This document shows positions 1 to 64,000 of a stretch of DNA of 64,000 bases, piece after piece (positions within the stretch are counted from its first letter, which is position 1; each line of letters begins with the position of its first letter). Under the pieces are notes generated by a model. The model did not search any database. It had not been told where the DNA came from and worked only from the letters and a program-made list of their open reading frames with translations. The stretch lies in contig CM059432.1 in assembly GCA_030390025.1 (NCBI GenBank), forward strand, positions 19,532,001 through 19,596,000, written 5' to 3'. A program made the translations under genes and the position numbers. Source of the stretch: Squalus acanthias. Lineage: Eukaryota.

Positions 1-149
1 CCATCGCTGTTGTAGTTCTAAATGGAAAAGCAGAGTATAAACCTCAACTAACAAAATAAGTTAGAATATTAAAGAATAAGGTAGCATACACAACAATTAC
101 TAGAGGCACTTAGTCAAATAGTTGCAGAAATCAAACAAATAAGATACAA

Positions 150-1499
150 GGCTCGATTTTAAACTCGGGTTCAAATTGGGCGGACGGGCAGGATGGAGTG
201 GAAGTCCCCATGATGTTGTCATTGTGAGTTTCACTCCCAGGCCTTATTACCATTTCAATGCTGGCCTGTCCTCCCGATCACGTAGAGAATCGTGGCAGCC
301 CGCCCACCTGCCGCGCACAACTTTCGCTGCGACTCCCGAGGCCTATTTAAAGCGAGGGTGCACCTCTTGAGGCGTGGTTGCATTCCCTATGTTGATTTTT
401 GCTGGAAGAGCACTGGAAAAGATTGCGAGACCTTGCTGCATGAAAATTGGCTGCTACGTTTCCAAGTTATAACAGTGACTGCACTTCAAAAAGTACCTAA
501 TTGGATGTAAAGTGCTTTGGGAAGTCCTGAGGTTGTGAAAGGTGCTATATAAATACAAGTTCCTTCGTCTAACCTAAGCAGAGTAAGACGCCCTGGTGAT
601 CAGTGACCCAAGCAGAGCCATCAGCATCAGGGAAGATAAGGCTTACCAGAGCAGGGTGTGTGCATATTACTTGTAATCCTTCATTCATCTCAGAAAATGA
701 AGTTCAAGTTGTATTCTCAAGACAATCACCTGCAAACATCCAGTTTCCAGCTGCTATCCTAACTCTTGTCCCTTTTCTCTTTCAAGAAGAACTTCGGTGG
801 TGGGCAATCCTCCTGCGGATACACTGTCACGTGCTGCATTCCTCCCAGACACCAGATCAGATACTGACACTCCGCGCTGGTTAGATAGTGAGCCAGAGGA
901 GCCTGCATGTATTGAAACACCCAGCACCATTGAGCAGCTGCAGGTACTGGTGGCGGAGATACCACAGGAGACGGCTTGCTGGAGGGTAAGGTCCTCTTCC
1001 AGCACTGCTAAGGCAGACAGAGATGAGGGCTTCAGGGACACAGCCATGAAAAGCAAACTTCTGGCATCACACAAGGAGCTTCATGAGGCAGTGGAAGGTC
1101 TGCCAAGGAGTTTCACCACTATGGCTGAAAGTGTGGAGGAGTCCGATTCCAGCTCGAGTGGTGTCATCTTGCATGGCATTAGCACTCTGCAGTTTACTTT
1201 GGAGAGTGTGGTCACCTCAAGGGATGCTGCGGCTGGGCCCTCACAACAGGAGTCCATGTTCATACGCTTGGCAGCTTTGGTGGAAGCTCTAACAGCTGCC
1301 ATGCAAATTCTGGCCTCCACACTTCAGGGACATCGGAGCATGACTTTTACATTTCAATGGGGCCCTTGCCTGCCTGTGGTGGCCACCTCTCCCATGACCA
1401 AAGACAGCACAGGTGGGAACGTGCAGGAAGCGTAGCAGGAAGTGCCGGACCGCCATTTTAACCTACCTCATTCCCGCCGGGCAAGGTTAAAATCAGCCC
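150..1499 (+). mobile_element. Non-autonomous PIF/Harbinger element with Myb-gene C-terminal remnant
   Basis: Termini GGCTCGATTTTAA ... TTAAAATCAGCCC resemble other Harbinger TIRs in the window. ORF 797-1435 (RVRSSSSTAKAD...KSKLLASHKELHEAVEGLPRSFTTMAESVEES) resembles exon 3 of the Myb genes at 23.4-24.5 kb and 54.5-55.5 kb. No clear TSD. Confidence 0.6.
434..566 (+). mobile_element. Deu-domain SINE 3' fragment
   Basis: Matches the 3' part (AATTGGCTGC...ACTTCAAAAAGTAC...GAAAGGTGCTATATAAAT) of the full copy at 58335-58800. Confidence 0.75.
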
Positions 1500-1944
1500 T
1501 TTGGAACCTGAATGAGGGTTGAGTATTATTTGCAAGTGGTCAAAGCACTTAAATTATGATAGTAACAGAACCTCTGAACAGGATCAAATTACTGAAATAA
1601 AATCCATGGACTTTTGATAAAGATGGAGCCTTAACATTTCAGTGAAGTGTCTTTGGTGTCACATAGACGCTAAAGTGATGGATTGTGAACTTATTTTGGA
1701 TAGAGGATACTTAGGCATTTGGGCCCATGTCTAACAGATAAAGTCACATTACCTTTCAGTTTGTTACGATAGGACTTTAGTAAAATCTGCAACCACAGAT
1801 TAAGGAGAGACTTATTTTCCATTTCAATGAAAAGTAATGTAGAGAACTTTTGATTAAATGCATATTATCACTACACCTTCATCATTAGAAAGCGGAGAGG
1901 CACTAAAACCTTCACCACTAAATACAAATGAGGATATTTTTTTT

Positions 1945-3920
1945 TAATTATTCGCTTATGGGATCTGGGCGTCGCTGGCAAGGCCAGCATTTATTGCCCA
2001 TCCCTAGTTGACCTTGAGAAGGTGGTGGTGAGCCGCCTTCTTAAACCGCTGCAGTCTGTGTGGTGAAGGTACTCCCACAGTGCTGTTAGGTAGGGAGTTC
2101 CAGGATTTTGACCCAGTGACGATGAAGGGTCGGCGATATACTTCTAAGTCAGGATGGTGTGTGACTTGGAGGGGAACTTGGAGGTGATGGTGTTCCCATG
2201 CGCCTGCTGCCCTTGTCCTTCTAGGTGGAAGAGGTCACGGGTTTGGGAGGTACTGCCGAAGAAGCCTTGGCGAGTTGCTGCAGTGCATCTTGTAGATGGT
2301 ACACACTGCAGCCACGATACGCCGGTGGTGGAGGGAGTGAATGTTTAAGGTGGTGGATGGGGTGCCAATCAAACGGGCTGCTTTGTCCTGGATGGTGTCG
2401 TGCTTCTTGAGTGTTGTTGGAGCTGCACTCATCCAGGCAACTGGAGAGTATTCATCACACTCCTGACTTGTGCCTTGTAGATGGTGGAAAGGCTTTGGGG
2501 AATCAGGAGGTGAGACACTCGCCACAGAATACCAAGCCTCTGACCTGCTCTTGTTGCCAAAGTATTTATGTGGCTGGTCCAGTTAAGTTTCTGGTCAATG
2601 GTGACTCCCAGGATGTTGATAGTGGGGGATTCGGCAATGGTAATGCCATTGAATGTCAAGAGGAGGTGGTTAGACTCTCGCTTGTTGGAGATAGTCATTG
2701 CCTGGCACTTCTGTGGTGCGAACGTTACCTGCCACTTATCAGCCAAAGCCTGAATGTCATCCAGGTCTTGCTGCATGCGGGCATGGACTGCTTCATTATC
2801 TGAGGAGTTGTGAATGGTGCTGAACACTGTGCAGTCATCAGCAAACATCCCCATTTCTGACCTTATGATGGTGGGAAGGTCATTGATGAAGCAGCTGAAG
2901 ATGGTTGGGCCTAGGACACTGCCCCGAGGAACTCCTGCAGCGATGTCCTGGGGCTATGATGATTGACCTTCAACCACGACAACCATCTTCCTTTGTGCTA
3001 GGTATGACTCCAGCCAGTGGAGCGTTTTCCCCCCCGCGATTCCCATTGACTTCAATTTTACTATGGCTCCTTGATGCCACACTCAGTCAAATGCTGCCTT
3101 GATGTCAAGGGCAGTCACTTTCACCTCACCTCTGGAATTCAGCTCTTTTGTCCATAGAGTCATAGAGTTATACAGCACAGAAAGAGGCCCTTCGGCCCAT
3201 CATGTCCGCGCCGGCCATCAAGCCCTGTCTATTCTAATCCCATTTTCCAGCACTTGGTCCGTAGCCTTGTATGCTATGGCGTTTCAAGTGTTCATCTAAA
3301 TGCTTCTTGAATGTTGTGAGGGTTCCTGCCTCTACCACCCTTTCAGGCAGTGAGTTCCAGATTCCAACCACCCTCTGGGTGAAAAAGTTTTTCCTCAAAT
3401 CCCCTCCAAACCTCCTTCCCCTTAGCTTGAAACTATGCCCCCTGGTTATTGACCCCTCTACTAAGGGGAAAAGTTCCTTTCTATCTACCCTATCTATGCC
3501 CCTCATAATTTTGTACCCCTCAATCAGGACCCCCCTCAGCCTTCTCTGCTCTAAGGAAAACAACCCCAGCCTGTCCATGTTTGGACCAAGGCTGTAATGA
3601 GGTCGGGAGCCAAGTGGTCTTCGCGGAACCCAAACTGGGCATCAGTGAGCAGGTTATTGGGGAGTAAGTGCCGCTGGATAGCACTGTCGATGACACCTTC
3701 CATCACTTTGCTGATGATTGCGAGTAAACTGATGGGGCGGTAATTGGCCAGATTGGATTTGTCCTGCTTTTTGTGGACAGGACATACCTGGGCAGTTTTC
3801 CACATTGTCAGATAGATGCCAGTGTTGTAGCTGTACTGGAACAGCTTGGCTAGAGGCACGGCTAGTTCTGGAGGAGCACAAGTCTTCAGCATGATAGCCG
3901 GGATGTTGTCGGGGCCCATA
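1945..3920 (-). mobile_element. 5'-truncated non-LTR retrotransposon (CR1/L2-group RT), split by a CR1 insert
   Basis: Minus ORFs with RT motifs: GPDNIP..LK, NYRPISLL, QFGFR, FADD, W..TFAPQKC, YKAQVRSVM, IQDKAARLIG. The 3' end matches 37125-37885. Confidence 0.85.
3156..3571 (-). mobile_element. CR1 LINE 3' fragment
   Basis: ORF LGLFSLEQRRLRG..I..YKI..G..TRGH..KL...NFFTQRVV..WNSLP. Flanked by TGTCCAT at 3149-3155 and 3572-3578. Confidence 0.9.
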
Positions 3921-4599
3921 GATACTTGCTGCATTTAGTAACACAACAAACCAGCCAAAATAGCAGGTTGCTGTCTATGGCAGAGCTTCTAGTAGCCAAG
4001 ATACAAGGGGAAATAAGACTTATTGCAACATGAATTTTGGAACTAGGGGTTAATTGGAAAACAGAAGTTACATTCCACAAAGAGACAAACACAGAGGCCA
4101 GAGGTTTCAAAGTCCCTGCAAGGGATATCAGAACCAATAAGGGCAATTGGACAACAATAACCAAGATTTATGGAGAGAAATGGAAGAAAGAATAAAATTA
4201 GAAGGATTGCAGCACAATCCAAGTGCGTGAAAATATGAGTAGAAGAGGAGTCACATTGTGGAACAGTAAATTCTTCAGGAGCAAAACTGGAACACTAGTG
4301 CACGACTAGGTCTGCACAGCCTAGCCCAAATGGATAATCTGTTGAGCTAGCAGTTCTGTATATGAAAGATTTTAATTCTATAAGGTGATGGAAAAAGCTT
4401 AACTTAATTACATCAGTGGAATTATAAATAGTGATTTGCAAGGGGCAGGGAAATGCAACTAGAGTTAATAGCTGCAGTTGAAACACTAGCATCGGAACAG
4501 GCACAATAGTCTAAACGGCCTCCCTCTCTGCTGTAATTTGTGTGAATCAACAGAGATATAATTGAAGCAATGAAAAATTTAGTTCAAGTGAGAAAAGGC

Positions 4600-4826
4600 A
4601 CCCAAATTGACAGACATTTGAACTACAAGGGAGTCAAGGGGTATGGGGAGAGAGCGGGAAAGTGGTGTTGAGGCCAAGATTGGATCAGCCATGATCTTAT
4701 TGAATGGCGGAGCAGGCTCGAGGGGCCGATTGGCCTACTCCTGCTCCTGCTCCTGTTTCTTATGTTCTTATCATAGAATGATACAGCACAGAAGGAGGCC
4801 ATTCAGCCCGTCGTGCCTGTGCCGGC
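4600..4826. mobile_element. Two CR1 3'-tail fragments in opposite orientation
   Basis: GGCCTACTCCTGCTCCT...TTCTTATGTTCTTAT tail on +, followed by CATAGAAT..ACAGCACAGAAGGAGGCCATTCAGCCC on -. Confidence 0.75.
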
Positions 4827-5269
4827 TGTAGTCTGCAAATCCAACTATAGTCTGCAAATTACTGTTGGCGAAATCAGCAGAGAATGCTTAATATGCTTGT
4901 ATGACATTCCTCGGTTTGTTATTTTAATGCAAATGTGAACCCTCTTAAATGGGCTAATGCTTCTTAAAATAGTGGTCATGATGCGGAGATGCCGGCGTTG
5001 GACTGGGGTGGACAAAAATGAGAAGTCGCACAACACCAGGTTATAGTCCAACAGATTTATTTTAAATTACAAGCTTTCGGAGCTATCCTGCCCCTTCTTC
5101 AGGTAAAGTTACACTGAGTGAATCTACAAAAGTTCATAGAATATAAACACAGATACTACAGAGATACAATCTTTCCTTACATCAAAGACACACCAAGAGC
5201 ACAGCCAAGACAATGAGATGTGTCCCAGGGGGTCCAACGTGTCAATTCCTGCTGACTGCAGCAGCTCTC

Positions 5270-6141
5270 TCTCCAGCTTCCACCCTAACCACGTTAAAGA
5301 AGCCATCCCCTATGGACAAACCCTGCGAATACACAGGATCTGCTCAGACGAGGAGGAACGCGATGGACACCTACGGACACTGAAAGACGCCCTCGTAAGA
5401 ACGGGATATGACGCTCGACTCGTCGATCGACAGTTCCGACGGGCCACAGCAAAAAACCGCATAGACCTCCTCAGAAGGCGAACATGGGACACAACCAACA
5501 GAGTACCCTACGTCGTCCAGTACTTCCCCGGAGCGGAGAAACTACGCCATGTTCTTCGCAGCATTCAACATGTCATCGATGATGACGAACACCTTGCTAA
5601 GGCCATCCCCACGCCTCCACTACTCGCCTTCAAGCAGCCGCCTAACCTCAAAAGTACCATTGTCCGCAGCAAATTACCCAGCTGTCAGGAGAACAGCGAC
5701 CACGACACCACACAACCCTGCCACGGCAACCTCTGCAAGACATGCCAGATCATGGACACAGATACCATCATCACACGTGAGGACACTACCCACCAGGTAC
5801 ATGGTACATACTCATGTGACTCGGCCAACGTTGTCTACCTGATACGTTGCAGGAAAGGATGCCCCAGAGCATGGTAGATCGGCGAGACCATGCAGACACT
5901 GAGACAACGTATGAACGGACACCGCACAACAATAGCCAGGCAGGATAGTTGCCTCCCAGTCGGGGAACACTTCAGCAGTCAAGGGCATTCAGCCTCGGAT
6001 CTGCGGGTTAGCGTTCTCCAAGGCGGCCTTCGAGACACACGACAACGCAAAATCATCGAGCAGAAACTGATAGCCAAGTTCCGCACTCATGAGGACGGCC
6101 TCAATAGGGATATCGGGTTCATGTCACGCTACAGAATGTGA
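5270..6141 (+). pseudogene. Penelope RT thumb/linker + GIY-YIG endonuclease (5'-truncated, in-frame stop)
   Basis: SFHP.HVK.AIPYGQ.LRIHRICS, CHGNLCKTC, VVYLIRC..CPRAW*IGET (YIG tyrosine mutated to TAG at 5875-5877), LRQRMNGHR, HF...GH, GLNRD. Confidence 0.9.
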
Positions 6142-6397
6142 CTTGACATCGTTGTCTGTCTTTCCAGTTTTTTAAAAAACAAACACAAAAAACAAACCCC
6201 TAAAAAGACGGAGAGAGAGGAAGGGATATGGAGAGAGATCTGCTGCAGTCAGCAGGATTTGACACATTGGACCCCCTGGGACACATCTCATTGTCTTGGC
6301 TGTGCTCTTGGTGTGTCTTTGATGTAAGGAAAGATTGTATCTCTGTAGTATCTGTGTTTATATTCTATGAACTTTTGTAGATTCACTCAGTGTAACT

Positions 6398-6437
6398 TTA
6401 CCTGAAGAAGGGGCAGGATAGCTCCGAAAGCTTGTAA
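6398..6437 (+). ncRNA. Minimal type I hammerhead ribozyme motif (PLE-associated)
   Basis: TTAC-CTGAAGA-A-GGGGC-AGGATA-GCTCC-GAAA-GC-TT-GTAA. An inverted copy lies at 5067-5106 on -. Confidence 0.75.
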
Positions 6438-7699
6438 TTTTAAATAAATCTGTTGGACTATAACCTGGTGTTGTGCGACTTCTCATTCTTAAAATAGGAC
6501 AGAGGAATGTTATACGAGCATGTTAGGCCTTCATGTGTTGATTAGTCAACGGTAATTTTTTAAGCTTCTTTTTTTAAACAGACAAGAACATTAACAAGGT
6601 CCATGGAGAGGTGACATTTAATAAATGTGCTTTGCAGAAAAGTGAATGCTGGATGAGAAAGAGCCCTATTGGTATTACCTGACTGTATCTGAGAGATTTA
6701 ACATGGAAGGTCTTACAAGACAAATCAAGGATTATTGTGAATCTCCTCGGACTTACAAAGCTTTACTTGATTCAAGGGTAGAGGTCACTCTGATGAGAAA
6801 AAATAACATTGGCAGAAGAAACTCCCAAGACAAAAATAGAAAAGGGAAATTCACAATAATTAAAAGAAGCACGATGCTATATCTGCTTCAGCACCTGGAA
6901 GGAGAGATCACTTTGAAAATGTGCAACAATGGAGTCTGATGACTGTGGAGAAATTGATATTTGTTGACATTAATAAAGTGATGATAAATCAGTATTAGTC
7001 CAATAGCCTATGGAACCATCAATCTAGTATGACACATCAGTGCAGTGTAGTACTAGAGGGAGTAGTGCATTGTCGGAGGTGCTGGGGTGATTTTTGTTTC
7101 AGGCGGGTATTGGATGGGCGGGACAATTGCACCACTGCCCAATGTTGCCGCTGGGAGGCCAAATCAATTTAGGAAATCAGGCTTCATTATAATAAAATTG
7201 GTGAGCTGCCAGTGCAAAGTGGGTGCTGACAAGCAGCTTGCCGACAGGGTGTGGGGGGCGGGGGGGGGGGGTGGGGGGCGGTGGCAAATTCGGTACATCG
7301 TCCACAAAGCTGAGCCGGCAGGGACACCTTAAGGTGGGGAGGGGGAAGACGCTGCGTAGTGAATGGCAGTGGTCAGGATGATTATTATTGGTCCAGGAGA
7401 AGCATTCATGTTCCTTCTGGACCCACAAAAATCGCTTAAAAGAACTTATCGTCAATGTTTTCCAAGTGGCCAACAGTGGTTCCTTTAAGAAAGAAAGACT
7501 TGCATTTCTATAGCACCTTTCACAACCACCGGAATTCTCAAAGCGCTTTAGAAACATAGAAACATAGAAAAATAGGAGCAGGAGTAGGCCCTTCAGCCCT
7601 TCGAGCCTGCGCCGCCATTCAATTTGATCATGGCTGATCCTCTATCTCAATACCATATTCCCGCGCTCCCCCCATACCCCCTGATGCCTTTTGTGTCTA

Positions 7700-10400
7700 G
7701 AAATTTATCTATCTCCTTCTTAAATATATTCAGTGACTTGGCCTCCATAGCTTTCTGTGGTAGAGAATTCCACAGGTTCACCACCCTCTGAGTGAAGAAA
7801 TTTCTCCTCATCTCAGTCCTAAATGTCCTACCCCGTATCCTGAGACTGTGACCCCTCGTTCTAGACCCCCAGCCAGGGGAAACATCCTCCCTGCATCCAG
7901 TCTGTCTAGCTCTGTCAAAATTTGATACGTTTCAATGAGATCCCCTTTCATTCTTCTAAACTCTAGTGGATACAGGCCTAGTCGACCCAATCTCTCCTCA
8001 TACGACAGTCCTGCCATCCCAGGAATCAGTCTGGTGAACCTTCGCTGCACTCCCTCTATGGCAAGTATATCCTTTCTTAGGTAAGGGGACCAAAACTGCA
8101 CACAGTACTCCAGGTGTGGTCTCACCAAGGCCCTGTACAACTGTAGTAAGACATCCTTGCTCCTGTACTCAAACCCTCTTGCAATGAAGGCCAACATACC
8201 ATTTGCCTTCCTAACTGCTTGCTGCACCTGCATGTTTGCTTTCAGTGACTGGTGTACAAGGACACCCAGGTCCCTTTGTACATCAGCATTTCCCAATCTA
8301 TCACCATTTAAACAATACTCTACCTTTCTGTTTTTCCTACCGAAGTGGATAACTTCACATTTATCCACGTTATGCTGGATCTGCCATGTATTTGTCAACT
8401 CACTCAACTTGTCTAAACCGCCTTAAAGCCACTTTGCATCCTCCTCACAACTCACAATCCCACCTAGTTTTGTGTCGTCAGCAAACTTGGAACTATTACA
8501 TTTGGTTCCCTCATCCAAATCATTGATATATATTGTGAATAGCTGGGGCCCAAGCACTGATCCCTGCGGTACCCCACTAGTCACCGCCTGCCACCCCGAA
8601 AAAGATCCATTTATTCCTACTCTCTGTTCCCTGTCTAAAAACCAATTTTCAATCCATGCCAGTATACTACCTCCAATCCCATGTGCTTTAATTTTGCACA
8701 CTAGCCTCTTATGTGGGACTTTATCAAAGGCCTTCTGAAAATCCAAATACACCACATCCACTGGTTCTCCCTTATCTATTCTACCAGTTACATCCTCAAA
8801 AAACTCCAGTAGGTTTGTCAAACACGATTTCCCTTTCATAAATCCATGTTGACTTTGTCTAATCCCATTGATATTTTCTAAGTGTCCTGTTATCACAGCC
8901 TTTATAATAGACTCTAGCATTTTCCCTACTACTGATGTTAGGCTAACCGGTCTGTAGTTCCTGGTTTTCTCTCTCCCTCCTTTTTTAAATAGTGGGGTTA
9001 CATTTGCCACCCTCCAATCTGCCGGAACGGTTCCATAATCTATAGAATTTTGGAAGATGACAACCAATGCATCCACTATTTCCATGGCTACCCCTTTTAG
9101 TACTCTGGGATGCAGGCCCTGGGGATTTATTAGCTTTCAGTCCCATTAATTGCTCCAGCAATATTTTTTTACTAATACTAATTTCCTTTAATTCCTCCTT
9201 CTCACTAGACCCTTGGTTCCCTCGCATTTCTGGGAAGTTATTTGTGTCCTCTTCAAAAGAACCAAAGTATTTGTTTAATTGCTCCACCATTTCCTTGTTC
9301 CCCATTATAAATTCTCCCATTTCTGACTGTAAGGGACCTACATTTGTCTTCACTAATCTTTTTCTTTTTACATACTCGTAGAAGCTTTTACAGTCCACTT
9401 TTATGTTCCTTGCAAGTTTACTTTCATACTCTATTTTTCCCCTCTTAATCAATCTCTAGGTCCTTTTTTGCTGAACTCTAAACTGCTCCCAATCCTCAGG
9501 CTTGCTACTTTTTCTGGCAACTTTATATGACTCCTCTTTGGATCTAATACTATCTTTAATTTCTTTTGTTAGCCATGGTTGGGCCACTTTTCCTTTTGTG
9601 TTTTTGCGCCAGAAAGGAATGTATAACTTTTGCAATTCATGCATTCGTTCCTTAAATGTTAACCATTACCTATCCACCGTCATGCCTTTTAATGAAGCTC
9701 CCCAATCTATCATAGCCAACTCAGTCCTCATATCATCGTAGTTTCTTTTGTTTAGATTTAGGACCCTAGTTTCGGATTGGACTTCTTTACTTTCCATCTT
9801 AATGAAGAATTCACCCCTTCTCATTGCACAATACCCAATCTAGGATAGCCTGTTCCCTAGTTGGCTCCTCAACGTACTGGTCTAAAAAACCATCTCGTAC
9901 ACACTCCAGGAATTCATCCTCCACAGTATTATTGCTAATTTGGTTTGGCCAGTCTATATGTAGATTAAAGTGTCCCATGATTACTGTAGTACCCTTGTTA
10001 CATGCATCTCTAATTTCCTGTTTGATGCCATCCCTTACATTACCACTACTGTTTGGAGGCCTATAGACAACTCCCACCAATTTCAGCCCCTTGGTGCTTC
10101 TTAGCTCCACCCAGACTGATTCTACATCTTGATTTTCTGAGCCAATATCCTTTCTCACTATTGCTCTGATTTCATCTTTTACTAACAACGCCACCCCACC
10201 TCCTTTTCATTTTTGCCTGTCCTTCCTAAATATCGAATATCCTTGGATATTCAGCTCCCAGTCTTAGTCACCCAGTAGCCATGACTCCGTAATTGCAATT
10301 ATATCGTATCCGTTTACATCTATTTGCACTGTTAATTTGTCTACCTTATTATGAATGCTTCATGCATTCAGATACAGTGCCTTTAGATTTGTCTTTTTTA
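7700..10400 (-). pseudogene. CR1 ORF2: AP endonuclease + reverse transcriptase (frameshifted)
   Basis: [71 protein letters not shown], spread over several broken ORFs. Confidence 0.9.
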
Positions 10401-10741
10401 GACATCTTAACATTTTTTTGTACTATGGCCCTATTTGTCTTATTACATTTTTTCATACCCGGACCCTATTTGTTAGTGCACTCTTCTTTGTACGCTCTGT
10501 CCCTTCCTGATACAATCTGGTTATCCTTACCCCAATCGATTTCCTGCACTGCTTCCTTGTCTTTTCTCTTGAGCATTCTAGATTTCTTTCCACCAGGACC
10601 CTCCCCCCCCCCGCCCTTATTCAGTTTAAAGCCCTATCTACCTCCCTCATTAATCGATTCGCTAGAACTCTGGTCCCTGCATGGTTCAGGTGTAGTCCGT
10701 CCCAACAGAACAGCTCTCTCTTTCCCCAGTACTGGTGCCAG

Positions 10742-13071
10742 TGAAGGGATAATTACAAGTCCTAGCCCAGATCAGGCGTATTCCCCAGACATTCACCTTC
10801 AACTAATGTTAGCGGTAGCCGAATCCTAGAGACGCTTACTTGGGTCTAAAGGTTAAGACTATCTCTCCCTAAAGGAAAGGAATGGCCTGAAGATGTTACC
10901 GTCCTCCGGATAGCACTTTTAACAAGTTTAACTAGACTGTAACCTTCCGGATATTATGAGGGTCCGGAAAAACCCCCAGAATTCTGCAACTCCTCACTGA
11001 AGAGTGTACAGAAATTGAGTTTGCGAGATTGATACAGAAATACTCTTTGAGACAATTTTAAAAATATATAGATTTATTAAAGAACCAACATCTAGTTAAC
11101 AGCTGGTATGGTAATCGCAACTTTAACCGTTCAAAATACAAATAGCTTACATTTCTTATCAGAGATCCTTATTCCCAAATCTTAACTTCGTTACATTTCC
11201 ACACTTCTACTTATTTCTTAATCCAGAATATCCACCAAAATCAAATACCTTGATTACCTGAGATTCAGAGTTGTAAGCCTACAGAGTGGTTCTGAAGGCA
11301 AGAATCGCTCTGCCCCTTCCCAGCGACTTCTGACTCTCTATCTGAAAAGCTCTATTTTTATACCTTTTTTTAGTGGTATTTTCTTTGAAGTTTCTGCTGA
11401 TATAAGCTAATTATCTCTAGTGATTCTTTATTGAATTCTTTTCTATTCTTACTGTCATTTCAGCTGCCAACTTTTAGAATTCTGTCTCTACCTTTAGGTG
11501 TTTCAAAAACTATCATAAAATGGTTATTACAGATTTATCTTTTGATGCTATTCTTAGGAAGTCTTTCTATTGAATTCTTAATATCACTTAACTGCTTGTA
11601 AGCCAGACGTCATGACTCCATGGTGTTCCAAGTTCAATACAAACACAATGTAATTGCTTGGTGTCTTCTATTGATATTATATTTTCAAAGTCTCTCTGTA
11701 GGTATCTTTTACAATATGTAAATCAAAACCACTTCTCTTAGGGTGTTTACTTGTTTTCTTGCTATCTCAATTGGTTGCATATTTAATCGTGTTTCCTGTC
11801 TTATTTGATGTTACTTTATGAAGGCATATGGTTGTTTAATGTTCTAAGTTTCTATTTCCCTGAGTGTTAGCTTATAACACTTTACTTGGGTCATTCCATT
11901 GTGTTTCTCCCAAACTCCAGACCTTCTGGAAGCGTGAATGGTTTGCTTCAATAGGGGCATTGTTTTTGTGTTTACAACCATCTCCCATTTCAAAGCTTGT
12001 GGTGTTTTACAACTTTTGTGTTAACACTTCATCTTATCTCAGAAGCCTGTATTGTGTTTGCAGCCTGTGCCGCCGAGGCTTTCCAGACTTTTAAACTCAG
12101 TGGGGTAAAAATTCAGTTGGTTGCGCCTCCCGTTAGCACCTTAAGAGGGCGCTAATGGGGCGCAAAGCCGCTAACGCCCGGGCGCAGCGATGTTTGCGCC
12201 GCTCGGGAACTTAACTAGACATTGTGCGGCGGCGCTAAACTTTACCGCTGCGACCACCTGCGCGCGCAGATTGTGACGTCATTCCATGGTGCAACGCCCT
12301 TGTGGCGCCCCGGAGCGGAAATTGAGTGGCGCCCCCTGCCTTACCGCCTGACGCTAGCAACGACAGGTTGAGGGGAGCGTTCTGCAGTCATGAAGGGAAA
12401 GGGGGAGCGCTATTTAAAGGTGACCGCTTCCTGCCTTTTATTGTTGGTGCCATTTTTGAACTACGCATTCTGAGAGAGAGAGGGAGAGACTTCTGGAGAG
12501 ATTCAACGTTGTGTGAAGGAGTTTTGGGTACTGAGCAGCACTTTGCAGGTTCATTTTGATTTGCCATTCCTTGTATCGATTTAGCAGAGACTGTGGGAGC
12601 TGCACTCTGAGCTCTTTGCCTGGTACTCTCCATTGTTCTTTCCAGCACATTTGATGTGCAAGTCTCTCCAGGCCGAGATTCAAGGCTGCAATGAACAGGA
12701 TGTGGATGGAAAGCAAGATTAACCATCCCCTTTAAGAACTGGCCCGTGCCATTGTGTGTGTGTTCCATTGCTGACTGAAATTACATGAGCTTCGCCAGCG
12801 CTCTGAGTTAGCGCCTCACTCCTTGGCCTTTGCGCCTTAAGACAGGTGTGCAGCGCCTGATTTAGCGCTCCACTCACCTCCCGGGGCGGTAAAAGTGAAG
12901 TTTCCAGTCAGTGGCGATAATTAGCGCCAGGCGCTAATATTTGCGTCCAGACGATATTTGCGCCCCAAATGGGGCGCGACCTAATTTTTCCCCCAGTATG
13001 TCTTGTATTAATAATATCAAAATCTGTTCATAGGATGATGTATTTCTTGGAATATGGCTTATTCCATTACA
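10742..13071 (-). mobile_element. Solo LTR (~1.43 kb excluding the MITE insert)
   Basis: TG...CA ends (TGTAATGGAATAAGCC...TTATCCCTTCA on -). TSD CCAG at 10738-10741 and 13072-13075. Homologous to 52475-53751. Confidence 0.85.
12102..12994. mobile_element. GC-rich Harbinger-type MITE
   Basis: TIR GGGGTAAAAATT / AATTTTTCCCCC. TSD AGT at 12099-12101 and 12995-12997. A second copy lies in inverted orientation from 63524. Confidence 0.85.
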
Positions 13072-13075
13072 CCAG

Positions 13076-13901
13076 TGCCCCACAAATCGAAACCCACTTC
13101 TCCCACACCAATCTTTGAGCCATGCATTCATCTCCCTGATTCTATTGACCCTATGCCAATTTGCTCGTGGCTCAGGTAATAACCCAGAGATTATTACCTT
13201 TGTGGTTCTGCTTTTTAATTTAGTCCCTAGCTGCTCAAACTCTCTCAGCAGAACCTCTTTCTTTGTCCTACCTATGTCATTGGTCCCTACGTGGAGCACG
13301 ACAACTGGATCCTCCCCCTCCCACTCCAAGTTCTTCTCCAGCCTGGAGGAGATGTCCTTTACCCTGGCAACACAGCCTTCGGGACTCACGCTCTTGGCTG
13401 CAGAGAACAGTGTCTATCCCCCTTACTATGCTGTCCCCTACCACTGCCACATTTCTTTTTTGCTCTCCCCTCTTGAATGGCTCCCTGTACCATGGTGCTG
13501 TGGTCAGTTTGCTCATCCTCACTGCAGTCCCTGCTCTCGCCCACACAGGGAGTAAGAACCTCGTACCTATTGGACAAGAGAAAGGGCTGAGGCTCCTCCA
13601 CCATTACCCCCTGGTTCCCCATGCCTGCCTCGCTTGTAGTCACACCCACCTGTCCCTGACCACGGACCAAATTTGAATTAATTAATCTAAGGGGTGTGAC
13701 TCCCTCCTGGAACACAGCTTCCAAGTAATTCTCCCCCTCCTTGATGTGTCGCAGTGTTTGAAGCTCGGACTCCAGCTCATCAACACGGAGCCAAAGTTCC
13801 TCGAGCAACCAACACTTACTGCAAATGTGGTTGCCTTGGACCTCAATGGTGTCCACCAGCTCCCACATGTTGCAGCAGTAACACATCACCTGCCCTGCCA
13901 T
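13076..13901 (-). pseudogene. CR1 ORF1: zinc-finger/leucine zipper + SGNH esterase-like domain
   Basis: MAGQVMCYCC...CSKC.LLEEL.LRVDELESEL, then VVGDSIVR, VVLHVGTND, SGLLP, MNAWL..WC...GF.F. Continues at ~10620-10741 beyond the LTR. Confidence 0.85.
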
Positions 13902-14067
13902 CTCTAATGTATTTAATTAATTAAGTGTTTAAGTTTTGAACATTTAGTTTTTAATCCCGGCTCTTAATTTAAACCAATGCCCAAGAAAACAGAAAAATAC
14001 CGACCAACTAATCACTTCCCTGCTTTCCTGTGATGTCACTCCTTGTTTTTTTGTTGTTCTTCAAATC

Positions 14068-14490
14068 GCCTGCTCCCTCCCAGGTCGGTCCGCTCCCACT
14101 GCTACTCCCAATAGCTCGGTCTGGGCCTCGAGCCTCGGGCTTTATTTCCTCGCTCCTCCTTCACCTGCTCCCTCACAGGTCGGTCCGCTCCCACTGCTAC
14201 TCCCAATAGCTCGGTCTGGGCCTCGAGCCTCGGGCTTTATTTCCTCGCTCCTCCTTCGCCTGCTCCCTCACAGGTCGGTCCGCTCCCACTGCTACTCCCA
14301 ATAGCTCGGTCTGGGCCTCGAGCCTCGGGCTTTATTTCCTCGCTCCTCCTTCGCCTGCTCCCTCACAGGTCGGTCCGCTCCCGCTGCTGCTCCCAATAGC
14401 TCAGTCTGGGCCTCGAGCCTCGGGCTTTATTTCCTCGCTCCTCCTTCGCCTGCTCCCTCACAGGTCGGTCCGCTCCCGCTGCTGCTCCCA
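14068..14490 (-). repeat. 95-bp tandem monomer array (~4.4 copies) in the CR1 5' UTR
   Basis: CAGGTCGGTC recurs at 14081, 14176, 14271, 14366 and 14461. Copies are nearly identical. Confidence 0.95.
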
Positions 14491-16596
14491 ACAGCCAATG
14501 AAGTACTTTTGGAGTGTAGTCAATATTGTAATGTGGGAAACGCGGCAGCCAATTAACACACAGCAAGCTCCCACAAACAGCAATGTGCTAATGACCTGAT
14601 AATCTGTTTTTGTTATGTTGATTGAGGGATAAATATTGGCCAGGGCACAGGGGATAACTCCCCTGCTCTTTTTCGAAATAGTGTCATGGGATCTTTGACG
14701 TCCACCTGAGCGAGCAGGCGGGGCCTCGGTTTAACGTCTCATCCGAAAGATGGCACCTCCGACAGTGCAGCACTCCCTCAGCACTGCACTGGAGTGTCAG
14801 TCTAGATTTTTGTGTTCAAGTCCCTGGAGTGGGACTTTGAACCCACAACCTTCTGACTCAGAGGTGAGTGTGCTACCCGCTGAGCCACAGCTGACACTGT
14901 GGACTTAAGGTCCATTAATTTGGCTACTCTATGTTGAATTCTATTGGGCGAAAGGCACGCAGCAACAAAATTACATTGGAGTACTAAATGCTTTAAGACC
15001 CTGATCTAATTATATGAATGATTAATATTAATCATTACTGCTCTCGTGTGAAACAGATGGGAGCACTGGCCGTCTAAATCAAGGGTGGTGGAAAATCACA
15101 ATCAGGCAGGCCTTGGGTGGCAGGTCAGTGAAAACAAAAGCATCGTTTCACCCATTCAGACTGAAAATGAGGGTGGTAGTGGGACAAAAATCAACCGGCT
15201 GTCTTTCGGATGAGATGTTAAACCGTGGCCCTATCTGCCTGTTCAACTGTATGTAAAAGATCCCATGGCACTATTTGAAGAAGAGGAGAGCGCTGTCCTG
15301 GTGTCCTGCCAATATTCCTCCCTCAAGCGGCACCATCAGAAACAGATCAACTGGTCATTTCGCTTATGGCTATTTGTGGGATCTTGCTGTACATTAATTG
15401 GCTGCTGTGTGTTTGCCTACATAACTGTGAATGGACTTCACAAATAACTTATTGGCTGTGAAGCACTCTGCAATGTCCAGAGGATGTAGAAAGGCACTAT
15501 AACCGAAAGTTCCTTCGTTTCTTTTAATGTAATTAAAGACATTTCAGATATGCTCCCTGAATTAACAAACATAGCGGTTCAGATTCCTAATTAAAGATCT
15601 ACATTGAAAAGTAGATAAGGTCACTAATTTAACAGAGGCACAATTACCCAATTACAGGATGCTTGAGAAGCATACAGAAAACTGAAAAGAATTTATCAGG
15701 ATTAGTACCGAACTATTAGGTTTGTTTTGTGAAGATTACTTACAAACTTCCCATAACCCGCTAAAGGACATTGAACAAATAATTTAGTTAAGTGCATTCA
15801 GATTTCAGTAAATACATATTTAAATCTGAGTTAATGTTGATATAATATTGGAGTATAAAGGTATCAAAACAGATAAAAGATCCTCATTGTTCATCTCATA
15901 AATACTCAAGGGAATGATACTTATTGTTGACTTTCTGGAACCATCATTTTGTAATGTGTTACGTAACGAATGTTATGACAAAGAGTTCAGTTATTAATGA
16001 AGCATTGTTACTCTCTATTGTAAGCCTTAAGAGAATCCTGCAGAATCAGGACAAAGGCAGAAACATACAACGTCAGTACTGATTCTGCAGGATTATCCTC
16101 AATATTCTATCTCCTTCCTTGAAACTGGTAAACTTGGGTTATATTTCCTGGAGATGAGGTTAAGGGGTGATCTGATTGAGCTGTTTAAAATAAATAAGTA
16201 AATTAGTAAGGTAGCTAGGGAACAACCCTTCCATCGCAGAGAATCCAGAGTTAGGAAATCATTTAATTTAGGGAGTAGAAAATAATTTTCAACGGTGTGT
16301 TAGTGTAATGGTTATGGTAATAGACTAGAAACCCAGAGGGGGTGAAATTGGATTAGGCCCGAAAACGGGCGCGCGCGCGTTCAAAGTGGTGCAGGCAGCC
16401 CGCAAAATTTGTGCTGCCTGCTCATTAAGATGATTGGAGCACCGAGCTCAGCGCTAAATGCGCTGCTGCTTGGCTCAGCGCTCAAGAAAGGGCCCAATAT
16501 CGGGTGCACTCTACTGGCCAATAAAATTTTGCCTACACTCTCTGCACTTCTTAAAGGCGAGGTGCTTTGTTGCAGAAGCACCTCATTGTCACTGTG

Positions 16597-17650
16597 GATG
16601 CAGCCATGTCGCAACAGAGAAGAGAAATGGCATGGGGCTTCTCAGATGCAGCACTGTAGGCCTTGGTCCAGGGGGTACACAGAAGGTCCTCTAACCGTAA
16701 GGGGCAGGAGGCCTTCCAGACAGAATGCCAGAAGGCAGTGGGAGAAAATAGCCCAAGCCGTCAGTGCCACGAGTGTTGCCGCCAGGACCTGGATCCAGTG
16801 CCGCAAGAAGTTTAATGACCTCACGAGTGGTCAAGGTCAGCGACTTCATCTTCAAATGCCATATCCCACCAACTGCACCACCAGCCTCATACACTGCTGA
16901 ATGCACCACACCCCCATCACTCACCTACCAACAATCTCTAGCAATCACCACTCATACCTCACAATCATAGCTTCTCCACATCCACACAAACTTACCACTT
17001 TTGCAAGCCTCACACTCACATCTTGCACATAATGTCAGCTATTCAACCATGACAGGCACACCATCCAAACACATTGCACCACACTCACTGACACACTTTT
17101 CTTTCTCTTGCAGGTCGAGGTGGTTCACAACCAACGTGAGCAGCAGCAGACAGGCTGGGGTGAAGCATGTATGTAGAACCTTACTGCTCTGGAGAAGACT
17201 GCGCTGGAGATATTGGAGGGGCCGTCACTGAGGCCGTGGCGAGCGGTGAAGTTGAAAGCATTGCTGATGACGGTATGCTCATACCAAATCCTCCTCACAT
17301 CCCAATTCCCCCTCGTCACGCAATCTCTTCTCACTTACAAGCTGTTGATGGTGTAAGCATGCGTATCTTTATTCCCACCCCCCCTCCACTCACCACAACC
17401 CGACCCTTGTGCCTTTCTCCTTTCAGATACCAAAGAACTGCCAGCAGCCCAGTCTGTCTCTGACCAAGTAGAGGAGGAGATGGAGAAGAGGCACCGTCAC
17501 TCGATCTGACACTCCCAGGCACCAGCTCAGAAAATGTCACTATGTGAACTTTAGAGGGGAGTATAGAGGCAGGATCTATACATGGTGAGTCATCGGTAAC
17601 GGGTGGACAGCAGCCAGGCCAGGGTAAAAGGGTAGTTTAGGTGCCAGCTA
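16597..17650 (+). pseudogene. Harbinger Myb/SANT-like DNA-binding protein (degraded, intron-containing)
   Basis: RRQWEKIAQAVSATSVAARTWIQCRKKFNDLT motif. Pyrimidine-rich acceptors near 17112 (TTCTCTTGCAG) and 17427 (CTTTCAG). Confidence 0.8.
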
Positions 17651-17695
17651 TGGTAAAGTGGGGAACTGGTGAGCAACAGGGATCTGGGCTTTCAT

Positions 17696-18194
17696 TCATT
17701 GGAACCAACGTCTGATGAGGTGCTCAAGGACAGCCTGTCCAGAATGGGGATCGGCTGCCTGCCTTCTCCCTTCTTCCTGATCCTCCTCTTCCTCCTCCTG
17801 AGGTGGTCGCGGAACCAGTGGTAGCAAGGGCTGCGTCCGCATGATGACCAAGTTGTGGAGGATGCAGCAGACCACCACGAATAGGGACGCCCGCTCCAGT
17901 GTGTACTGGAGGGCTCCTCCAGTGCGGTCAAGGCAGCGGAACTGTTGCTTTACCACCCCGGATGGTCTGCTCGATGAGGTTCTTCGTGGCAGCATGGCTG
18001 TCATTATATGACTGCTGGCCACAAGTGATGGGGTTGCAGAGGCGAGTGATCAGCCAGGGGTAGAGCGGATAGCCCTTATCTCCGAGCAGCCACCCTCGGG
18101 TTCGACGTGTTGGCTGGAAAATTGCTGGCACACTGACCTGGCGCAGGATGAAGGCATCATGACTGCTGCCAGGATATTGGGCATTCACCATCAT
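17696..18194 (-). pseudogene. Harbinger (HARBI1-like) DDE nuclease, C-terminal half, frameshifted
   Basis: YPGSSHDAFILR, WLLGDKGYP, YN.SHAAT.NLIEQTI, KQQFRCLDRTGGALQY, VVVCCILHNL. Confidence 0.92.
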
Positions 18195-21169
18195 GATGTG
18201 CTCCCTTTGCGAGCAGCTTGTCCTCTTCTTTGCTGCCTCTGCTCCGTCTCCCTGTCATGCTCCAGCGTGAGGGGGACTGCAAGTAGGGCCCCCATGAGTG
18301 GTCTGAGCAAAACCCTTGAATTCAGAAGCAAGGCCTTCTTCACTTGCAGCACCACTCCCTGTCACCTCACCAACATTAAATAACAGTAGAATGCTCCAAA
18401 CAGTTGCACAAAGTTACACAGAGCCAGTAGAAATCAAAAAGCAAGTTACCTGAAAGTTGTTGATGATCCCTTTAAGTATTGCTGTTGGGGGGGGGGGTCC
18501 CTCATGCAGCCGAACACACGTTCAGCTGTGAGTGCTTTGGAGAGGGCGTGCAGTCGAGCGGCAACATCCAAAATAGTAGGTCATGCGTCAAATCAGCGTA
18601 CCACGCTGATTGACGTCACGATCTGCCTCATTCACATTCTTCTGGCGAACGCAGGCAACGGCCGCGCTACCGACTTGGGCAAAATGCCGACCGCCGTGGC
18701 CCACACCGGAAGTGGCCGGAGTGAAGCGGCTGCCATTTTTCTGCTGAAACTGCCCTTAAATGCCGGCGCTAAGTGGGGTAATTTTGTGGCCAGAGTGTTT
18801 AAAGCCCACCACAGCAACGCGTGAAATGGACTTCAAAACTATATTTGCTACTCTTCCCCCACCCCCCCCCCCCACCCTCTTGCCCACCAAGCCAAACCTG
18901 CCCCCCAGGCTCCCCCACCTGAGCCTTGAACTCACATCTTTCTCTAGTTTCTCTCCCCATATGCTCTCTCTCAGCTTATTTCGTTCTCGAGACCTACTTC
19001 CTGCTCATTCCCATGAAACTGCTGCCCACCCAACTTCCCTTCCTGGGTCCCCAGATGCTAGATGATCCTCTTTAGACACCAATCTCCATTCATAAGACTG
19101 CACTGTAAAGCCTGAATCGCTAACCCTGTAAACAGAGTCAAGAATCATTCTGGATCTCCCGCTAGCAGATGCATGGCCTTTAGCACCAGCCGTCATTAGC
19201 TCCTTCTCACCCCTGCAATGTGACTCATCTTATGCTGCTTCCTCAGTCTCAGTGCTTTATTTTTTCCACAGTGGGAGTAGCCGTGCTGGTGCTTGGCAGA
19301 AGTGTCGATAGGGATGCAAGTTGCTGCGAGGTGCTAGCTTGACTGATGTACTGGTAACGGCAGGAGTCTGGTCCTCCATTTCTTTTTTTTAAAAAGGGAG
19401 ACAAAATGGCCTCAGAAGTAACCACCTCCAAGCAATACTTTAATTACAAGATACCCTCTGTGATGTTACTCAAGTTGAGTGCGTGCCTGTGTCACTCAAT
19501 AACCTTACAGGTCACGAGAATTATTGTTCTAGTATAAGCTTAGGAAAGCTTCCAGATTCACCGAGCTCCACTTTTTCATTGCTCTCTCAGGAATAACATC
19601 AATTGAAAGGGGTCAGTAGCTTATAAATGTTGTTTGCGGATATTGGATTATACACAGAGCAGTGACAATGTCCCAAAGCTGCGCAGACATTTTTCTTAAA
19701 AACTTATTAGGAGTCAGGCCAGATTTTATAGCCCATCAATAAGTGATTGTTTCACAGCCGAGGCCACTTCACAAGTCATTAAGGGCCACCCACATGGTGC
19801 AGTAATGGAGTCAGATGGAGGGGACACGTTCCTATCCCTGAAGAACATTAGCAAACTAGTTGGATCATTTCCCCCACCCCCAGTGCTAGATTTATGTAGT
19901 TCAATTGCTCAACTTGCTACTGATGGGATTTGAACTCACGAACACGAGATTGCTATACCAACTGTAGGTGGAAGATTAATATTCCTTGTGAAGCCTTTAA
20001 GAAGTGTCGCTGTGTACGCAACATAATTTAGTAGATCAGACACATTCTAAGTGTCCCTATTCATATAAAGCATTCCTTGCTCTGCTGCTTTTCTGCCACT
20101 GCTGCATCTATCTAATCTCCTGTTACTGCTCATCTTCCAGCTTGAGATGGGTCTCTTGAAATTTGGGATCAGCAAACTCCAAATTCACACATGTATGCAC
20201 TAAATTCCCACAATGCAAATCAACACATTTTGGATATGGAACTTTTTTTGTTGAGTCATTTATATTGTTATCCTTACTCACTTGAAAGAGGAAAAAAAGA
20301 ACTGGGATTTCTATCGTGCCTTTCACAACCTCAGGATGTCCCAAAGTGCTTCACAGCCAACGGAGCACTTTTGAAGTGTGGTGGTCACTGTTGTAATGTA
20401 GGAACAATTGCTGTCCTACTTTGCAGTGTTTGGTACCTACAATCAGCAGCAATTGAACATTGCAAATCTGCATTGACAAGCTGACAAAAGAAATGTGAGT
20501 TAGCAACAGGGTGTCCACCTCTGCTTTGCTTTTCTCTACCTGAAAGGCAACATTACTGCACTAACAGCTGTCGTACTCAGCCTTCTACTATTGCAAGGGC
20601 TGAAATGTTACCTCAAGGGTTTAAATGGATGCTTAGTGCACTTAACAAGTGCTACTCTGTGTTAATTAATAGGCCTCCTCATTGGCTGGTCCACTGTGTG
20701 GGTGTTAAAGCACATTTTAGCAACTCCAACTAAAATCAGTAAAATGAGGTGTTAACCAGCTTCTTTTGTCTCATTTAAAAAACATAAAATGATGCTGAAT
20801 TAAGCCTTGATGAGCACGTCAACAGTAATTTCCAGGCTACTCCCTCTGTTCCTTGTTGCCATAAAAATTATTTTATACTTATGCGCATTAATCTGCCACC
20901 TATTGGCCTTGTTATTTAAAAGATCTAAAGGCTCTGATCCTGGGTGCATTGTTCCCCATTAGTTGCCCTACCTTTGCTGACCTGGAGATTTTGATTATTA
21001 AACCTTTGTCCAAGTTAGTAATTTGTATAAAACGATAAGATTTTGGAAATCCAAAATAAGATGCTTGAATTGTGTAAGCATTAGCGTTTGAAAAATCTGT
21101 TACCACCCGGCCCTAATAAAATGATAACATCTTTCTCTTTCACATACTAACTTTCACTTCATTGCCCGA

Positions 21170-21605
21170 ATTCTTTCACAAGCTCAGGATCTCACAAAGC
21201 TCTTTGCAGCCAATGAAATACTTTTGAAGCGGAGCCACTGTTATAATGTAGGAAACGCGGCACCCAGTTGTGCACAGCAAGCTCCCACAAACAGCAATGT
21301 GATACTGACCAGAAAATCTGTTTTTTGTTAATTGAGGGATAAATATTGACCAGGACACCGGGGATAACTCCCCTGCTCTTCTTCGAAATAGTGCCATGGG
21401 ACCTTTTACATCCACCTGAGAGAGCAGACAAGGCCTCGGTTTAACATCTCATCCGAAAGACAGCACCTCTGACAGTCCAGCACTCCCTCAGCACTGCAAT
21501 GCAGTGTCAGCCTAGATTATTGTGCACAAGTCTCTGCAGTGGGATTTAAACCCACAACCTTCTGGCTCAGAGGTGAGAGAGCTACCCATTGAGCCACAGC
21601 TGATA
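21170..21605 (-). mobile_element. Deu-domain SINE, near full length
   Basis: Reverse-complement match to 58335-58800, including the tRNA-like head. Confidence 0.88.
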
Positions 21606-21644
21606 CATTGCCTTTGTGCTTGGCAAATATATTTTGGTTACGAG

Positions 21645-21945
21645 CATAAGAAATAGGAGCAGGAGTAGGCTATACGGCCCCTCGAGCCTGCTCCGCCATT
21701 CAATAAGATCATGGCTGAACTTCTACCTCAACTCCACTTTCCCACACTATCCCCATATCCCTTGATTCTTTTAGTGTCCAAAAATCTATCGATTTAATTC
21801 TTGAATATACTCAATGACTGAGCCTCCACAACCTTCTGGCGTAGAGAATTCCAAAGATTCACAACCCTCTGACTGAACAAATTTCTCCTCATGTCAGTAC
21901 TAAATGGACGACCCCTTATCCTGAGACAGTGACCCGTCGTTCTAG
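21645..21945 (-). mobile_element. CR1 3' fragment
   Basis: RTTGHCLRIRGRPF..DMRRNLFSQRVVNLWNSL plus the CR1 tail. Confidence 0.85.
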
Positions 21946-22256
21946 ATTGTATTTTGGTTTGTCCGCAAACAAATAATGAAGTGTAAATCATATCAAAACA
22001 TATGGTCATATTACCTGTAGGTGACAGCAGCATCATGCCAGAGGCGGTGCACAGCTCTCATTGTTCTTCTTCCTCCCTAATCACACAAAGATCAAAGGCT
22101 TTACAATTGAACACAGCGCCCGTTAAAACCCCAGATCTGTGGCTTGTTCCCATTTCATTTATTTCAAAAGAAGGTGGTAAGTAAAGTTAAAGATTGTATC
22201 AATACAAACTGACTGGGAATGATGGTTCTGACCAACGGTTATCGACCAGAAATGTT

Positions 22257-25200
22257 GGGCTGGATTTTGCCAGTGTGGGCGGGCTGGGGCGTGTCAGGTG
22301 GAAATCGTGTCAGGACCCCGACTCCTAAGTGAAGTGTTGAAAAAGAGGGATTTTCCCCTAATTGAGCAATTGATTTCCTGCATGTGGAAACCCCTGGCCC
22401 AATGAGTCTTTTCATACAGAAAGTCGCCTCCGATGACGTCACCAATGCTGCTGGATTTAAGGCCTGTAAGCAGCCTTGCTTCTTCTGGAGACTGCAAACG
22501 CTTTGCAAATTGTATGAAGGAGTTGATTTCCCGACAATGTCCACGATCAAGCAAAAGTGTGCACCTCGGTTTGATGAGCCCTCCCTCCAAGCTCTGGTGC
22601 ACGGAGCCAGATGTAATAAGGAGGTGCTGTTCCCTTTCTCAGGGAGAAAAAAGCCACCCCAGCAGACAAAAGCTGTATGGCTGCAAGTGGCCGAGGAGGT
22701 CAACTCCATTTCGCTGAGCCGCAGAACCTGGCTGCAATGCAGGAAGAGGTTTCATGACCTTCTCCGCACAGGAAAAGTGAGTATGACTTTCCCATCACCC
22801 TCAAAATGATCCCCATCGCCTCTCCTCACCAACACTCTGCTTTGCCAACCTCTTCCTTCACATCCCACTTGACACTTACATCCCTGCACCCTTAACAATT
22901 CCCTCTCTCTCTATGGTCACATTCACTTAACTATTCTACCATGCAGCCCTCACACTCCCTATCACTGTGATGCAATGACAACAACAAAACTTACAACATA
23001 CAGGGAGGGTTCTTTGTATCCTTCTAAGCATCTATGCTATGGATTCTCTACACTCACTCCTTCATTCTCACTCAAACTCCACTTGTGTCCGTCATTGCAG
23101 GAAAAGAGAGCCCACAATAAGAGGGAAAGAGCCATGACAGGAGGAGGGCCACCCTCAGTAGCCCAGCTCACCACCTCGGAGGAGGCGGCCCTGGAAATCG
23201 CTGGGATCGAGGATGATACCCAACTAGGGGACGGACAGATGGGCACATCGCAGCAAGCTGGTGACAGAATAGTTTGGCATCTCTCTCATTGACATTGCAT
23301 GAGTCACTGATAATGAATCTGATGCTTTAACAGATTGACTTATGATCATCTGCACTATTCAATGTGCATGTAACCTTGACCTCACATCTCTAACTCTTTC
23401 CTTTACTCCTCCACAGGACCATCGAGAACCCCTGTCCCCACTGTCCAGGAGGAAGAGCCTGAGCTTCCAGACTCCTCAGAGGAAGCTGCAACCTCTGAGG
23501 GCGCAGCGTCAGCAGAATTCAGCGCACCCAGCACCAGCGCAGACACTCACACCTCGGTGGGACCTTCGCGAGATGGAGTAGTGTTGGCACCTGGTGTATC
23601 ACAGCTCACAAGTGAGCATCAGCAGATGGTGGAGACAGGGTCAGCAGTGGAGAGTCCTCGTCGGAGGGCGCGGGACCTTGCCAGCTCGGCTCAGCTGCAT
23701 GTCGACCCTGTGCCTCCGGGTGCATCCAGAAGGAGAGCGGTGCTGGAACTCCAGGAGCAGGTGCAGGAGTCTCTGGCAGGTTTTGTCTCCAGGGTCGCTG
23801 CGAGTGTGGAGTGAATGGAGGAGTCCATCGCTAACATGAGCAGAGCCTTTGTGGAGGCATTGGCGCATGAACGCATCACCGCGGAAAGGATGGCAACCTC
23901 CTTGGAAAGGATGGCTAACTCTGTGGTAAGGCTGGCTACCGTAGAGGAGAGGATGGCTACGGTAGAGGAGAGGATGGCTACAGCCATGGAGGAGCTTAGT
24001 CACCAGGGTATGGAAAACATGGTAATTGTTCAGACTAGAATGACATCTCTTGAGGAGCGATGGTCAGCTATTGAGCATACAAACCAGACCTTCATGGTAG
24101 TCCTCTGGAGTAGGACTTCCAGTGCAGAAACGGGTCCTCATGGCCCCCCTGAAGTGCAGCAAGGTGCTGTCAAGCCACTTTCTAGCTCTGAAGTGGGCTG
24201 ACCCATGAGAGGGATGTTGGTGGCAGAGAACAAGGAAGTGGGGGCTCCTCTCCAAGCGCTCACACGACCATGCCACTGCAGAGCCCTCGGTCAGAGCCCC
24301 ACCAGAGTCCTCACCCAACTGAGATGGGCGTCTCAGCCCCTGCACAGCCGCAGGAGCAGCAGACTGTTGCCGAGCCCTCACAGGCTCGCAACCCCAGAGG
24401 ATGGCCACCAAAGGCATCGAGACAGGAGCAGCAAGAAAGTGAGCAAGGGGCCTCCACATCTGCTGAAGCCACAGGGGAAGCACCATGTAGGAGCACGCGT
24501 AAGAGGAAGATAAAGTCACAAGGGTAGTCACTTGGGTGCTGTGATGTTTTATATTTGGACCAGCCATCATTGTCATTGTGTTATAAACAGATTTGATGGC
24601 AAACCGTTGAAGTTGTGGCCTGTGTCATTTCACAAATGGGACTCTCACATTGAGGGCTTAGGGCGCCTTGCAATTGTCAGTATGGTGGTCAGAGTGATAG
24701 GAATCCGTAGGTTCCTGTCCATTGTCGATGCTCTGGTAAGAAGGTGCGAGACAAAAGTGTTTGATTGTGCAGGCTCACCAAATCTGGCCAAGATGAGTGC
24801 ATCCCTTGCATCCCGGGCAGCAATGCTGGCTCCTTCCGGCCTGTGCAGCTTCAGGTGGGTGACTAGCAGCTTGGCGCTCCTGTTGATGCTCCTGCTGTTG
24901 GTGCTGCTGTTGCTCATGGTTCTGCTGCTGCCGCGGCTGATCTTCGTCTGAATCTGATGTCCAGGAGGAAAGGAATTAAATGGTCGCCATGCTTCTGGTA
25001 TATGCCTCAGTTGAGGAAGCGCTCAGTCAAGGTGGGGAGAGGGGTTTCCCAGGAGGTCACACTGGAGATGGGTGTCAGGCTCCAAACTTCCACAACAATG
25101 AGTAGGCCTGCTAAAAGTTCGCCCAGACCTGAGACAATAAAGCTCTACCACCTGCAAATGATCATCGGTGAAAACTCCTTTGTAATGGTGGAGCTGCAGC

Positions 25201-25465
25201 TGTTAGTAAGCAATCCAATTGTGAGGCCGCCAGGATTACCATGGGTGAAATGTCTAAAAATCGGAAAGGCCTCTCAAAATGGGATAATAGAGGTAATTAA
25301 GGGGCTGTTAAGGGCCTATCCCACCTCTTGGAGGAAAGGGGGTCAGAAAACACGCATTTGGGAAAATTGCTTGGAGGCGGGATCGGGCCCACCCGCCATT
25401 TTTTGCAATTTCACCACCTCACACGCCTCCAAACCCGCCTCCTCGTGCTTGGCAAAATCGAGCCC
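22257..25465. mobile_element. PIF/Harbinger element with three-exon Myb gene and internally deleted nuclease
   Basis: TIR GGGCTGGATTTTGCCA / TGGCAAAATCGAGCCC. TSD GTT/ATT. Removing it restores GAAATGTTAACTCTGTTTCTC of a PLE-type repeat (~22225-22256 + 25466-25535). Confidence 0.9.
22537..24527 (+). pseudogene. Harbinger Myb/SANT-like protein; exons 22537-22776, 23101-23260, 23417-24527
   Basis: Exon 1 MSTIKQKCAPRF...W.QVAEEVNS..RTWLQCRKRFHDL with GTGAGT donor. Exon 2 EKRAHN.RERAMTGGGP. Splice phases 0 and 1 are consistent. Exon 3 has a coiled-coil heptad region and basic RSTRKRK end, with a TGA at 23812-23814 and a later frameshift. Confidence 0.85.
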
Positions 25466-26661
25466 ATTAACTCTGTTTCTCTCTCCACAGATGCTGCCTG
25501 ACCTGCTGAGTATTTCCAGCATTTTCTGTTTTTATTTGGGAATGATGGCTGTTCTGGCTCCATGTAGTCATCACCTACTTAAACTCCAGCACTACCCCTG
25601 CATCTATTAGGTTGTTTCCAACCCACACCTGAGCTCTTTAGGTTTCAGTGGGGTGTGTCCCTCCAGGGAGAGAGTGTGCCCTCAAATAGAAGCTCAGTAT
25701 AACCCGGTTTGGGGAGGATGAAGCTTGGTGCTCAATTGGTGTATGTGCCAGATGTCAGCTGACCAAAAATAAAAAAAACTTTTTCCGTGTAGACACACCT
25801 TTTAGAAAAGCTGAACATTCAGAACTAGAAGGAGAAATGGTGAATGCTGCCAGTAAGATTCTTCTCAGTAAACAAAAGGATGTGCCAGGTTGTCTATCTT
25901 TTATGTTCATACAACGTGAAATATTCAGCACAATGTGTCTGCCAGATATGATTGTGGAAAATAAACATGCAATGTGAGGCCTGTCTCTTATGCCTCGCAG
26001 TATTAAAGAGAACTCCGAGGTTTGGTTTGGTTTTTTTAAATCCACATTTCTTGGTAAACCATTTGTCTTTTTAAAAATACAACTATCAGCTTCACAGACC
26101 CAGCACAGTATCCCATCTGTGCACTTACAATTCAAAGGTTACAAGTCATAAACAATAAATCAATAACAATTTTGAGTACATTAACAGTTTGGCCAAACCA
26201 TCTGCTGAGCAATCCTTGGAGAGACAGTACATTGACAGATAAATTGTGTTTTTGTTATCTTATTTCCCTCCCTGTCGATCAGTCTGATCTTCCTGGTGTT
26301 TAAGAATGGCCCTTGTAAAAGAACCATGACTTACATTTAATTGGACTACTTAAAGCCAACACTATCCAATTTAAAACAAATGTCTTCGAGGGGCTTTGTG
26401 CAACTCTTCTGAGTAGTTGGATTCTCCAGAGGATAACACAAACCCAGTTAAATTTCATCAAATTCAGCAAAGATTTAGTTGTAGCAGATGGTTGTAAGTT
26501 TTCAAACGGGTAGCAAATCTGAAGCATAATGTCTGTATTCAATTAAAACAAAAATTGAAAAGAGCTCCGTCGATGGATCATTGAGTTTATCCAGTGAGTA
26601 GCTCAGCCATGCAAGGTCCCAGGTGCGGAGTTAACTGACCACGGGTGGCCATAGGAACATA

Positions 26662-28245
26662 GGCCGCGATTTCGCCATCGGAGGCGGAATTGCGGCGAGA
26701 GAGGTCATTGGCAGGTCCCGGTCCTGGCTCCAGCCGCTCTGTGAAAAGGATTTTCCCCTGATTGGGCTTGTTAAGCCCGCCCTGCGAGGTTCCCGGCCAA
26801 TTAAAAGGAAGCGGGTCTGATGATGTTATTTGATGACGCATCATTCTTAAAGGGACCATGGCCGCATTCATTTTGACAGTTGTTCTGTCAGTGTTCTGCA
26901 GCATTGAGGTGCTGCAAACACTGACAAGCACTGCACAAAGGTGCACGGCTGCACCCAGGCTCTCACATGACTCACAGCACACAGGGAGGTTCTCTTCGCT
27001 TCCAAGGGCGGAAGAGAGCTCCCCAGGACACCAACACAGCCTGGTTGCACATTGCACAGGAGGACACAAGCAGGGATGTCGTCAGGAGGACGTGGCTGCA
27101 GTGGCGCAAACCTTTCATTGATCTCGGTAGATCACGAAACGTTACTGCAAAGCCACACTCAACCTCATCCTGCTGTGTCACTCATCACATCCCCATCACA
27201 CTGCCTTCCCTACAGTACTCCTGCACATCCTTACTCACACCAACATTTTTATGCAATGTTTTATGCAATGTTCATGTAAATTTTCTGTTCATGTGTTGTC
27301 AAACATTGAAATCCAAATTTTCAAAACTTTACCTTATTGGACAGATCTGTGCTCACCTTTGGAAGTATCTTCGTGAGTTGCAGTGAATGTTGAGATATAA
27401 CTTTCGCCCCCCGCCCCCAATTTTGATGAGTGTGAAAGGAATGGCTTGGTCATTGTAGGGATGCTTTATGGTGTTGGTGTGGGGTGGTGTCAACCTGGCG
27501 CATCATGTGGCAGCCAGGGTGTACAGCATCAAGTGCAGTAAATCTGGCCATGGTGATGCCATCGATGGCCTTCTGGGCAGCAATGTTGTCGGGTGCTGAT
27601 GCCCTGTGTCCTGTGCAGCATCAGGTGATTGCGGAGAAGGCTGGTGTTTTTGTTGGTGTGCCTGGTGATGTTGGTGTTGGGGCTGATCGTGGAAAGATTC
27701 AGAGGACCAAGGTGAAATTTTTTCAAAGGCACCGATGTTGCTGGAATAGATGGCAGCTGAAGTTGAGATGACAGAAGCGATCTGTCAATGGTGAGAGAGC
27801 TTGCTCCAAGGAGGTGACAGTGGATAGAGAGTTTACTCCAAACACTTTCAAACTGCATACAGCTCAAAAGTGTCTTCCAAGTCCTGAAGGCTCCAGCTTC
27901 TGACATTGGAAAGTGACCAGCTGTGAAATGGTAGCTTTCATACAACTTTTGCAGCTGTCAACTAGTCACAGCAATGGGGAGACATAGAGAACCCAACATA
28001 CTTACCTGACGTGATCTCCAAACGACGTGAACCTCGTTAAAAAGTGGTAAAATAGAAATAGGCTGGCAAAATAGTAGTTAACAAGAGTTTAACAAGCATT
28101 TAACTATCTTAAATGCCTCCCCCGCCACTTGGTGTCGGGTCTGTACTGAAATCGCAGACCCGACATTTTGGAAACTTACATGGAGGCGGGTTTACAGTGG
28201 GATACCGACCGACTGTAAATCTTTCCGATTTTGACAGCGGACCTG
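26662..28245. mobile_element. Deleted Harbinger element (Myb exon 1 + nuclease N/C stubs)
   Basis: Left end GGCCGCGATTTCGCC. 26930-27140 matches Myb exon 1 of the 52.1-kb element, and 27430-27900 matches 55730-56170. Sits in a CR1 tail. Confidence 0.8.
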
Positions 28246-28364
28246 CCATTTAACCCCTCGAGCCTGTTCCACCATTCAATGAGATCATGGCTGATCTGCG
28301 ATCTAACTCCACATACCTGCCTTTGGCCCATATCCCTTTATACCTTTGGTTAACAAAAAGCTAT

Positions 28365-30250
28365 CATAGAATCATAGAAAGTTACAGCACGGAAGGAGGC
28401 CATTTCGGCCCATCGTGTCTGCGCCGACCAACAAAGAGCTAGCCAGCCTAATCCCACTTCCCAGCTCTTGGTCCATAGCCCTGCAGGTTAGAGCATCCCA
28501 AGTGCACATCCAAGTACTTTTTAAATGTGGTTAGGGTTCCTGCCTCTACCATCCTTTCAGGCAGTGAGTTCCAGACTTCCACAACCCTCTGGGTGTAGAA
28601 ATTTCCCCTCAAATCCCCTCTAAACCTTCCACCAATTAATTTAAAGCTGTGCCCCCTAGTTTTTGAACCCTCTGCAAAGGGAAATAGGTCCTTTCTATCC
28701 ACTTTATCTATGCCCCTCATAATTTTATACACCTCAATAAGGTCTCCCCTCAGCCTCTTCTGTTCCAAGGAAAACAGACCCAGCCTATCCAGTCTTTCCT
28801 CATAGCTAAGATTCTCTACTCCCGGCAACATCCTTGTAAATCTCCTCCGTACACTCTCTAGTGCAATCACATCTTTCCTGTAATGTGGTGACCAGAACTG
28901 CACGCAGTACTCTAGCTGAGGCCTAACTAGTGTTTTATACAGTTGAAGCATAACCCCCCCTGCTCTTGTATTCTATGCCACGGCTAATAAAGGCAAGCAT
29001 TCCGTATGCCTTCTTGACCACCTTATCTACCTGGCCTGCTACCTTCAGGAAAATGTGAACAAGCACTCCAAGGTCGCTTTGTTCCTCTACACTATTCAGT
29101 ATCCTACCATTTAATGTGTATTCCCTTTCCTTGTTAGCCCTCCCCAAATGCATTACCTCACACTTCTCCAGATTGAATTCCATTTGCCACTGTTCTGCCC
29201 ACCTGACCAATTTATTGATATCTTCCTGCAGTCTACAGCTTCCTTCTTCAGTATCAACCACACAGCCGATTTTAGTATCATCTGCAAACTTCTTAATCAT
29301 ACCCCCTATATTCAAGTCTAGATCATTGATCTATACCACAAAAAGCAAGGGACCTAGTACTGAGCCCTGCGGAACCCCACTGGAAACAGCCTTCCAGTCA
29401 CAAAAACACCCATCAACCATTACCCTCTGCTTCCTGTCTCCGAGGCAGTTTTGAATCCAACTTGACACTTTGCCCTGGATCCCATGGGCTTTTAACTTCG
29501 TGACCAGTCTGCCATGTGGAACTTTATCAAAAGCCTTGCTAAAGTCCATATACACTACATCAAACGCACTACCCTCATCTACCCTCCTTGTTACCTCCTC
29601 AAAAAATTCAATCAAGTTTGTCAGACACGACCTTCCGTAAACAAATCCGTGCTGACTATCCATGTCTTTCTAAATGAAGATTTATCCTGTCCTTCAGAAT
29701 TCTTTCCAATAATTTTCCCACCACCAAGGTTAGGCTGACTGGCCTGTAATTACTCGGTCTATCCTTTTCTCCCTTTTTAAACAAGGGTACCACATTAGCA
29801 GTCCTCCAGTCCTCCGGCTCCACACCTGAAGCCAGAGAGGATTGAAAAATGATGGTCAGGGCCTCTGCTATTTCCTCTTTTGCTTCACTTAACAGCCTGG
29901 GATACATTTCATCCGGGCCTGCGGAATTATCCACTTTTAAAACTGCTAAACCCTTTAATACTTCCTCTCTCACTATGTTTATTTCATCTAATATTTCACA
30001 CTCCTCCCCCGATAGCAATGTCTGCTTCGCCCCCCTCCTTTGTGAAAACAGACGCAAAGTATTCATTAAGAACACTACCGACGTCTCCCGCCTCCACACA
30101 CAGATTACCCTCATGATCTCGAATAGGCCCTATCCTTTCTTTAGTTATCCTCTTACTCTTAATATATTTATAAAACATCTTTGGGTTTTCCTTGATTTTA
30201 CTTGCCAAGAATTTTTTCATGCTCTCTCTTTGCTTTCCTAATATCCTTTT
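28365..30250 (-). mobile_element. 5'-truncated CR1 LINE (RT region, frameshifted) inserted in an older CR1 3' fragment
   Basis: [49 protein letters not shown]. The host fragment lies at 28252-28364 and 30251-30400. Confidence 0.92.
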
Positions 30251-30914
30251 TAATCCGATTTAAAATTAACAATTGATCTAGCATCAATTGCCATTTGCGG
30301 AAGAGAGTTCCAAACTTCTGCCACCCTCTGTGTGTAGAAGTGTTGCCTAATTTCACTCTTGAAAGGTCTGCCTCTAATTTTTAGATTCTGCCCCCTGGCC
30401 CGCAACAGGGATGGTAAAATTAGCCTCAGTACTGTACTTTGGGTTAGTGAGAGGAAAATCATCCAGGATTCCCGCTCTTGATTGCTAAGTGGCTACCCCT
30501 TCTTAAAATGCTTGTGCTCGTGCTGTCAATGGGTAAGGACGGAATTGAGCTCAGCATCCTTTGGTTGAATAGCCTACCAACACTCCCTCTCTTGCTTATG
30601 AATACTGAACGAGGTGCCAGAGCATGAGCGGTGCCCATAAAATATGTACTCCTGAAATGAGTCAACAGCTTCACGAGAAGAGGGGAGGGGAGGGCAGAAA
30701 ATCAGCACAGAAAATTTGAAAAAGAGACTAATAATGAAAACATCAATTAGAGAAATATCATTATTGAACCAAGATTGTGCAAGCACTAGCCACAAGTAAA
30801 AAAAAAATTACTAAGAGTTTATTTCTCCAGTGATTTCCCTCCAACCTCTCTCTCTCTCTCTCTAAGTCCCTTACTCTCTCTGTTGTTTCTGTGGCAATCA
30901 CATTAAACTGGTTT

Positions 30915-31012
30915 AAAAACAGAAAATGCTGGAAATACTCAGCAGGTCAGGCAGCATCTGTGGAGAGAGAAACAGAGTTAACGTTTCAGGTCGATGACCC
31001 TTGGTCAGAACT
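30915..31012 (-). mobile_element. Short PLE-type terminal repeat with hammerhead-like motif
   Basis: Minus strand AGTT-CTGACCA-AGGGTC-ATC-GACCT-GAAA-CG-TT-AACT, followed by CTGTTTCTCTCTCCACAGATGCTGCCTGACCTGCTGAG. Relatives at ~34208-34306, ~43255-43550 and ~48373-48445. Confidence 0.6.
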
Positions 31013-31324
31013 TCGTTAAACTGGTTTTATGGCCACGTCCTTTTCCTTGCTCTGCAAACACCTTTGACTTTTTAAAGCAAGCAGCTCTATTTCTCAGTCC
31101 AGGCTGAAACGCGGCAGTAAAGCTGACAGATGCAGTTCATGAATAAGTAACAGATATATCAGAAACAACAAGCCCAGATGGAAAGGCGTTGCTTTTTACT
31201 GCGCAGACATTCCCCTCCCCTCCCCATCTTGGCAACACAGGAACTATTGTGCACCGCGGTGCGTTTGATCATTTCCGTCTCTGCCCATCCCTACTAATCC
31301 CATTTTTAATGTTGGAGAAAAATG

Positions 31325-31650
31325 AAAGAAAAAGAAAGACTGACTTGCATTTATATAGCGCCTTTCACGGACATCCCAAAGCGCTTTTCAGCCATTGAGT
31401 ACTTTTGGAGTGTAGTCACTGTTGTAATGTAGGAAACGCAGCAGCCAATTTGCGCACAGCAAGCTCCCACAAACAGCAATGTGATAATGACCAGATAATC
31501 TGTTTTTGTTATTGTTGATTGAGGGATAAATATTGGCCAGGACACCGGGGATAACTCCCCTGCTCTTCTTTGAAATAGTGCCATGGGATCTTTGACGTCC
31601 ACCTGAGAGAGCAGACAGGGCCTCGGTTTAATGTCTCATCCGAAAGACGT
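31325..31650 (-). mobile_element. Deu-domain SINE, 5'-truncated
   Basis: Reverse-complement match to the 3' two-thirds of 58335-58800. Confidence 0.88.
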
Positions 31651-31738
31651 TGAAACTTGCACGTTCCTGAGAATGCAATTTTGTTAACTGCACTGAAAAC
31701 TACCCCAGCTGATCACAACACATGGAAAGTCTCGAGAT

Positions 31739-32551
31739 TAGGGTGGCCACCCCTCCAGGATTGCCCTGGAGTTTCCAGGGATTAAAGGTTAAGACACTGC
31801 TGCCAGCAAACCCAGGAGAAAAATCACAAAGGCAATAAAATAAATTATGTTTCTTTACCATCTTCTTTGAAGACTTCACTTTATTAGTCATAAAAATATT
31901 GAAAATGGGAATAAAAGCTGTTTGACTGGGAGGGGCGGTTGGAGGCGGGAGGTCTACACCTGGAGTATTGTGTACAGTTTTGGTCTCCTAACCTAAGGAA
32001 GGATATACTTGCCATAGAGGGAGTGCAACAAAGATTCACCAGACTGATTCCTGGGATGGAGGGATTGTCCTATGAGGAGAGATTGAGTAGACTAGGCCTA
32101 TATTCTCTCGAGTTTAGAAGAATGAGAGGTGATCTCATTGAAACATACAAAATTCTTACAGGGCTTGACAGGGTAGATGCAGGGAGGATGTTTCCCCTGG
32201 CTGGGGAGTCTAGAACCAGGGGTCACAGTCTCAGAATAAGGGGTCGGCCATTTAGGACTGAAATGAGGAGAAATTTCTTCACTCAGAGGGTGGTGAATCT
32301 TTGGAATTCTCTACGTCAGAGGGCTGTGGAGGCTTAGTCGTTGTGTATATTCGAGACAGAGATCGATAGATTTTTGAATATTAAGGGAATCAAGGGATAT
32401 GGGGATAGTGCAGGAAAGTGGAGATGAGGTAGAAGATCAGCTATGATCTTATTGAATGGTGGAGCAGGCTCGAAGGGCCAAATGGCCTACTCCTGCTCCT
32501 ATTTCTTATGTTCTTATGTCATGTGATGGAACCTCCAGGTTGGCAACCCGA
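31739..32551. mobile_element. hAT-type MITE interrupted by a CR1
   Basis: TIR TAGGGTGGCCACC / GGTTGGCAACCCGA. 8-bp TSD CTCGAGAT (31731-31738) / CTCGAGAC (32552-32559). Confidence 0.7.
31955..32518 (+). mobile_element. CR1 3' fragment
   Basis: HLEYCVQFWSP...RLGLYSLEFRRMRGDLIETYKIL...RNFFTQRVVNLWNSL, with TTCTTATG tail. Confidence 0.92.
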
Positions 32552-32869
32552 CTCGAGACCCATTTTAAAGTCTAGGCCCTGGAGGCACTTGTTGCTGTTG
32601 TAATGGCGAAGAGGACAACTTCAGAAAAGATGCAAAGGAAGCAACTAGCTTAACAGAAAGTCAACATTACTTAAGAAGGAGGTCCAGAAACCATTGCCTG
32701 AATTAAAAAAAGAGGTAACCCAGAAATATTATGCTGAAGTAGGAACACAGGACATGTATAGAGATGAAGGAAAATAGTTTTTAAAGATATACGTAAAAAT
32801 GGCTGCAATGACCCAGAGAAATGCGAGCAGGGATCTTGCTAGTATGATATTGGAAGTGAACTCTATATC

Positions 32870-33565
32870 CAGTTGCACCTCCGGGGGGCGCTAATGGGGC
32901 GCAAAGGACTTTTCGCCCGGGCGCGGCACAGCTAACGACTCCCGCTAAATTCAGCAGGTGTTTAGCGGTGGCGGTAACCTGTAGCGCCCTGCTCCACTGC
33001 GAACGCTGATGACATCATCACCGTGCGCAGCCGCCCATTTTCACCCCGCCTGCAAAATTGGCCTGCGCCCCCTGAATCTGTGACGGGCGATGACAGTGAC
33101 CGATTCAGGGGGCGGGAACGGAGCGGCAGGAGGCTTGTGGGCCGGTAAGTAAAGGGGAGGTGGCGGGCGGGGGGAAAAAATCGTCCGACTTACTTGTCGC
33201 GGCCCGTTGCATCTTTGAACGCGGGGTCCGTGCCGCGATCTGGCAGCCCGGCACTCCTCTTGAGTGCCAGGCTGCTGGCACAGCACCCCGCTCCCTGATG
33301 GTCCGGATTGGGCCCCGCAGAGTTGTGGGCTTGGGCCCTCCCCCTTAATGAGGGGAGGAGCCTTTCCATGCGGCAGCACTACGTGGCCCAGTGCGTAGTG
33401 CTGCAGAACGCACTGCCCCGATATTCGGGGTTAGCGCGCTAAGAAGGAAGTGGAGCGCTTGATTTAACGCTCCACTTCCCTCTTGGGCCGCTAAAACTGA
33501 ATTTCGCGGTCGTCTGTGCTAATTAGCGCCGGGCGCCAAAATGGTCAATAACAAATGTTTTCCCC
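32870..33565. mobile_element. GC-rich Harbinger-type MITE related to 12102-12994
   Basis: Shares GGGCGCTAATGGGGCGCAAAG...GCCCGGGCGC at the left and GATTTA.CGCTCCACT...AATTAGCGCC.GGCGC at the right. Ends ...TTTTCCCC. Confidence 0.65.
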
Positions 33566-33666
33566 TATTGTAATTCTATGAACAAAGGTGGATAATAAGG
33601 TTTCAGTGAGTGCTGCACATGATCATATCAATTGCTGGAGGACACTGCTTAACCAACACTACTTAC

Positions 33667-33845
33667 GGCTGAAATTGGTTCGTGGTGAAACGCGAAACAG
33701 GTGATAGCGATCAACAGCCTGGTTTCCACCTCGTGCCATTTTCTTTTCCATGTACTTCAATGGAAAAGAAAATCACACGCAGTTTAAAAGAGTTGTCGAT
33801 TTGCTATCGTCTGTTTTGCCCTTTTGCCGATGACCAATTTCATCC
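33667..33845. mobile_element. Small palindromic MITE
   Basis: TIR GGCTGAAATTGG / CCAATTTCATCC, with an inner inverted repeat TTTTCTTTTCCAT...ATGGAAAAGAAAA. Confidence 0.6.
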
Positions 33846-36228
33846 TCTCTTTACTTCCCTCACAATCATTACCCATTTTATTAGCTTACCTTTCTTATTT
33901 CCTCTTGTTCCACCTGTGTATGCAAATATCTGTTGCTCTGGATCCAAACTCCTCCATGTCCCTAACTTCCCCCTTCCTGATTTGCTCTGCTCCTCTCCAA
34001 TCCCCACCCTCAGTCCTTTCTCCACCTCGCCTGCAGAAAGAACTTCCATTTATATGGCACCTTTCTAACTCTCGGGACACCCCAAATGCTTCACAACCAA
34101 TTAACTATTTTGCAGTACGGTCACTTTGTTATGTAGGAAAACGTGGCAGCCATTTTGCAAACAGCAAGGGTCCACAAACAGGAGTGAGACGAATAACCAG
34201 TTAATCTGAAATAAAAACAGAAAATGCTGAAAATACTCAGCAGGTCAGGGAAGCATTTGTGGAGCGAGGTCGATGTTTCAGGTCGATGACCTTCCGTCAG
34301 AACTGGAAAATGTTAATCTACTTTGGTGGTGATGGTTGAGGTATAGATTTGAGCCAAGAACGCCCTGGTATTCTTCAAAACAGTTCCATGGGATCGTTTA
34401 TACCCGCTGAGCAGGCAGACCTGATCTGAAAGGCAGCATCCCTGACAATATAACGTCCCCTCAGCATTAAGACGACTTAATAACCTCTATAATTAATGCG
34501 TCCATGTCTCTTGATATGGATGCATTAATTATAGAGGTTATCGAGCCTTCTGATAAATTTGTATTATCAGCAAAGCAAATGTCAGAGGTCAAGTCATGAC
34601 CCCCTGACCTATCTTGCGTCCCTGTCCGGTTTTGGACTTGGCGATCGGTAACAAACCATTTTATGAAGGTGCTGTGTCTAATGCGGAGGCTGGAGCCTGG
34701 TTTAGTTCTTGTAACACTTGGGGTTCAAATCCCTCCTGCTATTTGAGATCTGATTTGGAATGTTAACATTGTAAACAGAAATGCTAGTTTCCTTATTTCT
34801 GCCTTCCAGGCAGTTTGATAAGAATCCCTGCTGGGCCGTTAAGTGGAATATTTCTTTTTATTCCTCCATCACATATTATAGCTTTCCTTCCAGCTGAGAG
34901 CTTATTTTTCTTCCGTATTACTTTGAAAGTATTAACATTGTATTATTGGGTTTAGGATACATAGTGGGGCAGTGCATGGCTGCACTAACATCCTAAGGCA
35001 AATACAGGCTGATACCTGCAAAGTTTTTTGTTGATTTGCAACAATGACATTTTTGAGCAATTCTTTTGACAAGAATAAATTGCAGATCAACTGCTGAATA
35101 TTACACTTTAGCTGATTACCAGGGCCTTGAAATGGCATTGTGTGATCTCAATGTTTCAAAGCTTAATACATCTGAAGTCCCTCTACCTCTATTTTAGTGG
35201 ATCTACCAACCTGCCTAAAGTAAACGGGTTAAAACCTCTGCAAAAAAAAAAGCAGTGAGGAGGAATTTCAGATGAAAGTGTTTTATCCCACAGCATAATT
35301 TCAAGAGTAGGATGTTGATCGCCCGGGGTTTCTGTCGAACTTCCACCAAAGTTTTGGTGGCAGAGTGGCAGAAGCCCTGAAGAAATTCCTGGCGTTTGAC
35401 AATAAAGCTCCGTGGCCTTTTCGGAATCTTACTCTTGGGTCTAAACTCCTGGAATCCTAGTAATTCCTGCATTTTGCACCATTCAATGGAATCAAGAGCT
35501 GTCCAAGGTCAAAAGCCACTTCTGTTCTGCAGGTGTCACTCTTTTGCCTTTAGCTTGTTTAGAATTACTTTCACAGAGCCCAGATACTACCGCTGCCTAT
35601 GTTTCTGTCATAATTGGTTGACACAAGAAAGGGTACTACATTTGAAGGGGAGTTTAGACTTTTAAGGATATTGACTTATCTCCATCTTGAAGATCACAAG
35701 AGCTGAGGAAAACTCCAAACTCTTCACAAGTACATAGGACACTCCTTTGACATCTGGTCCCTTTGCACCAATTGTTTCGACATCATTTCACCTTGCGCAG
35801 CTTCAACGTTTTGTGTTACTGAGAGCTGCCATTCGCTGGCATGGAGAGATCATTAGCAGTGTTTTGTCATTGCTTGCCACTAGCTGATCTTCACAGAGAA
35901 ATCCTAAATACTAACAATTGCAATTGATAAATTATGCTAAAAAACCCATAGGCCATGAAATCATGCCATGGGATATTAGTGTACGAATGCTTAGCATACT
36001 TGTCCGAAATTCATTTCCTGTGTTATTTAACCCATTTATGTTAATGCCTCTGCTAGAATAGAGAAGGAAAGAATTTCAGATTATGCATTTTTTGTAGTAA
36101 TCCACTGCATAATTTCAGGCGCAAGTCTCGGTCAGTTGAAATTCCCTACTCTGAAGGAAGACTCGAGTAAATTCAGGCTCAAAGAGAGCACAGGACGGGG
36201 AATCAGCGCTGCAGTGTTGTAACACGTA

Positions 36229-36410
36229 TCATAGGAACAGGAGTAGGCCATTCAACCCCTCAAGCCTGTTCCGCCATTCAATTAGATCATGGCTGAACTG
36301 TACCTCAACCCCATTTACCTGCTGTTGTTCCATATCCTTTGGCACCCTTACCCAACAAAAATCTATCAATCTCAGTCTTGAAAGCTTTAATCGACCCAGC
36401 ATCCACAGCC
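36229..36410 (-). mobile_element. CR1 3' tail fragment
   Basis: CATAGGAACAGGAGTAGGCCATTCAACCCCTCAAGCCTG matches other CR1 tails in the window. Confidence 0.75.
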
Positions 36411-37124
36411 GTTTTTGGAGGCGGGGTGGGGGGGGGGGTGGGGTGGTGGTAAAAAGAGGTCCCGATCACAGCAGCATCGCCTCATTAACAGTGACCAATT
36501 GAATGTTTAGATTGTGGGGGGTGGGGGGAAGGGGGAGAAAGGAGTCAAAGATGATAACAGTTAAAGCTTGAAGATGTAAACCAATTGCATTTCTATCGCT
36601 GATTTATGCTCCGTTCGAGTACAGCTCCCGACTGAATTCACCTTGACACGTTTATTTAAAACACAGGGCGCTCCCTGTTTTTGATAATACATTAGTGATG
36701 TACCTGTGGTATTGCTCATGTTGAGTCAGAGAGTACACTATGTTGTAATGACAGGACTGTTATACCATGTAAATGCACCGTGTGTATATATATATATTTA
36801 AATACAGTTCATCTCCTGTGGCTTTGCTCACAGCCAAAATTAATTGCATCTCTCTTCATTCAGCACATAATCTAGGCTGAGACTCTAGTGCAGTAGAGAG
36901 GGTGCCATCCTTCAGCGCAGACATCAAAGAGAGATTCCACCTGCCTGCCCGCCCGCCTGTTCAGATGACTCAGGGAAGCATTAACGATTCAAGCCTAGAT
37001 GCCGAGAATTTCTTTGATGTGAATTACAATAATGTTGCACCTTTAAAAAAAAATTGGGCCTGCCAGTGGCCTACAGAGGGAGTCACATGCAGGTTTCCTG
37101 GGTTCAATCCTTTGGATCCCCTTT

Positions 37125-37885
37125 TTTTTATATTCGCTCATGGGATGTGGGCGTCGCTGGCAATGCCAGCATTTATTGCCCATCCCTAATTGCCCTTGAG
37201 AAGGTGGTGGTGAGCCACCTTCTTGAACCGCTGCAGTCTGTGTGGTGAAGGTACTCCCACAGAGCTGTTAGGGAGGGAGTTCCAGGATTTTGACCCAGGA
37301 ACGACGATATACTTCCAAGTCAGGATGGTGTGTGACTTGGAGGGGAACTTGGAGGTGGTGGTGTGCCCATGCGTCTGCTGCCCTTGTCCTTCTAGGTGGT
37401 AGAGGTCGCGAGTTTGGGAGGTGCTGCCGAAGGAGCCTTGGTGAGTTGCTGCAGTGCATCTTGTAGATGGTACACACTGCAGCCACGGTACGCCGGTGGT
37501 GGAGGGAGTGAATGTCTAATGTGGTGGATGGGGTGCCAATCAAGCGGGCTGCTTTGTCCTGGATGGTGTTGAGCTTCTTGATGCTTGTTGGAGCTGCACT
37601 CATCCAGGCAAGTGGAGAGTATTCCATCACATTCCTTACTTATGCCTTGTGGATGGTGGAAAGGCTTTGGGGAGTCAGGAGGTGAGACACTCGCCACAGA
37701 ATACCTAACCACTGACCTGCTATTGTTGCCATAGTATTTATGTGGCTGGTCAGTTAAATTTCTGGTCAATGGTGACCCCCAGGATGTTGATGGTGGGGGA
37801 TTCGGTGATGGTAATGCCGTTGAATGTCAAGGGGCGGTGGTTAGAGCTCTCGCTTGTTGGAGATAGTCATTGTCTGGCACTTCTA
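37125..37885 (-). mobile_element. LINE 3' fragment (same family as 1945-3920)
   Basis: Close match to 1950-2710. ORF MEYSPLAWMSAAPT..KKLNTIQDKAARLIG. Confidence 0.88.
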
Positions 37886-37914
37886 CTCATTGAGGGCCCT
37901 GCTTCACCCTGCTT

Positions 37915-38220
37915 CGGAGGTGCCATCTTTCAGATGAGATGTTAAACCTTTCAGGTGGACGCAAACGATCCTATGGCCCTATTTCAAAGAATTTCCCATG
38001 TGTCCTGGCCAATATTTATCCCTCAACCAACATAACAAAAACAGATTAACTGGTCATTATCACATTGCTGTTTGTGGGAGCTTGCTGAGTGCAAAATTGA
38101 CTGCCACATTTCCTACATTACAAAAGTGACTACACTTCAAAAGTACTTCATTGGCTGTAAAGTGCTTTGGGACGTCTGGTGGTCGTGAAAGACGCTATAT
38201 AAATGCAAGTCTTTCTTTTA
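37915..38220 (+). mobile_element. Deu-domain SINE, 5'-truncated
   Basis: Matches the 3' part of 58335-58800. Confidence 0.85.
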
Positions 38221-38409
38221 TATGCTTTATTGTATCTATTTCCTACTGTTATTTGTTTTGTTGTTCAGGTCACTGAAAACTAACTGTAAATGTGTCCAAT
38301 AGACAGTAATTGTGCCCAACTGCAGAGCTCACTGGCAGAACCGGGCAACAAAACTCTCACACACGAAAGGCATTATGCGGAGCAATTATTGACAATGACT
38401 GCTCACCAT

Positions 38410-40261
38410 GGCCTAGAAATTTGAGTAGGCCGGAACCTGCCAGAAGCAGCGTCGGCCAAGGCTAACTGCTGCCCGCAGAGAGAACGGAGGCAGAACCGGT
38501 ATGTTGTTGCTGCCTGCTAATTAACATCAGCGGTGCGGAGAATTTGTAGTGTAACGCGCTCTTACAGGAGGCTGAAGGTCGCGTCTGTGTTCCACTTGCA
38601 GTTAAGGAGAACGAGGAAGAAACAAGTGACCCTCTAGGCCATGTACAGAACAGTTGCCGTATTTGTTACAACAATTTGCCTGCCACCCGCTCACCAATCA
38701 GTGTTCCAGCATTGCATTCAGCTCTTGTGGAGAAAGCTCCCTCTTGTTTAAAGCGCATCAAAGTGACACAAGCAAAGCTCCGGAACCTATCTGTGGAAGT
38801 CATCTTTTAAATCAGCTCAGGCTCCGGCTCTCAAAATTTTGGCAGATGGATAAACGGTTCGGCAAATCATTTGCGGGGAGCCTGCCGACTGCGCTGGGGA
38901 AGTCTGTGGTTCGATCGGACTTCGGGATCGGAGGAGAAGTGGGGAGGGTATGGGCACGCAACAGGGCAAATTAATTATCGGAAGTCTGTACCTCTCGTTG
39001 CGCTGAAGAAGGCACGCAGCATTCAGTGTTGTTCAAAGGGAACAAAATTCATTTTTTTGACATTGAGCCAAGATGGCCCATTTAATGCTTTCAAGCACTC
39101 TCCCCTATCACTTTACCCACACATCTCATTCTAAAGGAATAAGCAAAGCTCTTTATTTTAAATGCTTGTTCAAATTTTCATGAAGCAGGAAGAAAAAATT
39201 ATAGGACAGGAACGATCAAATCCAGCGCTTTGTAGTTTTTGAAACCATTATCCTGTAGTCATCATTTCATTGATAGGCTGGGGTCACTTTAGTCACTGGC
39301 TTGGAGGGTCTGACAACTGAGGGCTTTCTACTATTCCGTGGCGAGGACAGAACATTTAAATCTGCTAACTTAAAACATTTTAATTCACACTTCAGATTTC
39401 AGAGATTGAAACACTGAACATCCATAGGTGATTCCTAATCCAAACCTCGAGTTTACTCTTCTAGTCACTCAGAAGTAATCACTTGCATGATTCTGCATCT
39501 TCCCATTTGTTACATTCAGTATTACAATCTCAGGCAGTGGTCATGATGTGGAGATGCCGGCGTTGGACTGGGGTGGACAAAAATGAGAAGTCGCACAACA
39601 CCAGGTTATAGTCCAACAGATTTATTTAAAATTACAAGCTTTCGGAGCTGTCGCCCCTTCCTCAGGTAGAGTTACTGTGAGCTCACAGTAACTCTACCTG
39701 AGGAAGGGGCGACAGCTCCGAAAGCTTGTAATTTTAAATAAATCTGTTGGACTATAACCTGGTGTTGTGCGACTTCTCATTTTAATCTCAGGCAGGACAG
39801 TTTCAAATAAGCAAATCACCGGGAGAAAAAATTAAACTTTGCCTACAAATCCCAAGGGTTAGCTAGCAAGACCTAAGCTTGCAATTAGTATAAACACTGC
39901 TACAAGGAGATAATAGTCTTGGCTGTCTTACATTTGTCACTTGAAGCATCCTCATGGCTGTTTACGTTGTTGAAGCACTTTTAGCGGCTACATGCACAGG
40001 CGTGCTTTGGAGAGGGCAGCAAAAGGAGCAGTGATATCCAAAATGATGAGCAGACGTCAATAGGCATTGCACGCCGATTGACATCACGCTCTGACTAATT
40101 ACAATACTTTCAGTGAGCGCAGGCATTGGCAGCGCTGCCGACCTGCCGAAAATGGCAGCCGCTGTGGGACCCGCCAGCAGCGAGCGAAAGTGTGGCAGCC
40201 GCAAATTATTCCCCCAAAACAGGCCTTAACGGCCAGCGCAAACACTTCGAATTTCTAGGCC
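38410..40261. mobile_element. Non-autonomous Harbinger-type element
   Basis: Perfect 12-bp TIR GGCCTAGAAATT / AATTTCTAGGCC. TSD CAT at 38407-38409 and 40262-40264. Right subterminus resembles 18590-18790. Confidence 0.8.
39538..39783. mobile_element. Non-coding Penelope-derived palindromic insertion with two hammerhead motifs
   Basis: TSD AATCTCAGGCAG at 39526-39537 and 39784-39795. Perfect 204-bp palindrome at 39580-39783. Hammerhead motifs at 39695-39730 (+) and 39633-39668 (-). Confidence 0.92.
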
Positions 40262-40269
40262 CATATTTC

Positions 40270-40780
40270 TGAGGAACTGGCCTCCATCCTTCCATCTTTT
40301 GCAAAGTGCTGTGTTACATTGGATCACCTCAGAATGAAAGCATCATGTGTTTATCCCAGGGATCATGCGCTGCTGTGTATTATTTTCTTCTGGTGGTTGC
40401 ATACCATTTGCATATTGATGGAGTAATAACCCTTCTTATATAATCAGTGATGGCCTCTATCTTAGGGCAGGCAGCCATTTGGAAAAAATTGTTGATGCCA
40501 CTACAGTCGCTGCTGCTGTTGGCTGCTGAAGTTATATCGCAGGGTGCATCGTGGTACAGGGCTTTAGTTGTCTTCTTTACGGAGCTGTAGAGGATAAAAT
40601 GGCTGCCTCCTGAGATGGTCTGGAAGGCCTCTGTAGCATAAAGGTTGTGGACAGTAATGACATTGCTACCCGCGGCAATACATGTCAACGCTTGACCGCA
40701 GGTCTTGGTGGATCAGTTGTTCCAGGTCAGCACGAGTCTGCTTGTCCACTGCTCCTCCACCGTGCCAGCTGACTTTGCCG
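40270..40780 (-). pseudogene. Highly degraded Harbinger (HARBI1-like) nuclease, N-terminal/central part
   Basis: DLEQLIHQDL, VITVHNLYATEAFQTISG, SSVKKTTKALY, FFQMAACPKIEAITDY, then (frameshifted) PG...HDAFILR, in the order expected for a HARBI1-family protein. Confidence 0.6.
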
Positions 40781-40930
40781 CATGAGGTGGTACTTCCCCC
40801 GTTAACTGGGGACGGGTCTGTCACGTGTCTTCTATCCCCTCTCTGCTCTGGGACTGCCCTTCCCTGCTGCTTGTGCTCCACTACGCCAATAGTGTTACGC
40901 CCATGCTCCCGGGATGGAAACCCGTCTGTC

Positions 40931-41596
40931 CAAGCAATTAGGAAAGCAAATGGTATGTTGGCCTTTATTACAAGAGGATTTGAGTATAAGAGTAAAGACA
41001 CCTTACTGCAATTATATAGGGCCCTGGTGAGACCACACCTGGAGTATTGTGTTCAGTTTTGGTTTCCTTACGTAAGGAAGGATATACTTGCCATAGAGGG
41101 AGTGCAACAAAGGTTCACAGACTGGTTCCTGGGATGGGAGGATTGTCTTATGAGGACAGATTGAGTAGACTAGGCCTATATTCTCTAGAGTTTAGAAGAA
41201 TGAGAGGTGATCTCATTGAAACATACAAAATTCTTACAGGGCTTGACAGGGTAGATGCAGGGAGGATGTTTCCCCTGGCTGGGGAATCTAGAACCAGGGG
41301 TCACAGTCTCAGAATAAAGGGTCAGCTATTTAGGACTGAGATGAGGAGAAATTTCTTCATTCAGCGGGTGGCGAATCTTTGGAAAACTCTACCCCAGAGG
41401 GTTGTGGAGGCTCAATCGTTGAGTGTATTCAAGACAGAGATCGATAGATTTTTGAATATTAAGGGAATCAAGGGATATGGGGATAGTTCAGGGAAGTGGA
41501 GATGAGGTAGAAGATCAGCCATGATCTTCTTGAATGGTGGAACAAGCTCGAAGGGCCAAATGGCCTACTCTTGCTTCTATTTCTTATGTTCTTATG
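40931..41596 (+). mobile_element. CR1 3' fragment
   Basis: QAIRKANGMLAFI.RGFEYKSK...LVRPHLEYCVQFW, with TTCTTATG tail. Confidence 0.92.
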
Positions 41597-42044
41597 TACC
41601 ATTCATTTGTCTCACAGCTGCTGTGATACTTTGAAATCTTCCCCTTCATTAAGCTCAGTAAGGCCCAGTCTGACTAAAATGTTCACCTTCCAATGCAGCC
41701 GCGGGAATGCTGCACTAGTTCATCATTCATGACCCTTAACGAGGCCTTAATGCTTAAAATTGATGTTTTAGCTTCTTTTTTGCAAGCCTTTTTTTATCCT
41801 CTTTTTGGAAGGGTAGGAATGCACAGAGCAGCACTAAACATAGAAGAATTGTTCAGTTGCACTTTCATTCCGACATTCCACCATCCTTTACTGGTGCTGA
41901 CTTTTCCCCTAAGATTAGGAACACATGAATGTCTGTTTATTATGAGATAAAGTAGAAAAATCCCCTAGCACCAAAGTCCCTTATATTGAAAAGTCCCTTA
42001 TATTCCTGCACATTTCCTAATTCTGCCCTGTTACCTTCCATCTG

Positions 42045-42303
42045 AATGAGGGGAGTTGAGGAGAACCTTTTTCACCCAAAGGGTGGTGGGGGTCTGGAAC
42101 TCACTGTCTGAAAGGGTGGTAGAGACAGAAACCCCTCATCGCATTTAAAAAGTACTTGGATATGCACCTGAAGTGCGGTAACCTACAAGGCTACGGACCA
42201 AGAGCTGGAAAGTGGGATTAGGCTGGACAATTCTTTTTTGGCCAGCACAGACATGATGGGCCGAATGGCCTCCTTCTGTGCCATGAACTTCTATAATTCT
42301 ATG
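42045..42303 (+). mobile_element. CR1 3' fragment
   Basis: GAACCTTTTTCACCCAAAGGGTGGTG..CTGGAACTCACTG and TTCTAT tail. Same subfamily as 28365-28620. Confidence 0.8.
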
Positions 42304-42485
42304 ATCTGGGAAAGTGCACGAGAATAATTTTTGCAGATGTTATGGGGCCGAGATAAAGGGAACATGAAAGTTTCAAAGGAACATTCAGCACTCTGAGGAA
42401 CAAAGTACCTCAGTGATCAAGCACCCATGAGCAATTGGCTTGGACTAATTTTCAGTTGAGTCTTATTTAGAATTAGCGAGACAAT

Positions 42486-42743
42486 GGGCTAGATTTTGAT
42501 ACTGGGGCGGGTTGGGGTCGTGTCATCTGCATTTTGTGTTATCCACCCGACTGCAATTGGATGTGGGAGATTGATGCAATTTTCACTTAATTGGGCAATT
42601 GAGTTCCAGCATGTGGGAACCCATGAACCAATTAGTGGTTTCAGTCTGAAAGTCGCCTTTGATGATGTCATCATTGCTGCTGCATTGCAGGTAAGAGACT
42701 GCCTGGCTTTTGCTGTGAAAGGACCTGGATGCAAAATGAGCAG

Positions 42744-42777
<34 letters not shown>

Positions 42778-43231
42778 TGTATCCAGGTCCTCTCACAGCA
42801 AAGGCCAGACAGTCTGTGAAGACCTTCAATGCAGTAGCATCAGAGGTGACTTTCAGACCTAATACTACTACTACCTTCATCACATCTCCGTTGTAATAGT
42901 GGACCTGCAGCTGATAGTCAGCTATCCAAATGTGCTCCCGCCAGGTTTCACAATCGTGGTTCAGAACAGGCATGCTTCATGTAGATCAAGGGTTAAAATC
43001 ACAAAGGCCTTTCAAAATGGCATTATAGAGCCAATTTAGTGCTTGTTAAGGGCCTTAACAGCCTATCCCGTCTCTTAAAGGCGGGACGGAGTCGGGACCA
43101 GCAGACACGATTTAATGAAAATTGCGTGGAGGCGGGATGGAGGTGGACTTGTGCCCGCCCGCCAGTTTTCGCAATTTTAACCCCCCACACGCCTCCAAAC
43201 CCGCCTCCACGGGTCAATGAAAATCCAGCCC
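42486..43231. mobile_element. Harbinger MITE related to the 22257-25465 element
   Basis: TIR GGGCTAGATTTT / AAAATCCAGCCC. TSD AAT/AAC. Subtermini resemble 22257-22470 and 25260-25465. Confidence 0.8.
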
Positions 43232-44424
43232 AACGTGTGCAATCCACTGTAAACCAGCAGAAAATGCTGGAAATACTCAGCAGATCAGGCAGCATCTGTG
43301 GAGAGACAAACATTGAGTTAACATTTCTGGTCAATGACCTTCTGTCAGAACAGGAAAAAGTTAGAGATGTAACAGGTTTTAAGCAACTACAGAGGCAGGG
43401 AAAGGGGGAGAGGAGGAAAGAACAAAAGGGAAGGTCTGTGATCGGGTGAAAGGCAGGAGAGATTAAATGACAAAAGGGATGATGGCGCAAGGCAAAAATG
43501 GGATGGTAATGGGACAAGTAAAGAAACAAAAGATGGATCTAGAGGAGTTGTAAATGGAAACAGCAGTTAGAGAGCTGTTGGAATAGATACTTCATATAAT
43601 CGACAAGGCTTAGCTAGCCGTCCCTCTCGAGCTTGAAACCTGTGATGCAGTGAATTCTCCAGTACCTTGTACCATAAGTGTCTCAAGTATATGTGTAATT
43701 ATTATTAGTAATGGTTATCATTGTATATGTGTAACTGTTCGTAATAATCGTTGTCATTGTCTGCTTAATTCATATGAAAGCCAATACATGCCTTTGAACC
43801 CTTTTATCTTGTGGAATAATTTATAAACTTATAAGCAAGACCATCCAGCCCCTAACAGTTGTACTGCTATGTTCAGATCGATGTGCATTCAAAACTGTTT
43901 TGCAGCGATGTGGATACAGCAGTGTAACTACAGCCACAGAGTGGTCGGACAGTGTTCTTTTCCGCAATTCCCTAAAAAGAGTGAGTTCCTGATCTTAGTT
44001 CGGCTATCATGAGGATGGGCGGGGAAACAAATGGTTTCTTCACAGGGAGGGGTGCAGGGAAGATAAATCAGAGGCTGAGTCAACCTGATTTGCATAGCTT
44101 CTGGTGGCCAGTTACTGAGAGACAGAAGTCAAGACAGGTTAAATAGCTTTATTTTGTACTAATTGTTAACTGTGTAAAAAAATGGAATATCAGATTTTTA
44201 TTCTTTCTCATAGCCAAAACCATCAAAGCTATGAGAAAGAATAAAAATGAACAGAAGATAGTTAATACTGAGCTTTATTGCCTATCTGCTCAACAATATT
44301 TCATGGATAAAATGAACAAGCACCTTTAGTGAAACAGTGAGAAAGGTTGAGCTTTTATGGTGCTTTGTAAAAAGAATTTCACTCCCCTCCACTTTCTCTC
44401 TGTGTTCGTGTACTATCCATTTTT

Positions 44425-44832
44425 TTTTTCATTCATGGGATTTGGGCGTTGCCAGCCGGTGCAGCATTTATTGCCCATCCCTAATTGCCCTCGAGAAGGT
44501 GGTGGTGAGCCATCTTCTTGAATACAACTGAATGGCTTGCTAGGCCATTTCAGAGGGCAGTTAAGAGTCAACCACATTGCTGTGGGTCTGGAGTCACCTT
44601 TAGGCCAGACCAGGTAAGGGCAGCAGATTTACTTCCTTAAAAGGACATTAGTGAACCAGATGGGTTTTTACAACAATCTGGTAGTTTGATGGTCACCATT
44701 ACTGATACTAGCTTTTTATTCCAGATTTATTTAATTGAATTTAAATTCCCCAGCTACTGTGGTCTCTGGATCATTAATCCAGGACTCTGGAATACTAATC
44801 CAGTAACACACCCACTATGCTACCATACCCGT
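44425..44832 (-). mobile_element. Second SINE family, sharing its 3' tail with the 1945/37125 LINE
   Basis: 44425-44522 matches the LINE 3' end. The remainder is unrelated to the LINE and ends in a tRNA-like head near 44760-44830. Confidence 0.7.
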
Positions 44833-45584
44833 CAAGGGGGTGACCACTTCCAACAGCTCAATTAGCACTACTCTGTAACAAGTGCCCATGAGCTGCCCAC
44901 TCACAACGGTGCATCTAATTTTCTGGTTGTCTTGGTGAGGAATCTCCTGTCTCCTGCTTGACAGCATGTCACTGTTATAGTGTGTGGGACATCAAACTTG
45001 TCCCCAATCACAATCTTAACTAATTATACAGCAGTGGGTGAGGCATAGGTTCCTGCCTACAAATCACTCTATAAAGTTGTCATACTGTCACAGGGAGTAG
45101 GCAATTGGAGTCAATCAAAGGCCAGGTACTTCCCCACAGAAATTTAGCAAAGACAATCACCCGTCTCACTCCTGTGCATCTCTGAGCAGCCATTTATGAA
45201 GCATAATATAAAGGGGTCTAACAACAGCGTGCTTTGCTGTCATTTGGTCTAGGGAGTGGGCTGACAAAGAGGGCATTGACAGAAAGGAAATGAGGAAAAA
45301 ATGGCCCTGAATTTACTTTGGGTTTTCAACATAAAAATGTCATAATCTGGGCATATAGGGGAAGCAGTTGAGGTGGGACCCGATTATATGGTTCATTTCA
45401 TAGTGAAGATGGATATCAGTGCCTATGTCCAAGTGTACTATGATGCTATGCAAGTAGCAAGGTGCTGTTATGAATTTATGTTTGCCGTAGATACCTTCTT
45501 GGGTTCAGTGGCATCAGCTTAAGAGGTCTGACCGTCTTATTTTGATGGGAGTTAACTTACACGGCCCTATATGTATTTATTTAG

Positions 45585-46090
45585 TTGTCAGCCATGGCTT
45601 AGTGGTAGTTCTCTCTCGCCTCTGAGGCAGAAGGTTGTGGGTTCAAGTCCCACTCCAGAGACTGGAGCACAAAGTCCAAGCTGTCACTCTGAGGGAGTGC
45701 TGCACTGTTGGAGCTACCATCATTCAGATGAATCATTAAACCAAATTCTCTTTCATCCCCATTTCTTTTCAATAAATACAATCTTGTAATGTTGCTTACT
45801 TTTGTCAATTCTGCCCTCTCAGGTGGATGTAAAAGATCCCAAGGCACTATTTCAAAGGCGAGCAGGGTAGTTCTCCCCGATGTCATGACCAATATTTATC
45901 CCTCAACCAACATCTCTAAAAATCCAGATTATCTGGTCATTATCACATTGCTGTTTATGGGACATTCCTGTGCGCAGATTGGCTGCCGTGTTACCTACAT
46001 TACAGTGACTACACTTCAAAAGTACTTCATTGGTTGTGAAGTGCTTTGAGACGTCCTGAAAGGCACTGTATAAATGCAAACCTTTCTTTT
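45585..46090 (+). mobile_element. Deu-domain SINE, near full length
   Basis: tRNA-like head (TGGCTTAGTGG; GGTTCAAGTCCC), Deu core and 3' tail. Confidence 0.85.
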
Positions 46091-46709
46091 TATATCGACT
46101 TAAATAAGAGCATAACCTGGGTGTAACCATTAGCATCCGCTTGTGTTCTGGATCAGGTGCTCACATCTTTCACACGTGCCTTTCTTGAGTCTTGCTGAAG
46201 GCCGAGTGCATTAACACTGGACGAAGGCCAGAAGTTTACCAGATTGACTGTGGCCAGTGGTTGGCGAGCTGCGGTAAAAATAAACGATCTTCCTGGCAGC
46301 CACCCTCAGCAAAACCAGCAGTTTTGTTGTCAGCTGCGGGAGACTTGCATGTCGGGAATCAGTGACACTAACACCCGTGAAGCTCAATATAAAAGCAGCT
46401 TAAGTCAGTCACCTTTTGCAGCGACTGCTCCTGTCTGATGGAGATATTGATTACATGGTCTATTTAGAAGTAGCTGTGGCCACTTGATTCTTGAATGACA
46501 ATGACAAGAAAATGATAAGGTTTGGTGGTACAGAGAAATCTTCATCTGAGCAGTTGCGAATTGTCAAAAATAAGCAACATTACAAGCTTGTATTTATTCA
46601 AAAGAAATGGGGATGAGCAAGAACACCAGAGGATTCGGTTGAATGTGAGAAACACTTATCAAGAGTCAGTTCCTCTAGACCCTTAATTCCCACCGCCCCA
46701 GCCTTCAAA

Positions 46710-46890
46710 AAGCTATTGAGGCTTGGCCAATTGAAAATTTCAATACAGAGATTGATAGATTTGTGTTAGGTATTAAGTGTTACGGAACCAAGGCCGGTAG
46801 ATTGAGTTAAGATACAGATCAGCCATTATCTAATGAAATGGCGGAATAGGCTCGAGGGGCTGAATGGCCTACTCTTGTTCCTATGTTCCC
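46710..46890 (+). mobile_element. CR1 3' tail fragment
   Basis: GAGATTGATAGATTT...GGCTCGAGGGGCTGAATGGCCTACTC.TGTTCCTATGTTCC. Confidence 0.75.
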
Positions 46891-47006
46891 TGACCCGCCT
46901 TGTCTCTGCTCCATGTCTTCCCCTATTGCACGACTCTCAGTGGGGGAAGAATTGCTCTGGTCACGATGCCATGTTGCTAGAACAGTGCTTCCTCTACATG
47001 AGGGAA

Positions 47007-47795
47007 AGAAGTGAGAAGTCGCACAACACCAGGTTATAGTCCAACAGTTTTATTTGAAATCACAAGCTTTCGGAGCTGCTGCTCCTTCGTCAGGTGAAGT
47101 TAAGAAATACAAATCGGCAAAGCATATATAGACAGAGAACAATGCCTGTGCAGCGTACAATGTCAGACGACTACAGTTAATCTTTCTGAGTGCCTTTTAT
47201 CACACCTCGGCAGAGAGACAATCAGGTCAGTCAGGAAGACATTATATCAAAGACATAGCAAAATACAACTAAGACAATGAGGTGGGGTCACAGGGGGTCT
47301 AATGTGTCAAATGCTGCAGTCTGTATGGAAAACCATAAACTTTAAACTTTTTACTTTTTTTACTGGAAATCACATCTGTGAACAAGCCAACGACGAGTCT
47401 GGATGACTCTACATCAGGTGGGGTTACATGTAGCGTGACATGAACCCAAGATCCCGGTTGAGGCCGTCCTCATGGGTGCGGAACTTGGCTATCAGTTTCT
47501 GCTCGATGATTTTGCGTTGTCGTGTGTCTCGAAGACCGCCTTGGAGAACGCTTACCCGAAGATCCGAGGCTGAATGTCCTTGACTGCTGAAGTGTTCCCC
47601 GACTGGAAGGTAACAATCCTGCCTGGCGATTGTTGCGCGGTGTCCATTCATACGTCGTCGCAGTGTCTGCATGGTCTCGCCGATGTACCATGCTCCGGGG
47701 TATCCTTTCCTGCAACGTATGAGGTAGACAACGTTGGCCGAGTCACATGAGTATGTACCATGTACCTGGTGGGTAGTGTCCTCACTAGATGGCCA
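47007..47795 (-). mobile_element. Penelope-like element, 5'-truncated (GIY-YIG C-terminus + pLTR with hammerhead)
   Basis: TSD CTACATGAGGGAA at 46994-47006 and 47796-47808. Minus-strand translation ...VVYLIRC..GYPGAWYIGETMQTLRRRMNGHR...GLNRDLGF. Hammerhead at 47060-47097 (-). Confidence 0.92.
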
Positions 47796-50700
47796 CTACA
47801 TGAGGGAAGTTACAGAGAGATGAAGAGCAAAAGAATAAAGGTTTATTTGCCTTCCTGACAAACGCTTCCCTCACATATAGTTGAGTCCTCTGACTGTTCT
47901 CTCTCATGTGACAGCCCCAGTTCTTTACAATGAATCTGCTCTGTCATGTAATGTCACTTTTTCTTGTCAGTTTCCAACGGCTGACATTTTTTTTTTAAAT
48001 ACATAAACATTTCTGGTATTGTCAGTCAAGAATCAAACGGTCACAGCTGCAAAAGGTGACTAACTTATATATAATAGCCATTTAATTCCAATGTGCCTTA
48101 GCTTGAATGTTTCTCCAAAGAAATCTACAACAGATATTGGAGTGGAACCCAGTTGTCACTTCATGCTCGTTACTGCGGTTTCTGACAAACTGAATGGAAC
48201 ATTAACAAGAATCAACCGCCTTCCCCTTCTAAGCAGCAGTCATGATTTCTTCTTGCTCAAGAGGGAACTTTCTCTATACCTCTGCTTTCTACCAATTTAT
48301 TTGAATTTTTACAATGCAACCAGGTCACACAAGCCTCCCTTTGGTTACCTACCAAGCCAAGCTTGTTGATAGCGACCTGAAACGTTAACTCTGTTTCTCT
48401 CTCCACAGATACTGCCTGACCTGCTGAGTATTTCCCGTTTTTATTTGTTGATGTACTCATCAGCATTAACCATTCTGAGTTTGGCTATGTTTATGCATTA
48501 GAATAATGACCTGGTTGCATTGTGTCCGTCTACGGAATCTGGCCTTTTAATGGGTGGACAAAGTTATCTTGAAAGCTTGTTTATTGCCACCAAAAACGTT
48601 AAGGAAAAAAAAATCTTGCTCCAACTTCCAACATGGATATTGGGCACAGAGATCACAAGAGGAACAGGAAGTTAAAACAAGCTTTTAAACTTTAAAAATA
48701 GAAATAAAGACTGGAATAGACAGAAAAGAGTATGACATTTGAGAAAAGGGTATAGTTGAAGTTACGGTACAAATGGACAGAGAGAAAATGAAGGAATGTA
48801 ACAGCAAAACAAGCATGGTAAAGTGTTAACTATTTTATGTTTAATGTAGTAGTTTAGGGTTAATATCAGGAGAGTGGTATCAAGAAAGCTATTCCTAATT
48901 TAAGTAACTTTATTACTGTAATATTTTTGAGCATTACAGCACAAACTCAAACAAATTAAATGGGTTGGCCCAGGAAACCGCAGGTTCCTTGAACCTGACA
49001 ACAAATTAATTTGAAGATACAAAATACACGCTCAAAACCAAATGCTGTTGTAATAATAAACAATACCCTTTTGTTTTATATATTCCCCATATTTAACCTC
49101 ACTATTTCTTTTTCCTCATCCGGAATCGATGGAAAAATAGCATGCTGTGTGCCCAGAACTTCCCGCAATGCACTCCCAGCAAGCATCATTCCATGCTGGG
49201 AACACCAGATTCCATAATCAATTGTTAATATTTAATTTCCATTTCATCTTCATCCTATCTAATCGAATATTTCCATTCTGACTCTTAAAAAAATGAAATT
49301 TAAAGCGCTCTCCTCACTTGGGTTCTTCCCACAGTCCATCTAGGGGTGGGAGCAACTCCTAAAAACGAGATCGTTGTGTGGCTGAAACTAACTCTGAAGT
49401 TCAGGTTCGCAACCAATGGCCAGGCTGCTGGCAGAGGAGCTCATTATTATGGACCCTCAGAACGCTAGACACATGAATTGATCTGTGCTGTAGTAAGCAT
49501 TAAAGGGCCAAATTTCGATCATCCTAGCTAACTGTCAGGGACGCCATCAGGTGAAACGTTAAAATGAGACCTTGTCCGCATGTTCTTGTGGCTTAGGTGG
49601 ATGCTGAAGATTCCATGAAGCTATTCGAAGAAGAGGAGGGCGTTCTCCTTTTGTCCTCGCACTCAAAGCTCCTCCATTAGAAATAATTCGCACACAGAGC
49701 ATCAATGCAAGAGTTCCCTCAGGCAGCGCTTGAGGCAAGCTTCCACATTGCGTTGATTTATTTATGACCATCTCCACTGTGAATGAGGGCCTACAATTGG
49801 CTATGCTTGGTTTCACTGGGACCATCAGGAAGAAGTCAAGTCCGATTCACTAAGAAATAAATAGCAATAAGTAACAGGGGGATGTCAGGCGATGCTGCAT
49901 CTGCTGCACAGTGGCAAACAAAACATGAGGAACACTAATTACTATGAAGTAAAGTTGCTTCAGTCGCAACTTGGAGGGGAAATTTAATCCTGAGGTCAGA
50001 GTAAACACTGCCAATGTGAGATGATTTTTAATGGTGGCAATTGCTATTAATAGGTTTCTGATTTTTTTTTTACTCATTGTCAAGACTCCGGAAGTTGGTA
50101 GTTTTGTTTGTGCTACCATGAAAGCTGATGCGTAAGCTACAGCTACAGGCAGATTTATTTTTGCGTGTTAGTTATGTGTTTATTCAGGTGAAAGAAGTCA
50201 CTTCTGATTAACGGAACATTTTCCCAATGTCGGCATCAAGCACTCCCAGATCATGTACGACAGAATTAGGTGCAAAGTAAAGTTCCCTTTACACTGCCCT
50301 AAGAATGTATTTGTGTCACAACTGAGGAAAAACACGCCATACGTACAACTTTTTTCCATTTCCTACATCAGCTGTCCTGTAGACACTCTGAGCGAGAGTG
50401 CCAATTTACAACATTTCGATAGCACGCCTTGCGCAAGAAGACATCTGAAAGTGCTTTGCATTCAGGAGAGAAAAACAAGGGAGGCCAAGCAGGAGAGAAA
50501 AAAAGAAATGGAAAATAGAGAGGATTAGGGTTGAGGGTTGAGGGGTGGGGGGTAACTGAAGGCATGACCACAGGAAAAGGGTTTTAAAGAAGTTTTCGAA
50601 AACAGGGAGGAAGGTGACATGCAGAGGGACCTAGTGAGGGGAACTTCAGATGACAAGAGGGTAGTGGCTGAACAAGCAGCAACCGATGGTGGAGGGAAGG

Positions 50701-51029
50701 TAGCAGGAAATAAGGAGTGGTCCAGTGTTGGATCAGCAGAATGTGTGCATGGGCATTCAAGAGTGAAGGAGAACCCAAAGGTAGAATGGGGAGGTTAGAA
50801 AGCGGGGATGAGAATTTTGAAGTCAATTTGAGGCATGAAACCCAATGGAGCTCAATGAATTGTAACTTGTGCAGGGTTACGTAGAAATGACAACACAGAA
50901 ACAAGCCAGTAAGCCCAATCAGTCTGCAATGGTGTTTCTCCATATATGAGCAATTGACCTAATCCTACGTGTCCACCTTGCTCCCACCTCCCTTTATTCC
51001 CGTTTTCTTCAACGACCTATCTCACCTAT

Positions 51030-51280
51030 CCTTAATAATTAAAATTGGCAGCCCTGTCTTCAGCTGCCTAGGCCCTAAGCTTAGGAATTCCCTCCCTCAA
51101 CCTCTCCGCCTCTCTTCCTCTCTCTCCTCTCCACAAAACTTCTCTCTTTGACCAAGCTTTTGGTCACCTGTTGTAATATCACCTTATGTGGCTCGGCGTC
51201 AGATTGATAATCACCTGTGTAGTGCCTTGGGATGATTTACGACATTAAAGGCACGATATGAATGCAAGTTGTTGTTGTTC
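51030..51280 (+). mobile_element. L2-type LINE 3' end
   Basis: TTCAGCTGCCTAGGCCCTAAGCTTAGGAATTCCCTCCC...AAAGGCACGATATGAATGCAAGTTGTTGTTG; the tail resembles the Deu-SINE tail. Confidence 0.65.
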
Positions 51281-52380
51281 TGTTACTGACTATGGCAGTG
51301 GATTGCACAGCCTCACAACCCTCTGTGTAAATGTTTAGTAATTTCATCTTTCATTAAAAATTCCAAGATTTTCCTTATCACAGATGTTAAACTAACTACC
51401 CTGTAATTTCTGGGTTAGGTCTATCACCTTTTTTTGAAAATTGGGACTACCTTGGCCAGTCCTCCAGTATGCATCCACTCTCAATAGAACCCTGAAATAT
51501 AATTACTAGGGCCACCACTATTTCCCTCAGTATCCTTGGATGTACCTCATCAGAACCCTATACGTTGTCCTCCTTTAACTTAACTAACTTCTCCAATACT
51601 TTCCTTTGATTTGAAGAAGGGAGGCTGGCGAGGAAGGCATTAAGAAGTTGGGCAATGAAGTGATGAAGGCATGCATTAGGATTTCAGTGGTGGGAAAGGA
51701 GTGAGGACGAGCTAAGAAATGCTGGTAAAGAGCAGATGTGGAGGAGGAAGTTCAGCTCAGGTTCCATCATCCTTTGTTAATCGAATAATAAGTAAGGATT
51801 GATTCAGAAGCATTATTTGACTTCAACTTTCAATCAATGGTTTATATTTAAGGCAGGATTTAATATCACTTAACAGTTCATCTCATTTTCTTTCAAATAG
51901 TAATTGGAGTATAGGAAATAAAAGAAAACAAATGGTTTCGTACATTTTCGCTTACTGATCTAATCCATAATAACTTTTTCTTTAATTAAAATCCACCATG
52001 GAGTTAAAGTATATCATAATTCCATACCTTCTGGCTCAGCCTGAGATGGAAGAAGTTAATGAAGTCAAGTGCAGACATATGTAGATGTTGGCTGAAGACA
52101 AAGGCCGGAATTTTCTGTACCTGGACGGGTCGGGGGCGGGCGGTTGGCGTGGCAGGTCGCGACCCCGTTGCTGCTTCCATCCCACTGCAGAAATCGACTT
52201 TGCATCAATGGAGCCTACTAAGCCTGCCGAGCGCGATACCCGGACCAATTAAATGGTGCAGGTCTGATGATGTCATCCGTGACGCGTTTTCAGCCGGTAT
52301 ATTTAAGGGAGCCACGGCCACATTGCATTTGGAGGTTCATTTCACACTGGAGGTTTTCCTTGCACCAAACAGTTGGAGAG

Positions 52381-55300
52381 ATGGCTGCACAGAGGTGCAG
52401 GGCTGCACCCAGGTTCTCCCATGACTCCCTCCATATGCTTGTGGAGGGAGTCAGAGCATGCAGGGAGGTCCTCTTGTGAAGGAATAAGCCATATTCAGAA
52501 AAATATACCATTCTATGAAAGAATTCTGGCCTTTGTAACATGACAAACTGGGCTTGAAAATCTAAAAACCTAACAATGGAGAAGCTGTAAACAGCATACA
52601 GGCTATTGAGATAAGATAAGTTGTTGACACTGAATCAATAACCTTATTGAAACAGGAGGTTGGAAGCTCCTGAAGTCTGAAGCTTTGGAAAGAACACAAT
52701 GGTACACCCTGTTAAGGTGTCTTAAAATACACTTTGGAAAGAAACACAGAAAATTAAGAAACATATGCCTTCGTAAAAATGACGTCAAATAAAACACAGG
52801 AGACATGATTCTGTGTTGCAACCAGCTGAGGTAACTAAGAAGACAATGGTGCACCCGGTTGAGGTGTTTTTAATTTACACGTCGCAAAAAGACACAAACA
52901 GAAGACCTTGGTAAGAATGACATCAAATAGATGCATATGCTGTCACACCGTTTTTATGATAAGCTTTGAACACCTAAAGGTAGACACACAATTCTTAATG
53001 CTACCAGCTGAACTGACTGTAAGAATAGCAGGGGTCAGCAGAAAAATGACTAGAGATAATTAGCTTACATCAGCAGAAAACTTCAAAGGACATACCACTG
53101 AAAAAGGATATAAATATTGAACTTTCAAATGGGATGATAGTCTCACTGTAAAGGGGCAAAGTGATTCTCGGCTTCAGAGGCAAGCTCTGTAAGTCTACAA
53201 CTCTTTATCTCGGGGATCAAGGTACTATACTGTATTTGATTTTGGTGGATATCCTGGAATAAGACTAAGAACTGTAAAAATGTAACGAAGTTAAGATTTG
53301 AGAATAAGGATCTCTGATAATAGAATTGTAAGATTTCTGTTTTTGGAACTGTTAATATTGCGATTGAATCACCAACTGTAATTACATGTCGGTTCTTTAA
53401 TAAATCTATATATTTTTAGAATTATCTCACATAATACTTCTGTATCAAACTCGCGAACTCAATCTCTGTACGCTCTTTGGTGAGGAGTTGCAGAATTCTG
53501 GGGGAGTTTTCCGGACCCTCATAATATCCGGAACGTTACAGTCTAGCTAAACTTATTAAAAGTGCTATCTGGAGGACGGTAACATCTTCAGGTTGTTCCT
53601 TTCCTTTAGGGAAAGATAGTCTGGACCTTTAGACCCAATTAAGCGTCTTTAGGATTCGGCTACCTCAAACTTTAGTTGAAAGTGAACGTCTGAGGAATAC
53701 GCCTGATCCGGGGTAGCCCTAAAGGGGCTAGGACTAATAATTATCCCTTCACTCTTCCCTTCCGATGGGCGGAAGAGACCTCCCCAGGAGACAAAAAGAG
53801 CCTGGTTCCAAATTGCAGAGGAGGTCAACAGCAGGGATGTGTTCAGGAGGACCTGGCTGCAGTGCCGCAAATGTTTCAATGATCTCATTAGATCTGGAAT
53901 GGTGAGTACAAAACCACACTCAACTTCATCCTGCTGTGCCTCTCATCACATCCCCATCACTCTGCCTTCCCAACCCTACCCCTGCACATCCTTACTCACA
54001 CCAACTTACCTTGCACGTCCACCCATCCCTCTCTATCTACATTATCACATCCCCATCTTACTAACCACCCCTCACACTCAGCCTCTTCCTAATGCAATCA
54101 TACCAACTAACAACATGCAAGGAGCCCACTTAACATTGCCACCCTAATCCGTCATAGTCTCCCTATAAAGATGTAACCCATCCATTCCTTACACTCATTG
54201 CATTACTCTCACTCAACCTTCTCTTCTTTCCCTCCTTGCAGGAGAAGAGAGCGCATGGTAAGAGGGAGAGGGAGAGAACTGGAGGTGGGCCTCCATCATT
54301 TCCGACCCTCAACAGCAGAGGAGGCTGTGTTGGAAGTCTTGAGAGTAGCTGAGCAGTTGGAGGTGGGAGACGGAGAGAGGGGAACATTTCAGCAACCTGG
54401 TGACAGAATTACATATCATACAGCTACATGGCATACATTAATCAGTCACTCATACTGATGTCGTCATCCACTGAATGGTCATCATGTGTATAATGGTATC
54501 TGTACCCATTCTTCATATAGCATATCTAACTCATCTCTTTACTCTCCCTCAGGTCCATCAAGAGCACCCCCCCCCCCCCACCCCACTGTAGAGGAGGAAG
54601 AGAAGACGATTCCTCAGAGGAGCCTCCAGCCTCTGAGGGCACAACGTCACCAGACATGAGCACACCCAGCACCAGCCAGGGACGCACACCTCGGTGAGTC
54701 CAATGCGAGATAGAGTAGTGTTGTCACCAGGTTCGTCACAAGTCCCAAGTGAGCAAGAGCAGATTGTAGAGACAGGGACAGCAGTGGAGATTACTCACCG
54801 GAGGGCGCAGGATGCTCCCAGCTCTGTTCAGCTGCATGCAGATGCTGAGCCTCGGGGACCATCCAGAAAGAGGGCGATCCAGGAGGTGCAGCAAGAAGTG
54901 CAGGAGGCTCTGACAGGTTTTGCAAGAGCAATGTCTGCAAATGTGCAAAGAATGGTGGCGTCCATCTCCAACATGAGCACCACCGTGTCGCAGGTGATGG
55001 CGACTGTAGGCTCTTCCATGGAAAGGATGGCCGCCTACATGGAGCAGCTACTGCGCCACTCACAGGAGCACATGGTCTTGATGGAGAATAGATGGCTATC
55101 TATGGAGCACAGATGGCAGGCCTCCTGTCTAGGAGGGATGTCAGCGTAGACGTGGGTCCTCATGGCCCCACTGATGTGCAACAAGGTGCTCTCCAGCTCC
55201 TTGCTAGCAGGGAAGTGTGGGTGGCCCATGAGAGGATGATGGTGAGAGGGGAGAGGGAAGTGGGGGCTCCTCTCAAAGTGCTTACACTTCTCCCCCATTG

Positions 55301-55541
55301 CCCCTTCTCAGACAGAGCCCCACATGCCTCCTCGGACAGTGATGGCTGAGTCTGCCTCTGCACAGTCGCAGGAGGAGCAGACTTTGTCGGGGCCATCTCA
55401 GGCTCCAAACCCAGAGGACATCCACCAAGAGTGTCTAAGCAGTCACAGCAGGGAAGTGAGCCGGCTGCTTCTACCTCTGCTGAAGCTATAGGGGTAGCAC
55501 CTCATAGAAGCACGCGGAAGAGAAAGATGGCACACAAGTAG
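52381..55541 (+). pseudogene. Harbinger Myb/SANT-like protein; exon 1 52381-53901 (split by LTR), exon 2 54242-54399, exon 3 54553-55541
   Basis: Removing the LTR restores MAAQRCRAAPRFSHDSL...REVLFPSDGRKRPPQETKRAWFQIAEEVNSRDVFRRTWLQCRKCFNDLIRSG. Intron positions match the 22.5-kb copy. Ends RSTRKRKMAHK*. Several frameshifts. Confidence 0.85.
52475..53751 (+). mobile_element. Solo LTR (1277 bp)
   Basis: TGTGAAGGAATAA...TTATCCCTTCA. TSD CTCT at 52471-52474 and 53752-53755. TATA-like TATAAATA near 53110 and AATAAA at 53399. Confidence 0.88.
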
Positions 55542-58334
55542 ATTCACAAGGGTAGTCACTTGGGTGTTTTAGTCAGTGTAAATGGCAAGTTTCCGTTAAT
55601 GTATTGTCAACCATCAAAATCTTTATTTTCACCACTTTGCCATCTTGGACACTTTTCTGTGCACCTTTAGAAGTGGCTTAGGGAGCTGCAGTGAATGGTG
55701 AGACATAACGGAACCTCCAGCAATGGTGGTCAGTATGAAAGGAATGGCTTGGTCATTGTAGGGATCCTTTATGGTGTTGCTGTGGGGTGGTGCCAACCTG
55801 GCGCAGCATGTGGCAGCCATATGGCTGTACTGCATAAAGTTAAGTAAATCTGGACATGATGAGGTCATCCCTGGCCTCCCGGCAGCAATGTGCTCGGGTT
55901 CTGATGCCCTCTGTCCTGTGCAGCATCAGGTGATTGCGAATAAGGTTGGTGGTGTTGTTGTTGTTGGTGCTGCTGGTGTTGGGGCTGATTGTGGTCAGAC
56001 TCTGAGGACCAAGATGAGAGAGTATAACCGGCACCCGTGCCGATGGAATAGATGGCAGCTCAAGTAGAGTTGACAGAAGCCATCTGTCAATGGTGAGAGA
56101 GGTTCTTCCAATGAGGTGACACTGGATGGAGACTTTGCTGAAACACTTGCAGCCTGCAGAAAGCTCAATCTGTGCAGGCAATGTAGTCAGCAACAGCTTC
56201 TGCCTGAGGAAAGTGATCAGCTGTGAGTTTGGAGCTTTTATAGTACATTTGATGCTGTCAAGCAATCAATGGTCACTCAACTCCCGCCTCAGGTTGAGCT
56301 GCGTGAACCCCGTGACCATGCAGGGAAATTTGAAAGGTGGGGGGAAAAAGGCTCTTAAGTGTCTGAGAACAAGCTGATAATGATTTCAATTAGGTCACTC
56401 GCCTCTGCTGGTCAAGTCGCTGCCACACCGGCAAACGCGCCCGAGGGAACGGCGCGTGGGGGCAGGATAACAGCGGCTTCCCGACCCGCTCCGACTTTTT
56501 TCAGATTTCCCACCCAACCCACCTCCGATCGCGCCAGCACGGACCCCAAAAAATTCCAGCCGAAGAGTTTGACTTCAGTGTGGCTGCCAATGAGGGGGAA
56601 CCTTTTGCTTATCCAGGACTTACATCTGAATGGATTTGATGAGGGAAGCAGAGAGATAGAGCTGGGTGTCATCAGCGTACATAAGGAAGTTGACCCCATG
56701 TTTCTGTACGATAGCTGCAAGAAAGACGAGCAGGATTGGTCCAAGGATGTAGTCCTGAACAAATTGGGGGCAATTTTGTGTTGTGGTGCTGTGGGCTGTC
56801 CCTGTCTACTGCAAACTAAACTGAGACGACAAAAATTAATTTCTCAGAATACCATCCTTTAAATATAACAACCAATCTCCTGTGTACTTGCTGCCAGTGA
56901 GGAGTCTAATCCACCGGCCTGACATATCGGACAACAGGGGCAGTGCAAAAGTGAGCTTGGTTTCCCGACAGAAGTCCATACTTGGCAAATCAGATGAACA
57001 ACTTACAGACTGGTAAGAAGTAGGTCTTGGAAATAACCTATAAATATAACTGTTACATAATATAAACAGGTTCATGCTTAAATAGCAAAAGGATTCTACT
57101 TTCTCCGCTAATAGTGTCTGTGCCAGGCTATTGTCTTTTTTAACTGTGTCACTAGATTTTATACTCAACCCTAAATAATGCCTGCCTCCCTTGTGTCGCT
57201 TGTCATTTTTTAAAAAGATAGAAAAGGTCATTTGTTATAAAATTCAAAAATATTGCAATTGTACAACAGGAATTGTCAATCAGTATCTGGAAGAGAAAGG
57301 TAAGTTAACGGTTGGGTGTGACTCCCAGGGAATTTTAAAAACAATGGTACAAGAGCTGTCATCGTAACACAAGTTGGATAAAGTTCACTTTATTTGAAAA
57401 TAAATGATTTGCTAGTTTAGCGTGGCACAGTTAAACAAGAGTTTCAGTGAATGTAATAAAAGCATTAATTCTATGTAACCGATACAACTATTGCAAATGC
57501 AATATTAAAGCATAAATTGCCAACAACAGTGGTGAAGTCAACTAATGTAGAATTTGGACTTGCCTGTTATCAAGCTCCAGGAAGCTTATTTGGTTTGAAT
57601 TCTATGAGGGTGCACTTAGCCTTGTAATGACAAATAAAATTAATACCACATCTGAAGATCATGGGGAAGTGCAGGAAACTGTGCGCAGTGCTTGCCAGAC
57701 TGGCACAAGTACTGTCTTCGGGCATTCCTGACTGTCAGCAATTGAAACACAGATTAGCACCACATCATGCTACCATCTGGTGGTGATGAGATAAGTCTTT
57801 TTCATCCGTGCGTGTTTATCAATTAAAAATTTCCGGCATTAATGAATTCATCAACAGATAGTGTCCACTCTGGAGTTAACGCCGATTTCAAAATCTTCTG
57901 ACCATAAAAGGAGTTAATTTTCTGACTTCAGAATTTGGCAGTGGGTGGAATCGGCTGCCTGTTATGCATCCCGCCCTTTTTTCTTTTCCATTGTGCAACG
58001 TGTGATTTACTCCCCCCACCAAAGTTGAAACTACCAGCACATATTTGAAACAGAGAGCCTTGCATGCTGGAGGTGCAAATCAGGCACAGACTGAGCATGA
58101 GTTTCTGACCATTTCAATGAATTGTGTGTAGCGCATGTCCTGGTATGTGAGGCTCCTGCCCAAACTATGAAGACAGAAAATTACTCCTTAAATGTAACGC
58201 ACAAAGCACAAGACTAGAAGGGACTAACTAATTCAGTGGAAAACAAGGCGAGGTGATCTTATCATTTCAAACCACATCTCTTGCCATTTTAATCATCACA
58301 CTGGCCTATCACCTAGCCTGGCTCCTAGCCCGAA

Positions 58335-58800
58335 CAGTGTCAGCTGTGGCTCAGTGGGTAGCACTCTCGCCTCTGAGTCAAAAAGTTGTGGGTTCAAGTC
58401 CCACTCCAGGAACCTGAGTACATAAAGCTAGGCTGACACTCCAGTGCAGTGCTGAGGGGGTGTTGCACTGTCGGAGAGTGCCGTCTTTCAGATGAGACGT
58501 TAAACCAAGGCCCCGTCTGCCCTCTCAGGTGGACGTAAAAGATCCCAAGGCACTATTTCGAAGAAGAGCAGCGGAGTTCTCCCCGGTGTCCTGGCCAATA
58601 TTTATCCCTCAATCAACATAACAAAAACAGATTATCTGGTCATTAGCACATTGTTGTTTGTGGGAGTTTGCTGTGTGCAAATTGGCTGCCCCGTTTCCCA
58701 CATTACAACAGTGACTACACTCCAAAAGTACTTCATTGGCTGTAAAGCGCTTTGAGATGTCCGGTGGTCGTGAAAGGCGTTATAGAAATGCCTATCTTTC
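58335..58800 (+). mobile_element. Full-length tRNA-derived Deu-domain SINE (SacSINE1/AmnSINE1-like)
   Basis: A box TGGCTCAGTGG, B box GGTTCAAGTCCC, Deu core GATGAGACGTTAAACC.AGGCCCCGTCTGCCCTCTCAGGTGGACGTAAAAGATCCC, and an L2-like tail. Confidence 0.9.
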
Positions 58801-58860
58801 ATATTGATTAAAGATTGGCGACTGGTTGTCACTTAACTTCATCACAAAATTTAGACATTA

Positions 58861-59310
58861 GCCCTGATTTTAACTCGGGGCAGGAGTGTGCAGTGTGGGG
58901 AGGGGGTGGGGCGAGCAACAGGCTCATATTGTGAGCCAGCAGCGGACCACATTGTCATCTTATTCAACAATGAACTCCTGCCTGAACCCAGCAGGAATGC
59001 CAAGGAGACCAACGGCAGGAGCAGGGTTATGGGCAGCAGGAGGCCGCCATGCATGGCCCAACTTACCTGGCACGGAGGGCAGTTGTCCTGTCACGGAGGG
59101 CAGTTGTCAGGGGAGGGTTGGGAGGCGATCTTGGTCCAGGGAGGGGGTGAGGAAGCCCGGGGCAGGGGAGGCCCAAGGTTTCCTTGTGTGGTCCTGCTCC
59201 AGTTCCTCTTGGCCCACAAGAAAACCATTAAAAGTTTTTAAAATCTTACCTTGCTGGGCCTCTTCTGATCCTTTATCAATTCAGCGGCAGCTTCGGGGTG
59301 GGGGGGCTAA
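58861..59310. mobile_element. Degraded GC-rich Harbinger-type MITE fragment
   Basis: Starts GCCCTGATTTTAAC, like other TIRs here. Internal CCTCTTGGCCCACAAGAAA resembles 7410-7430. Right end not found. Confidence 0.45.
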
Positions 59311-60059
59311 CATTGAGGCTATAAAGATTTCAAGAGTCACAGCTCCACGCTATAAAGTTTCTTCCTATCCCCAAAGGTAAATCAAGCAAAATGGCACAAT
59401 AATAATCAAACCTTACATCTTTAATTATTCATCCTTGACCTATTGCCTTCCCTGCCATGATATTTCCAATGTCCCAACAGCTCAGGAGCCACACAACAAT
59501 TTCTGTCTGTGCTGATCTCATCCTTGACCTGTCATGTGCTATTGCTAGTCAGATAGTCATCAGATTTTGTTAAAGGTGCTAATCAACTGCATTATTAAGC
59601 TGGGCTTCTGTTCTGGCTACCCATTACTCTCTGATTAAAAACTCCTGATCTCAGCTATTAATTAGGGCTTGTTAATTTGATGATCCTGCCCTCCGGTTCT
59701 CGGCTTGCAGTCCAAATGAAATAATTTGCTTACATCCATATTATCCATCCCTTTTAGCATTTTAAATACCTGGGATCGTGCCTCCTCCAAATCTTCTTTT
59801 CTCCAATGAATTTTTCTTTCCACTTGAATGTGTTGGTCACCCCCTCCTCACCCACATGTCCCATCACTCCTTGTTCAAATCCATCCAGTCTGGTTTTCAT
59901 CTGGCTCAAAATTATGCCTGAGATCCTCTATCACCACCAGCATCAAGGAACATTCTGTGCTCCCGGCGGGGAACCCGCTCAAAGGTAGCATGGCTCAGAG
60001 ATTGGGCTGCAACACTGTAATGCTGATTTGTTGACGCATGCTCCTTTGAAGCGGGTCTT

Positions 60060-60625
60060 TACGTTGGATGCGTGCAATCAGTGAATTTACCCTATAGTGC
60101 ACTTCCCCTCCAAAACTCCGCCACCTGCATCTTATCCCGTATCAAGTCCCTCTCTCCTGTCCTTGCCAACCTCAAGTGGCTCCCCATTCCCCAATGCATC
60201 GAATTCAAAATGTGTCCTGATCTATATGTCCCTCCTTGGTCTTGCCCATCACTGCCACTGCAACCTCTTCCACGCGCAATTTCCAACTCTGATCTCATTT
60301 GTAGAAACTACAAATCCAAAACTCCATTGCCTGCACTCTATGCTGTACTCGTCCCATGTCTCATCAACCTCCATTGACTCACTATGTCCCAGTGCACCAA
60401 TTGTCCATCTTCATTAGTCATCTTGCCCCACACCCTTGAATGCCCTCACTAAACCCCACTGCCTTGTTATCTCTTTCTCCTTCTTCAAAAGTTTCCTCAT
60501 AACCTACTTCTTTGAGGCCACCTCCCCTCCCCTACTCTTCTCCCATCACTACTTGGTGCCTGGTTGTGTTTTTGTGAAGCACCTTGGAACACTTTATTGT
60601 ATTAAAAGCATTATAAAATTGCAAC
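60060..60625 (+). mobile_element. Old L2 LINE 3' remnant
   Basis: LQNSATCILSR...SPVLANLKWLPIPQCIEFK resembles the L2 RT C-terminal TP.L..LHWLP...RI.FK motif. Confidence 0.7.
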
Positions 60626-61859
60626 CTATTACTCTTGTCAAAAACAAGTTGAGTCTTTCTTCAGAACTCAGTTCTAGAATCAACCTTTTCATTGCATCAA
60701 TGTCTTGAAGAAGGTAGGTGCCCAAAATTGCACAGCATCGGGGGAAATCAAACAATTTTGGGATCCCGGTACAGAGCTTCCCCCTGCGGAGACCAGTGTG
60801 CACGATACACAACTAGCGCAATTTTTGATTCGTTATAATTTTATGGTTTACCAGGAACACAAATTATAAAACTTACTCCTATATTCCAATAAAGGCTTCA
60901 ATAATTTGTGTCGATTTATAGTCAAATGTCTTTGATGTGCACCTCAGGGCACGAGCAGCCTTGTTGATACTAGGCTAACATTGACTGAATATAATCAATG
61001 ATCAACATGATCAACCACAATAGACGTTCCTTCATCATATGCATGTGTCACGTTTCCTGTTTCAATGTGCTAATAACCTTGGTAATATTAGCACGTCTCA
61101 TGATACATATTGAATAGCTGGTCTGTGTAAATCCCTGTCTGCAGTGCACAGATTTAAATGTCTTGACTTGCATGTATTGTTTCTCTATACTACTCTTCAT
61201 AGGATATAAAAACAGGGAGTGGGGGAGATGGCAGGGGTGAGGGAAATATGGTTAGCTGCTCGGGTGAGAAAGTGGCTACTCCAGGAGCACAATTATTTGA
61301 AAAGTTGAGATCAGCCAATTTTGTTGGGGCCAGAAGAGCACGTTTTCCTGCCCGTGTACCTGGCCTAGAAAACACTTGTGGGCCCCACATCCACCTATGC
61401 TACCTTACGCCAGTATCTTGCCACAGTACAGTACACTGGGTGTCCAAATAAGAATTCTGGCGGGTGACTTCATTCCGCCAGTCCCTCCTCTCTTTACTAT
61501 ATCAGGCCGCAAAGGGTGGATGGTGTAACCTCGCCACCCCCTGCACCCAGCCCTCCCACCCCCACATCAATTTATTTGGGGCAGAGACCCAGTGCTACCA
61601 GCCGCTGCCCCATTTTTCCCCTCACTTGGCCTTGCACACCCCAATATGCCAGCAATCCACCCCAAGCGCTGAGAATATTTGTGACCCGGATTACAGGGTC
61701 AATTTTACAAAAACAGAGACTTGGCGGTTCAGATCATTAATTTGAGAGTGTGATGCACATGATTTTCCATCCATTAAAGCATTCACAAAGTCAGCCTGAG
61801 CATGTTTACAACATTATACGTGAATGGTATTACCATGAAATTCATTTAAGACTGGACTG

Positions 61860-63290
61860 CCACTGATAGGCTGAGGAAGTTCAAAGACAACAATTAGGCC
61901 CAGATGGATTTCATACAAGAGTACTTAAATAAGCGGCCAGTGAAATTGATCACATCATCAAGGCATTATTAGAAAGAAAAGTAGTTGGAAAGTTGTGTGG
62001 AAAGTTTCTCATAAAACATCAATTTAAACAGAGATATCGTAATGACCCAGGGATCTATTGGCCTAACATCTGTTGTTCGTCAAGTGTTAGAAGACAACCT
62101 GAAAGAAGGGATAATGAAACATCAAGATGGGTAGGGTATGGTAAGATGGAATCAGCATAGATTAACGGCAGGGAGCTCTTGGCTAACATATTTACTGCAA
62201 TTCTTCAACGAAATGACAGACCTTGTTGACAATGGAAATTCTGTGGCGGCGATATATTTACATTTAATCAAGGCATTTAATATCGTGTCACACAGGTGAT
62301 TAGTCCATAAGGTAAGAAGGCAAGGGAATAGGGGCAAGTTTCTGAGGTGGACTGAAAATTGGCTGAAACAAAGACAGCCAATAAGGGTGGTTGTGAATGG
62401 AGCTACATCAATATGGAAAGGATTTATTAGTGGGGTGCCACAGGGATCAGTGCTGGGCCTTTGAGGCTTGCTGTGAGTTTCGATGATTTGGAGCTGGGAA
62501 CCAAAATAAAGCTCGTCTCAAAGCACTTTACAGCCAACATGAAATTGGGAGGTTTTTCAAGCAATAGCAACAGACAAACCAAACACAAAGGGATCTGGTT
62601 AGACTATCAGCATTTAATGTGGACGAATATAAGGTCGTGAGACAAGGACAGATAAACAAACATTGGTAATATAAACTAAATGACTCTCGGCTACTGGACA
62701 CAGCACAGGAAAGAAAGAAAGAAAGACTTGCATTTATATAGCGCCTTTCATGACCACCGGATGTCTCAAAGCACTTTACAGCCAATGAAGTACTTTTTGA
62801 AGTGGAGTCACTGTTGTAATGTGAGAAACGCAGCAGCCAATTTGCGCACAGCAAGCTCCCAGAAACAGCAATGTGATAATGTTTTTGTTATGTTGGTTGA
62901 GGGATAAATATTGGCCAGGACACTGGGGATAACTCCCCTGCTCTTCTTTGAAATAATGCCATGGATTTTTTTACGTCCACCTGGGAGAGCAGACAGGGCC
63001 TCGGTTTAACGTCTCATCCGAAAGACAGCACCTCCGACAGTGCAGCACTCCCTCAGCAGTGCACTGGAGTGGGAGCTCTGGGTATTCATGGAGTAGCTCA
63101 TCAAAACCAACAGTAGCAATAAGAAAAGTTAAGCAGATCTTGAGATGTGTAGTCAAAGGAATAGAGCACAAATCCCAGAAGATAATCCTGAGTCTATACA
63201 CAATGCTGATACTGCCGTACCTGGAGTACAGTGTACAATTCTGCACATTGTACTGCAGCAAAGATATCCAAGCATTTCCAAAATTTCCTG
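61860..63290 (+). mobile_element. Old degraded CR1 RT fragment split by a SINE
   Basis: AGTGGGGTGCCACAGGGATCAGTGCTGGG ([10 protein letters not shown]) near 62430. LILPYLEYSVQF at ~63200. Confidence 0.7.
62708..63070 (-). mobile_element. Deu-domain SINE
   Basis: (GAAA)n tail and Deu core on the minus strand. Confidence 0.88.
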
Positions 63291-63523
63291 GGCTTTAAAA
63301 GATAAGAGAAGTGAGCAAAATACTCACCAACCAACTAATCACTCACTCTTTTCTCTGTGATGTCACCTTTTATTTTTCTCCGAATGCAGTTGGGGGTGTC
63401 ACGGAGCCGAACTCCCGTTGGTTCTCTGTCCTCTCTCGTGCAGCTTTTTAACTCCTACAGAAAAAGAAGAAAGGAGCACCTCCCTCCCCAAACTTCCTTA
63501 CTCACCAAACTCTAAGGTTTACA

Positions 63524-64000
63524 GGGGGAGAAATTCAGTATCGCCCCGTTTGGGGCGCGATTATCGGCCGGGCGCAAAGTTTAGCGCCTGGCGCTAATTA
63601 TCGCCTCCAACTAAAAACTTGGCTTTTATCGTCCCTGGAGGTGATTGGAGCTCTAAATCAGGTGCTGCACACCTGTCTTAAGACGCAAAGGCCGAGGAGC
63701 GAGGCGCTAACTCAGAGCGCTGGCGAAGCTCATGTGATGTCAGTCAGCAATGGAACACAGACACAATGGCACGGGCCAGTTCTTAAAGGGGAGGGTCGAT
63801 CTTGCTCTCCATCCACATCCTGCTCATTGCAGCCTTGAATCTAGGCCTGGAGAGACCTGTACATCAAATCTGTTGGAAAGAACAATGGAGAGGCCCAGGG
63901 AAAGAATTCAGAGTGCAGCCCCCATAATCTCTTCTAAATCGATGCAAGGAAGATCAAATCAAAAAGAACCTGCAAAGTGCTGCTCAGTACCCAAAACTCC
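63524..64000. mobile_element. Harbinger-type MITE (family of 12102-12994), cut by the window end
   Basis: Starts GGGGGAGAAATT. Reverse-complement homology to 12520-12994. Confidence 0.85.

What the first reader, a model, noticed from the sequence alone, without database searches (positions are those of the whole stretch)
22257..56561. Lineage of Harbingers that keeps the spliced Myb gene but has lost the nuclease core at a shared junction
Seen: elements at 22257-25465 and 52103-56561 retain a three-exon Myb/SANT-like gene with matching intron positions; 26662-28245 retains exon 1. On the minus strand all three have only an acidic/Gln-His-rich stub joined to what looks like the nuclease C-terminal helix (AARDARDALILARF at ~24780-24825; REARDDLIMSRFT at ~55845-55885). 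The junction context GCTGCACAGG...CATTGCTGCC is the same in all three (~24820-24850, ~27580-27620, ~55880-55925). Established: autonomous Harbingers need both a nuclease and a Myb-like partner. Inference: the deletion predates the divergence of these copies, so a Myb-only element was amplifying by borrowing nuclease in trans while supplying its own DNA-binding subunit.
Basis: partly seen in the sequence, partly recalled or inferred. Interest (0 to 1): 0.72.

Follow-up and report, generated by a model that had tools for sequence, protein, structure and literature searches.

The report
Shark Harbingers missing their cutting enzyme
Three decayed copies of a two-gene jumping element in a shark-like genome have lost the middle of their cutting-enzyme gene at nearly the same spot while keeping all or part of the DNA-binding gene; they likely spread by borrowing the enzyme, probably after two separate deletions, much like a case described in a nematode in 2026.

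Summary
Observation largely confirmed. E1 (22257-25465), E2 (26662-~28245) and E3 (52103-56561) are PIF/Harbinger elements with a Myb/SANT gene (E1 and E3 share intron positions) and no nuclease core. The 'stub' is the nuclease N-terminus: a shark HARBI1-like protein is the top match for all three stubs.

The junctions are not identical: the spacer is 14 nt in E1 and 24 nt in E2/E3, and stub and helix are out of frame. The 24-nt deletion is old and amplified, seen in a Pristiophorus gene model and in contigs of three organism labels.

A single origin for all three is doubtful. A nuclease-bearing relative sits much closer to E2/E3 than E1 does, and the stubs diverged like coding DNA. Myb shows dN/dS about 0.4 between E1 and E3, but this may predate the deletions; E2/E3 give about 0.9. 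All three Myb genes are broken, and E2-like contigs point to an abundant form lacking Myb exons 2-3, so keeping Myb seems unnecessary.

Myb(MADF)-only Harbingers are published for Caenorhabditis inopinata; nine searches found no shark case. Three look-ups of the scan's notes on this genome showed no such finding.

The parts
22257..25465 (.). E1: non-autonomous Harbinger, 3,209 bp, 16-bp TIRs (15 of 16 identical), flanks GTT/ATT (3-bp TSD with one change); sits inside a high-copy short repeat
   Evidence: repeat loose ends at 25465-25537
22537..24526 (+). E1 Myb/SANT-like gene: exons 22537-22776, 23101-23260, 23417-24526; premature TGA at 23812; frame break near 24194; basic RSTRKRK end shared with E3
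   Evidence: a 1-nt insertion at 24194/24195 in other copies
24826..24990 (-). E1 nuclease N-terminal stub (about 55 codons, TAA at codon 5), ending in the 14-nt junction spacer 24826-24839
24777..24825 (-). E1 nuclease C-terminal helix (IAARDARDALILARF), out of frame with the stub
26662..28245 (.). E2: decayed relative of E3; Myb exon 1 and start of intron 1 (about 26925-27244) joined to the 3' flank (27257 on); right TIR not recognisable
   Evidence: loose ends at 27244 and 27257
27537..27742 (-). E2 nuclease stub, 24-nt spacer (27586-27609) and C-terminal helix
   Evidence: bridged without gaps by record 22 of run X17
52103..56561 (.). E3: non-autonomous Harbinger, TIRs 13 of 16 identical, flanks AAA/GAA
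52372..55541 (+). E3 Myb/SANT-like gene with E1's intron positions; split by an insertion in exon 1, frameshifts in exons 2-3
52477..53751 (.). 1,275-bp insertion in E3 exon 1 with TGAAGG..CCTTCA ends and a 6-bp duplication (one mismatch); solo-LTR-like by shape only
   Evidence: related sequence at 10740-11930
55843..56044 (-). E3 nuclease stub, 24-nt spacer (55891-55914) and C-terminal helix (1-nt loss inside the helix)

Best explanation
These are non-autonomous PIF/Harbinger elements that lack the nuclease core, likely through two separate deletions at nearly the same place in sister subfamilies (E1 type; E2/E3 type), and each deleted form was likely multiplied by nuclease and Myb protein supplied in trans, with its own Myb gene riding along as a probable passenger. 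Shown: the anatomy, the nuclease origin of both stubs, the two spacer lengths, the broken Myb genes, and very high summed contig depth. Inferred: separate origins, mobilisation in trans, and a size advantage from losing about 1 kb. Speculative: short repeats between the gene's two ends steered the breakpoints.
For: Stub identity: P0156 (Pristiophorus japonicus HARBI1-like) is the top local match of 312 proteins for all three stubs, at its residues 2-37 (scores 103/107/134; next 77/46/52), and ends in a matching helix. Separate origins, four lines. (i) Spacer 14 vs 24 nt. (ii) The read-through tail of nuclease-bearing P0149 aligns to the 3' flank of E3 (score 128, 22 of 28 residues) and E2 (89) but not E1 (20). 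(iii) On the stub side, nuclease-bearing P0250 matches E3 at 17, E2 at 16 and E1 at 13 of 25 residues (E1-E3 13 of 25); P0156 matches them at 15, 14 and 12 of 24 (E1-E3 13 of 24). (iv) E1/E3 stub DNA identity is 114 of 163 (70%), like the Myb exons (688 of 968, 71%, p=0.78) and above the non-coding flanks (287 of 501, 57%, p=0.004; shuffled about 49%). Passenger Myb: E2/E3 exon 1 omega 0.93 on 60 codons; 47 contigs in run X2 end at 27257 with a loose end that reads as intron 1 joined to the Myb stop region (compared with E3); the window also holds a non-coding MITE with E1-like ends. Amplification: summed depth in X2 is 8.8e4-9.8e5 over E1 and 1.2e5-1.4e6 over E2, against 11.6-14.6 over the unique spacer, with no dip over the junction bins (not a copy number). 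Smaller PIF/Harbinger elements excise and insert more often in yeast (PMC10288884, passages).
Against: Both breakpoints coincide within about 10 nt, which one origin explains most simply. The stub's own selection test is not significant by likelihood (omega 0.47, p=0.12, 37 codons; the counting method gave 0.39, CI 0.14-0.99, p=0.026). Stub vs intron identity is not significant (p=0.08), and the motif was picked because it is conserved. The helix alone does not separate the groups (7-11 of 15 in all pairs). The nuclease-bearing relatives are automatic gene models; P0149 is visibly chimeric at its N-terminus and P0156/P0250 skip part of the protein, so their pieces may come from different copies. 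Myb omega between E1 and E3 is clearly below 1 (0.41, p=5e-9). No listed contig explicitly bridges E1's 14-nt junction (32 pieces shown, 268,320 not).
Confidence: 0.55

Rival explanations
1. One reading: one ancient deletion founded a long-lived Myb-only lineage that diversified into E1, E2 and E3 types; its Myb stayed under selection because the element needed its own DNA-binding subunit while borrowing the nuclease; E1 later lost 10 more bases.
For: Same left end of the deletion in all three by alignment. E1/E3 Myb omega 0.38 (CI 0.28-0.50), exon 1 0.21; wrong-frame controls 1.31-1.35, introns 0.63-1.06. A 1-nt insertion at E1's frame break is carried by about 40% of depth in two runs and 89-100% in the two RNA-labelled runs, so other copies are open there. 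Three contigs join an E1-like helix to an E2-like stub over 22-24-nt spacers (table 5c, my count). Precedent in C. inopinata: 14 of 19 MADF-only loci intact (PMC13668399).
Against: Nuclease-bearing P0149 and P0250 lie closer to E2/E3 than E1 does; stubs are conserved like coding DNA. E2/E3 omega about 0.9. An exon-2/3-less form looks abundant. By general knowledge a protein made in the cytoplasm gives its own copy no private advantage.
Confidence: 0.2
2. One deletion arose once and was then moved between already diverged subfamilies by template switching or gene conversion during gap repair, so the junction is shared but the arms have separate histories.
For: The bases next to the spacer are about 90% alike between E1 and E3 while the flanks are near saturation. 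Silent divergence is uneven along the Myb gene (pS 0.68-0.70 in exons 1-2, 0.30-0.46 in exon 3). An earlier scan note reports mosaic Harbinger copies in this genome (e1-7790202, not checked).
Against: The left motif is equally conserved in nuclease-bearing P0250 and P0156, so conversion is not needed to explain it. The unevenness is not significant at fourfold sites (15 of 31 vs 22 of 76, p=0.07). The 10-nt spacer difference still needs a second event.
Confidence: 0.2
3. The junction is not a deletion scar: the stub is a short functional peptide gene or chance similarity.
For: The stubs are more conserved than their flanks.
Against: Both halves match the two ends of full-size nucleases; they are out of frame; E1 has a stop at codon 5 and E2/E3 lack the start codon; E2/E3 stub omega 1.08.
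Confidence: 0.04

Closest known systems
Harbinger-1M_cIno / Harbinger-2M_cIno of Caenorhabditis inopinata (PMC13668399; parts 1-4 of 7 read: abstract, introduction, results, discussion)
   Same: TIR-bounded PIF/Harbinger derivatives that keep the MADF/Myb gene, lack the DDE gene, expanded beside shorter non-coding derivatives, and are thought to be moved in trans.
   Different: There 14 of 19 MADF loci are intact and a new insertion was observed; here all three copies are broken and no activity is shown. Here both nuclease termini remain as a recognisable scar, two subfamilies are cut at nearly the same place, and the host is a shark-like vertebrate.
Autonomous two-gene vertebrate Harbingers (as described in PMC9179366; part 1 of 6 and passages read)
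   Same: TIRs, 3-bp flanks, Myb/SANT gene and nuclease gene on opposite strands; stubs match shark HARBI1-like transposases.
   Different: The DDE core is absent. That paper found no single-ORF Harbinger in teleosts, none at all in elephant shark, and asked for other cartilaginous fish to be examined.
mPing and other Tourist-like MITEs (PMC10288884, passages read)
   Same: Internal-deletion derivatives moved by ORF1 and transposase in trans; shorter elements move better.
   Different: MITEs keep no gene; E1 and E3 keep about 2 kb of Myb gene and are 3.2 kb (E3 without its insertion).

Membership tests
PIF/Harbinger | Terminal inverted repeats | tested here: met
   E1 15 of 16, E3 13 of 16; E2 lacks a recognisable right TIR
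PIF/Harbinger | 3-bp target site duplication (often TWA) | tested here: inconclusive
   E1 GTT/ATT and E3 AAA/GAA agree at 2 of 3 bases and are not TWA
PIF/Harbinger | Myb/SANT-like gene | tested here: met
   PF13873 above cut-off in E1 and E3 exon 1; E2 exon 1 by similarity
PIF/Harbinger | Descent from a HARBI1-type DDE transposase gene on the opposite strand | tested here: met
   Both termini match shark HARBI1-like proteins P0156, P0149, P0250, P0263
Autonomous Harbinger | Intact DDE transposase | tested here: not met
   No core hit from 312 proteins in E1-E3
MADF/Myb-only Harbinger (Harbinger-1M_cIno type) | DDE gene absent, Myb gene sequence retained between TIRs | tested here: met
   E1 and E3
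MADF/Myb-only Harbinger (Harbinger-1M_cIno type) | Intact Myb ORF in deleted copies | tested here: inconclusive
   Not met in the three window copies. Other copies are open at E1's frame break; the status of E1's stop at 23812 was not among the 40 of 761 rows shown
MADF/Myb-only Harbinger (Harbinger-1M_cIno type) | Expansion of the deleted form | tested here: met
   Depth 4-5 orders above the unique spacer with no dip at the junction bins; 24-nt-type junction in contigs of 3 of 4 runs laid and in P0149. Qualitative only; firmer for E2/E3 than for E1
MADF/Myb-only Harbinger (Harbinger-1M_cIno type) | A cognate intact DDE source in the same genome | not testable with these tools
   No genome held; cognate core-bearing gene models exist in P. 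japonicus but look decayed
MADF/Myb-only Harbinger (Harbinger-1M_cIno type) | Expression, splicing and current mobility | tested here: inconclusive
   None of the 15 joints shown (427 hidden) is at the predicted splice sites; RNA labels are guesses

The most novel reading that the evidence does not exclude
Sharks carry an old, very abundant, multi-species radiation of Myb-only Harbingers whose Myb gene stayed under purifying selection after the nuclease was lost, whether from one deletion or from repeated deletions at one hot spot. That would be a stable split of a two-gene transposon into a DNA-binding specialist and a rare enzyme donor in a vertebrate.
Probability: 0.25. Interest if true: 0.65.

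Novelty: new member of a known kind. Interest (0 to 1): 0.36.

Why it matters
Myb-only Harbingers were reported as new for the superfamily only in 2026, in one nematode. A shark-like genome with two amplified subfamilies cut at almost the same place extends that to vertebrates. It also makes an open question testable: does a partial, protein-coding non-autonomous element keep its gene by selection or by inertia? High copy number and matched nuclease-bearing relatives would allow branch-wise dN/dS before and after the deletion. If the Myb is only a passenger, as I think more likely, this is an ordinary deletion-derivative series of value for shark repeat annotation.

Tried and rejected
No whole genome is held, so no family consensus, copy count or DNA-level breakpoint map could be made.

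A 25-nt pattern from the E2/E3 3' flank found 0 matches in metagenome contigs. An 18-nt one found 5 viral contigs; none resembled the elements (one 30-nt hit elsewhere in the window), so I treat them as chance.

Sequence look-ups in the scan's notes found nothing, nor did a word look-up.

No RNA holder is on record. In the two runs guessed to be RNA, no joint at 22776/23101 or 23260/23417 is among the 15 shown, and two listed contigs run unspliced into or across intron 2. This says nothing firm on expression.

Of 13 majority differences inside E1's Myb frame taken from the 40 rows shown, 11 are amino-acid changing; the rows are a selected few and were not used as a selection test.

Likelihood fits for exon 2 (E1/E3) and exon 1b (E1/E2) ran to saturation and their omega values were ignored.

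The Atlas search returned only Myb/SANT clusters.

An in-frame mini-protein from stub plus helix was rejected. No fold or complex job was run.

Literature: 'Myb-Harbinger' 0 papers; Harbinger+Myb-like+non-autonomous+shark 0; coelacanth version 0; searches listed nothing on shark Myb-only elements (listings only, apart from the four papers opened). The Pleurodeles paper (PMC5741667, passages) reports expanded Myb-bearing Harbingers but in those passages does not say they lack the nuclease. The coelacanth paper is not held. Repbase, Dfam and subscription journals were not searchable, and supplements were not opened, so a named Myb-only vertebrate family there cannot be excluded.
Full report
Setting. 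No genome is held. The nearest named proteins are HARBI1-like nucleases of sharks and rays, mostly Pristiophorus japonicus, so the host is shark-like; the species is not established. I name the elements E1 (22257-25465), E2 (26662-~28245) and E3 (52103-56561). E1 and E3 are 66-73% alike in their main blocks, E2 and E3 78-85%.

Anatomy. E1 has 16-bp TIRs (15 identical) and flanks GTT/ATT; E3 has 13 of 16 and AAA/GAA; E2 has no clean right end. Exon 1 of E1 and E3 hits Myb_DNA-bind_5 above the cut-off. All three Myb genes are broken: E1 by a stop at 23812 and a frame break near 24194; E3 by a 1,275-bp insertion and frameshifts; E2 by loss of exons 2-3 and part of exon 1.

The scar. The junction motif occurs three times in the window and never in 100 shuffles; the spacer is 14 nt in E1 and 24 nt in E2 and E3. 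The acidic/Gln-His stub is the nuclease N-terminus: of 312 collected proteins (311 HARBI1-like hits plus near relatives from four searches), P0156 is the best match for all three stubs at its first 37 residues, and its C-terminus matches the helix. P0149, P0250 and P0263, of the same nuclease group, end in the same helix. Against relatives of about 400 residues, roughly 1 kb including the whole DDE core is missing (inferred). Stub and helix are out of frame.

Amplification. Four runs were laid on 22240-28260. In X2, whose contigs match the unique spacer with 0 differences, summed depth is 11.6-14.6 on the spacer, 8.8e4-9.8e5 on E1 and 1.2e5-1.4e6 on E2. This is no copy number, but both are high-copy families, and the junction bins show no dip. 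No loose end at either junction is among the 24 shown (6,143 hidden). One X17 contig bridges E2's junction without gaps; three contigs (X1, X2, X17) carry 22-24-nt spacer variants by my count. The first 42 residues of gene model P0149 are the opposite-strand reading of a 24-nt junction (30 of 45 identical to E2, 17 of 21 to E3), so that deletion also exists in P. japonicus. An X1 contig (another organism label, 66 differences in 1,248) runs from the spacer 73 nt into E2, so that insertion is shared. No listed contig explicitly bridges E1's own junction.

One deletion or two. For one: both ends coincide within 10 nt. For two: P0149 keeps its core, and its read-through tail matches the 3' flank of E3 (22 of 28) and E2 but not E1; P0250 and P0156 lean the same way on the stub side by smaller margins. 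E1/E3 stub DNA is 70% identical, like the Myb exons (71%) and above the flanks (57%, p=0.004), as expected if the nuclease still worked while they diverged. Against this reading: the stub's omega is 0.47 but not significantly below 1 by likelihood (p=0.12), the comparison with introns gives p=0.08, the helix is uninformative, and the gene models may be chimeric. I put two deletions at 0.55, one lineage at 0.2, and a junction spread by recombination at 0.2. The peptide ends of P0250 and E2 both read ASA just before the helix, which hints at a short repeat at the E2/E3 breakpoint; this is inferred from protein only.

Selection on Myb. E1/E3 over 335 codons: omega 0.38 (CI 0.28-0.50) by counting, 0.41 by likelihood (p=5e-9); exon 1 is strongest, the 5' part of exon 3 is not significant; wrong-frame and intron controls are near 1. 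So Myb worked for much of the E1-E3 divergence, but if the deletions came later this says nothing about Myb-only elements. E2/E3, which share a deletion, give 0.93 on 60 codons (wide interval; E2 is a further-decayed form, so this is a weak test). Other copies carry an extra base at E1's frame break (about 40% of depth in X1 and X2), so open copies may exist. On the other side, 47 X2 contigs end at 27257 in a sequence that reads as intron 1 joined to the Myb stop region, which suggests an abundant form without exons 2-3. The window also holds a MITE with E1-like ends and an unrelated element that lost the other half of its nuclease. Together these look like an ordinary deletion series.

Mechanism. 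Shown: structure, scar, abundance. From the literature: both proteins are needed and act on the element's ends (PMC9179366, PMC13668399), and smaller elements move more often (PMC10288884). Inferred: deleted copies kept their ends and were moved by proteins from nuclease-bearing copies; any Myb they made would be shared, not private.

Prior art. PMC13668399 describes expanded MADF-only Harbingers in C. inopinata and calls the configuration unreported before. My nine searches found no shark or other vertebrate case; Repbase, Dfam and closed journals were not searched. The scan's notes on this genome cover target preference, a near-intact two-gene copy and mosaic copies, not this (8 of 12 and 8 of 21 fitting notes shown).

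Verdict. A real feature and a new member of a recently described kind. The boldest part, one long-lived lineage selected to supply its own Myb, is unproven and more likely wrong than right. Interest 0.36.

Noticed in passing
window ~16340-18830: Another Harbinger of a different family (E0): Myb remnant on + (16703-17212); nuclease on - whose first 31 codons (18295-18203) join directly to the second half of the DDE domain (residues ~32-212 of P0001 missing). A separate deletion that also starts just after the N-terminal stub.
   Followed up: partly
window 42486-43231: 746-bp MITE with TIRs (13 of 16) and ends 67-74% like E1's; no coding remnant found; lies next to the same short repeat that E1 sits in.
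   Followed up: partly
window 150-1499: TIR-bounded 1.35-kb element holding a piece like Myb exon 3 (812-1009) and a repeat insertion at about 444-565.
   Followed up: no
window 40282-40757 (-): Decayed HARBI1-like nuclease fragment with stops and frameshifts.
   Followed up: no
window 52477-53751: Solo-LTR-like insertion in E3; related sequence at 10740-11930 and 12018-13071 on the other strand.
   Followed up: partly
   Followed up: partly
window 39580-39783: Perfect 102-nt inverted repeat with no spacer.
   Followed up: no
window 13971-14540: Tandem array of 95-nt units, inner copies 97-98% alike.
   Followed up: no
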